Made by a program: the position numbers and the translations under genes
Part shown: piece after piece, positions 1 to 47,227 of the stretch
How the letters are laid out: each line of letters starts with the position of its first letter
How positions within the stretch are numbered: the first letter of the stretch is position 1
NCBI GenBank assembly: GCA_035708265.1
Contig: DASSSV010000461.1
Coordinates: forward strand, 1-47,227
Length of the DNA stretch: 47,227 nt
Source of the DNA: Thermomicrobiales bacterium
Lineage (GTDB): Bacteria; Chloroflexota; Chloroflexia; Thermomicrobiales; CADCWN01
Reading direction: 5' to 3'
The notes under the pieces: generated by a model
What the model was told of the DNA's origin: nothing
Database searches by the model: none
What the model saw: only the letters and a program-made list of their open reading frames with translations

Positions 1-349
1 ACTGCACCAGGAAGAGGCGGGCGCGCTCGACGTCGTCGGTCGTCTCGGGCTCCGCGTTGGCGCGGGTGAACTCCTCGCGCGCCCACGGCGTCAGCGCGAG
101 GGCCTGCGCCAGCTCGGCCGGGCGTTCGCGGATGACGCGGAAGAGGTTGACGACCTGCGAGTCCAGGTCGTTGACCAGCTCGATCGGCGCGGGCGGCTTG
201 GCGAAGAGGACCGCGCCGCTGCCGAAGTAGGGCTCCAGGTAGACGCGGTGCGGCGGGAACTGCGCCACGATCCAGGGCGCCAGGAGCCACTTCGCGCCGG
301 GGTACTTCAGGATCGGTTGGAGGCGGTGCTCCATCCCGTTGCGCGGCAT
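1..349 (-). CDS. DNA adenine methyltransferase (Dam-like, D12 class), N-terminal part; gene continues beyond the window start
   Basis: Not in the ORF track because it is open at the window edge. Manual minus-strand translation from ATG 349 gives MPRNGMEHRLQPILKYPGAKWLLAPWIVAQFPPHRVYLEPYFGSGAVLFAKPPAPIELVNDLDSQVVNLFRVIRERP... KYPGxK and EPxFGSGAV are the N-terminal AdoMet-binding motifs of Dam-type N6-adenine methyltransferases. GGAGGG lies just upstream of the ATG. Confidence 0.75.
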   Translation of the reverse strand, partial: MPRNGMEHRLQPILKYPGAKWLLAPWIVAQFPPHRVYLEPYFGSGAVLFAKPPAPIELVNDLDSQVVNLFRVIRERPAELAQALALTPWAREEFTRANAEPETTDDVERARLFLVQ

Positions 350-385
350 GCGACCCTCCGCGGTTAGGGTTGTTTCGCGGAATCG

Positions 386-637
386 CTACTCAGCAGCAGC
401 ACTCGGGGGCGCGCCCCGGCCGGCCGGCGCGAGGGCGAGCTGGAACGCCACCGAGTACGGCGTGTCGAGCCCGCGGTCGGCCGCGAGCCGCGCCATCGCC
501 TCGGCGGCGATGGTGTCGGGGTCGTAGGCGACGCCCCGGGCCTCGCAGAGCGCGGTCAGGCGGCGCATCTCCGCCGTGAGGTCGAGGTAGGCGACGACCT
601 GCTCGACGAGGGCGCGGCTGTTGGGGCGGATGCGCAC
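386..637 (-). CDS. small hypothetical protein (83 aa)
   Basis: In-frame GTG at 637 inside track ORF 386..763, preceded by GGAAAGGAG. The product VRIRPNSRALVEQVVAYLDLTAEMRRLTALCEARGVAYDPDTIAAEAMARLAADRGLDTPYSVAFQLA... has normal composition. The track ORF upstream of 637 only translates a repeat. No family recognised. Confidence 0.45.
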   Translation of the reverse strand: MRIRPNSRALVEQVVAYLDLTAEMRRLTALCEARGVAYDPDTIAAEAMARLAADRGLDTPYSVAFQLALAPAGRGAPPSAAAE

Positions 638-660
638 GACCGACTCCTTTCCTGAGTGCC

Positions 661-796
661 GAGCGACGAGCGATGAGCGATGAGCAGGCTGCCGGCAGTC
701 GGCGATCGGCGTTCGGGAGGCATGGCTGACGGCTGACCGCTGACCGCTGACCGCTCGTTCCACTCATCGCTCATCGCTCAGCACTCATCGCTCATT
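661..796. repeat. heptamer-word repeat element (CGATGAG / TGACCGC words) with inverted arms
   Basis: The region is 7-nt periodic: gagcgac gagcgat gagcgat gagc ... tgacggc tgaccgc tgaccgc tgaccgc ... actcatc gctcatc gctcagc actcatc gctcat. The left arm gagcgatgagcgatgagc is the reverse complement of gctcatcgctcatcgctc in the right arm. It lies between the XRE stop (792) and the next gene start (637). Confidence 0.75.
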
Positions 797-1064
797 GGGC
801 GCGACGCGCCTGGACAGACCGGCCCGACGCCCCCGCTTGCGAGACGGAGGGGCGCGGCACGCCGTAGAGCTCGAACTGGGGGTCCACGGGGCGGCCGAGC
901 GCCGCGCCGTAGACGCGCGCGAGAACCTCGGCCTCCGGCCAGGCCGGGGCGCCGGCCTCGATGCGCTGGAGCGTGCGCAGGCAGTAGCCGAGCCGCGTGG
1001 CCGCCTGGCGCTGCGTCCAGCGCAGCTCGCGGCGGAGGCGGGCGGCGGGCGAGGCGGCGCTCAC
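792..1064 (-). CDS. XRE/Cro-C1-type helix-turn-helix transcriptional regulator
   Basis: In-frame GTG at 1064 within track ORF 792..1325. VSAASPAARLRRELRWTQRQAATRLGYCLRTLQRIEAGAPAWPEAEVLARVYGAALGRPVDPQFEL... shows the XRE HTH pattern (TQ.QAA..LG....TL.RIE.G). GTGA start/stop overlap with the upstream ORF. Confidence 0.7.
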   Translation of the reverse strand: MSAASPAARLRRELRWTQRQAATRLGYCLRTLQRIEAGAPAWPEAEVLARVYGAALGRPVDPQFELYGVPRPSVSQAGASGRSVQARRAQ

Positions 1065-1303
1065 GCCAGCGCCCGCGAACCGGCCGGCTGCTCGCCGGCG
1101 GCGCCGGCGCCGGGGTAGCGCACGGCCAGGGCCTCGGCGACGACCGTTGAGCGCGTCACGTGGCGCGCGGCCGCCTCCTGCCGGACCTCGTCGGCGACGG
1201 GCTCGGGCAGGCAGACGGTCAGCGAGCGGTAGCCGACGCCGTGCCGCTGCCGCCGCGGCCCGCGCGGCCTCGTGCGCTGCTGGGATGCGATCGCCTCGCC
1301 CAT
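1061..1303 (-). CDS. ribbon-helix-helix (CopG/Arc-like) DNA-binding protein
   Basis: Track ORF. RSLTVCLPEPVADEVRQEAAARHVTRSTVVAEALAVRY fits the strand-helix-helix pattern of RHH proteins. GGAGGAGG lies 7 nt upstream of ATG 1303. It is the first gene of a two-gene operon with the XRE gene. Confidence 0.6.
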   Translation of the reverse strand: MGEAIASQQRTRPRGPRRQRHGVGYRSLTVCLPEPVADEVRQEAAARHVTRSTVVAEALAVRYPGAGAAGEQPAGSRALA

Positions 1304-1331
1304 GGGGGCATCCTCCTCCGCCCATTCGCTT

Positions 1332-1407
1332 CTAGTTGTAGTATACTAGGACTAGTAAATCAAGTCAAGTAGTATAGTGCTTGTCTATGGTATACTCCGA
1401 CTAGTAG
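1332..1407. promoter_or_regulatory. AT-rich divergent control region with palindromic operator-like boxes
   Basis: This is the only AT-rich stretch in the window. It has a perfect 10-bp palindrome TAGTATACTA (1339..1348) overlapping the -10, further GTATAGT (about 1372..1378) and GTATACT (1390..1396) boxes, and repeated CTAGT/ACTAG half-sites. It sits between divergent HTH regulator genes. Confidence 0.6.
1340..1368 (-). promoter_or_regulatory. sigma70-type promoter for the RHH-XRE operon
   Basis: Read on the minus strand: -35 TTGACT (1368..1363), 17-nt spacer, -10 TATACT (1345..1340), about 35 nt upstream of ATG 1303. Confidence 0.6.
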
Positions 1408-1561
1408 CGAGCCACGGGCGGGGGGGCGGCCGACGCGGGACGGCGCCGGCGCGGCGGTTGTACCCGCGCGGGGCGCGCCACACCGGAGGGGCGGGGTGTC
1501 GTGCGGCGCGACGACATGGAGGAGGGGCCGTGGGAGAGCGGGGCCGTGGAAGGGGTGTGGC

Positions 1562-2023
1562 ATGCCGGGTGAGGGCCGCGGGGACCTCGGGGTCCTGCTG
1601 AAGCGCATGCGCGAGAGCAGGGGGTACACGCAGAAGGCGCTCGCCGCGCGCGCGGGGGTGTCGCAGGAGCTGGTCAGCCACATCGAGACGGGGCGGGTGA
1701 CGCGGCCGTCGCGCGACTCGCTGCTGGCGCTGGCAGGCACGCTGGGCGTCGCGCCCGACCCGCTGCTGGAGGCGGCCGGCCGGCTGGACGATCAGGAGCG
1801 GCGCGTCGGGTCGGGACCGCTGGCGGCGGGCCGGGACCTGATCGCCTGGATCGAGTCGCGGCCGGACCTGGTGGAGGAGCTGGAGACGCTCAGGCGGAAC
1901 AACTCGCCCGAGATCTACCAGCAGGTGCTGGCGGGACTGGCGCGGGCGTGGGAGGCGAGTTTCCGCCTGGCGATGGGGGCGTTCGCGGCCGGCGGCGAGG
2001 ACGCCGCGGGACGTCGGGCGTGA
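1562..2023 (+). CDS. XRE-family HTH regulator (repressor-like) with a C-terminal helical domain
   Basis: In-frame ATG 1562 in track ORF 1496..2023, preceded by GGAAGGGG. MPGEGRGDLGVLLKRMRESRGYTQKALAARAGVSQELVSHIETGRVTRPSRDSLLALAGTLGV... is a classic XRE HTH. Confidence 0.7.
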   Translation: MPGEGRGDLGVLLKRMRESRGYTQKALAARAGVSQELVSHIETGRVTRPSRDSLLALAGTLGVAPDPLLEAAGRLDDQERRVGSGPLAAGRDLIAWIESRPDLVEELETLRRNNSPEIYQQVLAGLARAWEASFRLAMGAFAAGGEDAAGRRA

Positions 2024-2109
2024 GGAGGAGGGCGGCGACGGGGCCGGAGGCCGTGAGGGGGCGGTCGCCGGCAGCGTGCCGACGTGGGCACGATGGAGGT
2101 AGAGACGCC

Positions 2110-2463
2110 GTGGGCCCGGCAGAGGAGTCGTGGCGAACACAGGGGTTGCCGTGGTTCGAGGTCGACGGGCTGGATCGGCGTTATCTGCTCAGGTGCCGGG
2201 AGGCGCCGCCGTGCGCGGTGCTGCCGGCCGGGCTCGAGGCGTGGGCGCGGGAGGACGCCTTCGCGGGCTGTCTCATGGACCTGGAGCTGGCCTGCACCGG
2301 GCGGCTGGCGCTGTGGGAGCGCCTGCTGCGGCTGGTGGAGGCGCCATCGGGTCCCGCGGCGGCGGGGCTGGCCGCGGCGGGGATCGCGGCGCTCATCAAC
2401 CTGGTGGACGGGCTGAACTGGGCCGAGCGGGCGCTGGGCTTGGTCGCGTCCCTCCCCTGTTGA
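2110..2463 (+). CDS. hypothetical protein (117 aa)
   Basis: In-frame GTG 2110 of track ORF 1948..2463, preceded by GGAGG. From here the text looks protein-like (ESWRTQGLPWFEVDGLDRRYLLRCREAPPCAVLPAGLEAWAREDAFAGCLMDLELACTGRLALWERLL...); upstream it is Arg/Gly-rich junk. No family recognised. Confidence 0.4.
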   Translation: MGPAEESWRTQGLPWFEVDGLDRRYLLRCREAPPCAVLPAGLEAWAREDAFAGCLMDLELACTGRLALWERLLRLVEAPSGPAAAGLAAAGIAALINLVDGLNWAERALGLVASLPC

Positions 2464-2487
2464 GCGGCGACGAGCGATGAGAGATGG

Positions 2488-2529
2488 GCCGCGAGCGACG
2501 AGGCCGACCGCCAGTTCGTCGCTCGCGGC
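2488..2529 (+). terminator. 14-bp GC-rich hairpin downstream of the 2110..2463 ORF
   Basis: gccgcgagcgacga (2488..2501) pairs perfectly with tcgtcgctcgcggc (2516..2529), followed by tt. It uses the same gagcgacga/gcgatga words as the 661..796 element. Confidence 0.5.
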
Positions 2530-2605
2530 TTGCACAGAGGCCCTTTAGTTCGGTGGAGAATAGAGGGGGCGTTAGGCCGGTTTTTGGCGCCACAGCAAAG
2601 ACTTC

Positions 2606-2672
2606 CCGTTGGGTAGTGTCCGCTTGCCTCCGGAGTAAGAGGTCGCAGGTTCGAGTCCTGCCAGGCGTACCA
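2606..2672 (+). other. tRNA 3'-half remnant (T arm, acceptor 3' strand, encoded CCA); possible att-site scar
   Basis: GCAGG-UUCGAGU-CCUGC T arm (2645..2661), then CAGGCGU, discriminator A and CCA (2662..2672). No complementary 5' acceptor strand ([AG][CT]G[CT][CT]TG) and no D arm or 7-nt anticodon loop were found in the 150 nt upstream. Confidence 0.5.
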
Positions 2673-2825
2673 CCGAATCCCCAATGGCAGAGCCGAAAAG
2701 CAAGGGCGGGGGCAATCTGGCTCCCGCCCTTCGCCTTGCCGGTGAGTGATGCCGTGAGTGACCAGGAGCACGCCGCATCGCGTGGTTGGCGCCAGGAAGG
2801 GCCGCGATGCGTCGTGCCAGCGTCC

Positions 2826-4106
2826 TCACGCCACCAGTTCGCGCCCGGCCGCGAAGCGCTCGTGCTCGCCGTGGTCGATGATCTCGCGCAGATGGCGGGC
2901 GACCTGCCAGACGTCCGCGAACGAGGTGTAGAGCGCGATCGGCGCGAGGCGCACGACGTTCGGCGGGCGGAAGTCGGGCACGACGCCGCGCGCCTTGAGC
3001 GCCTTGGCGATCCGCGCGCCGTCGGCGTGCTCGACCGCGACGTGCCCGCCGCGCCGGTCGTCCTCCTGGGGCGTGCCGATGGCATAGTGATACGGCGCGG
3101 CGGTCAGGCCGGTCGCGTCGAGCAGGTCCATCAGGTAGCGGGTCAGGGCGAGCGACTTGGCGCGCACGCGCGCGATGCCGGCCTCGCCGAAGATCGCCAG
3201 CGAGCCCAGGAGCGGCGCGCTGCTGAGGGCCTGGACGGTGCTGATCTGCCAGGCTCCGGCATCCTGCGCGGGGATGAAGCCGGGCGTCATGTCGAACTGC
3301 CGCGCCTTGTCGCTGCCCCACCAGCCGGCGAGCCCCGGCGCCGCGCCGAAGTGCCGGCGGTTGACATAGAGCCCGGCGGTGCCGCCCGGCCCGTTGTTGA
3401 GGTACTTGTAGTTGCACCAGCAGGCGAAGTCGACGTCCCACTCGTCGAAGCGGTGCGGCACGGCGCCGACCGAGTGGCAGCAGTCGAAGCCGGCCGGGAC
3501 GCCGCGCGCGTGCGCCGCCGCGGTCAGCCCGGCGATGTCGAAGAGTTGCCCGCTGCGGTAGAGGACCGAGGGGAGGACGAGCAGCGCGACCTCGTCGGTC
3601 AGCGCGGCGACGATGTCCTCCTCGGCGATCGTGCGCCCGTCGCGGCTGCCGACGAGGACGAGGTCGCCCTCCGGGTCGGCGCCGCGCAGCGCGAGCTGGC
3701 TGCGCAGCGCGTAGAGGTCGGAGGGGAAGTCGAGCGCGGTGGCGACGATCTTCCGGCGCCGCCCAGCCGGCCGGTAGAAGGTGGCGACGAGGCTGTGCAG
3801 GTTGACGGTCGTCGTGCCGGTGACGACGACCTCGTCGGCCGCGGCTCCGACGAGCGGGGCGGTGCGTTTGCCGAGTTCCTCGCCGAGGTAGTACCAGGGC
3901 GTCGGCGCGCCGAGCCAGCCGTCGATGCCGAGGTCCTTCCACTCGCCGAGGACGCGCAGCACGGCCGCCTCGGCGTCGCGCGACAGCAGGCCCAGCGAGT
4001 TCCCGTCGAAGTAGAGGATCTCGGGCCGCAGGTAGAAGCGCTCGCGGAAGGGCGCGAGGGCGTCGGCGCGGTCCAGTTCGGCGGCGTAGTCGGCGTCGGT
4101 GCGCAT
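2826..4106 (-). CDS. kynU: kynureninase
   Basis: C-terminal 426 aa of track ORF 2826..6191, starting at ATG 4106 (AAGGAG upstream). MRTDADYAAELDRADALAPFRERFYLRPEILYFDGNSLGLL...FDCCHSVGAVP...WCNYKYLNNGPGGTAGLYV... is a PLP-dependent kynureninase family pattern along the full length. Confidence 0.9.
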   Translation of the reverse strand: MRTDADYAAELDRADALAPFRERFYLRPEILYFDGNSLGLLSRDAEAAVLRVLGEWKDLGIDGWLGAPTPWYYLGEELGKRTAPLVGAAADEVVVTGTTTVNLHSLVATFYRPAGRRRKIVATALDFPSDLYALRSQLALRGADPEGDLVLVGSRDGRTIAEEDIVAALTDEVALLVLPSVLYRSGQLFDIAGLTAAAHARGVPAGFDCCHSVGAVPHRFDEWDVDFACWCNYKYLNNGPGGTAGLYVNRRHFGAAPGLAGWWGSDKARQFDMTPGFIPAQDAGAWQISTVQALSSAPLLGSLAIFGEAGIARVRAKSLALTRYLMDLLDATGLTAAPYHYAIGTPQEDDRRGGHVAVEHADGARIAKALKARGVVPDFRPPNVVRLAPIALYTSFADVWQVARHLREIIDHGEHERFAAGRELVA

Positions 4107-4124
4107 GGCGGCGTGCTCCTTCGG

Positions 4125-4180
4125 AGACGACAGACGGTAGACGATAGACGAAAGGTGGCGGACGGCGGATGGCAGGGGCA
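4125..4180. repeat. direct heptamer tract (AGACGNN / GGNNGGC words)
   Basis: agacgac agacggt agacgat agacgaa aggtggc ggacggc ggatggc aggggca: strict 7-nt phasing in the kynU 5' leader / divergent intergenic region. Confidence 0.65.
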
Positions 4181-4309
4181 GTATAGCGCGGTTTGGCGGG
4201 CGACAGCGGAAGCCGGCGGCTGAAGAGGGACGGTCAGGAGGGTGGTGCGCAGCCCCGACCGCGATGCCCGGGGCGGCCCGGGTCAGCACTTCTGACGTCT
4301 CGCTGCCGT

Positions 4310-4338
4310 TTGACACCCCGGCCGGCGCGTGGTACGAC
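4310..4338 (+). promoter_or_regulatory. candidate sigma70 promoter for the ThDP enzyme gene
   Basis: TTGACA (4310..4315), 17-nt spacer, TACGAC (4333..4338), about 60 nt upstream of ATG 4401. The -10 is weak. Confidence 0.4.
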
Positions 4339-4400
4339 TTGCCGCCAGAGCCACAACGGGGACGGTGCCGCGGCGCGTGTTCGACGGGGGAGGGTCGCCC

Positions 4401-6062
4401 ATGGAGGTAACGGAGCGGCGTGCGCCGGCGCGAGAGGCCGCCCCGACGCGGCGGCTGACCGGCGGGCAGGCGGTCGTGGAGGCGCTGCGCGCGGGGGGCG
4501 TCGACACCGTCTTCGGCATCCCCGGCGTCCACAACCTCGCCATCTACGACGCCCTGCGCGACGCGCCCGACGTCCGGCACGTCGTCTGCCGGCATGAGCA
4601 GGGCGCGGGCTTCTGCGCCGACGGCTACGCCCGCACCTCCGGCCGGCCGGGCGTCTTCGTCACTACCACCGGCCCCGGCGCGACCAACGCCTTCACCGCG
4701 CTCGGCGAGGCGTGGTCCGACTCCTCGCCGGTGCTCCACCTCGCCTCGCAGCTCGCCACGCCGCTGATCGACCGCGAGCGCGGCGTCAACCACGAGATCG
4801 TCGACCAGGCCGGCACCTTCCGCCACATCACGCGCCACCACGAGAGCGTCCGCGACCACGCGTGCATCGCCCCCGCCGTCGCCGAGTGCCTGACGGCGAT
4901 CCAGAGCGGGCGCCCCCGCGCGGCCTACCTCGACTTCCCCGAGGACGTCCTCAACGCCAGCGGCGAGGTGACGGTCGCGGCGCCGCTGCCGCCCGCGCGC
5001 CCCGCGGCCGACCCCGACGCCGTGCGCCGCGCGGCCGAGCGGCTGGCCGGCGCCCGCCGACCCGCCATCATCGCCGGGGTCGGCGTCCACCGCTCGGGGG
5101 CGTCGGACGAGTTGCTGCGGCTGGCCGAGGCGCTGCAGGCGCCGGTCTTCGAGACCGCGCCCGGCCGCGGCGCCATCCCCGGCGACCACCCGCTCGCCGT
5201 CGGCGGTCGCTGGACCGACGAGCCGCGGCTGTGGCGGGTCCTGGCCGAGTCGGACGCGCTGCTGGCGGTCGGCACGCGCCTCGGCGGGGGCAGCACGTCG
5301 AACTGGAAGGTCCCGCTGCCGCCGCCGATCCAGCTCGACGCCGACCCGGCGATGATCGGCAAGAACTACCCGGTCGCGCTGGCGCTGGAAGGCGACGCCC
5401 GCGCCACGCTCGCGGCGCTCAACGAGGAGGTCGCGCGGCTGGGCGCGCGGGCGGACGCGGGGCCGGCGCGCGCCGTGCGGGCGCTCTGCGATGCGCTGGA
5501 CGCCGAGATGCGCGCCGCCCACCCCGTCCCGATGGGCGTACTCGACGACCTGCGCGGCGCGCTCGACCGCGACGCCATCGTCACCAACGACAGCCTGATC
5601 CAGTACTGGACGGCGCGGCACCTGCCGGTCTACACCCCGCGCTCGTACCACATCCCCTGGATCTACGGCACGCTCGGCTCGGCGCTCCCCTTCGCCATCG
5701 GCGCCGCCGTCGCCGCGCCGGGGCGGCAGGTCGTCGCCATCGGCGGCGACGGCGCGTTCATGTTCACCTGCGCCGAACTGGCGACCGCGGTGCAGGCGGG
5801 GGCGAACGTCGTCTGCGTCGTCTGCAACGACCGCGGCTACAACGCGATGCGCCGCCACCAGCGCCTGCGTTACGGCGACGACCGGGTCATCGCCAGCGAC
5901 CTCGCCACGCCCGACTTCGCGGCGCTCGCCCGCAGTTTCGGCGCGCTCGGTCTCGCGCTGGACTCCCCCGCCGACCTCGGCCCGGCGCTGCGCGAGGCCC
6001 TGGCCGCCGGCCGCCCCGCCGTGCTCGACCTGCCGCTCGCGCTCGACATCCCGTGGAAGTGA
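4401..6062 (+). CDS. thiamine-diphosphate-dependent enzyme, acetolactate synthase large-subunit family (substrate not assignable)
   Basis: In-frame ATG 4401 of track ORF 4329..6062 (GGGGAGG upstream). Motifs: TGGQAVVEALRAGGVDTVFGIPGVHNLAIYDAL, RHEQGAGFCADGYAR, GPGATNAFTALGEAWSDSSPVL, and the ThDP motif GGDGAFMFTCAELATAVQAGANVVCVVCNDRGYN. Confidence 0.85.
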   Translation: MEVTERRAPAREAAPTRRLTGGQAVVEALRAGGVDTVFGIPGVHNLAIYDALRDAPDVRHVVCRHEQGAGFCADGYARTSGRPGVFVTTTGPGATNAFTALGEAWSDSSPVLHLASQLATPLIDRERGVNHEIVDQAGTFRHITRHHESVRDHACIAPAVAECLTAIQSGRPRAAYLDFPEDVLNASGEVTVAAPLPPARPAADPDAVRRAAERLAGARRPAIIAGVGVHRSGASDELLRLAEALQAPVFETAPGRGAIPGDHPLAVGGRWTDEPRLWRVLAESDALLAVGTRLGGGSTSNWKVPLPPPIQLDADPAMIGKNYPVALALEGDARATLAALNEEVARLGARADAGPARAVRALCDALDAEMRAAHPVPMGVLDDLRGALDRDAIVTNDSLIQYWTARHLPVYTPRSYHIPWIYGTLGSALPFAIGAAVAAPGRQVVAIGGDGAFMFTCAELATAVQAGANVVCVVCNDRGYNAMRRHQRLRYGDDRVIASDLATPDFAALARSFGALGLALDSPADLGPALREALAAGRPAVLDLPLALDIPWK

Positions 6063-6232
6063 CGCGGGGCGTGGGCCGTGGTGCGTAGAGGGTTGTGATG
6101 GCCCATCCCATCCCAAGCGTCGCTCTGGTCCGTTACGCGAGGGGGCGGCCCCGACGAGGGGGAAGGCGGTCGCCCGATTCCACGCCGCCACGCTTTACGC
6201 CCTTCGGCCCACGCCCCACGGCTCACGGCCCC
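6063..6232. repeat. heptamer-word element (CGTGGGC / GGCCCAC words) with inverted arms
   Basis: The left arm ggggcgtgggccgtggtgcgtag is complementary to cggcccacgcccc in the right arm, which is 7-nt phased: ctttacg cccttcg gcccacg ccccacg gctcacg. It starts directly after the stop at 6062 and ends just before the promoter at 6238. Confidence 0.7.
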
Positions 6233-6237
6233 CTCGT

Positions 6238-6266
6238 TTGACGCCCCGCCGCGCCGGTGCTAGAAT
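6238..6266 (+). promoter_or_regulatory. sigma70-type promoter for the ANTAR regulator gene
   Basis: TTGACG (6238..6243), 17-nt spacer, TAGAAT (6261..6266). This implies a leader of roughly 130 nt before ATG 6402. Confidence 0.65.
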
Positions 6267-6401
6267 CGGGCCACTCTGTTGGGGGACAGAGTCCGCCGCC
6301 AGCCCGCGCTGGCGTTTCGCCTCTCGCGCGTGCAACTCGTCGAGCCCGGCGCGCGGCCACCGCCGCGTCGGGGAGTCGTACCATCGCTGGGGGAGTGCCT
6401 T

Positions 6402-7022
6402 ATGGCCGCAGCACCGGTCGACCGCTGGCCACGCAAACGGCGCGTGCTCATCGCCGACGACGAGTCGATCATCCGCATGGACCTCGGGGAGATGCTGACC
6501 AACCTCGGCTACGAGGTGATCGGCGAGGTCGGCGACGGGGCCGCGGCGGTGGAACTGGCGAAGAAACTCTGCCCCGACCTGGTCATCATGGACATCAAGA
6601 TGCCCGGCGTGGACGGCATCGCCGCGGCGCGGGAACTGACGCGCGAGCGCGTCGCCCCGGTGCTCCTGCTGACCGCCTACAGCGAGCAGAACCTGGTCGA
6701 GCGCGCGAAGGAGGCCGGCGTCGTCGCCTACCTGGTCAAGCCCTTCCGCGAGGCCGAGCTGATGCCCTCGATCGAGGTCGCGCTCAGCCGCTTCGCCGAG
6801 TTCCAGGCGGTCGAGAAGGAGGTCGGCTCGCTGAAGGACGCGCTGGAGACGCGCAAGGTCGTCGAGCAGGCCAAGGGTGTGCTGATGGAGACGCACGGGC
6901 TGAAGGAGGCCGAGGCGTTCCACCGCATCCGCAAGGCCAGCATGGACACCCGCAAGTCCATGCGCGAGATCGCCGAGGCGATCCTCCTGGCCCACCAGCT
7001 CGAGAAGTCGTCCTCGCCCTGA
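6402..7022 (+). CDS. response regulator with ANTAR RNA-binding output domain (PdtaR/AmiR-like antiterminator)
   Basis: In-frame ATG 6402 in track ORF 6279..7022. Receiver domain RVLIADDESIIRMDL...DLVIMDIKMPGVDG...LLTAY...YLVKPF. ANTAR domain ETRKVVEQAKGVLMETHGLKEAEAFHRIRKASMDTRKSMREIAEAIL. Confidence 0.9.
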   Translation: MAAAPVDRWPRKRRVLIADDESIIRMDLGEMLTNLGYEVIGEVGDGAAAVELAKKLCPDLVIMDIKMPGVDGIAAARELTRERVAPVLLLTAYSEQNLVERAKEAGVVAYLVKPFREAELMPSIEVALSRFAEFQAVEKEVGSLKDALETRKVVEQAKGVLMETHGLKEAEAFHRIRKASMDTRKSMREIAEAILLAHQLEKSSSP

Positions 7023-7049
7023 AACGGCGTATTCCGCCCGGGCTCTACG

Positions 7050-7080
7050 GCGGCCGCCCGCGCTGGGCGCGGGCGGCCGC
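7050..7080. terminator. bidirectional hairpin between convergent genes
   Basis: gcggccgcccgcgc (7050..7063), loop tgg, gcgcgggcggccgc (7067..7080): a perfect 14-bp stem between the ANTAR stop (7022) and the cdaR stop (7098). There is no U-tract. Confidence 0.5.
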
Positions 7081-7097
7081 GTCGTCTCCGCGCGCGG

Positions 7098-8444
7098 TCA
7101 GAGGCGGGGCCGCGCGATCCTGGCGGGCGCCAGGCCGGCCGGCTTGGTCGGCGCGGGGGTCGGGTGCGGCGTCGGGATGGGGGTCACGGTCGGCACCGGC
7201 GTCGCCGTCGGGACCGGCGTCGGGGTCGGCGGGCGGCTGATCTCCACGCGCACGGTCGGCGGCTGGTCCACCAGTTGCAGGTCGGGTGGCAGGGTGACGT
7301 GCGGCGTGATAGTGTAGACGCCCGGGCCGAGGCCCTGCAGGTCCGCCTCGACCTTGAGGTCGCTGCCGTTGAGCTGGCGCAGGCGGTCCAGCGGCCCGCT
7401 GACGGTGATGGTGATGTCCTCCGGGGTGATCGTCGTGCGGAGGCCCGCCCCGACGTTCACCGCCGTGACGCGCAGCCCGGTGAACTGCTGCCGCACCTGC
7501 TGCAGCTCGATCTGCACCTGCACGTTGATCGTCACCGGGTCCACCAGCCGGATGCCCTGCGGCAACTGCAACTGGACGTTGTAGACCGAGAAGGACTTGG
7601 TCTGTCCGCCGACGTCGATCGGCGCGGTCGAGATCTGGATGAGCTGGTTGAGCGTGTCCGCCGGCCCGTCGACCACCACGGTCGGCGGGCTGACCGTCCA
7701 GCTCGCCACGCGGTAGCCCTCCGGCGGCGATCCGGTGAGGTCCGGCACGACGCTGACCGTCCGCCCGACCCGCGTGACGGTGATGGTGGCGTCGACGCTG
7801 GCCGGGTCGATCGTCACGCCGGCGACGCGGTTGCCGGCGGCGTCGCGCGCCTCGGGCGTGAACTGCGCCTCGAAGGTGTCGCGGTGGTCGCCCAGCGCGA
7901 TCGGCAGCACGACGCGCGCGACGCGCCCGACCGCCGTGGCCGGCCCGCTGACGGCGACCTGCTTGGTCGCGACGTCGACGCCGGTGATGCTGTAGGACGC
8001 CGGCGAGGGCTGCGTCTCGGGGTCCAGCGGGAAGGTCTTGCTGGCCTGGCGGTCCACCGTCACCGCGATCGTCCGCGGCGTGACGCCGACGACGCGCACC
8101 TGCGCGGGCGTGTGGACCTTGACCGGCAGGTTGACGGTGCCGGGGCCCTTCACGCCGGACAGGTCGAGCTCGGCGTGCAGGTCGCTCGCGCCGACGCGCT
8201 GGATCGCCGAGTTCGGGCCGCGCACGTCGACGGCGACGGCCGGCAGCTTGTCCTGGTCGAGCACGACCAGGCCGGCCGGCCGGTTGACGATCGCCACGGT
8301 GACGCCGGTGAAGCGCGCGGCGGTGTCGGGGTCCTGCTGGTTGGTGACCCAGGCCCAGAGGAGGATGGCCAGGACGAGGGCGAAGAAGGCGCGCCAGAGG
8401 ACCGCGCCGTCGAGCCAGTGGGGGAGGTGGCGTTTGGCGCCCAC
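7098..8444 (-). CDS. cdaR: YbbR-domain protein, CdaA regulator-like, with a Pro/Thr-rich C-terminal tail
   Basis: Track ORF with an N-terminal TM segment (WRAFFALVLAILLWAWV) followed by repeated YbbR-like modules (VTVAIVNRPAGLVV..., VDLSGVKGPGTVNLPV...VVGVTPRTIAVTVD). It lies immediately downstream of cdaA, the conserved cdaA-cdaR arrangement. Confidence 0.8.
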   Translation of the reverse strand: MGAKRHLPHWLDGAVLWRAFFALVLAILLWAWVTNQQDPDTAARFTGVTVAIVNRPAGLVVLDQDKLPAVAVDVRGPNSAIQRVGASDLHAELDLSGVKGPGTVNLPVKVHTPAQVRVVGVTPRTIAVTVDRQASKTFPLDPETQPSPASYSITGVDVATKQVAVSGPATAVGRVARVVLPIALGDHRDTFEAQFTPEARDAAGNRVAGVTIDPASVDATITVTRVGRTVSVVPDLTGSPPEGYRVASWTVSPPTVVVDGPADTLNQLIQISTAPIDVGGQTKSFSVYNVQLQLPQGIRLVDPVTINVQVQIELQQVRQQFTGLRVTAVNVGAGLRTTITPEDITITVSGPLDRLRQLNGSDLKVEADLQGLGPGVYTITPHVTLPPDLQLVDQPPTVRVEISRPPTPTPVPTATPVPTVTPIPTPHPTPAPTKPAGLAPARIARPRL

Positions 8445-8457
8445 GATGCCCGCCCCC

Positions 8458-9282
8458 TCAGCCCTTGTCGCGCTGCCGGCCGCTGCGCTCGTCGCGGTCG
8501 CCGCCCATGCCGAGGAGCGTGCGCAGCTCGTCGCGCAACCGGTCGCCGGTCAGGTCGTGGTCGATCTCGCCGTTGTGGGCCAGGGCGATGCCGCCGGTCT
8601 GCTCGGAGATGATCAGGGCGATGGCGTCGGACTCCTCGCTGATGCCGAGCGCGGCGCGGTGGCGCGTGCCGAACTGGCCGGGCAGTGGCCCCTCGGCCAG
8701 CGGCATGATGCAGCGCGCGGCGACGATGCGGTCGCCACGGACGATCACGGCGCCGTCGTGGAGGGGCGAGTTCTTGAAGAAGATGTTGATGAGGAGCTGG
8801 CTGGTCAACTGCGCGTCGAGCAGCACGCCCTTGTCGGCGTAGTCCTGCAGCCCGGTATCGCGCTCGATCACGATCAGCGCGCCGATCTGCTGGCGCGCCA
8901 GCGAGGTGGCGGCGCGCACCAGCTCCTCGGTCGTGGTGCTGCCGGGGTGGGCGTGGTCGGTAGAGAGGAAGGGCAGGTTGAGCCAGGAGCCGGTGTGGCC
9001 GAGTTGCTCCAGCGCGCGGCGGAGTTCGGGCTGGAAGATGATCGGGATGGCCAGGACGAGCGCGGGGAGGGAGGTGCCGAGCAGCCAGCTCAGCGTCCGC
9101 AGCGGCAAGACGGTGCTGAGGAAGACCAGCGCGACGATCAGGATCAGGATGCCGCGCAGGAGCGGCAGCGCGCGCGTGCCCTGGGCGATCGTGAGCAGCC
9201 AGAAGAAGATCGCCGCCACGACGAGGATATCGAGTACCGCGAACGGGGTGACGCGGTAGATCAGCCAGAAGAATTCGGGCAT
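8458..9282 (-). CDS. cdaA: diadenylate cyclase (c-di-AMP synthase), membrane-anchored CdaA type
   Basis: In-frame ATG 9282 in track ORF 8458..9318. N-terminal TM helices, then the DAC domain: GALIVIERDTGLQDY...PLHDGAVIVRGDRIVAARCIMPL...GTRHRAALGISEESDAIALIISEQTG (DGA and RHR motifs). Confidence 0.9.
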   Translation of the reverse strand: MPEFFWLIYRVTPFAVLDILVVAAIFFWLLTIAQGTRALPLLRGILILIVALVFLSTVLPLRTLSWLLGTSLPALVLAIPIIFQPELRRALEQLGHTGSWLNLPFLSTDHAHPGSTTTEELVRAATSLARQQIGALIVIERDTGLQDYADKGVLLDAQLTSQLLINIFFKNSPLHDGAVIVRGDRIVAARCIMPLAEGPLPGQFGTRHRAALGISEESDAIALIISEQTGGIALAHNGEIDHDLTGDRLRDELRTLLGMGGDRDERSGRQRDKG

Positions 9283-9409
9283 CAGGACTCTCGCGCGCGC
9301 GGGACGCGGGGCGCTCACCCCCGCGGCCGGCGCCCAAACACAGCATGGCTCGGGGCGCGCCCCGCGAGGGCGGCGTGCTCCGCGCCGGCCACCGTGTTTG
9401 TATTATAGC

Positions 9410-9540
9410 GCAGACGGCAGATGGCAGACGCAGAAGAGTTGCGAGTTGATAGTTCATGGTTGATAGTGGGGCGCGCCTCCGCGACACTATCAACTGTCAA
9501 CTGTGAACTACCAACTCCTACTGCCGTCTGCCGTCTGCCG
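9410..9540. repeat. nested two-family heptamer-word hairpin (GGCAGAC words outside, GTTGATA words inside)
   Basis: The left side gcagacggcagatggcagacgcag...gttgcgagttgatagttcatggttgatagtg faces cactatcaactgtcaactgtgaactaccaactcc...ctgccgtctgccgtctgccg. The central 10-bp stem gttgatagtg/cactatcaac is perfect; the outer arms are imperfect but in 7-nt register. It lies between the TPR gene stop (9550) and the cdaA upstream region. Confidence 0.8.
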
Positions 9541-9549
9541 CCTCCCTCG

Positions 9550-12309
9550 TCACGCCGGGCGCTGCTCCTTGGCGAGCATCGCCATCGCCGTCTGGCGCGC
9601 CCTGGCCTGCGGGTCGTCGGGGGTGAGGCGGACGAGGCGGCGGTAGACGCGCTCGGCCTGGGCGTACTCGCCGACCGAGGCGAGCGCCTCGCCGAGCCGG
9701 TTGTAGGAGTCGGCGTCGCGCGGGTCGAGCACGATGACCTGGTGCAGCGCCGCGATGGTGTCCTGCGGGCGCCGCTGCTCCCAGAAGGTCCGCGCGATCG
9801 TCCGCTGCTGCTCCGCCGCCTCGGCCTGCCGCCCGCCCTGCAGCAGGCAGTTGATGTACGCCTGGCGCAGCGTCACGTTCTCCGGCGCGAGCGCGAGCAC
9901 CTGGTCGTAGAGCGCGTAGGCCCGCTCCCGCTCGCCGATCATCCAAGCGGTGTCGGCCCCGCGGCGCAGCGCCTCCGCGGCCTCGACCTGCCGGCCGGCG
10001 CGCTGGTGGATCGCGGCGACCGCGTCGAGTTCGCGCAGCGCCTCGGCCGGGAAGCCGCGCTTGAGGTAGAGGTCGGCCAGGCGCGACTTGACGGCCAGAT
10101 TGTCCCCCGCCAGTGCCGACATCTGCTTGAGCGTGTCGACCATCTCGATCAGCCGGCCGGCGTTAAGCTGCTGCGTGGCCAGATCGTCGAGCTCGTCGAG
10201 CGCCTGCCCCAGCCGGCCCTGCGCCTGGTAGAGCGCGGCGAGCCGCTGCCGCACCGTCGGGTCGGCCGGCAGGTCGACCTTCGCGCTCTCCAGCACGATC
10301 ACCGCGTTGTCGTGCTTCCCGCTGGCGATCAGGTTCTCCGCCAGCGCGACGTGGAGCGCGCCGACCGAGAGGGTCTCGCCGAAGAGCGCCGTCCGCGCGG
10401 CGAACGCGGCGACCTCGCGCTCGCGCAGGAGTTCGGCCGCGCGCTGGAGCCATTGCCGCTCCGCCGCGCTGTCGCCGAGCGCCGCCGCGGCCTGCTTGCA
10501 GCCGTAGGCCAGGACGAAGCGGACCGTCGCGCGCAGCGGGCCGCTGCCGACCCGCTGGGCCGCCAGGAAGAAGTCGCGCGCGCGGGCGGGCTCCCCCAGG
10601 GCGAGCGCGAGGATGCCGGCCGCGACCTGGAGGTTGCCGGCCAGCCCCTCGGCGGTCGGGATGACCCGCGCGTAGAGTTCGATGGCGCGCCGGCGAGCGT
10701 CGCCGCCCGCGTCGCCGAGGAGGGCGACTAGGCGCTCCAGCGAGGCCCAGTGGATCGCGCCCTCGCTGAAGGTGAGCGCGATGTTGGCGCCCGCCGTGGC
10801 CGGCGCGTCGTTGCGGTCGCGGCGCAGCAGCGCCTGGTAATAACCGAGCGCGCGCGAGGGGTCGCCTCCCTCCAGGTGCAGGCGCGCGGCCAGATGCAGC
10901 GAGGCGCTGTCCCCCGCGCCGCCGCCGGCGAGGCGGTCGGCGTAGTCGAGCGCGACCGGGAGCTGGCCGAGGGCCGCGGCGCGCTCGACCAGGGCGCGGA
11001 TGTCCACCCGGACGGCCGGGTCGCCGCCGTGGGTGAAATAGAGATCGGCCATGGTGGTCCACGGGCCGAGGTCGTCCGCGACGAGCGCGCCGAGGACGCG
11101 GTAGACCGGGATGGTGGACGCCGGCTCCTCCAGCGCGGTGTAGACGCCGATCAACTCGCGGCACTTCGCGGCGGCCTCGTTCAGATAGCCGAGGCCGGCG
11201 AGCGCCTCGGCCAGCCGCAGGTGGGCCGGCAGGTACTCGGGCGCCAGGACGATGACCTGCTCGCAGTCGTCGACGACGGCGTTGAAGTGCCCCTGGCGGT
11301 AGTCGTCGAGCGCGCGCGAGAGGAGGGCGCGCACGGCGCCAGGCTGCGCCAGTTCGCCCGGCAGCGGCACGGTCGGCGGCAGCGCGACGGGCGCCGGCAG
11401 GATCGTCGGCGCGAACTGGTACGGCGCCAGCGGCGCGGCGTCCCGCTCGTCGGGCAACACGGCGGTCGGCGTCACGCCGAGGCGGCCCAGGAGGCCCGTC
11501 CTGGTGACGCGCGCGGCGGCCTGCTCGGGGTCGAGCGGGCCGGTGAGCCGGCGGTAGGCCGTGCGCAGCCGGCCGGTGCCCTGGAGGCGGTCGCTGCCGC
11601 GCGCCCGGCTGAGGCCGATGCTGTCCTCGAGGAAGCCCGGCTGCTCGTCGAACGCCTCGAACGCGGCCGCGTCGTCCTCCTGCGCGCCGTCGTGGGCGGG
11701 CGGGGCGGCGTCGCGGGCGGGCGGCTGCAGGTCCAGCGCGGGCAGCGAGGCGCCGGGCGGGGCGGCGGTGTCGAGCGCCGCGGCGACGCCGCGCAGTTGC
11801 GCGATGTCGCGCGTGCCCTGCGCGCGGGCGGCCAGGAAGTCGGCCAGGGTCGAGGCGAGTTCGGCCGCGCGGTGGCGCTGGTCGAGCGAGGTGAAGGTGT
11901 CGATCGCCACGCGGAAGATGTGGCTGACCTCGGGGATCTGGTCGTCGGCGATCTGGTCGAGCGCGATGCGCGAGACCGCGGTGTAGAAATGCTCGCCCGC
12001 CGCGGCCAGCTCGCCGAGGGCGAGCTGGCACTCGCCGCTGGCGTAGTGCGCCGAGGCGCCGTACTCGGGCGAGTCGAGGCAGCGCTTGAGCAGCGTCACC
12101 GCGTCCTCGTAGAGCAACTGCTGCTTGTAGAGCAGGGCGAGGTTGTAGCAGACCTCGTCGGTGGCGTAGCCGGCGAGCAGCGCCTCCTCGTAGGTGCTGA
12201 CCGCGCCGTCGAGGTCGCCTTCGCTCTCCAGGGTCACGGCGCGCTCGACGAGGCGTCGGAGCTGCGCCTCCCCCCCCGCCGGGCCGCTCGCCTGCACACT
12301 GGCCGTCAT
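9550..12309 (-). CDS. large tetratricopeptide-repeat (TPR) protein
   Basis: In-frame ATG 12309 of track ORF 9550..12486. Many 34-residue TPR-like units (e.g. AVSTYEEALLAGYATDEVCYNLALLYKQQLLYEDAVTLLKRCL; ...YNRLGEALASVGEYAQAERVYRRLVRLTPDD). Confidence 0.8.
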   Translation of the reverse strand: MTASVQASGPAGGEAQLRRLVERAVTLESEGDLDGAVSTYEEALLAGYATDEVCYNLALLYKQQLLYEDAVTLLKRCLDSPEYGASAHYASGECQLALGELAAAGEHFYTAVSRIALDQIADDQIPEVSHIFRVAIDTFTSLDQRHRAAELASTLADFLAARAQGTRDIAQLRGVAAALDTAAPPGASLPALDLQPPARDAAPPAHDGAQEDDAAAFEAFDEQPGFLEDSIGLSRARGSDRLQGTGRLRTAYRRLTGPLDPEQAAARVTRTGLLGRLGVTPTAVLPDERDAAPLAPYQFAPTILPAPVALPPTVPLPGELAQPGAVRALLSRALDDYRQGHFNAVVDDCEQVIVLAPEYLPAHLRLAEALAGLGYLNEAAAKCRELIGVYTALEEPASTIPVYRVLGALVADDLGPWTTMADLYFTHGGDPAVRVDIRALVERAAALGQLPVALDYADRLAGGGAGDSASLHLAARLHLEGGDPSRALGYYQALLRRDRNDAPATAGANIALTFSEGAIHWASLERLVALLGDAGGDARRRAIELYARVIPTAEGLAGNLQVAAGILALALGEPARARDFFLAAQRVGSGPLRATVRFVLAYGCKQAAAALGDSAAERQWLQRAAELLREREVAAFAARTALFGETLSVGALHVALAENLIASGKHDNAVIVLESAKVDLPADPTVRQRLAALYQAQGRLGQALDELDDLATQQLNAGRLIEMVDTLKQMSALAGDNLAVKSRLADLYLKRGFPAEALRELDAVAAIHQRAGRQVEAAEALRRGADTAWMIGERERAYALYDQVLALAPENVTLRQAYINCLLQGGRQAEAAEQQRTIARTFWEQRRPQDTIAALHQVIVLDPRDADSYNRLGEALASVGEYAQAERVYRRLVRLTPDDPQARARQTAMAMLAKEQRPA

Positions 12310-12445
12310 CCTGCGCTCCCGTTCTCGTGTCGCCTGGTCCTTGTGCCGCGGATCGCGCCCTGGCGGGGCGGCGCGGCCTCCGGCCGGGCACGACTCCGCG
12401 ACGCCGTCGCGCCCGTGCCCGGCTCGCCACGCACCGTCACTGTCG

Positions 12446-12474
12446 AGTATAGGGACCGGCCGGGGCAGGGACAA
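12446..12474 (-). promoter_or_regulatory. sigma70-type promoter for the TPR gene
   Basis: Minus strand: TTGTCC (12474..12469), 17-nt spacer, TATACT (12451..12446), about 130 nt upstream of ATG 12309. Confidence 0.55.
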
Positions 12475-12537
12475 TGCCGGCGGCATAGTACTTTTGCTCT
12501 GGGAATGCCGAGTCGTTCGTCACTGGGGGGCAGGGGC

Positions 12538-12722
12538 ATGTGGGCCGTGGGCCGTGGGGCGTGGGCTGTCGGGTGTGGGCCGCGCATTTGACGTGGGGAC
12601 GGACGATCAGACCGGCGCGGGTGAGGTCAGGGGATCGCGTAGCGCCGGGGGAAGCACCCAACCACGCGGCCGCCCCCCCGGCTTACGGCCTACGCCTCAC
12701 GGCCCACGCCCTACGGCCCCCG
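12538..12722. repeat. heptamer-word element (GTGGGCC / GGCCCAC words) with imperfect inverted arms
   Basis: gtgggcc gtgggcc gtggggc gtgggct gtcgggt gtgggcc on the left; ggcttac ggcctac gcctcac ggcccac gccctac ggccc on the right. Same word family as 6063..6232. The right arm overlaps the last codons of the DnaI/DnaC-like gene. Confidence 0.7.
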
Positions 12723-13553
12723 CCGCCCGCCACGCGTCGACGGCCGGCGCAGGCCGCCGAAGGCGGGGTTGTCGTGGCGGCGGTAGTCGGGCGCGTCGAT
12801 CAGGACGTAGCGGCACAGGTGCGTGTCGCTCAGGCGCGAGACGATCCGCGCGTCGATCTGCTCGAAGTCGTGGTTGCTGGTCACGACGGTGGCCAGCCCC
12901 TCGTTGTAGCGGTGGTTGAAGATCTGGAAGAGTTTTTCCTTGGCCCAGGGTGTCGCGTTCTCGGTGCCCAGGTCGTCGAGGATCAGGAGCGGCACGCTGC
13001 GCACGTCCTGGAAGAGCTGGTCGTAGGTCACGCCGCCGGTGTCGCTCGGGTTGAAGGTGGCGCGCAGGTGGTCGAGGAGGTCGGGCACGATGGTGAAGAG
13101 CGCGCGTCCCCCCTGGTGCGTGATGTAGTAGTTGGCGATCGCCGCGGCCAGGTGGGTCTTGCCGGTGCCGCAGTTGCCGTGGAAGAAGATCCAGGGCGTG
13201 CCGGTGCCCTTGGGGTCGCGCGCGTAGGCGACAGCGATGTCGCGCGCGGCGGCGACATCGCGGTTGACACCGGGGTCGAAGCTCTCGAAGGTCTTGTGCT
13301 CGAAGGGGCCGAGGTTGCCGATGCGCAGCAGTTCTTCGTGCTTGCGCCGCTCGCGCTCGCGGATGCGGCACTCGCAGGGAATCAGGCGCCCGAAGTTCGG
13401 GTCGGTGATCGGCACCTCGAAGCGGACGTAGCCCGCGCCCTTGCAGATCGGGCAGACCTCCTCGTCCGGCTCAGCCGCTGGCGGCCCGCCGACCCCGGTA
13501 TTTCGCGGGATCGAACGTTCCAGCTCCTTGATGATGTCCCCGATGCTCCGCAT
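12711..13553 (-). CDS. DnaI/DnaC-like AAA+ replicative helicase loader
   Basis: Track ORF with GAAGGACGGGG upstream of ATG 13553. N-terminal zinc-binding-like CPICKGAGYV...LIPCEC, Walker A GNCGTGKTHLAAAI, Walker B LLILDDLG, then VVTSN. Lies next to DnaD-like and dnaB genes. Confidence 0.8.
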   Translation of the reverse strand: MRSIGDIIKELERSIPRNTGVGGPPAAEPDEEVCPICKGAGYVRFEVPITDPNFGRLIPCECRIRERERRKHEELLRIGNLGPFEHKTFESFDPGVNRDVAAARDIAVAYARDPKGTGTPWIFFHGNCGTGKTHLAAAIANYYITHQGGRALFTIVPDLLDHLRATFNPSDTGGVTYDQLFQDVRSVPLLILDDLGTENATPWAKEKLFQIFNHRYNEGLATVVTSNHDFEQIDARIVSRLSDTHLCRYVLIDAPDYRRHDNPAFGGLRRPSTRGGRRGP

Positions 13554-14211
13554 CTGTGCCGCCCCGTCCTTCGGTCGCCCACTTCTCCAGGATCGCGCGG
13601 ATGTAGCGCCAGTTGCGCTTGTTGTAGCTGACCGCCTCGCCGAAGGCGTCTTCGATCCAGTCGAGCGGGTAGCGCTCGGCCGCCTCGATGAGTTGGTCGG
13701 CGATCAGCGGCGTCAACAGGCCGATGTTCTGCTCGTAGAGGCGGAAGATATTCGGCCGGTCCGGCTCGATCAGCGGCGCCGGCTCGCCGGCACCGTGGAG
13801 GGCTGCCGGCGCGGCCAGGACGCCGCGCGCCATCTTCGCCAGCGCGTCGCGGTTGCGCGGCGTGTTCAGCAGGTACCAGGCCGCGCGCCGGCCGTCGGCG
13901 TGGTCCGCGACGAAGCGGAGCAGCGTGCCCCGCCCGGCCGCCAGGTCTAACCCCCGCCCGATGCTCTCGTCGGGCTCGCGGGGCGAGCCGAGCCGCTTCA
14001 GGCTCGCGCGGAGCGGCGGGTGCCGATAGACGACCTCCTCCGCCAGCGGCGCGTCGTAGCCGCCGGCCTCGGCCAGCAGGTCGAACGTGCAGAGGGTCAC
14101 CTTCAACTCGGCCAGGTCGGCGATCTGCGGCAGCACCTCCGCGACGAAGGCGCGCGGCACCGCCAGCGACGGCTCCTCGGCCGCCAGGAAGCCCCCGAAA
14201 CGCCTGGTCAC
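13471..14211 (-). CDS. DnaD-domain replication initiation / primosome protein
   Basis: Track ORF. The C-terminal DnaD/DnaB_2-type domain is IFRLYEQNIGLLTPLIADQLIEAAERYPLDWIEDAFGEAVSYNKRNWRYIRAILEKW. The 3' end overlaps the next gene by 83 nt, so the exact stop region is uncertain. Confidence 0.7.
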   Translation of the reverse strand: MTRRFGGFLAAEEPSLAVPRAFVAEVLPQIADLAELKVTLCTFDLLAEAGGYDAPLAEEVVYRHPPLRASLKRLGSPREPDESIGRGLDLAAGRGTLLRFVADHADGRRAAWYLLNTPRNRDALAKMARGVLAAPAALHGAGEPAPLIEPDRPNIFRLYEQNIGLLTPLIADQLIEAAERYPLDWIEDAFGEAVSYNKRNWRYIRAILEKWATEGRGGTDAEHRGHHQGAGTFDPAKYRGRRAASG

Positions 14212-14254
14212 GCCATCCCCCGCGATCCCGCCGCCCCGTGCCCGCCGGCCATCG

Positions 14255-16876
14255 CTACTCCGGTTCCCGATAGAGCTCGAGGTCGGCGAAGCGGGTGGTC
14301 TTCTCGAAGAAGCGCAGGTTGACCACGCCGAGCGGGCCGTTGCGGTGCTTGGCGATGTGCAACTCCGCGATGCCCTTCTTCTCCGTCTCCGGGTCGTACA
14401 TCTCCTCGCGGTAGATGAACATCACCATGTCGGCGTCCTGCTCTATCGAGTTATGAACTACGATGTCACCGGAAATGAAATTCGACAACCCTTCGATGGT
14501 CAGATCGTAGACGTCCTCCTCGCCGTCGGGTTCGATCGCGACGATGGTGTCCCAGTAGACGTCGCTCTCGGCCAAGAGCGCGAGTTCCGGCGAGGCGACG
14601 ACCGCGGCGACCCGGGCTGCGCGGTCGCGGCTGAGGTTTGCCTTGTAGAGCGTGCTACCGCAGTAACTACCGCCTAGCGCGGTCTGCATCTGCCGCGTCG
14701 TCAGCCCGGTGGTCTGCATCGCCGGCACGACCAGCGTACGCCAGAGTTCGCGCGGCAGGACGTCGCGATTCGTATTCGCCGCTCGGCCATCCAGGTGCGC
14801 GACGATCGCCTCTTGGTGGCGCTCCCGCTGCTCGCCCAGGCCACCGATCTGCGCGAAGAATCGGTCAACATCGGCGCGGCCGCTCACCGTCACATGGTGC
14901 TGGTCTCGCCCCTTGCCCGTCTGCGCGTACCGCGTCCGCGTCGCGTTGATGCCGAGCCGCAAGAGGAGCGATTGCACGTCACGGGCGAGGGGCCCGCTGC
15001 TCGAAGCGAAGTAGATGCCCGCATAGTGCTTCGCGCCCGCACTGAGATGCACGCAGCCGTCGGTCGCCCACAGGTGGCGCAGGAAGCGGGCGATACCCGG
15101 CGCGGGCTGGGCGAAGACGCCCTCGGGCACGAACTTCTCGTGCGAGCGCAGGCCGAAGACGCCGAGCTCGTCGAGCCAGGCGGCGACCGGGTTGCGGCGG
15201 CCGTGCGTGAGGCGATAGGCCGCCGGCAGGTAGACCTGGTACCAGCCCCGCTCGCGCGCGACGCGCGGCGCGACCGTGTCGCCGAAGACCTGCCGCGCCA
15301 GGTCGGCGACGGTTTCGGCCAGCGCCGGATCGACGGTCGTGTACTGGATGGCGTGGCGGGGCAGGGTGCAGCCGTCGCCGATCAGGTGGCCCAGGAGCGC
15401 CAGTTCCTCGTCGCGCATCGTCGCGGCGGCCGGGCCGGGCAGTGCGCGCGGCAGCGCGATCCGCGCGCCGACGGCCAACTCGTCCAGACGCCGCCAGCCG
15501 CCGACCGTGAGGAACTTGTGGTTGGCGGTCGCCCGGATGCTCCGCCCGAGCCGCGTCGTCAGGCGGTAGACCGGCTTGCGCCCGGTCGCGAAGGCGTTGA
15601 GCACCGGCCGGGGTTCGAGCCGCCACGTCTCCGTGTTGAGCGCGAGCACGTTGAAGCCGCGCCGCCCGACCAGCTCCGCGATCGGCCGGTAGACGCCCTC
15701 GTCCGGCAAGTAGACCGGCGTCTCGCCGGCCAGGCAGCCGCTCTCGCGCAGGTCCGAGAGCATCGGGACGTGGTTGGTGCGGCTCTCGACGCTGCGGGAG
15801 AGTTGGGCCATCGCCAGGACCGGCACGTTCAGCTCGCGCGCCAGCCCCTTCAGTCCGCGCGAGATCTCGGAGACCTCCTGCACGCGGTTGTCGTTGCGGC
15901 GCGAGCCCTGCATCAGTTGCAGGTAGTCGACCTGCACGAAGTCCAGCCCGCGCTCGGCCTGCAGGCGCCGCGCCTTCGCGCGCAGCTCCATGATGCCGAT
16001 ACCGGGCGTGTCGTCGATGTAGATCTGCGCCTCGGAGAGTTTGCCGAAGGCGTGGGAGATGCGCTCCCACTCGTCGTCGTTGATGTGGCCGAGGCGCAGG
16101 CGGTGAGAATCGATACCGGTCTCCATCGCCAGCAGGCGCTGGACGAGCTGCTCGGCCGGCATCTCCAGGTTGAAGATGGCGATTGTCTTGCCGTGTAGTG
16201 CGGCGTTGTGGGCCAGGCCCAGGCCCATCGACGTTTTACCGACGCCGGGTCTCGCGGCCATGATGATGAGGTCGGACTTCTGGAAGCCGCCGGTAAGCTG
16301 GTCGAGATCCTGGAAGCCGGTCGGGACGCCGAGGACCTCGCCGCGGTGCTGCTGGATGTAGTCGAGCTTGTCGAAGTACTCCTCGAGCACCTGGGCGAGC
16401 GAGACGAAGTCGCGCGCGCCGCGCTGCTGGGTGACCTCGTAGATCGCGCGCTGGGCCTCGTCGAGCGCCTCGTCGATCTCCAGCCGCTCGTTGTAGCCGA
16501 TGTTCACGATCCGCGTGCCGGCGGCGATGATCCGCCGCAACAGCGCGGTCCGCTCGACGATCTGGCCGTAGTACTCGACGTGGACGGCGGTGGGGACGGC
16601 GCTGAAGAGGTTCGAGAGCGCTGGGACGCCGCCGACCTCGTCCAGCTCGCCGCGCCGCTCCAGCTCGGCGGCGACGGTCAGCAGGTCGGCCGGCTCGCGG
16701 CGGTTGTACAGGTCGAGGACGACCCGGTAGACCGCCGCGTGGGCCGGCCGGTAGAAGTCGTCGGGCTTGAGCGTGGCGGCGACGCGGATGATCGCGTCGC
16801 GGTCCAGCAGGAGCGACCCCAGGACCGATTCCTCGGCCTCGAGGTTGTGCGGTGGCAGTTTCTCAAGCGTCTGCAC
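14255..16876 (-). CDS. dnaB: replicative DNA helicase DnaB, interrupted by an intein
   Basis: Track ORF (873 aa). N-terminal domain PHNLEAEESVLGSLLLD; Walker A ARPGVGKTS; QVDYLQLM; ...PMLSDLRESG | intein | SIEQDADMVMFIYREEMY...HIAKHRNGP. The exteins together (444 aa) make a normal-length DnaB. Confidence 0.95.
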   Translation of the reverse strand: MQTLEKLPPHNLEAEESVLGSLLLDRDAIIRVAATLKPDDFYRPAHAAVYRVVLDLYNRREPADLLTVAAELERRGELDEVGGVPALSNLFSAVPTAVHVEYYGQIVERTALLRRIIAAGTRIVNIGYNERLEIDEALDEAQRAIYEVTQQRGARDFVSLAQVLEEYFDKLDYIQQHRGEVLGVPTGFQDLDQLTGGFQKSDLIIMAARPGVGKTSMGLGLAHNAALHGKTIAIFNLEMPAEQLVQRLLAMETGIDSHRLRLGHINDDEWERISHAFGKLSEAQIYIDDTPGIGIMELRAKARRLQAERGLDFVQVDYLQLMQGSRRNDNRVQEVSEISRGLKGLARELNVPVLAMAQLSRSVESRTNHVPMLSDLRESGCLAGETPVYLPDEGVYRPIAELVGRRGFNVLALNTETWRLEPRPVLNAFATGRKPVYRLTTRLGRSIRATANHKFLTVGGWRRLDELAVGARIALPRALPGPAAATMRDEELALLGHLIGDGCTLPRHAIQYTTVDPALAETVADLARQVFGDTVAPRVARERGWYQVYLPAAYRLTHGRRNPVAAWLDELGVFGLRSHEKFVPEGVFAQPAPGIARFLRHLWATDGCVHLSAGAKHYAGIYFASSSGPLARDVQSLLLRLGINATRTRYAQTGKGRDQHHVTVSGRADVDRFFAQIGGLGEQRERHQEAIVAHLDGRAANTNRDVLPRELWRTLVVPAMQTTGLTTRQMQTALGGSYCGSTLYKANLSRDRAARVAAVVASPELALLAESDVYWDTIVAIEPDGEEDVYDLTIEGLSNFISGDIVVHNSIEQDADMVMFIYREEMYDPETEKKGIAELHIAKHRNGPLGVVNLRFFEKTTRFADLELYREPE
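14450..15736 (-). mobile_element. DnaB intein (429 aa) with LAGLIDADG homing-endonuclease domain
   Basis: Begins with Cys (codon at 15736..15734) after RESG: CLAGETPVYLPDEG... Ends with VVHN (Asn codon 14452..14450), followed by Ser +1. Two LAGLIDADG-type motifs: LLGHLIGDGC and FLRHLWATDGCV. Confidence 0.9.
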
Positions 16877-16969
16877 GTCTCGCGTTCAGCCCCCACCCGG
16901 CCGCCGGCCGGGCCCTAGCCCCAGCTGCCCGCACGAACCCCGCGTCGCCGCCCCCACGGCGGCGCGGGC

Positions 16970-17536
16970 TCAGCCGAGGCCGGGGACGATCGGCTCCTCG
17001 GCCGCCATCCCGTGCTCCTCCTCCTCGATCTCGGCGCCCGGCGCTTCCTCGTTGGCCTCGGTGGCGGCCGGCTCGGTCACATCGCCCCCGCCCTCGGCGC
17101 GCACCAGCACGGTGACGACCGGGGCGAGACGGCCGACCAGGCGGACCGGCACCGCGAACTCGCCGGTCTCGTGGATGCCGTGCGGCAGGTCCACCTTGCG
17201 GCGGTCGATCTCTTGCCCGACCTCCTGGGTCAGCCGCTCGGCGATGTCGGCGCCGGTGACCGAGCCGAAGAGGCGGCCCTGCGCGCCGGCGCGGGCGACG
17301 AACTCCAGCCGCATCCCGTCGAGGCGGTCGGCCAGCGACTGCTGCTCGGCCTCCAGCTTGGCGATGCGGCGCTGCTCGGCCGCCTGGCGGATCTCGACCT
17401 GCTTGATCGCGCCGGGCGTGGCGGCCTGGGCCAGCCCCTTCGGAATCAGGTAGTTGCGCGCATAACCCGGCTTGACCTCGTGCAGGGTGCCGGCGGTGCC
17501 GAGCTGCTCGACATCCTGCGTCAGGATCACCTTCAC
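16970..17536 (-). CDS. rplI: 50S ribosomal protein L9 with an acidic C-terminal extension
   Basis: Track ORF. MKVILTQDVEQLGTAGTLHEVKPGYARNYLIPKGLAQAATP... is the canonical L9 N-terminus. The C-terminal roughly 40 aa are Glu/Ala-rich (TEANEEAPGAEIEEEEHGMAAEE). Confidence 0.95.
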   Translation of the reverse strand: MKVILTQDVEQLGTAGTLHEVKPGYARNYLIPKGLAQAATPGAIKQVEIRQAAEQRRIAKLEAEQQSLADRLDGMRLEFVARAGAQGRLFGSVTGADIAERLTQEVGQEIDRRKVDLPHGIHETGEFAVPVRLVGRLAPVVTVLVRAEGGGDVTEPAATEANEEAPGAEIEEEEHGMAAEEPIVPGLG

Positions 17537-17641
17537 GGGAAACCCCTCTCCTGTCTCGTCGCTGTCGTGGCGCGACGCCCCGTCGCGCCGGTGTCGCGGG
17601 GTCCGCCGTGGCGGTGTACGGACACCCGTTGGCGTTCCCTA

Positions 17642-17670
17642 ACTATAGCGGCCGCTGGGCGTTTTGGCAA
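17642..17670 (-). promoter_or_regulatory. near-consensus sigma70 promoter for rplI-dnaB
   Basis: Minus strand: TTGCCA (17670..17665), 17-nt spacer, TATAGT (17647..17642). The leader is about 100 nt before the GTG start at 17536. Confidence 0.65.
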
Positions 17671-17809
17671 GGTGGCGCGGGCGGATGACGGCCGGATCGC
17701 GCGCGTGGTGGGGGCGACGGGCCGCCGCCTGCCGGCCGGAACCGTGCTACCATGGGCGCCGCCGGCGCGGCCGGCGCGCGGGCGGGGGCTTTGGAGCGGG
17801 AGGGCGGCG

Positions 17810-19756
17810 GTGGCGGCGGTATTCGAGCGGGGCGCGGGGCCGGTGGACGCCGCGCGGAGTCCGCACGCCCACTGGCGCCCGCTGCCGGCCGGCGCGGTGT
17901 CGCTGACCGGCGGGCTGTGGTGCGACCGGCAGGCGGTCAGCGGCGGGGCGAGCCTGGCGCACGGCTATCGCCAACTGGAGGAGGCCGGGAACTTCCACGA
18001 CTTCCGGCTGGCGGCGGGGCAGGCGAGCGGCGAGTACCGCGGGCCGCGCTACATGGACTCGGACGTCTACAAGTGGCTCGAAGCGGCCGGCTGGGAGCTC
18101 GGCCGCCGGCCCGACGCCGACCTCCAGCGCATGGTGGACGGCGCGATCGCGACGGTCGCCGCCGCGCAGACGCCCGAGGGCTACCTGCACACCTACACCC
18201 AGGTCGTCGCGCCCGACCGGCGCTGGGCCGACCTCGCGCACGCGCACGAACTCTACTGCGCCGGCCACCTGATCCAGGCGGCGGTCGCGCACCGCCGCGC
18301 GACCGGCGACGACCGCCTGCTGGAGATCGCGCGCCGCTGCGCCGACGACATCGCGACGGTCTTCGGGCCGGGCATCCGGCAGCGGCTCGGCACGCCGGGC
18401 CACCCCGAGATCGAGATGGCGCTGGTCGAGCTCTACCGCGAGACGCGCGAGCGGCGCTATCTCGACCTGGTGGCCTTCTTCCTCGACCAACACGGCCGCG
18501 GCCTCCTGCGCGATCAGCCGGCCGAGGCGGCCTACTTCGCCGACCGCCAGCCGGTGCGCGAGGCGGCAACCATCGAGGGCCACGCCGTCCGCGCGCTCTA
18601 CCTCGTCGCCGGCGTGACCGACCTCTACCTGGAGACCGGCGAGCGCGCGCTGCTCGACGCGACGCTGCGCCAGTGGGCCGACCTCGTCGCCCACAAACTC
18701 TACGTCACCGGCGGGGTCGGCGCGCGGCACGAGGGCGAGGCGTTCGGCGCGGACTACGAGCTGCCGCACGAGAGCGCTTACTGCGAGACCTGCGCGGCGA
18801 TCGCCAGCATCTTCTGGAACTGGCGCCTGCTGCTGGCGACCGGCGAGGGCCGCTTCGCCGACCTGATCGAGCGGACGCTCTACAACGGCTTCCTCGGCGG
18901 CGTGGCGCTCGACGGCTGCCGCTTCGCCTACGTCAACCCGCTGGCGAGCGACGGGCCGGATTGGCGCGCGCCCTGGTTCACGACCGCCTGCTGCCCGCCG
19001 AACGTGATGCGCCTGCTCGCCTCGCTCGGCCATTATCTGGCGACGACCAGCGCCGGCGGCGTGCAACTGCACCAGTACGCGCCGTCGCGCCTGGAGGCCG
19101 CCCCGGCGCCCGACCGGCCGGTCCACCTCTGGGTCGAGACCGCGTACCCCTGGCGCGGCCTCGTGCGCGTCACCGTCGCGGAGTCGCACCGACGGCCCTG
19201 GCAACTCGCGCTGCGCGTCCCCGGCTGGTGCGCGGGCGACCCCGGCGTGGCGCTGCGGCTCAACGGCCGGCCGGCGACGCTCTGGACGCGCGACGGCTAC
19301 GCGCTGATCGACAAGGTCTGGCAGCGCGGCGACGTGGTCGAACTGGAGTTGCCGCTGACGCCCCGCGCGGTCGCCGCCCACCCGCTGATCGAGGCGGCGC
19401 GCGGCTGCGTCGCGCTGGAGCGCGGCCCGGTCGTCTACTGCCTGGAGCAGCACGACCAGGGGCATGACGTGGACGTGCGCATGGCGGAACTCGATACCGC
19501 CGCGCCGCTCGCCGCCGACTGGCGCGAGGACCTGCTCGGCGGCGTGACGGCACTCAGCGCCGGCGGCTACGCCACGGACCCGGCCCCCTGGCGGGACCGG
19601 CTCTACCGACCGCTCGCCGAGGCCGACGCCGCCCGCCGCCCCGCGCGCCTCACCGCGATCCCTTACTACGCGCGCGGCAACCGCGGCCCGGCCCCGATGC
19701 GCGTCTGGGCGCCGCGCGCGACGAGCGAGGAACGACGGGCGACGAGCGGCGAATGA
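17810..19756 (+). CDS. glycoside hydrolase family 127 (beta-L-arabinofuranosidase-like, DUF1680)
   Basis: In-frame GTG 17810 (GGGAGGG upstream) within track ORF 17012..19756; the N-terminal part of that ORF is antisense to rplI. Motifs: SDVYKWLEA, HELYCAGHLIQAAVAH, GHPEIEMALVELY, the Cys-rich ESAYCETCA and TTACCPPN, as I recall for the GH127 zinc/catalytic-cysteine site. Confidence 0.85.
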   Translation: MAAVFERGAGPVDAARSPHAHWRPLPAGAVSLTGGLWCDRQAVSGGASLAHGYRQLEEAGNFHDFRLAAGQASGEYRGPRYMDSDVYKWLEAAGWELGRRPDADLQRMVDGAIATVAAAQTPEGYLHTYTQVVAPDRRWADLAHAHELYCAGHLIQAAVAHRRATGDDRLLEIARRCADDIATVFGPGIRQRLGTPGHPEIEMALVELYRETRERRYLDLVAFFLDQHGRGLLRDQPAEAAYFADRQPVREAATIEGHAVRALYLVAGVTDLYLETGERALLDATLRQWADLVAHKLYVTGGVGARHEGEAFGADYELPHESAYCETCAAIASIFWNWRLLLATGEGRFADLIERTLYNGFLGGVALDGCRFAYVNPLASDGPDWRAPWFTTACCPPNVMRLLASLGHYLATTSAGGVQLHQYAPSRLEAAPAPDRPVHLWVETAYPWRGLVRVTVAESHRRPWQLALRVPGWCAGDPGVALRLNGRPATLWTRDGYALIDKVWQRGDVVELELPLTPRAVAAHPLIEAARGCVALERGPVVYCLEQHDQGHDVDVRMAELDTAAPLAADWREDLLGGVTALSAGGYATDPAPWRDRLYRPLAEADAARRPARLTAIPYYARGNRGPAPMRVWAPRATSEERRATSGE

Positions 19757-19771
19757 GCGCGGCAGAACACG

Positions 19772-19801
19772 TCTGCAATCTGTAATCTGCAATCTGTCAT
19801 C
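19772..19801. repeat. direct heptamer tract (TCTGNAA words)
   Basis: tctgcaa tctgtaa tctgcaa tctgtca tc, between the GH127 stop (19756) and the formamidase-family start (19822). No inverted partner nearby. Confidence 0.6.
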
Positions 19802-19821
19802 ACGGAGAAAGCGAGGAGCGG

Positions 19822-20739
19822 ATGGCGACGCACCACTTCCAGCCCACGCACTACCACAACGCGATCGGCGCGCACGAGCCGGTGCTGCGCATCGCGCCCG
19901 GCGACACGGTGGTCACGACGACGGTGGACGCGCGCGGCGGCGACGCCAGCGGTGCGCAGGTGGCGTCGCCGGGCAACCCGCAGACGGGGCCCTTCTACGT
20001 CGCGGGCGCCGAGCCGGGCGACACGCTGGTCCTGCATCTCGACCGGCTCGACCCGAACCGCGACACCGGCTTCACCGCGACGGTGCTGGCCACCAACGTG
20101 GTGGACCCCGAGTTCGTGCGCGAGTTGCCGGAGGGGGAGACGATGCTGTGGCGCGTCGACCGCGCGGCCGGGGTCGCCTCGCCCGCCGCGCCGGAGGCGG
20201 GGCTGGGCGGCCTCGCGCTGCCGCTGGCCCCGATGCTCGGCTGCTTCGGCGTCGCGCCGCCGCGCGGCCAGGCGATCTCGACCGCCACCTCGGCCGAGCA
20301 CGGCGGCAACATGGACTACCGCGGCTTCCGCGCCGGCGTGACGGTCTACTTCCCGGTCTTCGTGCCCGGCGCGCTCCTGCACGTCGGCGACATGCACGCG
20401 GTCCAGGGCGACGGCGAGATCGTCGGCACCGGGATCGAGATCTCCGGCGAGGTCCAGTTCACCGTGGACCTCCAGAAGGGCAAACAGATCGGCTGGCCGC
20501 GCGGCGAGGACGAGGAGTACATCTTCACCGCGGGCAACGCCCGCCCGCTCGACCAGGCGCTCCAGCACGCGACGACCGAGATGGTCCGCTGGCTCACAGC
20601 CGACTACGGCCTCGACGCGCGCGGCGCGAGCATCCTCCTCGGCCAGAGCGTCGTCTACGAGGTCGGCAACGTCTTCGACCCGGCCTACACGATGGTCTGC
20701 AAGGTGGCGAAGCGCGTGCTGCGCGGCCTGCGCGCGTAG
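19822..20739 (+). CDS. acetamidase/formamidase-family amidohydrolase
   Basis: Track ORF. NPQTGPFYVAGAEPGDTLVLHL...GGNMDYRGFRAGVTVYFPVFVPGALLHVGDMHAVQGDGEIVGTGIEISGEV is typical of the FmdA/AmdA family. Confidence 0.85.
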   Translation: MATHHFQPTHYHNAIGAHEPVLRIAPGDTVVTTTVDARGGDASGAQVASPGNPQTGPFYVAGAEPGDTLVLHLDRLDPNRDTGFTATVLATNVVDPEFVRELPEGETMLWRVDRAAGVASPAAPEAGLGGLALPLAPMLGCFGVAPPRGQAISTATSAEHGGNMDYRGFRAGVTVYFPVFVPGALLHVGDMHAVQGDGEIVGTGIEISGEVQFTVDLQKGKQIGWPRGEDEEYIFTAGNARPLDQALQHATTEMVRWLTADYGLDARGASILLGQSVVYEVGNVFDPAYTMVCKVAKRVLRGLRA

Positions 20740-20782
20740 CCCGCGCGCTCCCGCAATACGCGCGAGTCAGGAATCACCCGTC

Positions 20783-20814
20783 CGCGCCCCGGCCGCGATA
20801 TCGCGGCCGGGGCG
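20783..20814. terminator. perfect 32-nt palindrome downstream of the formamidase-family gene
   Basis: gcgccccggccgcgat|atcgcggccggggcgc (20783..20814), followed by gcctgccttt. Confidence 0.5.
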
Positions 20815-20941
20815 CGCCTGCCTTTGGGGCCGCCCTCTCCGGCATCTCTGCGAATCGGGAACCGAATCGCCCCGAGCGTTGTATAGGGGGCGGAAGGCGG
20901 GGAACCGCCCGGTCGCGCCGGATGCCGTGGGAGGTGCCGCG

Positions 20942-22398
20942 ATGATCCGCCGTCTGCCCCTCAGCCTCGTGCTGGCCCTGCTCCTCGTCGCCTGCGGCGC
21001 CGCCGCGGGCACGCCGGCCCCGACCGTGGCGCCGACGGCCACCGCGCCGCCGACTGCCGCGCCGCCGCCCGCGACGGCCGCCCCCACCGCCCCGCCCGTC
21101 GCGGCGGCGCCGGCCGCGACCGCCACCGCGACGCCGGTCGCCCGCCACGGCGCCACGCTCTGGGTCGTCGCGGGCTCCGGGCCGGCGGCGAAAGTGGTCG
21201 CGCTCGACGCCGCGACCGAGAAGGAGTTGGTCGCGGTGCCGGTCGGCGTGCCCTCCCAGGATTGGAAGGTGCTCTACGCGGCCGCCAGGGCGGGCGCGGG
21301 CACGACCGTCACGGCCTACGGCCTGGCGACCGGCCAAGCCCTCCGCTCGACCACCTTCGACGGCGACTACCGCCTGCCGGCGGCCTACCCCGGCTGGCTC
21401 GATAGCGGCCTCTCCTACGACGGCCGCACGCTCGTCCTCCAAGAGATGCCGAGCCCGGACCAGGCGCAGGCGTACAGCAACAGCGGCAAGTGGGTCAGCC
21501 GCTTCGCCGTCCTCGACACGGCACTCACCGCGCCGCCGAGGATCGTCGAGTTGCAGGGGAACTATCACTACGACACGATGGCGCCGGATGGGCGCGTGCT
21601 CTATCTGATCGAGGCGCAGTCGGCGGACAACCCGGCGCTCTACGGCGTCCGCGCCTACGACCTCGCCGCGGGCGCGCTGCGGCCCGGCTTCGTGGTCGAC
21701 AAGTCGAACGCGGACGCCATCATGGAGGGCTTCGCGCTGACGCAGGTCAGCGGGCCGGGCGGCTCCTGGGTCTTCAGCTCTATCGCAACGAGAAGACCGG
21801 GCCGTTCATCCACGCGCTCGGCGCCGCCGACGGCTTCGCCGTCTGCCTCGACCTCCCGACCGCGGGCAAGGAGAACGCGGAGGCCGCGCTCGCCTGGACG
21901 CTGGCCGCCGGGCCGCACGACACCATCCTCTACGCGGTCAACGCCGCGCTGGGGCTGGTCGCCGAGGTCGACGCGACCGGCCCGCGCATCGTCCGCACCG
22001 CCACCATCCCGGCCGCGCCCGCCTCGTCGCGCGGTGGCCCGCTCGCCCGCCTGGGCGACTGGCTGGCCCCGGCGGCGTCGGCGAAGGAAGCCCAGCCGGG
22101 CGTGGCGGCCGTCTCCCCCGACGGCCGGACGCTCTACGTGGCGCGGCCGGACGGCCTCCTGGCGATCGACACCGCCACGCTCCAGCCGCGCGGCCGGCAG
22201 GGGGGCGGCCAGGTGAGCGTCATCAGGCCCGCGACGAGCCTGCTGGCGAGCCCCGACGGCGCGCAACTCTTCGCCGTGGTCGGCGACGGCGGCGGCTACG
22301 CCCTCTATCGCCTCGACCCGGCAAGTGGCATGGTCCTGGGCGAGTTCAGCCGGGCGCTGAACGTCACCGCCGTGGTCCACGTCGCGGCGGCGCATTGA
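20942..22398 (+). pseudogene. lipoprotein with beta-propeller-like repeats, disrupted by a 1-nt frameshift (or assembly error)
   Basis: ATG 20942 (GGGAGG upstream) gives the signal/lipobox MIRRLPLSLVLALLLVACG. Protein-like text runs in the frame of track ORF 20879..22216 up to ...GPGGSWVFS (about 21778), then continues in the frame of ORF 21490..22398 as LYRNEKTGPFIHALG... Each ORF is Arg/Pro-rich junk on the other side of the junction. Confidence 0.7.
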
Positions 22399-22405
22399 GC
22401 GGGCG

Positions 22406-23728
22406 TCATGTGAGCAGCGCTGCGCCGATGCAGAGGAGCACGCACGCCGCGGCGAGGCTGCGCGGCCAGGTCGGCGTCGTGAGTCCCAACACCGTCCGTG
22501 CCCGCGGCAGCGCCGGCGCGCTCGCCCGCGCGGGCCGGGTGCCGGGCGCGGAGCGGCGGTCCCACCATGCGACCGCCGCGCGCCGCGCCGGTTGCTCGAT
22601 CACCGACCAGGACAGATATGCGGCCAGCAGGACGACCAGCCAGTAGAGCGCATACATGTCCCGAGGAGAGACGCGCGCGAAGCGCTCCGGGCGGAAGAGG
22701 ATCCCGAGCAGGATCAGAGTGTGGAGGAGGTAGATCGAGAAACTGATCTCGCCAAGGAGGACGAGCGGCGGCCAGGCCAGGACGCGAGAAGCCCACCCCC
22801 GCTCGAATGCGAGTACGCCAATCAGGACAGCGAACGGGACCGAGACGAAGCCGGTCTCCAACACCCAGAGGAAACCACCATCGCCGATGTTCCAGCGCTG
22901 TCTGATCGCCAACGTCCAGGCGAGGGACTGGTACATGGCGAGCAGGACGACGCCGATGGCCACGAGTTCGAGTAGCGTCCCGCGGAACCGGGAAAGCGAC
23001 AGCCGCGGCCGCAGGTGGCGCCACAGGCGCGCCGTGGCGATGCCAAGGGTGAACTCCCAAAGGCGCGCGAGCGGAAAGTTGTAGACCAGCCCCGTCACCG
23101 TCACGCCGGTGGGCAGGCGATGCAGCCCGTAGTTCGCGACGAGGACCGCGGTCAGCGCGAGACCGAGCGCCAGGCCGAGCTTTACGGCCCAGGTCCGCCG
23201 CCAGCGCGCGATGAGCAGGGGAAAGCAGGCGTAGAAGAAGAGCTCGACCGAGATGCTCCACGAGGGTGCGTTGAAGGAGAAGTTGTACCGGTTGGTGGGG
23301 ATCCACGCGTGGAGCAGCGCGAGGTTCAGCACGGCGATGCCCGCGGTTCTGCTCCCCGGCACGGGAGCAGCCCCGACGGGCACGGCGACGAAGAAGAGGA
23401 GGAATGCCGCGGCGTGCAGCGGCCAGATCCGTGCGACGCGGGCCACGAAGAAGCGCCGCGTCCCGGGCCCGTCGAGCGACGGATAGACATAGGCGAGGAT
23501 AAACCCGGAGAGGACGAAGAAAAATGTGACGCCCTGCCCGAGCGTGAAGGCGGAGAGCAGGGTCTCGGGCACGCCGAAGAAGCCGCGCGTGTGGAGGATC
23601 ACGATCATGGAGGCGGCGAAGAAGCGCAATGAGGTGAGCGCCCCCAGTTTCTGGGCCCGGGGCCGGGCTTCGGCGGCCGGGAGTTGGGCCCGCGTGATCG
23701 TGAGGGGATCGGCGCTCGCTCGCATCAC
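22406..23728 (-). CDS. acyltransferase family 3 (OafA/YrhL-like) integral membrane O-acyltransferase
   Basis: Track ORF. LTSLRFFAASMIVILHTRGFF...GVTFFFVLSGFILAYVY...FFVARVARIWPLH, with about ten hydrophobic segments. Confidence 0.85.
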   Translation of the reverse strand: MMRASADPLTITRAQLPAAEARPRAQKLGALTSLRFFAASMIVILHTRGFFGVPETLLSAFTLGQGVTFFFVLSGFILAYVYPSLDGPGTRRFFVARVARIWPLHAAAFLLFFVAVPVGAAPVPGSRTAGIAVLNLALLHAWIPTNRYNFSFNAPSWSISVELFFYACFPLLIARWRRTWAVKLGLALGLALTAVLVANYGLHRLPTGVTVTGLVYNFPLARLWEFTLGIATARLWRHLRPRLSLSRFRGTLLELVAIGVVLLAMYQSLAWTLAIRQRWNIGDGGFLWVLETGFVSVPFAVLIGVLAFERGWASRVLAWPPLVLLGEISFSIYLLHTLILLGILFRPERFARVSPRDMYALYWLVVLLAAYLSWSVIEQPARRAAVAWWDRRSAPGTRPARASAPALPRARTVLGLTTPTWPRSLAAACVLLCIGAALLT

Positions 23729-23989
23729 AGCGTCTCGCCTCCTGTGCTCCGCGATCCGTCTCGGCGCCGCCGGTTGTGCTGTTCACCGGCCGGTAAGGTA
23801 ACACAACGAGCCGGGGACGGCGACGAGGCGGGCCTGGTGGATCTTCCCTGTGTCACCCCTCCCGCCGAGAGCTTCGACGCCTATGGCGGCCCCCAGAGCG
23901 TCGACTTGACGGCGTGGCCGTTTGCGCTAAAATCCGATCGCGAACTGATCCGCCGGCAACGCCGGCGCAGAGCGATAGACGGAGTGCTC

Positions 23990-25126
23990 GTGGCGGACCC
24001 GGTGCGCTGTCAAGCGGCGCTTCCCCTGGTGTCGGTCATCACCCCGACGTTCAACCGCGCGCGATACCTCGAGGAGACGATCGAGAGCGTCCTCGGTCAG
24101 GATTACCCATGCGTCGAGTACATCGTGCTCGACGACGGATCCACTGATGCGACCGGGAAGATGCTGGAGCGGTATCGCAACCGCCTGGTCGCGCTGCGCC
24201 ACGAGAATCACGGGCAAGCCTGGACGGTAAACCGGGGCTTTGCGCAGGCGAGCGGCGAGTTCATCTGCCTTGTCAACTCGGACGACCCTTTACCGCAAGG
24301 CGCGCTACGCGAACTCGCGGCGGCGCTCTCCGCCGATCCCGATGTGGCGCTCGTCTACCCTGACTGGGACATGGTGGATGAAGAGGGCGAGTTCCTCCAC
24401 CACATCTCGCTGCCCGACTACTCCTACGTCGACATGGTCCGGTGGTTCTTGTGCGTCCCCGGACCGGGCACGATGTTCCGCCGCAAGCTCGTCGCCGACG
24501 CCGGCGGGTGGGACACCTCGTATCACCACTGCCCCGACTACGAGTGGTTCGTCCGCGCCGGCCTGCACGGCGCCTTCCTGCATCTGCCGCAAACGCTGGC
24601 GCAGTGGCGCCAGCACGAGGAGTCGATCACTACTTCGGAGCGCGGGCTGGCTCGGGCGCACGAGTACTGCCGACTGATGGAAGACTTCTTCGCGCGCGAC
24701 GACCTGCCACCGGACCTCCGCGCCGTGGAGGGTGAGGCGCTGCGCAACGCCTACATCACGGCTGCGCTGATGATGACCCACGACCCCAGCGCGCCGAACC
24801 ATCGCTTCCAGATCAGCGACAACCTCGGCGCTATTCTGGCAAACCCCGAATACCGCCGGCGACCGACCTCGCGGACCAAGGACGGCGTGATTTACGACCT
24901 CCAGGTCAGCCTGGGAGAGGCGGGGGAGGCGATTGCGTGGCTGCAAGGACTGGTGGCAGAACGGGATGCGATCATCGCCCGGCAAGAGGAGGGGATCGCC
25001 TGGCTGCGGGGCTTGCTGGCGGAACGGGAGACGACCATCGCCGTGCAGGAGGAGGGGATCGCCTGGCTGCGCGGGCTGCTGGCCGAACGCGGGGTCATGC
25101 TGGCCGCCGATGGGCGGGCCCACTGA
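23990..25126 (+). CDS. family 2 glycosyltransferase with a C-terminal coiled-coil repeat region
   Basis: Frame of track ORF 23684..25126. The start is uncertain; GTG 23990 (ACGGAG upstream) avoids overlapping the divergent gene. VSVITPTFNRARYLEETIESVLGQDYPCVEYIVLDDGSTD...LVNSDD is the GT-A/GT2 signature. Confidence 0.8.
   Translation: MADPVRCQAALPLVSVITPTFNRARYLEETIESVLGQDYPCVEYIVLDDGSTDATGKMLERYRNRLVALRHENHGQAWTVNRGFAQASGEFICLVNSDDPLPQGALRELAAALSADPDVALVYPDWDMVDEEGEFLHHISLPDYSYVDMVRWFLCVPGPGTMFRRKLVADAGGWDTSYHHCPDYEWFVRAGLHGAFLHLPQTLAQWRQHEESITTSERGLARAHEYCRLMEDFFARDDLPPDLRAVEGEALRNAYITAALMMTHDPSAPNHRFQISDNLGAILANPEYRRRPTSRTKDGVIYDLQVSLGEAGEAIAWLQGLVAERDAIIARQEEGIAWLRGLLAERETTIAVQEEGIAWLRGLLAERGVMLAADGRAH
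24927..25094 (+). repeat. 63-nt (21-codon) tandem repeat, about 2.7 copies, inside the GT2 gene
   Basis: gaggcgattgcgtggctgcaaggactggtggcagaacgggatgcgatcatcgcccggcaagag / gaggggatcgcctggctgcggggcttgctggcggaacgggagacgaccatcgccgtgcaggag / gaggggatcgcctggctgcgcgggctgctggccgaacgc... These encode E(A/G)IAWL(Q/R)GL(V/L)AER...I(A/I)..QE. Confidence 0.85.
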
Positions 25127-25222
25127 TCCGGGGCGCAACCCCGGCCGGTATCGTGGTTGTGCCGCTGCCCGCGGCGGGCGCGGGGGAGGTGGAGTATTGG
25201 GGGGCTGAAGGCGTTGCCGGCG

Positions 25223-26137
25223 ATGAGCGATAATTTGCCCTCCCCCCATCGTGTGCTGATCCTTGGCGGCACGGGCATGCTGGGGCATAAACTCTGGCAG
25301 GTCTGTCGCGCTTACTTCGACACCTCCATCACGGTCCGGACGGATGATGTGGCCCGCCTCCCGCGGGCGATCTTCGATCCCGACCGGGCGATCCCAGGCG
25401 TCGCCGCGACCGACTTCGACAGTGTCGTGCGCGCGTTCGCGGCGGTGCGCCCGACCGTCGTCGTCAACTGCATCGGCATCGTCAAGCAGCGACGCGCCGC
25501 GCAAGACGCGCTCGCCAGCATCGCCGTGAACGCGACGTTCCCGCACCGGCTGGCGCTGCTCTGCCGGGCGACCGGGACGCGCCTCATCCACGTCTCGACC
25601 GACTGTGTCTTCTCGGGCAGGCGCGGGGCCTATACCGAGAGCGACCTCCCCGATCCCTTGGACCTCTACGGTCGGACCAAGTTGCTGGGCGAGATTGAGG
25701 ACGGCGCCCTCACGATCCGCACGTCCCTGATCGGGCGCGAGTTGTCCACCTCGCAGGGGCTCATCGAGTGGTTCTTGAGCCGGCGCGGCGGCGCGGTCCC
25801 CGGCTTCCGCCGCGCGATCTTCAGTGGCCTGACGACCAGCGCGCTGGCCGAGGCGATTGCCGCGCTCATCCGGGAAGCGCCGTTGCTCACCGGGATCTGG
25901 CACGTCGCGGCGGCGCCCATCGCGAAGTACGACCTCCTGGCGCTCGTCCGCGATGCCATACGCCTCGATATCGAGCTGCTCCCCGATGAGCGGGTCGCGA
26001 TCGACCGGAGCCTGGACGGGACGCGGTTCAGTGCCGCAACGGGCTGGCGGGCGCCGTCCTGGCCCGAGATGGTCGCCGCGCTGGCGGGCGACCCGACGCC
26101 CTATGGCGATCTGCGGGAGGACCATGCTGACGAATAA
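25223..26137 (+). CDS. RmlD-like NAD(P)-dependent sugar-nucleotide reductase (FnlB/WbvR-like role)
   Basis: In-frame ATG 25223 of track ORF 25157..26137. VLILGGTGMLGHKL Rossmann motif, VVNCIG, STDCVFSG, YGRTKLLGE (YxxxK). Confidence 0.75.
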   Translation: MSDNLPSPHRVLILGGTGMLGHKLWQVCRAYFDTSITVRTDDVARLPRAIFDPDRAIPGVAATDFDSVVRAFAAVRPTVVVNCIGIVKQRRAAQDALASIAVNATFPHRLALLCRATGTRLIHVSTDCVFSGRRGAYTESDLPDPLDLYGRTKLLGEIEDGALTIRTSLIGRELSTSQGLIEWFLSRRGGAVPGFRRAIFSGLTTSALAEAIAALIREAPLLTGIWHVAAAPIAKYDLLALVRDAIRLDIELLPDERVAIDRSLDGTRFSAATGWRAPSWPEMVAALAGDPTPYGDLREDHADE

Positions 26138-27179
26138 GCGCGTGCTGATCACGGGTGGGACGGGGTCGATCGGAACCGTCCTGGTCAGGCGCTTACTGTG
26201 CGGCGAGTTCGGCCTGCCCCGCGAGGTCACCGTCTTCTCCCGCGACGAGGCGAAGCAGTACGCGATGCGCGTCGCGATCGAACAGGGCGCGAGCGGGGAC
26301 GCGACCTATCGCGAACGCAGGCGCCTGAGCTTCCACATCGGGGACGTCGCCAACTATCCCGCGGTCGTCGCCGCGCTCCGCCGGGCGGACGTCGTCTTCC
26401 ACGCGGCCGCGTTGAAGCAGGTGCCGACGGCCGAGTTCTTCCCTTCCGAAGCGATCCGGACGAACGTCGCGGGGGCGGAGAACATCGTCCGGGCGATCCG
26501 TGAGTATGGCTTCCCGGTGGAGGCGGTCGTCGGGATCTCGACGGATAAAGCCTGCAAGCCCGTCAACGTGATGGGCATGACCAAGGCCCTCCAGGAGCGG
26601 ATCTTCGTGCAGGCGAACCTGCACTGCGCGGCTACGCGCTTCGTCGTCGCGCGGTACGGCAATGTGCTCGCCTCGCGCGGTTCGGTGATCCCGCTCTTCC
26701 ACAGGCAGGTGAGAGCCGGCGGCCCCGTGACGATCACCACGCCGGAGATGACGCGATTCCTCATGAGCCTCGACCAGGCGGTCGACACGATTCTCGCCGC
26801 GCTCGTCGGCGCGCACCCCGGCGAGATCGTCGTGCCGCGGATCCCGTCGGCGCGCATGACCGATGTCGCGGCGGCCTTGATTGGCGAGCGCCCGATCGAG
26901 ATCAGGTTCGTCGGCATCCGGCCGGGCGAGAAGACGCACGAAATCTTGGTCTCCGAGGAAGAGGCGCTGCGCACCGTGCGGCGTGGCGACTACTATGCCA
27001 TCGCGCCGATGACGCCCGAACTCCAGCCGAAGACCGACGACCCGCCGTACGGCGAGCGCGAGTATAGCTCCGCGGACCACCTGATGCCGCACTCGGGCGT
27101 GGTGGACCTGCTGCGCAGCCACGGCCTCTTGCTGGACGATCGGCCAGCCTTCCTCGAAGATGCCCTATCCAAGAATTAG
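26124..27179 (+). CDS. UDP-N-acetylglucosamine 4,6-dehydratase, CapE/FnlA/WbjB-like (short CapD family)
   Basis: In-frame ATG 26124 (GGGAGGACC upstream) of track ORF 25857..27179; overlaps the upstream stop by 14 nt. VLITGGTGSIG, HAAALKQVP, ISTDKACKPVNVMGMTKAL (MxxxK in place of YxxxK, as I recall for CapE-type enzymes), ARYGNVLASRGSVIPLF. Confidence 0.8.
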   Translation: MLTNKRVLITGGTGSIGTVLVRRLLCGEFGLPREVTVFSRDEAKQYAMRVAIEQGASGDATYRERRRLSFHIGDVANYPAVVAALRRADVVFHAAALKQVPTAEFFPSEAIRTNVAGAENIVRAIREYGFPVEAVVGISTDKACKPVNVMGMTKALQERIFVQANLHCAATRFVVARYGNVLASRGSVIPLFHRQVRAGGPVTITTPEMTRFLMSLDQAVDTILAALVGAHPGEIVVPRIPSARMTDVAAALIGERPIEIRFVGIRPGEKTHEILVSEEEALRTVRRGDYYAIAPMTPELQPKTDDPPYGEREYSSADHLMPHSGVVDLLRSHGLLLDDRPAFLEDALSKN

Positions 27180-27193
27180 CAGGAGCGGCGCCA

Positions 27194-28555
27194 TTGCGGC
27201 TGTTCTTCGTCGTCCACGGCTTCCCGCCGGACCAGCCCGGCGTCTGGACCGCTCACCACGTCCGGGAGTTGGCCCCGCGCCACGACATCTGCGTCTTCGT
27301 CCTCGCCACGGATCCCGCCAGGGAGCATTTCGAGCAGTGGCAGACCTTTGACCAGGGTGCCCTTGTCTGGCGCCTGAACAACCTGCGGGTCGACCACCTC
27401 CGCGGGTTCGCCAACCCGCAGATCGACGACATGTTCGACTATGCGCTGGGCTACTTCTCCCCGGATATCGTCCACTATGAGCATGTGATCGGGCTCTCCG
27501 CGACGCTCCTGACGCGCGCACATGGACGGGGCATCCCGTCCGTCCTCGCCCTCTACGACTACTATTGGGTCTGTCCCCGCGTGAACCTCGTACGTGGCGA
27601 CCACAGCCTGTGCGACGGCCCCAGTCACGCCTTCGACTGCGTGACCTGTATGGACGGCCCCGGCATCCCGCCCCCGGCCGACCGTGTCCTTGCTGGCGCC
27701 ACATCCAACGGTCGCGGTGTCGCCTTGCCGCGCCGTGTTGCGCTGAGCCGGACGGCGCTCGCGCGGCGGATCCGGCCCGTCGCGAATCGTGGCGGGGGCG
27801 ACGACCTCGTCGCGCCGCAACCCTGGTGGCACCACCTCCACGACTATCGCCTCAACGCGATGCGCGCGCTCATCGAGTACCCGGATGTCATCACCGCCTG
27901 CTCCGATTCGCTGCGCGACGACATGACGCGGCTGCTCGGGCTCCCCGCGGGGCGCATCCGCACCGTGTCGCTCGGCGTCCCTCCGCTCCCCGCGCCGGCC
28001 GAACACACGCCGCACGAGCGCGTGCGCGTCCGCTATCTAGGCGTCATCGCGCCCCACAAGGGGCTCCATGTGCTCGCGCGAGCGGCGACCGAGCTCGCCG
28101 GCCTGCCGGTCGAGTTCCACCTGCACGGCACGGCCGAGCCGCCCTACCTCGCGAGCGTCCTGGCGGAGCACCCGGCGATCGTCCACCACGGCCCTTACGG
28201 TCGCGCCGACTTGGCGGGCATCCTGGGCGAGACGGACGTGCTGGTACTGCCGACGCTGTCGCGCGAGACCTTCTCGTTCGTCATCCGCGAGGCGGCGCTG
28301 GCGCGGGTGCCGGTCGTCGCCTCGCACCTCGGGTCTATCCCGGACTTCATTCGAGATGGGGAGAATGGTCTCCTGGTGCCCCCCGGATCGGTCGCGGATC
28401 TCGCGGCCGCACTCCGGCGTCTTGCGGGCGATCCGGGGTTACGGTCCCGGCTCGGCGGCTCGGCGCCGACGATCCGCTCGATCGGCGACTATTCCGCGGA
28501 GATGGTAGGCATCTATGCCGAGCTCCATCGCGGGGCGCAGGAGAGCGGCGCGTGA
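27194..28555 (+). CDS. family 4 (GT-B) glycosyltransferase
   Basis: Track ORF. The C-terminal GT1/GT4 region is LVLPTLSRETFSFVIREAALARVPVVASHLGSIPDFIRDGENGLLVPPG (EX7E-type motif). Confidence 0.8.
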   Translation: MRLFFVVHGFPPDQPGVWTAHHVRELAPRHDICVFVLATDPAREHFEQWQTFDQGALVWRLNNLRVDHLRGFANPQIDDMFDYALGYFSPDIVHYEHVIGLSATLLTRAHGRGIPSVLALYDYYWVCPRVNLVRGDHSLCDGPSHAFDCVTCMDGPGIPPPADRVLAGATSNGRGVALPRRVALSRTALARRIRPVANRGGGDDLVAPQPWWHHLHDYRLNAMRALIEYPDVITACSDSLRDDMTRLLGLPAGRIRTVSLGVPPLPAPAEHTPHERVRVRYLGVIAPHKGLHVLARAATELAGLPVEFHLHGTAEPPYLASVLAEHPAIVHHGPYGRADLAGILGETDVLVLPTLSRETFSFVIREAALARVPVVASHLGSIPDFIRDGENGLLVPPGSVADLAAALRRLAGDPGLRSRLGGSAPTIRSIGDYSAEMVGIYAELHRGAQESGA

Positions 28556-29628
28556 AGGTGCTGACCATCCTGGGCACGCGCCCGGAGATCATCCGCCTCA
28601 GCCGCACGATCGCCCGGCTCGACCAGCTCTGCGAGCACACCCTCGTACACACCGGGCAGAACTTCGACCCCGCGCTCAGCGACGTCTTCTTCCGCGAACT
28701 CGGCGTCCGCCAGCCCGACCACTACCTGGACGTGCGCGGGGAGTCGAGCGGCGCGCGGGTCGGGCAGATCCTGACCGAGAGCGAGAGGCTGATGCGGCGC
28801 GTGCGCCCCGATCGCCTGCTCATCCTCGGCGACACCGACAGCGCGCTGAGCGCCTTCATCGCCAAGCGGCTCGGCATCCCGGTCTATCACATGGAGGCCG
28901 GCAATCGCTGCTTCGACGACCGGGTGCCCGAAGAAGTCAACCGCCGCGTCATCGACCATTGCAGCGATGTCCTCTTGCCCTACACCGAGCGCAGCCGCGC
29001 CAACCTCCTGCGGGAAGGGATCGAGTCGCGGCGCGTGTACGTGACGGGCAACCCCATCAACGAAGTCTTGCGGGCGCACGAGGGCGACATCGCCGGCAGC
29101 GACGTCCTCGCCCGCCTGGGACTGGAACCGGGCGGCTACTTCCTGCTCACCGCGCACCGGCAGGAGAACGTCGACGTGCCCGCGCGGTTGCGCTCTCTGG
29201 TGGAGGCCGCGGCCCGGGTCGCGGCGGAATACGGCCTGCTCGTCATTTGCAGCGTCCACCCGCGGACACGCCAGCGCATCGCGGAGTTCGGCGTCGCGCC
29301 GGATGACGCCGGGGTGCGACTCTACCCACCGTTCGGCTTCTTCGACTTCGTGCAACTCGAGCGGCGGGCCCGCTGCGTCCTGACCGACAGTGGGACGGTT
29401 CAGGAGGAGTGCTGCATCTTCCGCGTCCCCACCGTGACGATCCGCGACACGACCGAGCGCCCCGAGACGCTCGAATGCGGCAGCAACACGCTGAGCGGTG
29501 TGGATCCGGCCGCCGTCCTCCGCTGTGTGCGGCTGGCACTGGCGGACCCACCGACGTGGAGCCCGCCGCCGGAGTACCTGGCGCCGACGGTGAGCCAGAC
29601 CGTCGCCTCGCTGGTGCTGGGCCACTGA
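28552..29628 (+). CDS. UDP-N-acetylglucosamine 2-epimerase (non-hydrolysing; FnlC/CapG/WecB family)
   Basis: In-frame GTG 28552 in track ORF 27565..29628; GTGA overlap with the GT4 stop. VKVLTILGTRPEIIRLS...HTGQNFD...LILGDTDSAL...HMEAGNRCFD...PEEVNRRVIDH...DSGTVQEE. Confidence 0.9.
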   Translation: MKVLTILGTRPEIIRLSRTIARLDQLCEHTLVHTGQNFDPALSDVFFRELGVRQPDHYLDVRGESSGARVGQILTESERLMRRVRPDRLLILGDTDSALSAFIAKRLGIPVYHMEAGNRCFDDRVPEEVNRRVIDHCSDVLLPYTERSRANLLREGIESRRVYVTGNPINEVLRAHEGDIAGSDVLARLGLEPGGYFLLTAHRQENVDVPARLRSLVEAAARVAAEYGLLVICSVHPRTRQRIAEFGVAPDDAGVRLYPPFGFFDFVQLERRARCVLTDSGTVQEECCIFRVPTVTIRDTTERPETLECGSNTLSGVDPAAVLRCVRLALADPPTWSPPPEYLAPTVSQTVASLVLGH

Positions 29629-29654
29629 GCGTCCACGACGAACCGTCGAAGACG

Positions 29655-29690
29655 GCGCGGCGGGTGGCCACCGGTGGCCGCCCGCCGCGC
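29655..29690. terminator. bidirectional hairpin between the convergent epimerase and rsr genes
   Basis: gcgcggcgggtggcc (29655..29669) pairs with ggccgcccgccgcgc (29676..29690), with one G-U. Confidence 0.5.
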
Positions 29691-29714
29691 GTTCTGCCGT
29701 GATTTCTGGCGGGT

Positions 29715-31385
29715 TCAGCCTCCCGCTCCATCGCCCACCCCCGGCGCGGCCGCCGCGAAGTCCGCGATGAGTGCCGGGGCCGCGGTGTCGAAGCCGACGA
29801 CGTCGAGCATGCCCGCGTCGTCGGGGTCGGCGATGGTGAAGCCGTTCGACACGAGGCCGACGGTCACCATCCGCGCGGCCGGGTTGACCCGCGCGCGGTA
29901 CTCGCGCAGCGCCGCGGCCGGGTGGACCGGCCCGGCCCACGTCTCCGAGTCGGTGTAGACAGCGAAGACGTCGACCGCGAGGCGATGCTTCAGCGCCCAG
30001 CGCATCGGCAGGGAGCAGTCGGTGCCGCCGAACGGCAGCCCGGCCGTGTAGCGGACGACCTCGTCGAGGCGCTGCCGCGGGTCGATCGCCAGCGGCGCGA
30101 GCCCGCTCACGTCCGCGGGGTTGAGGTTGCGCGCCCAGCCGCCGCCCGACGTGAAGCCGACGATGGTGTGCTCGGCCTCGACGTTCGCCGTGACCAGCGC
30201 CATCGCCGCCGCCGCGACGCGCGGCGTCAGCCCCGGCACGCCGGCGACGACGCCCGCGCCCATCGAGCCGGAGACGTCGAGCGCCAGCAGCCAGTGCCGC
30301 CCGGTCGGCGCAACGTTCCCGAACGCCAGGTAGAACGCGGCGTCGAGCGCCTCGACGACCGCCGCCACCGGCGTCCAGGTGTGCCGCCCGCGCGCGCCAT
30401 GCCCCTGCCCGTAGGTCACGAGCGCGGCCAGCACCGCGAGCGGGTGGATGCGCGCGCGGCGCAGCCCCTCCCGGTCGCCCAGGCGGGCCGCGACCGCCCG
30501 GCTCGCGTCGCTCCCCGGCGCCACCAGGCCGACGCGCGTGAGCGTGGCGAGGTTGCGCAGGAGCGCCCCGAGGGGCAGGCCCTCCAGCAGCGCCTCCCAG
30601 ACGGCCGCCTCCGTCAGCCAGGCGGTCGGGACCGCCTCGCGCGGCAGGCGGTGATCGCGGACCAGCGCGGCGACCTCGCGCGCCGAGGTCGCCCGCTTGG
30701 CGCGCTCGAACGCCCAGATCAGGCGCAGGCCCTCGTCGGGGTGCGGCGCCTCGCCCACGCCCGGCCAGCCGCGCGTCGCCCAGTAGTAGAGCGCCCGGCG
30801 GGTCTCGGTCGCGGGCCGCGGGTGCGCCAGGCGCAGCAGGTCGCGGTGCGACCAGCCGTCGCGCGCCTGGTACTTGACGAGCTGGTAGGCTAGGTCGGCG
30901 TCGCCCCGGTCGGCGTACCAGCCGGCGACGGCGCGGCGCAGGCCGCGGCCCCAGCCGCGCAGGCCGTCGGCGAAGGCGGCGAAGTGCAGGAGGTGCGTGC
31001 CGGTGCGCGCGACCCGCGGCAGCGCCGCCAGCGCCGCCCGGCGGGTGGCGTCGTCGCCCTCCGCCGCGGCGAGCGCGAGCGCGAAGAGCGCCGGGTCATT
31101 CTTCGGCGCGCGCCCGGCCTCGGAGACCGCGACGATGCGCCACACGGCGCGAGGGCCGTCCGCCGCGAGGCAGCGCGCCAACGCCCGCGCATTCTCCCGG
31201 GTCAGCGCCGGCTCGGTCGCGTAGTACGACCCGCCTTCGCTGCCGAGGACGAGGAAGCGGTCGAGCCGCGTCCAGTCGTCGACCGCCCAGGCGTAGCCGC
31301 CGGCGCTGTTCGGCGCCTGCGCGGAGCCGGGCAGCGGCAGCGACTGGGGCGTCGCACGCGTCGCCAGGGGCTTCAGGTAGCGCAT
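29715..31385 (-). CDS. rsr: Ro60-related protein (TROVE domain plus C-terminal vWA domain)
   Basis: Track ORF (556 aa). NSAGGYAWAVDDWTRLDRFLVLGSEGGSYYA, AGRAPKNDPALFALALAA, YQLVKYQARDGWSHRDLLRLAHP, then vWA with MIDAS-like LLALDVSGSM...GGTDCSLPMRWA...VFAVYTDSETW. This is the TROVE/Ro60 architecture. AAGGAGG upstream of ATG 31385. Confidence 0.9.
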   Translation of the reverse strand: MRYLKPLATRATPQSLPLPGSAQAPNSAGGYAWAVDDWTRLDRFLVLGSEGGSYYATEPALTRENARALARCLAADGPRAVWRIVAVSEAGRAPKNDPALFALALAAAEGDDATRRAALAALPRVARTGTHLLHFAAFADGLRGWGRGLRRAVAGWYADRGDADLAYQLVKYQARDGWSHRDLLRLAHPRPATETRRALYYWATRGWPGVGEAPHPDEGLRLIWAFERAKRATSAREVAALVRDHRLPREAVPTAWLTEAAVWEALLEGLPLGALLRNLATLTRVGLVAPGSDASRAVAARLGDREGLRRARIHPLAVLAALVTYGQGHGARGRHTWTPVAAVVEALDAAFYLAFGNVAPTGRHWLLALDVSGSMGAGVVAGVPGLTPRVAAAAMALVTANVEAEHTIVGFTSGGGWARNLNPADVSGLAPLAIDPRQRLDEVVRYTAGLPFGGTDCSLPMRWALKHRLAVDVFAVYTDSETWAGPVHPAAALREYRARVNPAARMVTVGLVSNGFTIADPDDAGMLDVVGFDTAAPALIADFAAAAPGVGDGAGG

Positions 31386-31427
31386 AGCCTGCCTCCTTGC
31401 CAGCCCGCGCGGGCCGGCGCTGCGAAC

Positions 31428-31513
31428 GGGTGATGGGCGAAGCGGGCGCCTCGGCGCCGGGCTCCCAGGTCTCCGACTTCGTGCGGGATAACCGAAGCGC
31501 GACGGCCCATCCC
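31428..31513 (-). ncRNA. structured rsr leader element with a Y-RNA-like terminal helix (bulged C) and a GGUUAUC motif
   Basis: Minus strand: GGGAUGGGC-C-GUCGCG CUUCGGUUAUCCCGCACGAAG ... GGCGCCGAGGCGCC CGCUUC GCCCAUC. GAUGGGC (31511..31505) pairs with GCCCAUC (31438..31432), followed by a single unpaired C on the 5' strand and then GCG/CGC. Contains GGGCCG-N9-GGUUAUC as in the upstream units. Confidence 0.4.
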
Positions 31514-31644
31514 GGTGGCGGCGGAGGGATTCGAACCCTCGTCTCTCCGGTGAAAGCGGTAACCCTCACCCTCCGGCCCGCGCGGGGCGCCAGGCAAGGT
31601 GTGGCCGAGGGTAGTAGCGTGCTAGGCCCCTACACCACGCCGCC
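31514..31644 (-). ncRNA. tRNA-shaped RNA unit 1 (tRNA-Glu-like arms) with a 56-nt internal module; candidate Rsr-associated Y-like RNA
   Basis: Minus strand: GGCGGCG UG GUGU AGGGGCCUA GCAC G CU [ACUACCCUCGGCCACACCUUGCCUGGCGCCCCGCGCGGGCCGGAGGGUGAGGGUUA] CCG CUUUCAC CGGAG AGAC GAGGG UUCGAAU CCCUC CGCCGCC A CC. Acceptor, D and T arms are canonical and the variable loop is 4 nt, as in tRNA-Glu. CCA is not encoded. Confidence 0.6.
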
Positions 31645-31744
31645 GGGGGATGTCCTGCTCTTGCTTTGGGCCTCGGTCGGTGGGGCGCTCCCGCGGCCGG
31701 GAGCGGCGGTCACAGCCGTTGGCGCCGGCTGGCGACCGTTCCGT

Positions 31745-31830
31745 CGCGGCGGGGGCGGGATTCGCGCCGAAGCCGGGCACTACCCGCACGCGGCCGGCCC
31801 GTCTCCGGGCGGGGCATCGTGAAGGGATCG
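31745..31830 (-). ncRNA. decayed copy of the module/T-arm part of the unit (no intact cloverleaf)
   Basis: Minus strand: GAUCCCUUC...GCCCG GAGA CGGGCCGG CCGCGUGCGGGUAGUGCCCGG CUUC GGCG CGAAUCC CGCC CCCGCCGC. The element order matches the units (CCCUC-like, GCCCG-loop-CGGGCCG, GGGU-A-U-type motif, degenerate T arm, CGCCGC), but D and T loops are not canonical. Confidence 0.3.
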
Positions 31831-31902
31831 CGCGTGCCCGGCGTGTCTGCCCGTTTCACCATCCCCCTCACCCTGTCTCGCTCGCTGCTCGTTCACCGTC
31901 CG

Positions 31903-32026
31903 GGGCGGCGGCGGGACTCGAACCCGCAACCTACCGGTTATCAGCCGATAACCCTCGACCTGCGGCCCGCGATGCGGGCAAGGGGACGGCGGAGGGCAGT
32001 TGCTCTGCCAGTTGAGCTACGCCGCC
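31903..32026 (-). ncRNA. tRNA-shaped RNA unit 2 with a 51-nt internal module; candidate Rsr-associated Y-like RNA
   Basis: Minus strand: GGCGGCG UA GCUC AACUGGCA GAGC A AC [UGCCCUCCGCCGUCCCCUUGCCCGCAUCGCGGGCCGCAGGUCGAGGGUUAU] CGG CUGAUAA CCGGU AGGUU GCGGG UUCGAGU CCCGC CGCCGCC C. The acceptor stem is the same as in unit 1. CCA is not encoded. Confidence 0.6.
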
Positions 32027-32068
32027 CGGTCCCGGTGAATGGTGTCGCGCCCTGGCGGGCGCGGCGCC

Positions 32069-32192
32069 GGTGCAGACGGTGGGACTCGAACCCACGGCCC
32101 GCGGAGTCCCGATAACCCTCGGACGCCGGCCCTCGCGGGCGAGAAATCTGCCGAGGATAGCTCCGCCGCTCTCCCAACTGAGCTACGTCCGC
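32069..32192 (-). ncRNA. tRNA-shaped RNA unit 3 with an internal module replacing the anticodon loop region; candidate Rsr-associated Y-like RNA
   Basis: Minus strand: GCGGACG UA GCUC AGUUGGGA GAGC G GCGGAG CU [AUCCUCGGCAGAUUUCUCGCCCGCGAGGGCCGGCGUCCGAGGGUUAU] CGGGA CUCCGC GGGCC GUGGG UUCGAGU CCCAC CGUCUGC A CC. AUCCUCGG pairs with CCGAGGGU, so the helix stacks on the GCGGAG/CUCCGC stem. Confidence 0.55.
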
Positions 32193-32229
32193 GCGTCGCG
32201 GGCGAGGGGATCGGCCTGGGACCACTCCT

Positions 32230-32300
32230 CGCGGAGTGCAGGAGTCGAACCTGCAAGCCACCGATAACCCAGACCTTCCGGCCCGCCCGAGTAGCATACG
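32230..32300 (-). ncRNA. partial unit 4 (module 3' part, T arm, acceptor 3' strand only)
   Basis: Minus strand: ...CUACUCGGGCGGGCCGGAAGGUCUGGGUUAUCGGUGGCUU GCAGG UUCGACU CCUGC ACUCCGC G. No matching 5' acceptor strand (G[CU]GG[AG]GU) or D arm was found upstream. Confidence 0.4.
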
Positions 32301-32496
32301 CGGCGGCCCCTGCGGCGACACCGGTCATCGGTACAGGCGCGCCGGACAGGCCATCTCGGTCCCTCTGTCCACCCCATCCCGCGGACCACTCGCCGAGCAG
32401 ATCGAGCCAGGAGTGGCCGGCGATGCGCCCGGGGGCGTAGGATGGCGTCGCGCGGCGACAGGCCGACGCGCGGGTGTGACAAGCGAGGAGGGACCG

Positions 32497-32961
32497 ATGG
32501 TCGACGTGGGCCAGCAGGCGCCGGACGTGACGCTCTACGGCGAGGGCAACAAGGAAGTCAAGATCTCCGACTACCGCGGCGAAAACCTCGTCCTCTTCTT
32601 TTTCCCCAAGGCGTTCACCGGCACCTGCGAGCGGCAGGTGAGCGCGCACGCGCAGGATATCGAGCAGTTCCGGGCGCTGCACGCGCAGGTCGTCGGCGTG
32701 AGCACCGACCAGGTGCCGTCGCAGCAGGCGTTCGCCAAACAGTGCGACGCGGCCGGCAAGGTCACACTCCTCAGCGATTTCCGGCACAAGGCGATCCAGG
32801 CGTACGGCGTCGCGGTGGACGAGGGCCCGCTGCCGAACCAGCGCGCCGTCTTCATCCTCGACCGCGACGGCGTCGTGCGCTACAAGCACGTCGAGCCGCA
32901 GGCCAGTAACTTCCAGGGCACCGGGCCGGAGCTCGAGGCGCTGAGGGGGATGGGGGCGTAG
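32497..32961 (+). CDS. peroxiredoxin (AhpC/TSA family, Bcp/AhpE-like)
   Basis: In-frame ATG 32497 (GAGGAGGG upstream) of track ORF 32236..32961. MVDVGQQAPDVTLYG...NLVLFFFPKAFTGTCERQV (peroxidatic Cys context)...VVGVSTD...FLLSDF-like LLSDFRHK. Confidence 0.85.
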   Translation: MVDVGQQAPDVTLYGEGNKEVKISDYRGENLVLFFFPKAFTGTCERQVSAHAQDIEQFRALHAQVVGVSTDQVPSQQAFAKQCDAAGKVTLLSDFRHKAIQAYGVAVDEGPLPNQRAVFILDRDGVVRYKHVEPQASNFQGTGPELEALRGMGA

Positions 32962-33095
32962 GAGGAGAAGCGGGATCGAGTGAGGCTGGCGAGGGCCGGG
33001 CGGTTGAACCCGCGGCTGCATGGCAGGCCCGCACGCGGGCACCCCGCCACGAAGCCCGCCCGCGCGGGTCAGAAACGGCCCAGTCCGCGGTGTCC

Positions 33096-33138
33096 CCCTC
33101 ATCGTACGGCCGTACGGGGGCCGGCCCGTACGATGAGG
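33096..33138. repeat. 14-bp perfect inverted repeat built from CGTACG words
   Basis: ccctcatcgtacgg (33096..33109) pairs with ccgtacgatgaggg (33125..33138). A third ccgtacgg copy lies in the loop, and cgtacggccgtacg is itself palindromic. Located between the peroxiredoxin and Nudix genes. Confidence 0.7.
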
Positions 33139-33185
33139 GAGACACCGCTGTCTCGCGAAGCGGGCGACATCGCAGAAGGGCTATC

Positions 33186-33614
33186 GTGGGAGTGATACGC
33201 AACGCGGCCAAGGCGCTGATCTTCCGCGACGGCTGCCTGCTCGCCATGCGGATGCGGGACGAGGACGGGGACTTCTTCATCCTGCCAGGTGGCGGCCAGG
33301 AGCCTGGAGAGACGCTGGTGGATGCCGTGCGGCGAGAGTGCGCCGAAGACATCGGGGCCGACGTGGCCGTGCATGAACTGTGCCACATCCGTGAGCGTGT
33401 CGCGGAGGAGCCCCACCGGGTAGAGTTCACGTTCCGCTGCACGCTCCTGACGGAGCCGGGCGTCGGTACGCTCCCGGACGACGGTCAGGTCGGCCTGACC
33501 TGGCTGCCGCTAGCGCAACTGGCGCACGCCCGCTTCTACCCGCTCGGCCTGCGCCCGCTGCTCGGCGGCGCGATACCGAACGGCGATCCCATCTACCTGG
33601 GCGACCTGCCGTGA
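33186..33614 (+). CDS. Nudix hydrolase
   Basis: In-frame GTG 33186 of track ORF 33090..33614; the upstream part translates the hairpin. Nudix box GGGQEPGETLVDAVRRECAEDIG. Confidence 0.8.
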   Translation: MGVIRNAAKALIFRDGCLLAMRMRDEDGDFFILPGGGQEPGETLVDAVRRECAEDIGADVAVHELCHIRERVAEEPHRVEFTFRCTLLTEPGVGTLPDDGQVGLTWLPLAQLAHARFYPLGLRPLLGGAIPNGDPIYLGDLP

Positions 33615-33644
33615 GGGAACGCGAGCCGGCGGGTACGTCGCGCC

Positions 33645-36600
33645 CTACGCCACCCTGAGCGCGTCCGCGGGCGAGACGCGCCCGGCCTGCCAGGCGGCGA
33701 CGACGATGGCGAGCGTGGCGCCGAGCCAGGCGGTCGCGGCGGTCAGCGCGAGCTGGGCGGCCGGCACGGCGAAGCGCACCTCCGGGTGCTCCGCGCCGAG
33801 GAGGGCGACGAGGCTGCGCGCCAGCACCAGCCCGAGCGCGATGCCGAGCGCGATCCCGAGCACCGCCACCACCGCCGACTCGAACGCCAGTGTCCCGCGC
33901 ACCTGCCAGCGGGTGTAGCCGAGCGCGCGCAGCGTGCCGAGTTGCTGCCGCCGCTCGATCACCGCCTGCACGCCGATGATCCCCAGCGCGGCGACGCCCG
34001 CGACCAGCCCCAGCCCCATGAAGCCCTGCACCAGCCGCGTCAGCAGCACGCGGATCGACTGGCCGATCCGCAGCGTGTCGCCGAGGTCGGTCACGCCGAG
34101 GCTCTGGTCGGCGAAGGAGACCTGCAAGCCCTGGGCCGCGTCTGCGACCTTCACGCCGGGCGCGACCGCGAAGAAGTAGGTCGTCGGGTCCGGCAGGGGG
34201 ACGCCGAGGCCGGCGGCGGTCGCGCGCGAGGTGTAGATGGCCGGGTCGAGTTCGGCGCGGGCGTCGAGCACGCCGATGACCGTGAGTTTCACCGGCTTGC
34301 CGCCCGAGGAGGGGCGCATCCAGAGGGTCGCCGGCGGCATCGTGGCGTCCTCCGGCGAGCCGCCGACGGAGACGGTAGAGTCGAGGAGGGACGCGCTCAC
34401 GACGGCGGTGCCGGGCCGCTCGCGCAGCGCCCGCCAGACCGCGGCGTCGTCGCGGTAGCCGGGCGCGCGGCGCGCGAAGCCGACCTGCACGCCGCCGAGG
34501 AAGCCGTCGTCCACCGCGGCGACCGTCGCGTCGTGCCAGGACGACGCCGGCAGGCCGAGCTGCACGACCTGGAGGTCGAGCGTGGACACCCCGCCGATCG
34601 CGCCGAACGACGCGCGTGAGACGGCCGGCGCCTTCGCCAGCGCGGCGCCCATATCCGGGATCGCCGCGCCGCGGACGTCGGCGCGCAACTCGAAGCCGGC
34701 CACCGGCGCGGTGTTGGCGGCGTAGGCGTTCAGGAGGACGTTGATGAGCGTCAGCGCGGCGACCATGATGAAGATGACCATGCCGAACATCACGACTGTG
34801 AGGCCGGTGCGCCAGCGCTGTCGCGCCAGGTAGCCCGCCGCCGGCCGGACCAGCAGCCGCAGCCGCGCCAGCCCCGAGAGCGCCCGGTCGAGCCCCTTGA
34901 CCAGCGGGCCGAGCGCGCGCGTCGCGGTCCAGACCGCCGCGACGATCGCCACCAGCCCGCCGACCGCGACGACGATCGCGTCGTCGCGCAACTCCCCGCC
35001 CGGCGTCGGGAGCCCCGCCAGCGTGCGCAGCCAGATGGCGAGCAGGCCGAGCCCGGCGAGCGTGCCGAGCCCGCCGGCCAGCGCCTCGCCGCCGCGCGTG
35101 CGCCAGAGCGCGGGGAAGGCCAGGAGGGAGCAGACGGCGCCGAGCAGCGCCAGCGAGAGGACGCCGGGCGCCAGCAGCGGGGGGCGCGGCTCGTAGAAGA
35201 TCGGCGGCACGCTCCAGCGCCGCCAGGCCAGCCACGCGCCGAGGAGCAGCAGCGCGCCGACGCCGGCCAGCCCCCAATGCCCCTCCGCGACCGCCTCGCC
35301 GCGCGTGGCGGCGACGATCTGGGTGTGGCTGACGCGCCAGGCGGCCAGCAGCATCGTCCCGAAGGTCAGCAGCACGCCGGCGCAGAAGGCGAGGAGGAGG
35401 CTGCGCGGCTCGACGTGGCGGGCGACGTGCAGGCCGAAGGGCGCGAGCGACTGCGCCAGCGACCCCGCCGCCAGGTAGGTCGCCGCGACGCCGGCCGCCG
35501 CGCCGAGCGCCGCGCCGGCGAGGTCGTAGACCAGCCCCTCGAAGAGGAACAAGCCCATGATCTGCCGGCGGCGCATGCCGAGCGCGCGCATCGTCGCCAG
35601 CTCGGCGCCGCGGTCGGCCGCCAGCAGCGCGAAGACGAGGAAGATCAGCAGGACCGACGCGGCGATGGAGAAGATACCGAGGACGAGGAAGACGGTCGTG
35701 ACGACCGCGCCGTACTCCGCGGCCTGGTCGAGCCCCTGCTGCTTCAACTCCAGCACCGAGAGCGGCGCCAGCCGCCGCAGCGCGCCGAACGCGAGGTAGC
35801 GGCCGCGATAGTCCGGGATCTCCTGCGCGAAAGTGAAGAGCTGGCGGCGGGCGACCGGGTCGGAGACGAGGCTGATGAAGCGGTCGGTGACCTCGGGCTT
35901 GGCCGCCTCGGTGCGCAGCGCGACGACCTGCGCGCGCTCCTGGTCCTTCAGGTGGGCCTCGGCGGCGATCAGCGCGCGCTGCACCTCGGGTTGGGCCAGG
36001 AAGTCGTGGACCTGCCGCGCCGTCGCCCGGTCCACCAGCGCGAGGCGCAGATCCTGGGTGGCCGCGGCGCTCTGGGCGACGCTCTGGTCGCCGCCCCGGT
36101 TCGCCACGAGGAGTTCGTTGACCTCGCCGATGTGGCCCGTCACCCGCTGGTAGCGCGCCAGCGGAGCGAGGAGCAGCGGTTGGACCCCGCCGAAGCCGCC
36201 GTTGCGCACGATCGCCGCGATCCGCACGTCCCACGGCTGGCCGTGGACCAGGAGGCGCAGCGGCTGGCCGGCGCTCGCGCCGAACGATTCCGCCGCGGCG
36301 GCGTTGAGCACGACCTCATCCGGGCCGAGCGCCTGGAGCGCCACCGGCCGGCCGTCCTGGCCGACGAGCGGGCCGAAGGCGTCGGGGTACGGCGCCTCGA
36401 CGGCGAGGAGCACCAGCGACGCCTGCAACTGCTGGCTGTCGGGGTGGACGGCGGCGACCTGGTCGACGATCGCGGGCACGGTCGCGGCGATGGCGCCGCT
36501 CTTCGCCGCCTGTCGCTGGAGGTTCAGCGCCGCGCTCTCGTCGAAGTAGCCGGTGTCGCCGCTGGCGAGGCTGCCGAAGCTGCCGCCGGCCAGCGCCTTG

Positions 36601-36923
36601 AGCTGGTCGGTGCGACTCAGGCGCGGCGCCCGCAGCACGACGACCTCGTCCACCGTCCCGAGACTCTGGCCGACGAGCGACTGCAGCGTGTAGGTCATCG
36701 TGTCGCCGGTGCCGAACGCGCCGCCGACGACCGTGGTCGAGAGGGCCAGCCCGAAGACGATCAGCGCGGCGCGCGCCGGCCGCCTCGGCACGTTGCGCGT
36801 GCCGAGGCGCAGCAGCACCCGCGCGCGCCAGCCGAGCAGGGCGAACGCGCCGAGCAGCGCCGCCACCGCGGCGGCGAGCCCCGCCGTGACGAGCGTGACC
36901 GGCCAGGCGAAGAACTGGTCCAT
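33645..36923 (-). CDS. ABC transporter permease with two FtsX/MacB-type modules
   Basis: Track ORF (1092 aa). RNVPRRPARAALIVFGLALSTTVV at the N-terminus, large extracytoplasmic regions, and two 3-4 helix FtsX-like bundles (...ELATMRALGMRRRQIMGLFLFEGLVY... and ...LGTLRALGYTRWQVRGTLAFESAVV...). No clear Shine-Dalgarno upstream of ATG 36923. Confidence 0.85.
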   Translation of the reverse strand: MDQFFAWPVTLVTAGLAAAVAALLGAFALLGWRARVLLRLGTRNVPRRPARAALIVFGLALSTTVVGGAFGTGDTMTYTLQSLVGQSLGTVDEVVVLRAPRLSRTDQLKALAGGSFGSLASGDTGYFDESAALNLQRQAAKSGAIAATVPAIVDQVAAVHPDSQQLQASLVLLAVEAPYPDAFGPLVGQDGRPVALQALGPDEVVLNAAAAESFGASAGQPLRLLVHGQPWDVRIAAIVRNGGFGGVQPLLLAPLARYQRVTGHIGEVNELLVANRGGDQSVAQSAAATQDLRLALVDRATARQVHDFLAQPEVQRALIAAEAHLKDQERAQVVALRTEAAKPEVTDRFISLVSDPVARRQLFTFAQEIPDYRGRYLAFGALRRLAPLSVLELKQQGLDQAAEYGAVVTTVFLVLGIFSIAASVLLIFLVFALLAADRGAELATMRALGMRRRQIMGLFLFEGLVYDLAGAALGAAAGVAATYLAAGSLAQSLAPFGLHVARHVEPRSLLLAFCAGVLLTFGTMLLAAWRVSHTQIVAATRGEAVAEGHWGLAGVGALLLLGAWLAWRRWSVPPIFYEPRPPLLAPGVLSLALLGAVCSLLAFPALWRTRGGEALAGGLGTLAGLGLLAIWLRTLAGLPTPGGELRDDAIVVAVGGLVAIVAAVWTATRALGPLVKGLDRALSGLARLRLLVRPAAGYLARQRWRTGLTVVMFGMVIFIMVAALTLINVLLNAYAANTAPVAGFELRADVRGAAIPDMGAALAKAPAVSRASFGAIGGVSTLDLQVVQLGLPASSWHDATVAAVDDGFLGGVQVGFARRAPGYRDDAAVWRALRERPGTAVVSASLLDSTVSVGGSPEDATMPPATLWMRPSSGGKPVKLTVIGVLDARAELDPAIYTSRATAAGLGVPLPDPTTYFFAVAPGVKVADAAQGLQVSFADQSLGVTDLGDTLRIGQSIRVLLTRLVQGFMGLGLVAGVAALGIIGVQAVIERRQQLGTLRALGYTRWQVRGTLAFESAVVAVLGIALGIALGLVLARSLVALLGAEHPEVRFAVPAAQLALTAATAWLGATLAIVVAAWQAGRVSPADALRVA

Positions 36924-36928
36924 CGTTA

Positions 36929-37069
36929 GTCGGCGGACGGCAGACGGCAGAGACGGTCTCCGGCAGGTAACGCTGTCAACGACAGCACAGCCAGTACTGC
37001 CGTCTGCTGTCCGCCGTCCGCCGTCCGCCGTCTCGTCACTTCCGACTCCCGACTCCCGACTCCCGACTC
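36929..37069. repeat. heptamer-word hairpin (GGCAGAC/GGCGGAC words) plus a (GACTCCC)4 direct tract
   Basis: gtcggcggacggcagacggcag (36929..36950) faces ctgccgtctgctgtccgccgtccgccgtccgccgtc (36997..37032). An inner hairpin gctgtc aac gacagc is present. gactccc x4 (37044..37069) lies inside the last codons of the ATPase gene. Confidence 0.8.
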
Positions 37070-37800
37070 ACCTCCTCCGCCACGACCTGCCCGTCGCGCA
37101 TGCGGATCAGGCGGCCGGCGCTGGAGGCGACGTCGGCCGCGTGGGTGACGATCACGAAGGTCTGGCCCTCGTCGGCGTTGAGGCGGCGGATCAGGGCCAG
37201 GATCTCGGCCGCCGACTCGCTGTCGAGGTTGCCGGTCGGCTCGTCGGCCCAGACGATCGCCGGGCGGTTGACCAGCGCCCGCGCGATGGCGACGCGCTGC
37301 TGCTGCCCCCCGGAGAGCGCCGCCGGCCGGTGCTCGATGCGGTCGGCCAGCCCGACGGCGTCGAGCATCGCCAGCGCGCGGGCGCGCGCCTCGCCACCGC
37401 GCACGCCGGCGATCAGCAGCGGCAGTTCGACGTTCTCGACCGCGCTGAGCGTCGGCAGCAGGTTGAACGACTGGAAGATGAAGCCGGTGGCGCGCGCCCG
37501 CAGCCGCGCCCTGGCGTCGTCGGAGAGGCGGCGCAGCGACACGCCGGCCAATGCAACCTCGCCGGCGAAGTCGCTCTCCAGCCCGGCCAGGCAGTTGAGC
37601 AGCGTCGTCTTGCCGCATCCGGACGGCCCGACGATCGCCACCAACTCGCCGCGCTCGATCCGCAGGTCCACGCCCCGCAGCGCCTGGACCGTCACCGCAC
37701 CGCTGCGGTAGACCTTGCCCAGCCCGCGCGTCTCGACGGCGGGCGCCTCCGGCCCCGCGTGGCCGTTGGGCGCGAAGCGGCCCCGGCGCCGGCTAAACAC
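37036..37800 (-). CDS. ABC transporter ATP-binding protein (MacB/LolD type)
   Basis: Track ORF. Walker [11 protein letters not shown]-loop [10 protein letters not shown], signature [15 protein letters not shown], Walker [13 protein letters not shown]. The start is GTG 37800, overlapping the upstream gene by 8 nt. Confidence 0.9.
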
Positions 37801-38524
37801 GACGCCACGCCCCGCTCGACGCGCGCTCGTGCGCCTTCAGGGCCGCGAGGGCGAAGTCGGCGATGCGGCGGTAGCCGGCGCTCGACGGGTGGAAGCCGTC
37901 GGCGCTGACGTACTCGGGGTGCGCGGCGAGCTCGCGCCAGCCGGCGTAGAGGTCCACCAGGAGCGCGCCGTGACGCCGCGCGGCGTCCGCGATCACCGCG
38001 TTCCACTGATGCACGGTCGCGTCGAGTTGCGCGTGGTCCACGCCGGCGAAGGCCGGCAGGACGCGGAGGTCGGGGATGTTCAGCACGACGACCGTCGCGC
38101 CGGGGGCGCCGGCGAGCCGGCCGAGCAGCGTGTCGAGCTGGCCGGCGAAGGTGTCGAGGGCGACGCCGTCGCGCAGGTCGTTCACGCCCGGCCAGAGCGT
38201 CACCCAGCGCGGGCGGGCGTCGAGGGCGACGGGGAGTTGCGCGGCGAGCACGTCGCCGAGCGTCGCGCCGCTCACGCCGAGGTTGACGAGCTGCGTGCCG
38301 GGTGGCAGCCCCGCCTGGACCAGCGGCACCCAGCCGTCGCGCTCGGGTCGGTCCGCGCCAACGCCGACCGCGTCCGACGCGCCGAGCGCGACGTAGACGC
38401 CCGGCGTCGCGGCCGCGCCCTGGCGCTGCCCGGCCCACCAGAACCCGCCGCCGGCCAGCGCCAGCGCGGCGAGGAAGAGGAGCACGATGGATTGTCGCGG
38501 GGGCGCGTGCAACGGGCTACTCAC
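37793..38524 (-). CDS. SGNH/GDSL-family hydrolase, probably secreted or membrane-anchored
   Basis: Track ORF with an N-terminal hydrophobic segment. Block [11 protein letters not shown], block [10 protein letters not shown], block III WPGVNDL, block V ADGFHPS. Confidence 0.8.
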
Positions 38525-38577
38525 TTCGTCGTCGGCGTCGGCTGCATCGCCCCATAATGATACACGACGGCGGGGTT

Positions 38578-38751
38578 GGCCCTCACCCCCCGGCCCCCTC
38601 TCCCAATCCTGGGAGAGGGGGGAGAACTCGCCGAGACATCGTGCTGCTCTTCCAGATCTCGGGACCGGAAGAGCAGCACCCTGGCTGCGCCAGGCGCACC
38701 TCGCCCGGGATTGGGAGAGGCGGGTGCCCTCTGGGCGCGGGGGTGAGGGCC
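38578..38751. repeat. about 175-nt nested-palindrome element (GGCCCTCACCCCC ... GGGGGTGAGGGCC)
   Basis: Three concentric arm pairs: ggccctcaccccc (38578..38590)/gggggtgagggcc (38739..38751); cctctcccaatcc (38597..38609)/ggattgggagagg (38708..38720); gtgctgctcttcc (38641..38653)/ggaagagcagcac (38668..38680). Local hairpins cctctccc..gggagagg and cctggc tgc gccagg are also present. Confidence 0.75.
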
Positions 38752-38752
38752 G

Positions 38753-38968
38753 CTAATCCACCGGGCGCTGGACCACGCCGAGGGGCGTGCCGCACTCGGC
38801 GCAGCACAGCAGCGTGCGCTGGTGCCCGAGGACGACCTCGACCACCGCGCGCGCCTCGTGGACACAGGCGACGCGGTAGGCACTGACCGCGCCGTCGTCG
38901 AGGATCTCCTGCACTGGTCGGTCCGCGTGACGGTCGGGCTGACGGTCACGCACGTCGATGACCTGCAT
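38753..38968 (-). CDS. small hypothetical protein (71 aa), Cys-containing
   Basis: In-frame ATG 38968 with AAAGGAGGG upstream, inside track ORF 38753..39154. MQVIDVRDRQPDRHADRPVQEILDDGAVSAYRVACVHEARAVVEVVLGHQRTLLCCAECGTPLGVVQRPVD. No family recognised. Confidence 0.5.
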   Translation of the reverse strand: MQVIDVRDRQPDRHADRPVQEILDDGAVSAYRVACVHEARAVVEVVLGHQRTLLCCAECGTPLGVVQRPVD

Positions 38969-39099
38969 GGGTGCCCTCCTTTCGCGGCGGTAGCAGTACA
39001 GCCGGTGCGCATCGCCGCCGGCCGGCTCCCGGAGTGCGGCGTGCGGCGACGGAGCATTCCTATTTATGTAACGCACGGGGCCCTCCCCGGGCTTCACGG

Positions 39100-39176
39100 G
39101 TTGCGAGTTGAAAGTTGATCGTTGATAGAGGACGGGAGCCGCCATCCCCGTCAACTCTCAACCATCAACTACCGAC
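39100..39176. repeat. heptamer-word hairpin (GTTGATA / TCAACNN words)
   Basis: gttgcga gttgaaa gttgatc gttgata gagg on the left; tcaactc tcaacca tcaacta ccgac on the right. It shares the gttgcgagttga...gttgatag wording with 9439..9467 and overlaps the stop of the 113-aa ORF. Confidence 0.75.
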
Positions 39177-39499
39177 ACGTACAGGTTGAAGCCGAACTCC
39201 TGGGCGATGGCGCAGGCGCTGTCGAGCCGTTGCAGGGCCAGCGCGACAACCAGCCGCTCCGGCAAGTCGGCCGCGCCCACCGCTTCGAGCACGCCCCGCA
39301 ACTCGGCGCGGAGCACGGGCAGTTGCCCCGCGCCGATGGCCACGTCCCCCGCTTCGAGGATTGTGGCGAGGCCCGGCGCCGCGGCGCGCAGCCAGGGCGC
39401 GTCGAGTTCGGCCATCTCCTCGGGACGCAGGACGAGCGCCGGCCGGTTGAGCGCGGCGTCGCCCCGATCGAGCCCGAACGTGCAGCGCAGCACCGGCAT
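39158..39499 (-). CDS. hypothetical protein (113 aa)
   Basis: Track ORF. MPVLRCTFGLDRGDAALNRPALVLRPEEMAELDAPWLRAAAPGLATILEAGDVAIGAGQLPVLRAELRGVLEAVGAADLPERLVVALALQRLDSACAIAQEFGFNLYV... has plausible protein composition. Two other frames give Arg-rich ORFs over the same span. No family recognised. Confidence 0.45.
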   Translation of the reverse strand: MPVLRCTFGLDRGDAALNRPALVLRPEEMAELDAPWLRAAAPGLATILEAGDVAIGAGQLPVLRAELRGVLEAVGAADLPERLVVALALQRLDSACAIAQEFGFNLYVSVVDG

Positions 39500-39547
39500 C
39501 CGACGGCTCCTGCACTACGGCGCCACGTTCGCAGGGTTTGTGCCACA

Positions 39548-39711
39548 GGCGAGGCGTTGGGCGTTAGGCGTTAGGTGACGGCGGCGCGCCCGCCCACGAT
39601 CAACAACCAACCGCCGCCGACCGTCTTCCGCCGCCCATCGCCCGCCGCCTATCCCCTCTCGTCCGTCTCCTACCGCCTAACGCCTAACGCCTAACGCCTA
39701 ACGCCTTACCC
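39548..39711. repeat. heptamer-word element (GGCGTTA / CCTAACG words) with inverted arms
   Basis: ggcgaggcgttgggcgttaggcgttagg (left) is complementary to cctaacg x4 (ccgcctaacgcctaacgcctaacgcctaacgcc, right), about 100 nt apart. The right arm supplies the last two codons and the stop of the GT-C gene. Confidence 0.8.
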
Positions 39712-41734
39712 GGTAGATCACGATCGTCGGCCGCTCGGTGGGGCCGTCGCGGTAGACCTCGTCGAGCCGGGGGGTGAGGCGGGCGAAGGTGGCGACGCCG
39801 CGCGCGAGGCGGCCGTCGGGGTCGAAGCGCTCGGCGTAGCGCAGGTTCGCTTCGTTGACCAGCAAGTAGTCGACGTGCTCGGCGCGCAGCGTCGCCAGCG
39901 CGTCGGCCGGGTCGGGGTGCGCCTCGGTCACCGCCAGGAGGTTGACGTTGAGGTGGTCGGCCTCGACCGGGAAGTCGAAGTAGAAGACCTGCGCCTCGTC
40001 GAAGCAGCGCACCGTCTCGCCGGGGCGCACGCGGCCGGCCAGGAAACTCAGGGCGCGGTAGGACGCGCCGGTCGTGATGCTCTGGCGCAGGTAGGCGTCC
40101 TGCGACTCGCGGCCGAGCAGTACGCCGACCGGGCGGTCGGCCCCGACCTGCAGGGCCGTCACGCCGAGCGTCAGCAGCGCGCAGGCGATCAGCGCCGGCC
40201 GGACCGCCCGGCGCAGCCCGCGGCGCGCCCGGGCGGCGCGCAGGACGTAGGCGGTCGCCAGCGCGAGCGGCGCGCAGAGCGGCAGCAGGTAGCGCAACTC
40301 CTGGAAGCCGGCCGCCCAGCCGGCGAAGATGGCGGCGGAGAGGATCAGGCAGTAGCCGAGGTCGCGGCGGCGCGGGAGGGCGACGAGCGCCGGCAGGAGG
40401 ACGAAGAGCGGGCTGAGGATGGCGAAGCGCTGCTCGATGTCGCCGCGCAGGTAGACCTGGAGCGGCAGGGCGAGGTAGCCGGCGATGGTGCGCGGGCTCA
40501 GGGCCATGCCGCGCGCGTAGTAGGTCAGGAGCGCCGGCACACCGGCGCCGAGGTCGCGCCCGCCGAAGAAGAGCGGCCAGAGCGGGTTGCCGAGCGCGAG
40601 CCAGTTCTTGGCGTACCAGGGCGCCGCCACGACGGCCGCCGCGCCGAGGAAGACCGCGATGTCGCCGGCGACCGCGCGCACGCCGCGGCGGAGGCGCCAC
40701 GCGCCGTCGATCGCGAACAGCAGCGCCAGCACCGGCACGACGAAGAGCGCCTGGTACTTCGTGCCGAGCGCCAGCCCGCCGCAGACGCCCGCCAGGAGCA
40801 GCCAGCGCCGCGCGGCCGGACCGGCATCGTCATCGTAGGCGCGCAACGCCGCCGCCAGCATCAGGAGGACGTAGCAGGCCAGCGCCAGGTCCACATCGGC
40901 CACGCGCGCCCAGACGGTGACGAGCGGCGTGGCAAGGAAGACCGCGAGCGCCAGCCAGGCGGTTGGCCCGTCGAAGCGGCGGCGGGCCAGCGCCCAGAGC
41001 GCCAGCGCGGTCACGCCACCGAACGCCAGGTGGAGGAGTTGCCCGAAGACGAGACTGCCGAAGGCGAGGCCGACGCCGTAGAGGACCTCGGCGGTGAAGG
41101 GCAGGTTGGCGTACTCCAGGTGGGGCAGCGGCGCGATGTGGCCGGTCTGGAGATAGCGCTCGGGCGCGACCAGATGGTACGAGAGCGGGTCGTAGTGGTG
41201 CGGCGGCGTCAGCGCGCCGAGCAGCGCCAGCAGCGTCGCGCCGGCGAGGAGCACGACCAGCACCGGCACGCCGCGCGGCATCGTCCCGGCGACCTCGCGC
41301 GCCCGCCGCGCCGCGCGGAGCAACCCGGCCGCGCCCGTGGCCAGATCGCGCCGCAGCAGGATCGCCGCCAGCGCGACCGCCGCCAGCAGCACCGGCGGCC
41401 GATAGAGCCCCAAGAACCCGAGCGCCAGTGCCGCGTAGGCCAGCGCGCCGAGCCCGAGCCCCGTCGCGTAGGCCGCGCCCTCGGCCGGCGCCGCCGTCAG
41501 GCGGAGGGCGCGCAGCAGCCGCGCGCCGAGCGCGTGCGCCAGCAGCAGCGCGCCGCCGAGGAGGCCCACGTCGAACAGCCGGGCCAGCGGCACGAGCGCG
41601 CTCGTCGCCGTCGGCGGCAGCGCCACGACGCGCTGGTGCGCGGAGAAGAGCGCTAGCGCCAGCGCGGCCGCCGCGGCGGGCCGGAGCAGGGCCGCCGCCG
41701 ACTTCCCCCGCAGCGGCAACGACGCCGCCCTCAC
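39698..41734 (-). CDS. GT-C fold membrane glycosyltransferase (ArnT/PMT-like, families 39/83) with a soluble C-terminal domain
   Basis: C-terminal 678 aa of track ORF 39698..43030, from GTG 41734 (GTGA overlap with the upstream stop). Many TM helices: ...HHYDPLSYHLVAPERYLQTGHI...GTKYQALFVVPVLALL...PWYAKNWLALGNPLWPLF. Confidence 0.65.
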   Translation of the reverse strand: MRAASLPLRGKSAAALLRPAAAAALALALFSAHQRVVALPPTATSALVPLARLFDVGLLGGALLLAHALGARLLRALRLTAAPAEGAAYATGLGLGALAYAALALGFLGLYRPPVLLAAVALAAILLRRDLATGAAGLLRAARRAREVAGTMPRGVPVLVVLLAGATLLALLGALTPPHHYDPLSYHLVAPERYLQTGHIAPLPHLEYANLPFTAEVLYGVGLAFGSLVFGQLLHLAFGGVTALALWALARRRFDGPTAWLALAVFLATPLVTVWARVADVDLALACYVLLMLAAALRAYDDDAGPAARRWLLLAGVCGGLALGTKYQALFVVPVLALLFAIDGAWRLRRGVRAVAGDIAVFLGAAAVVAAPWYAKNWLALGNPLWPLFFGGRDLGAGVPALLTYYARGMALSPRTIAGYLALPLQVYLRGDIEQRFAILSPLFVLLPALVALPRRRDLGYCLILSAAIFAGWAAGFQELRYLLPLCAPLALATAYVLRAARARRGLRRAVRPALIACALLTLGVTALQVGADRPVGVLLGRESQDAYLRQSITTGASYRALSFLAGRVRPGETVRCFDEAQVFYFDFPVEADHLNVNLLAVTEAHPDPADALATLRAEHVDYLLVNEANLRYAERFDPDGRLARGVATFARLTPRLDEVYRDGPTERPTIVIYRVRR

Positions 41735-42936
41735 GCGCGCACCTCCACCAGCGAAGCGCGCGCGGCCGCCTCGCGCGCCCGCGGGATCCGCACGACGCGC
41801 CAGGCCGCCCAGGCGACGATGGCGAGGATGACGACCTCCCGGGCCGCCGTCGGCGCCAGGAGCACTGGCGCGTCGACCCAGCCGGCCCAACTGCGCTCGG
41901 CGACCGCGACCAGGATCGCGCCGAAGTAGGCGAGGTCCGCCACGGCGAAGACGGCCGCGAGCAGCGGCGGCGCGGCCAGCAATGCCAGCAGGACGACCAG
42001 CCAGAGGCTGTACTGCGGGCTGTAGACCTTGTTGATGAAGAACCACCAGGCGAGCGCCACCAGCGCGGCCGCCATGAGCGCCTCGCCGTCGCGCCCCGCG
42101 CCGCGGCGTCGGGCGACGATCAGCAGCGCCGCGGCGACGGCCAGGCCCGCCAGCAACAGCGCCGCGCTCCAGGTGTTGATCTGCGCGGTCGTCAGCCTGA
42201 GTCCGGATGGGTCGAGCAGCGTCCAGAGGTTGGCCTCGCGCGGGCGCTGCTGGTTGAAGCGGAAGAACCAGAGCCAGCTCTCGCGCGGGCGTGGCCCGGC
42301 CGGCGTCCACTGGAGGGCGACCGGCGCGTTCATCGCGACGCTCGCGACGGCGAAGACGCCGGTGAACTCGAGCGCGTCGCGCCAGCGGCGGCGCAGCAGG
42401 CGGTCGAGCACAACGAGCGGCACGACGACGATCGGGAAGAACTTGGTCCAGACCGCGCCCGCGAGCAGGAGCGCACCCCAGCGGTCGCGCCCGCGGCCGA
42501 GGAGGACGAACGCGCCGACCAGCAGCAGGATCGCGAGCATGTCCCAGTTGAGCGCGGCGTAGAGCAGCAGCGCCGGCGAGAGCGCCAGGAGCCAGAGGTT
42601 CGCGCCGGGGATCGCGCGCCCCAGCCGGACCGTCAGCGCGCCGGCGACTGCGAGGAGGACGGCGGTCGCGAGGAAGTACGCCCGCGCGCCGTGGACGAAG
42701 CCGAGCAGCCAGATGACGAGGCCCATCCCGACGGGGTATTCCAGCGGGTAGCCGAAGTAGGGCACCGGGTGCCCGGCGAGGTGGTCGCGCGCGTAGAGCG
42801 CCGCGACGTCCGAGTAGAGCGCGACGCCGTGGAGGGCGACCCCGCCGGCCAGCAGCAACGCGGCGACGACCAGCGGCCCGCCGCCGATCCCGGCGAGCCA
42901 TCCCCCGGCCTTCGGCTCTCCGACCCGCTGCCTCAT
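41731..42936 (-). CDS. DUF2029/GT87-like polyprenyl-phosphate-sugar-dependent membrane glycosyltransferase
   Basis: Track ORF. SDVAALYARDHLAGHPVPYFGYPLEYPVGMGLVIWLL...AVWTKFFPIVVVP...; polytopic throughout. Confidence 0.6.
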   Translation of the reverse strand: MRQRVGEPKAGGWLAGIGGGPLVVAALLLAGGVALHGVALYSDVAALYARDHLAGHPVPYFGYPLEYPVGMGLVIWLLGFVHGARAYFLATAVLLAVAGALTVRLGRAIPGANLWLLALSPALLLYAALNWDMLAILLLVGAFVLLGRGRDRWGALLLAGAVWTKFFPIVVVPLVVLDRLLRRRWRDALEFTGVFAVASVAMNAPVALQWTPAGPRPRESWLWFFRFNQQRPREANLWTLLDPSGLRLTTAQINTWSAALLLAGLAVAAALLIVARRRGAGRDGEALMAAALVALAWWFFINKVYSPQYSLWLVVLLALLAAPPLLAAVFAVADLAYFGAILVAVAERSWAGWVDAPVLLAPTAAREVVILAIVAWAAWRVVRIPRAREAAARASLVEVRA

Positions 42937-43010
42937 CCGTCACTCCCCGCTGTCGCCAGTCTGTTCGATGGCGCGCCGCGCGGCAATGGACCATTGGTCC
43001 TACAAACGGC

Positions 43011-44222
43011 TCAGCCGACGAACGACCCACCCACGTAGAGCGTCAGGGCCAGGGTCAGGAGCGCCGCCGAGCCGATCAGCCAGGCGCGGTGGCGGCGCCC
43101 TTCGCCCAGCAGCAGCGCCAGGACGACGAAGCAGGGGAAGAGGACCAGGACGAAGCGCGAGGCCGACATCAGCGGCGACCGCCCGCCCTCGCGCAGCAGG
43201 ATCACGGCGATCTGCGGGACGGCGTAGAGCGTGTAGGTCAGGGGCAGGCGGCGCGCCCCGGCCGCGAGGAGCGCGACCGCGAGGCCGAGCGCGAGCAGGT
43301 TGCTCGCCTCGACGACGTCGGCGTGCGCGACGATGTATTGCCCGCTGTGGAGCAGCAACGTCCAGGGCGCCGCCGACCCGCCGCCCCAGGCCTGCTCGGC
43401 CTGGAAGAGGGTCAGGCCGCTCGCCAGCCGACCGAAGACGAAGAACGCGCCGAAGGCCGCGGCCGGCAGGAGCGGGACGAGCGCCGCGTGCCACGCCCGG
43501 CGGTCCCCCGCTTGCCGCCACTGGCGGTAGACCTCCCAGGCCAGCGGCACCGCCAGCAGGACGCCCTGCGTGCGCGCCAGCCCGGTGAGGAGGGCTAGCG
43601 GCGCCGCCCGGCCCCACTCGCCGCGCCGCGCCAGGTAAAGCGCCCAGACTGCCAGCGCCAGGTAGAGCGCCTCGGCGTAGGGGACGAAGAGGAAGATCGC
43701 CGTCGGGAAGAGCGCGAGGGCGAGCGTCGCGCGCCGCGCGACCGCGGGGCCGAAGTCGCGCGCGACCAGCCGCTGGAGCCCGACCAGCGCCGCCACGGTC
43801 GCGACGCCGGAGACGACCAGCCCGGCCAGCGTCAGGTCGCCGCCCAGCACCGTCGCCGCGGCGCGCGTCAGCGCCGGGTAGAGCGGGAAGAAGGCGACAC
43901 CCTCGTCGCCGGGGCGGTAGCCCCCGGCGGCGATCCGCTGGTAGAAGCAGGCGTCGTAGCGCTCCCAGACGCCCAGGAGGCGGAAGCCGAGCCCGGCCGG
44001 GTGCATCTGCGGCGCGGGCACCGAGAGGGCACAGGCCGGGCGCACCGGCACGATCGTCGCCAGCGCGAACGCGAAGAGGGAGAAGGCTGCGCGGAGCCCG
44101 AGGCCGAGCAGCAGGGCCAGGCGGAGGTCGGGGGGGCAGGCGCGGCCGAGCCGGCCGAGCCGGGCCGCGACCGGCGCGCCGGGCAGGGCGACCGTGCCGG
44201 CCGGCTCAGACCGGGAGCGCAT
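43011..44222 (-). CDS. PIG-V/GT76-like membrane mannosyltransferase family protein
   Basis: In-frame ATG 44222 of track ORF 43011..44312. WERYDACFYQRIAAGGYRPGDEGVAFFPLYPAL...FLFVPYAEALYLALAVWALYLARRGEW...GLARTQGVLLAVP. Confidence 0.6.
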   Translation of the reverse strand: MRSRSEPAGTVALPGAPVAARLGRLGRACPPDLRLALLLGLGLRAAFSLFAFALATIVPVRPACALSVPAPQMHPAGLGFRLLGVWERYDACFYQRIAAGGYRPGDEGVAFFPLYPALTRAAATVLGGDLTLAGLVVSGVATVAALVGLQRLVARDFGPAVARRATLALALFPTAIFLFVPYAEALYLALAVWALYLARRGEWGRAAPLALLTGLARTQGVLLAVPLAWEVYRQWRQAGDRRAWHAALVPLLPAAAFGAFFVFGRLASGLTLFQAEQAWGGGSAAPWTLLLHSGQYIVAHADVVEASNLLALGLAVALLAAGARRLPLTYTLYAVPQIAVILLREGGRSPLMSASRFVLVLFPCFVVLALLLGEGRRHRAWLIGSAALLTLALTLYVGGSFVG

Positions 44223-45546
44223 CGGCGTCCCCGGCCGTGGCCGCGCGCGTCGCGCCCAGCAGGCCCCCGGCTCCTCCCGCCAGTTCCCGGCCGAGCAGCG
44301 CGATCGCGGCAAGGAGGAGGAGCACGGTCGGCACGATCGTCAGGCCGGCCGAGGGGACGAAGGCGAAATTGAGTGCCCAGGCGTAGCCGGCCCAGAGGAG
44401 CGCGAGCCAGCCGCGCGCGCGCCGCGCCCCCCAGGCGCCGGAGAGCGCGCGCGCGGCGACGAGCCATGCCGGGAGGAGCAGGACCGGGAGGTCGTGCCCG
44501 TAGACGTGCGTCGCGACGAGCACCGCCACCAGGCAGGCCAGCGCCCAGAGCGCGTCGTCCCGCCACTGGCCGAGCCGCGCACGCGAGCGCGACCAGATCC
44601 AGACGAAGAGCGCCACCAGGAGCGCGGCGAGGCCGGCGTAGGCCGGCGTGACCAGCGCGGGCGCCCAGCCGCCGAGCAGATTGACCGCGAAGCCGCGCAG
44701 CGACGGCATGATGATCGGATAGACGTTGGCGCTCGCGCCGAGACGCCCGAGGTCGACCAGGACGAAGCGGGCGTACTGGAGCGGCCAGGCGACGCCGAGC
44801 ACCGGCATCGCCGCCACGCACGCGCCGCCCGCCACGCCGGCCGCGACGGCGAGGGTGCGCCAGCGCCGCTCCAGCGCCAGCAGCAGGACCACGACCGGCA
44901 CCAGTTGCGGCTTCAGCACCAGCAGCGCCAGCCAGGCGCCGGCCCGGCCCTCCCGCCCGCGCCGCAGCGCCGCGTAGGCTCCGGCCAGTCCCAGCAGCAG
45001 CAGGGGAGAACTCTGCCCGTACCAGAGGGCCGCGTGGAAGGGGACGAAGGAGCCGGCGGCCAGGAGCATCAACCAGCGGGCCGGCGCCGGCAGCGGCAGC
45101 GCGGCGGCGAGCAACCGGAGCGCCCCGGCGAAGGCCAGCACCATCCCGAGCGTCCAGATGGCGTAGATCGCCGCGTAGGGCAGGCGCATCAGCGGCGCCA
45201 GCGCCAGCGCCTCGAAGGGCGGGTGGATGTACGGCAGGACCGTCCCGGGCTTGAGCGTCACGTAGCCGGCGACCACGCGCGCCTGGGCGGCCTGCTGCGT
45301 GTCGAGGTCGTAGAGGCGGGGCCCCGCGCCGTCGGCGACGACGCGCGCACCGGTCAGCGTCGCCATAAAGTCGAGGCCGCGCACGTAGGTCTCGGGGCCG
45401 CCGCGCACGCGCATGGCGTTCCCCCAGACCAGCAGTTGCCCGGCGATGAGGCAGACGGCGACCGCCGCCGCCAGCAGTGCCGGGAACGACCAGCGGCCCG
45501 ATATTGGGCGCTGAGATGCGACTGGTGCCCCCGTCAGCAGGGTCAA
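44206..45546 (-). CDS. DUF2029/GT87-like membrane glycosyltransferase (second copy)
   Basis: Frame of track ORF 44206..45657. The start is uncertain; TTG 45546 follows GGGAGGGG. RLYDLDTQQAAQARV...LPYIHPPFEALALAPL...ALLVLKPQLVPVVVLLL; polytopic. Confidence 0.55.
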   Translation of the reverse strand: MTLLTGAPVASQRPISGRWSFPALLAAAVAVCLIAGQLLVWGNAMRVRGGPETYVRGLDFMATLTGARVVADGAGPRLYDLDTQQAAQARVVAGYVTLKPGTVLPYIHPPFEALALAPLMRLPYAAIYAIWTLGMVLAFAGALRLLAAALPLPAPARWLMLLAAGSFVPFHAALWYGQSSPLLLLGLAGAYAALRRGREGRAGAWLALLVLKPQLVPVVVLLLALERRWRTLAVAAGVAGGACVAAMPVLGVAWPLQYARFVLVDLGRLGASANVYPIIMPSLRGFAVNLLGGWAPALVTPAYAGLAALLVALFVWIWSRSRARLGQWRDDALWALACLVAVLVATHVYGHDLPVLLLPAWLVAARALSGAWGARRARGWLALLWAGYAWALNFAFVPSAGLTIVPTVLLLLAAIALLGRELAGGAGGLLGATRAATAGDADALPV

Positions 45547-45699
45547 GGCGGTCCCCTCCCACGCACGCCGGCCCGGAGCGGCGCGCTCCACGCAATTGCA
45601 CACGCCGCGCCCGCGCGCCCCTAGTCCAACGATAGGCGCGCCGCCCGGCGTCGACAATCGCCAATTGGTCCCGCTTCGCCGCGGCGGACGTCCCGGCGC

Positions 45700-47227
45700 T
45701 CACTCGCGCCGCGCACCGGAGGCCGCCGCCCCGTCCGGCTGCACCGTGCGGAACGAGAAGTCGGCGAACCAGACCTCGCCGGAGTCGGCCTGCGCGTAGA
45801 CCGTCGCCGTCGCGGCGCCGGCCGGGGCGGTCGCCAGCATCGAGAAGGTGTGGTCGCCGCGCGGGCTGGCCGGCGCCGCCTCGATCGTGTCTCCGACCAC
45901 CCTGCCGGCCCGGTCCCGCCAAGTGACGCGCAGCCGCGCCCACGCCTCGCCTCCCGCGCTCCGCGTGACGTGGGAGAGCAGGTACTGGACGTTCGGCGTC
46001 ACCGGGACGGTAGTACTCAGGTAGTCGTTCGTCGTCGCCAGGACGGCGTGCGTGGCCGCGTCGTAGCGCGGCTGTCCGGTCGCCACCCAGCCCGCGGGTA
46101 CGCCGACCGGCCCCGCGGCCAGCTCCCCGTTCGGCAGCAGCTCGTGTCCCTGCGCCCAGGACTGCTCCTTGCCGCGCTGGTCGGGTGGCAGGAGGCTGTA
46201 GACGTACGTGTTATCGCCGTCGCCACCACCGACGAGGACGGTGTTGCGGCGCAGGAATTCCTCGGTCAACAGCGGCGCCGCATCCCAACTGGGCGCATCG
46301 AAATAGGGCGGGCGGCCGAAGTACCAGCGACCGAGCACGATGTAGGTGACGTGACCCGCGTCCAGCCGCGCCAGCGCCGTGGCCGCGTCGGTGGCGCTGG
46401 TCGGCCCGTCGCCCACGAACGTTTGCGGGCTGCTCAGGCGAGCGCGAGTGTAGAGCAGGCCGGGATCTGGGACGACAAACACCCCCCCGACATCGGGCTG
46501 CTGATCGACCAGGTGGAGTGCAGTGTAACCGGCGCAGCAGAAGCTGTAGCGCGACAGGTAGGTCGCCCGATCCTGGCGCCCGAGCACGTAGTCGCGCTCG
46601 TAGGTCGGCACCCGCAGTTGGAGGGCGCCCCCCGCCGCGGCGAGCACAACGACGAGGACGCCGAGTGCAGCGCGCGGCGCGGCGCCTTTGATGCCCTGCT
46701 GCACCGAGACGTAGGCCAGCCCGGCGACCGGGAGGAACATGGCCAGGATCGGCAGGCCGTAGCGCAGATACTGCGCGGTGTAGAACCAGAGCAGCGTCGC
46801 GACCGCGATCCCCGCGCAGAGCGCCAGCGCGCGCGGGCGGGGCCGCGCGACGAGGAGCAGGGGGCCGAGCCCGAAGAACAGGTACCCGATCAACCTGCCG
46901 AATGGTCCCCAGGGCGTCGGCGGCCACTCGAAGGCGTCGGTGTGGAAGGTCAGCGCGAATGGGAGCCGCGCCAGGTCGGCCGGCGAGCGCCCGATCCCAA
47001 ACCTCACCAGGTCACCCATTATGGCCGGGTCTGCCCCGGCGCCGCGGGTCAGCGAGGCGGTCGCCAGCGCCAGTCCCGGCACCTGTCCGGTCAGGAGCGC
47101 GCTGCGCGCGAGAGGCGCTGCCACGGTCAGGAGCGCCGCCGCGGCCAGGAGCGCGACGAGACGCGCGACGGCCAGCGGTCCGCCGCGCCGTAGCGCCAGC
47201 AGACCGAGGAGCACGGCCAGGCCGACG
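45700..47227 (-). CDS. large membrane protein, probable GT-C glycosyltransferase, with a C-terminal carbohydrate-binding-like beta-sandwich domain; 5' end outside the window
   Basis: Track ORF 45700..47214. The frame stays open to the window end (…VGLAV LLGLLAL…). N-terminal TM helices, a central soluble region, and a C-terminal NGELAAG..GVPAGWVATG...YLLSHVTRSAGGEAWARLRVTWRD...ATVYAQADSGEVWFADFSF that resembles CBM4/9-type modules. Confidence 0.6.
   Translation of the reverse strand, partial: VGLAVLLGLLALRRGGPLAVARLVALLAAAALLTVAAPLARSALLTGQVPGLALATASLTRGAGADPAIMGDLVRFGIGRSPADLARLPFALTFHTDAFEWPPTPWGPFGRLIGYLFFGLGPLLLVARPRPRALALCAGIAVATLLWFYTAQYLRYGLPILAMFLPVAGLAYVSVQQGIKGAAPRAALGVLVVVLAAAGGALQLRVPTYERDYVLGRQDRATYLSRYSFCCAGYTALHLVDQQPDVGGVFVVPDPGLLYTRARLSSPQTFVGDGPTSATDAATALARLDAGHVTYIVLGRWYFGRPPYFDAPSWDAAPLLTEEFLRRNTVLVGGGDGDNTYVYSLLPPDQRGKEQSWAQGHELLPNGELAAGPVGVPAGWVATGQPRYDAATHAVLATTNDYLSTTVPVTPNVQYLLSHVTRSAGGEAWARLRVTWRDRAGRVVGDTIEAAPASPRGDHTFSMLATAPAGAATATVYAQADSGEVWFADFSFRTVQPDGAAASGARRE

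Follow-up and report, generated by a model that had tools for sequence, protein, structure and literature searches.

Many intergenic gaps of a soil Thermomicrobiales (Chloroflexota) chromosome are occupied by arrays of 7-base words in the 47-kb stretch of DNA analysed here, which we call the window (73% GC, 8.8% non-coding). These arrays are almost exclusive to non-coding DNA, and most form inverted pairs with very stable imperfect hairpins. Among long periods, 7 alone yields tandem arrays in the window: a self-identity scan over lags 4–15 returned seven segments at lag 7 and four at lag 14, all remaining lags being empty. With a strict criterion of at least 12 lag-7 matches in 14, 16 arrays were observed, compared with a mean of 1.1 and a maximum of 4 in 30 dinucleotide shuffles. 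Strict scanning of the window gave no arrays at periods 8 and 10–12 and one, in coding sequence, at period 9. Fifteen of the 16 strict arrays are mostly non-coding (binomial P = 2e-15).

TRF called period 7 at 660–795, 2467–2502, 4125–4151, 6180–6231, 9410–9540, 12540–12582 and 12679–12724, 19718–19752 and 19772–19801, 36931–37069, and 39552–39575 and 39669–39706; the strict lag-7 scan detected 39100–39176. Each array has 3–6 copies matching at 65–100%, and at least nine word families occur in the window. The words listed in the initial annotation were correct on recheck, and the sites it listed were all recovered by TRF or the strict scan except 33096–33138, which holds no array. Its term "strictly periodic" was too strong, given the imperfect copy match and the aperiodic interiors of 6063–6232 and 12538–12722.

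Elements and their neighbouring genes

E1 (658–796, minus strand; TRF, folding, soil contigs) is a composite hairpin with outer arms of (GAGCGAT)n at 658–686 and the complement (CTCATCG)n at 760–796, and inner arms of degenerate NTCGGCG words (690–720) and (GGCTGAC/CGCTGAC)n (722–757). It lies in prophage-like DNA, reaching from the stop of an HTH gene (792) to the RBS/GTG of an 83-aa gene (654–635), folds at −80.1 kcal/mol (z −5.3) and was found unchanged in five soil contigs. E2 (2464–2531, plus strand; TRF, folding, family comparison) begins 3 nt past a stop codon (2461–2463); its (GCGACGA/GCGATGA)n array at 2466–2502 continues into a hairpin at 2486–2531 that reuses the word in its stem (−39.3 kcal/mol, z −3.6). 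E3 (4122–4181, minus strand; TRF, folding) is made of two solo arrays that lack inverted partners, (AGACGNN)x4 at 4125–4152 and a (GGCGGAC)-type array at 4157–4181, and makes up a C/U-rich leader from a TATACT box (4182–4187) to the RBS/ATG (4121–4104) of a kynureninase-like gene.

E4 (6063–6232, plus strand; TRF, folding, family comparison) is a long hairpin of −93 kcal/mol with (CGTGGGC/CGTGGGG)-type arms at 6063–6085 and 6180–6232; it runs from the stop of a TPP-enzyme gene (6062) to a point 6 nt short of the −35 box of an ANTAR-regulator promoter. Metatranscriptome data, in which RNA coverage is sparse, contained an RNA contig beginning at 6285, beyond E4. E5 (9409–9546, minus strand; TRF, folding, family comparison) is a nested two-module hairpin (−81.6 kcal/mol, z −8.7) between the stop of a TPR gene (9550) and the cdaA TATAAT box; its outer (GGCAGAC)n arms (9409–9437 and 9517–9546) enclose a (GTTGATA)n module (9438–9468 and 9486–9516, loop 9469–9485). 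In E6 (12538–12724, minus strand; TRF, folding), a long hairpin of −119 kcal/mol, (GTGGGCC/GTGGGGC)n arms lie at 12538–12582, about 60 nt upstream of the −35 box of a TPR-gene promoter, and at 12679–12724, the latter including the stop of a DnaC/IstB-like gene (12711).

E7 (19718–19801, plus strand; TRF) likewise holds two solo arrays, neither of them matched by an inverted one. E7a, (GCGACGA)n at 19718–19752, encodes the final ~13 residues and the stop of a GH127 gene whose C-terminal domain stops at residue 901 of 914, and E7b, (TCTGCAA/TCTGTAA)x4 at 19772–19801, adjoins the RBS of a formamidase gene (ATG 19822). E9 (36929–37072, minus strand; TRF, folding, soil contigs) joins a hairpin and a solo array: the (GGCGGAC/GGCAGAC)n arms (36929–36952 and 36995–37034) lie inside an ABC-transporter operon, from the ATPase stop (37036) to the start of an FtsX-type permease (36923), and E9b, (GACTCCC)x4.6 at 37037–37072, encodes the C-terminal tail of the ATPase. 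E10 (39100–39176, minus strand; folding, family comparison) is a free-standing (GTTGATA)n hairpin module (−38.3 kcal/mol, z −4.1). E11 (39548–39711, minus strand; TRF, folding, soil contigs) has (GGCGTTA)n arms at 39552–39577 and 39667–39711, the right one running over a stop codon at 39698. The hairpin is strongly lopsided, about 16 words against about 4, with some 16 in-phase degenerate NNNGGCG heptamers running inwards on the minus strand and a remnant of a GTTGATA-module arm in its interior (39594–39620). The site at 33096–33138 (E8, strand unassigned; fold −54.9, z −8.4) was rejected as a heptamer array; it is a plain perfect 26-bp palindrome without a TRF period-7 call, and its stem has one CTCATCG word.

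The elements span the distance from a stop codon, often overlapped, to the next promoter or RBS, mostly between co-directional genes. Predicted promoters lie beside them at 6238–6266 (TTGACG-17-TAGAAT), 12474–12446 (TTGTCC-17-TATACT) and 9402–9407 (TATAAT), bearing out the placement after stop codons and before promoters noted initially; other elements adjoin RBSs (637–654, 4106–4121, 19805–19822). At 12711, 19718–19756, 37036–37072 and 39698, arrays extend over the closing codons of the gene upstream, making arbitrary protein tails (E6, E7a, E9b, E11), so that, together with the asymmetry of E11, selfish or neutral expansion fits as well as function.

Inverted array pairs occur at seven sites, and the long imperfect hairpins predicted for them in the initial annotation fold stably (−38 to about −125 kcal/mol, z −3.6 to −8.7); the arrays at 4125–4180, 19718–19801 and 37037–37072 stand alone. 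The sense strand folds as well as or better than the antisense strand in seven of eight hairpins, E6 being the exception, and the asymmetry is weak (for E11, −93 on the minus strand and −77 on the plus). None of the elements carries a U-tract, and the evident terminators of the genome are short, perfect GC hairpins that differ from them in style. That E9 separates the ATPase gene of an ABC transporter from the permease gene of the same transporter argues against strong termination.

Homologous modules and variation among relatives

The recurrence of word families across loci proved stronger than first described. The inner hairpin of E5 and E10 are copies, loop included, with the order of variant words kept (z 20). 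E4 and E6 have a common 14-nt double word, and their arms agree at 24 of 25 bases; an arm ending in GGCAGTA (the B family) is common to E3, E5 and E9, and a GCGACGAGCGATGAG array to E1, E2 and E7a. Modules also sit nested within each other, as in E5. In soil contigs, the E10-type GTTGATA arm was found on 4–5 more contigs per run at the organism's own depth, on one of which a GGCAGAC array again precedes the GTTGATA array. In a single soil run, ~100 contigs matched the GACTCCC array of E9b, and the GGCGTTA array of E11 has a high copy number; some contigs fuse 39580 to 39676 without the interior, a minimal form of E11. The sites are not independent.

Among strains ~99.5% identical, the arrays are nearly invariant, with an indel at one site among ~10, indicating that slippage is not fast. 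At position 9429 in E5, run X5 has 8 additional nucleotides (one word plus 1 nt) and run X26 has one, with no corresponding change in the opposite arm. Strains differ by a whole word at a single site, and the "word-copying mechanism" suggested there stands in the ordinary sense of slippage, on one strain with one extra word. Between related species, the word is swapped at the orthologous site while the architecture of stop codon, hairpin and promoter is retained. In the TPR–cdaA spacer, the window has GGCAGAC and GTTGATA; a relative with a 94%-identical CdaA has CTCGTCA x4 against the same GCTATAAT box, a 75% relative has a GAACGGG hairpin (−75 kcal/mol) and a 72% relative a long, non-heptamer hairpin.

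Purely local neutral slippage would produce independent arrays in any unconstrained DNA, with recurring words reflecting mutational or compositional bias and hairpins being terminators with arms expanded by chance. The arrays do fill just the space that is free of constraint and run on into the tails of genes, solo arrays without hairpins occur (E3, E7, E9b), the whole-word indel is confined to one arm and relatives have different words at the orthologous site. We nevertheless consider this account unlikely: E5-inner and E10 have loop and variant-word order in common, the 14-nt superstructure is common to both arms and to different loci, the same metagenomes contain more copies whose flanks are conserved, and at least three shared families among ~9 loci would be unexpected by chance given ~1,170 canonical heptamer classes.

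Dispersed and nested homologous hairpins, and the replacement of an element at an orthologous site in the 94%-identical relative, would also suit MITE- or REPIN-like mobile elements that are non-autonomous and depend on a dedicated transposase encoded elsewhere in the genome, such as a RAYT or IS200/IS605-type Y1 enzyme acting on hairpins, with the heptamer substructure secondary. REP families are known from Thermomicrobium roseum (PMC3733652), heptamer hairpins occur within a phage ORF on an IMG/VR contig, and on contig L059 the context changes precisely at E1's outer edge, although chimeric assembly at a repeat may account for this junction. No transposase gene, terminal inverted repeat or target duplication was identified in the 47-kb window, and the elements have no conserved GTAG or CGTC tag; copies differ in loop and arm length, and neither the solo arms nor the long arrays on one side only (E3, E11) resemble transposition products. 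Mobility of this kind is an improbable explanation.

Known heptanucleotide repeats and a proposed origin

In many prokaryotes, heptanucleotide arrays are the most over-represented class of long SSR, and inverted heptamer-array pairs have been described in Xanthomonas at 70–75 cases per genome (PMC4692102; PMC4679880 on Mrazek 2007). Xanthomonas, cyanobacteria and Beggiatoaceae thus already provide examples of such arrays, inverted pairs among them. The initial annotation claims too much novelty. For Chloroflexota, we found no description of such arrays. A close match is the Xanthomonas GGGAATC repeat (Rehm et al. 2015, PMC4692102), also found in high-GC genomes as intergenic 7-nt tandem arrays, mostly of ~4 units, mainly between co-directional ORFs and often as two opposite-strand arrays able to form a stem-loop. 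One G-rich word dominates there, whereas the window has its many families, most unable to form a G-quadruplex, two-deep nesting, homologous whole-hairpin copies and word replacement at orthologous sites, and belongs to the Chloroflexota. Action through G-quadruplexes or i-motifs, as for Xanthomonas GGGAATC and Nostoc GGGGAYT, has very little chance of being right: G3-4 tracts recur at 7-nt spacing in GGGAGTC (37037–37072), which is one base away from the Xanthomonas word (PMC4692102), in GTGGGCC/GTGGGGC (E4, E6) and in the relatives' words GGGGAAC and GGGGTCA, but such structures are impossible for GTTGATA, GAGCGAT, GGCAGAC, GGCGTTA, TCTGCAA and AGACGNN, and the set as a whole cannot be explained in this way.

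Cyanobacterial STRRs and other long SSRs with a heptameric unit (Mazel 1990 and Mrazek 2007, in the summaries of PMC4692102 and PMC4679880) likewise have a heptanucleotide unit, several words per genome, intergenic location, lineage-specific abundance and no explained function; unlike the present elements, STRRs are defined in heterocystous cyanobacteria, use words particular to them and consist for the most part of long direct arrays. In Nostoc, pairs of inverted arrays are reported to be rare (PMC4692102). The TAACTGA direct repeats of marine Beggiatoaceae, for which a post-transcriptional role has been proposed, resemble E3, E7b and the edge of E1 in lying directly upstream of a start or RBS, but involve a single word, inverted in 1/170 sets, in AT-rich genomes (PMC4679880). 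These upstream repeats and CspB-binding heptamers (PMC4679880) are precedents for binding-site arrays, in which flanking genes would be controlled, at translation or transcription, by a protein that reads 7-nt DNA or RNA units (for example a nucleoid or regulatory protein, or a cold-shock/OB-fold protein of which each monomer binds one heptamer). Unstructured solo arrays do adjoin RBSs (E3, z +1.4; E7b), yet at least nine unrelated words are in use, words vary freely at 1–2 positions within arrays and differ between orthologous sites, and no candidate protein was identified, which makes such binding highly unlikely.

In REP/BIME/REPIN and Neisseria mosaic intergenic elements (PMC3733652; PMC3116915), as here, imperfect palindromes of several families per genome are dispersed in mosaic or nested arrangements between unidirectional or convergent ORFs and are presumed to be transcribed into stem-loops that stabilise upstream mRNA. 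REPs differ in that their units, of 20–40 bp, bear a conserved tag (GTAG or CGTC), GTAG REPs being associated with RAYT transposases; here the arms are heptamer arrays of 20–70 nt, with no such tag and no transposase within the window.

We favour, if not strongly, the reading that the elements are lineage-specific heptanucleotide tandem repeats (STRR/long-SSR type) organised as REP/BIME-like mosaic palindromes. Arrays would originate and resize in 7-nt steps through slipped-strand mispairing, the generic account offered for the prokaryotic heptamer excess (PMC4692102, PMC4679880). Whole hairpin modules or single arms may then be copied into other intergenic gaps, preferably into existing hairpins, by recombination, template switching or some transposase, with arm complementarity roughly maintained by copying and selection. 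Expansion would continue up to constrained sequence, set by a stop codon or the tail of a protein at one end and by a −35/−10 box or RBS at the other. Co-transcription with the upstream gene would place long stem-loops at its 3′ end, where they would most likely act in a REP/BIME-like manner, protecting the 3′ end, terminating transcription in part and insulating the promoter that follows, and not as the regular terminators of the genome. Solo arrays in leaders would yield unstructured, pyrimidine-rich 5′ UTRs beside the RBS. The window is a dense, real case of a known bacterial phenomenon and not a new type of system; with it, the known class of heptamer repeats gains a new member in a new phylum, the Chloroflexota.

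Heptanucleotide arrays and the hairpins they form

The window, with a GC content of 70–77%, is an ordinary piece of the chromosome of a Thermomicrobiales bacterium (Chloroflexota). Relatives of its CdaA were found exclusively in Thermomicrobiales, Sphaerobacter or Nitrolancea MAGs; among species representatives the highest identity is 72%, and closer relatives from metagenomes show 98%, 94% and 81–83% identity. The organism occurs in ~20 soil metagenome runs from eight studies at roughly 6–14x depth. The genes encode a TPP enzyme, an ANTAR response regulator, YbbR, CdaA, a large TPR protein, a DnaC/IstB-like ATPase, a DnaD-like protein, an intein-containing DnaB, a GH127 glycosidase, a formamidase, a polysaccharide-synthesis cluster, Ro60 and an ABC ATPase with an FtsX-type permease. 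The replicative helicase DnaB (14255–16876, minus strand) is split by an intein that carries a LAGLIDADG homing-endonuclease domain; its orthologues in the related loci L024 and L027 are 445 aa long and intein-free. The bacterial Ro60 gene (TROVE + vWA, 29715–32290, minus strand) adjoins tRNA-like modules, the best of which matched the Rfam tRNA model with 51 bits over a 122-nt span (32071–32192), with weaker matches at 31907–31970 and 31516–31578. Weak YrlA matches lie at 32133–32284 and 31972–32119, and the region 29715–32290 is probably an Rsr/Y-RNA-like locus. A long GC-rich ORF of the proline/alanine-type repetitive kind (20879–22216) had no Pfam match and contains many 15–45-nt tandem repeats (TRF, 20989–21152).

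TRF detected 22 arrays of period 7 in the 47 kb, each with 2.8 copies or more. A lag-p scan returned seven self-identity segments at lag 7, four at its multiple 14 and none at any other lag between 4 and 15. Under a strict criterion there were 16 period-7 arrays, compared with a mean of 1.1 in dinucleotide shuffles, and periods 8–12 gave a single array (period 9, in coding sequence). Fifteen of the 16 strict arrays are placed in non-coding DNA, which makes up 8.8% of the window (P = 2e-15); array density is ~1 per 3 kb. The intergenic period-7 excess claimed by the initial annotation is thus real within the window, and the word sequences it listed are correct. Its description of the sites as strictly periodic held in part: arrays are present, but they are short (3–6 copies) and imperfect, and the long elements E4 (6063–6232) and E6 (12538–12724) have heptamer arms around interiors that are not periodic. 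E8 (33096–33138), proposed as a related heptamer case, is instead a plain perfect palindrome.

Inverted partner arrays, which had been described for most sites, fold as long imperfect hairpins at seven: E1 (658–796; predicted −80 kcal/mol, z −5.3), E4 (−93 kcal/mol), E5 (9409–9546; −82 kcal/mol, z −8.7), E6 (−113 to −128 kcal/mol), E9 (36929–37072; about −70 to −76 kcal/mol, z −3.7), E10 (39100–39176; −38 kcal/mol, z −4.1) and E11 (39548–39711; −93 kcal/mol). The arrays at 4125–4181, 19718–19801 and 37037–37072 are solo. Mismatches in the hairpins repeat with a 7-nt period because point mutation diverged individual words. E1 and E5 have two layers: in E5 a complete (GTTGATA)n hairpin is enclosed by an outer (GGCAGAC)n arm pair, and in E1 inner (GGTCAGC)n-type arms lie inside outer (GAGCGAT)n arms. 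E11 is strongly asymmetric, its minus strand carrying ~16 in-phase NNNGGCG heptamers, which decay inwards from four perfect TTAGGCG copies, against ~4 words in the partner arm. As a gauge of RNA-level selection acting through G–U pairs, the two strands were compared: the fold of the sense strand was at least as stable as that of the antisense strand in seven of eight hairpins, mostly by less than 4 kcal/mol, with a clear margin only for E11 and the reverse order for E6. The solo arrays of E3 (4122–4181), in the leader of a kynureninase-like gene, have less structure than shuffles (z +1.4). No element matched Rfam; E8 (33077–33156) had hits only far below gathering scores.

Copies of word families and their replacement between relatives

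Judged from their sequences, the element sites are related copies and not independent events. The recurrence of word families at different loci, as first described, was borne out for the E5 inner module and E10, for E3, E5 and E9, for E4 and E6, and for E1, E2 (2464–2531) and E7a, an array of E7 (19718–19801). E10, a free-standing hairpin, and the E5 inner module align over their full length including the loop (z 20) and have the variant-word order GTTGCGA-GTTGAWA-GTTSATS-GTTGATA in common. The arms of the B family (GGCAGAC/GGCGGAC-type words) in E3, E5 and E9 end in GGCAGTA; E4 and E6 have the 14-nt double word GTGGGGC GTGGGCC in common, on both arms; and GCGACGAGCGATGAG is common to E1, E2 and E7a. 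An arm remnant of the D family (GTTGATA words) lies inside E11. With ~1,170 canonical heptamer classes, at least three families common to ~9 loci are not expected by chance. Each family has 2–3 copies in the 47-kb window, and none of the window's word families was present in ~600 kb of other Thermomicrobiales loci, which marks them as specific to this species or genus.

Further copies were seen in the soil runs. The D arm with other loops occurs on 4–5 extra contigs per run at the organism's depth, not all of them assignable to this genome, and on one of these a (GGCAGAC)n...GGCAGTAA array precedes the D arm, a nesting as in E5. Contigs joining 39580 to 39676 carry a minimal hairpin of the E11 type (GGCGTTA) without the interior. 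The (GACTCCC)n array of 37037–37072 matched ~100 contigs in one run, not all assignable to this genome, with a summed k-mer depth of ~4000 vs ~8 for the organism; part of them have a common upstream flank (...CCCTACGGAAGC). In the soil community this word array occurs many times over, and it is possibly part of a larger element.

Among soil strains ~99.5% identical to the window, the arrays hardly vary: five contigs carry an identical E1, and E9–E11 are free of indels. The exception is E5, where position 9429 has 8 additional nt in run X5 and 1 additional nt in run X26, with no matching change in the other arm. This difference corresponds to a complete word together with a 1-nt phase defect carried by the window's allele, X5 being one word over an X26-like allele. 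The variation in word number for which the initial annotation had proposed a search thus took the form of a whole-word change at one site among ~10 elements.

At greater distance the word is replaced and the architecture persists in the spacer that separates the TPR-gene stop from the cdaA −10 box. The window has the nested GGCAGAC and GTTGATA hairpin in this spacer; the relative with a 94% identical CdaA has (CTCGTCA)x4 adjoining the same GCTATAATAC box; the 75% relative has a (GAACGGG)x4/(CCCGTTC)x4 hairpin of −75 kcal/mol; the 72% relative has a long inverted repeat of non-heptamer type; and the spacer of the 81% relative is 85 nt with no element. The ~100-nt GC-rich cdaA leader (9303–9401, minus strand), between the TATAAT box and the start codon, is kept in the 94% and 98% relatives (L053 and L057) and had no Rfam match; it may be a structured regulatory leader. 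A word change at a conserved site was also seen at the 3′ end of the gene before the DnaD-like one, where orthologous arrays of TCCGCGC x4 (L024, 5302–5332) and TCCGCAT x3 (L030, 5366–5385), both preceded by CCGCTCAT, overlap coding sequence. Other Thermomicrobiales loci contain 0–5 period-7 arrays per 10–20 kb, inverted pairs among them being found at L029 7435–7547 and L007 15788–15859. By these counts the habit extends widely through the order, though thinly, and has been strongly amplified in this lineage.

Placement relative to genes and candidate functions

The elements start at or over stop codons (792, 2463, 6062, 9550, 12711, 19756, 37036 and 39698), as the initial annotation had stated. 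Its further statement that they end at the next promoter applies to E4, E5 and E6, past which promoters were predicted at 6238–6266 (TTGACG-17-TAGAAT), 9402–9407 (TATAAT) and 12474–12446 (TTGTCC-17-TATACT); E1, E3 and E7 end at an RBS instead (645–654, 4113–4121 and 19805–19818). RNA data came from one metatranscriptome run, whose eight short contigs in 20 kb all lie outside the elements. One contig starts at 6285, 19 nt past the predicted −10 box at 6261–6266, and fits the promoter predicted after E4. Flanking genes are co-directional at eight of ten sites.

Intrinsic (Rho-independent) terminators were rejected as an identity for the elements: none carries a U-tract, and consensus terminator matches fell on none of the heptamer hairpins, whose tails read GCGCUAUAAU, GGCACUCAGG and so on. 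One small 5-bp consensus match (2527–2542) touches the 3′ edge of E2. The evident terminators of this genome are short perfect GC hairpins of 13–16 bp (7051–7081, 20783–20816 and 29655–29690). E9 separates the ATPase gene from the permease gene of a single ABC transporter and E1 ends 7 nt before an RBS, so strong termination is unlikely at both. Apparent −35/−10 boxes within the GTTGATA arrays (TTGATA ... GATAGT, 17-nt spacing) were not called by the consensus scan.

Several arrays extend into gene 3′ ends, supplying arbitrary C-terminal tails. In the GH127 gene, only 13 residues lie between the end of the domain and a stop codon inside an array, and the tail of the ABC ATPase is encoded by (GAGTCGG)n. 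The elements would expand into any unconstrained sequence, and where co-transcribed they would form intercistronic or 3′-terminal stem-loops. The closest functional analogy, by inference, would be to REP/BIME, with possible roles in mRNA 3′-end protection, attenuation and insulation.

E1 and E2 lie inside a prophage-like island whose end is at 1–2672, with genes for a D12 adenine methyltransferase, an 83-aa protein, an HTH protein and a divergent cI-like HTH_31 protein; its leftward continuation on soil contigs encodes SSB and a phage metallopeptidase. At 2625–2672 there is part of a tRNA, the 3′ half (T-arm, acceptor, CCA), and other contigs run leftwards from ~2640 with the tRNA 5′ half; the island is therefore integrated in a tRNA gene. 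On soil contig L059 (2440–2625, compared with 640–830 of the window), the E1 hairpin is joined directly to the start of a different gene (ABC2_membrane), and the outer edge of the E1 arm is the exact point at which the context switches. This junction is ambiguous between a genuine rearrangement, a second copy ending at the repeat and an assembly chimera through the repeat.

Relation to known repeat classes

At least nine canonical words occur in the window, and G3 tracts are present in only two families. Multi-word sets are known from cyanobacterial STRRs and from the mixed heptamers of Microcystis. The array excess, the non-coding concentration and the whole-unit copy change place the elements among the heptameric long SSRs (LSSRs; STRR-like in the broad sense), whose defining features they have. 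They are not STRRs sensu stricto: the host is a member of the Thermomicrobiales and not a heterocystous cyanobacterium, and the words differ. As relayed in PMC4679880 and PMC4692102, heptanucleotide repeats are the most over-represented class of long SSR in many prokaryotes, and polymerase slippage tied to a ~7-nt footprint has been proposed as the cause (Mrazek 2007). The TAACTGA repeats of Beggiatoaceae immediately precede start codons (PMC4679880). The GGGAATC arrays of Xanthomonas form convergent inverted pairs, 70–75 per genome, mainly between co-directional ORFs, and between species their type is preserved while length varies (PMC4692102). E1, E4, E5, E6 and E9–E11 resemble this type in having complementary word arrays on opposite strands of one intergenic region, whereas the window lacks a single G-rich, G4-competent word of the GGGAATC type.

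REP families, of which one is known from Thermomicrobium roseum, consist of tagged palindromes scattered between unidirectional or convergent ORFs (PMC3733652). The elements fall outside the REP/REPIN definition because they have no GTAG/CGTC tag common across families, the GGCAGTA end being confined to the B family, and because their arms are far longer (20–70 nt vs a 20–40 bp unit). No transposase or RAYT gene was found in the 47-kb window.

It is improbable, in our estimate, that the heptamer hairpins are active, self-propagating, very small mobile modules that insert into hairpins and even in frame into genes, with a 7-nt periodicity arising from a dedicated copying mechanism and not from generic slippage. 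Such a copier could be a polymerase, a primase or a Y1-type enzyme with a 7-nt register, and if the reading were true, the heptamer repeats of Thermomicrobiales, Xanthomonas and cyanobacteria could have one common unexplained mechanism. Heptamer-packed IMG/VR contigs with in-frame hairpins keep it alive at low probability. Contigs recovered with (GACTCCC)3 or (GAGCGAT)n contain dense period-7 arrays of many words, as many as 11 within 2.6 kb (L065 229–2039, L066 4536–12040, L071 3420–4579 and L068 4290–4572). In L065, an uninterrupted 552-aa ORF resembling a Mu gpI-type protease (297–1955) has two hairpins in frame inside it, a 75-nt inverted TTTGTCC/AAGGACA repeat and a nested two-word hairpin of ~190 nt (949–1137), which are either translated as insertions or removed somehow.

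The elements are real and striking members, in a new phylum, of the heptanucleotide intergenic repeat class, with REP/BIME-like mosaic organisation, and as such not categorically new; we infer their copying mechanism and function. The literature yielded nothing specific on heptamer repeats in Chloroflexi or Thermomicrobia. The novelty first claimed for them is too strong, since inverted heptamer pairs are already known in Xanthomonas (PMC4692102); for Chloroflexota the searches turned up no description. Points that may be new in detail are how many word families there are, the nesting in two layers, the evidence for copying of whole hairpin modules and the word replacement at orthologous sites.

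In practice, the elements break short-read assemblies (contig ends at 789 and 12524/12738), the contigs of close relatives being short and usually ending at them, and they produce artificial C-terminal tails in gene calls. Why bacteria have an excess of 7-nt repeats is an open question that goes back to the STRR sequences (1990) and the 2007 SSR survey. These elements extend the heptamer phenomenon to Chloroflexota, and the soil Thermomicrobiales lineage described here stands out for its array density and combines many word families with nested hairpins. Word turnover at orthologous sites is fast, a different word being present already in the relative with a 94% identical CdaA. The lineage is thus a useful natural system in which to separate slippage, module copying and selection for RNA structure.
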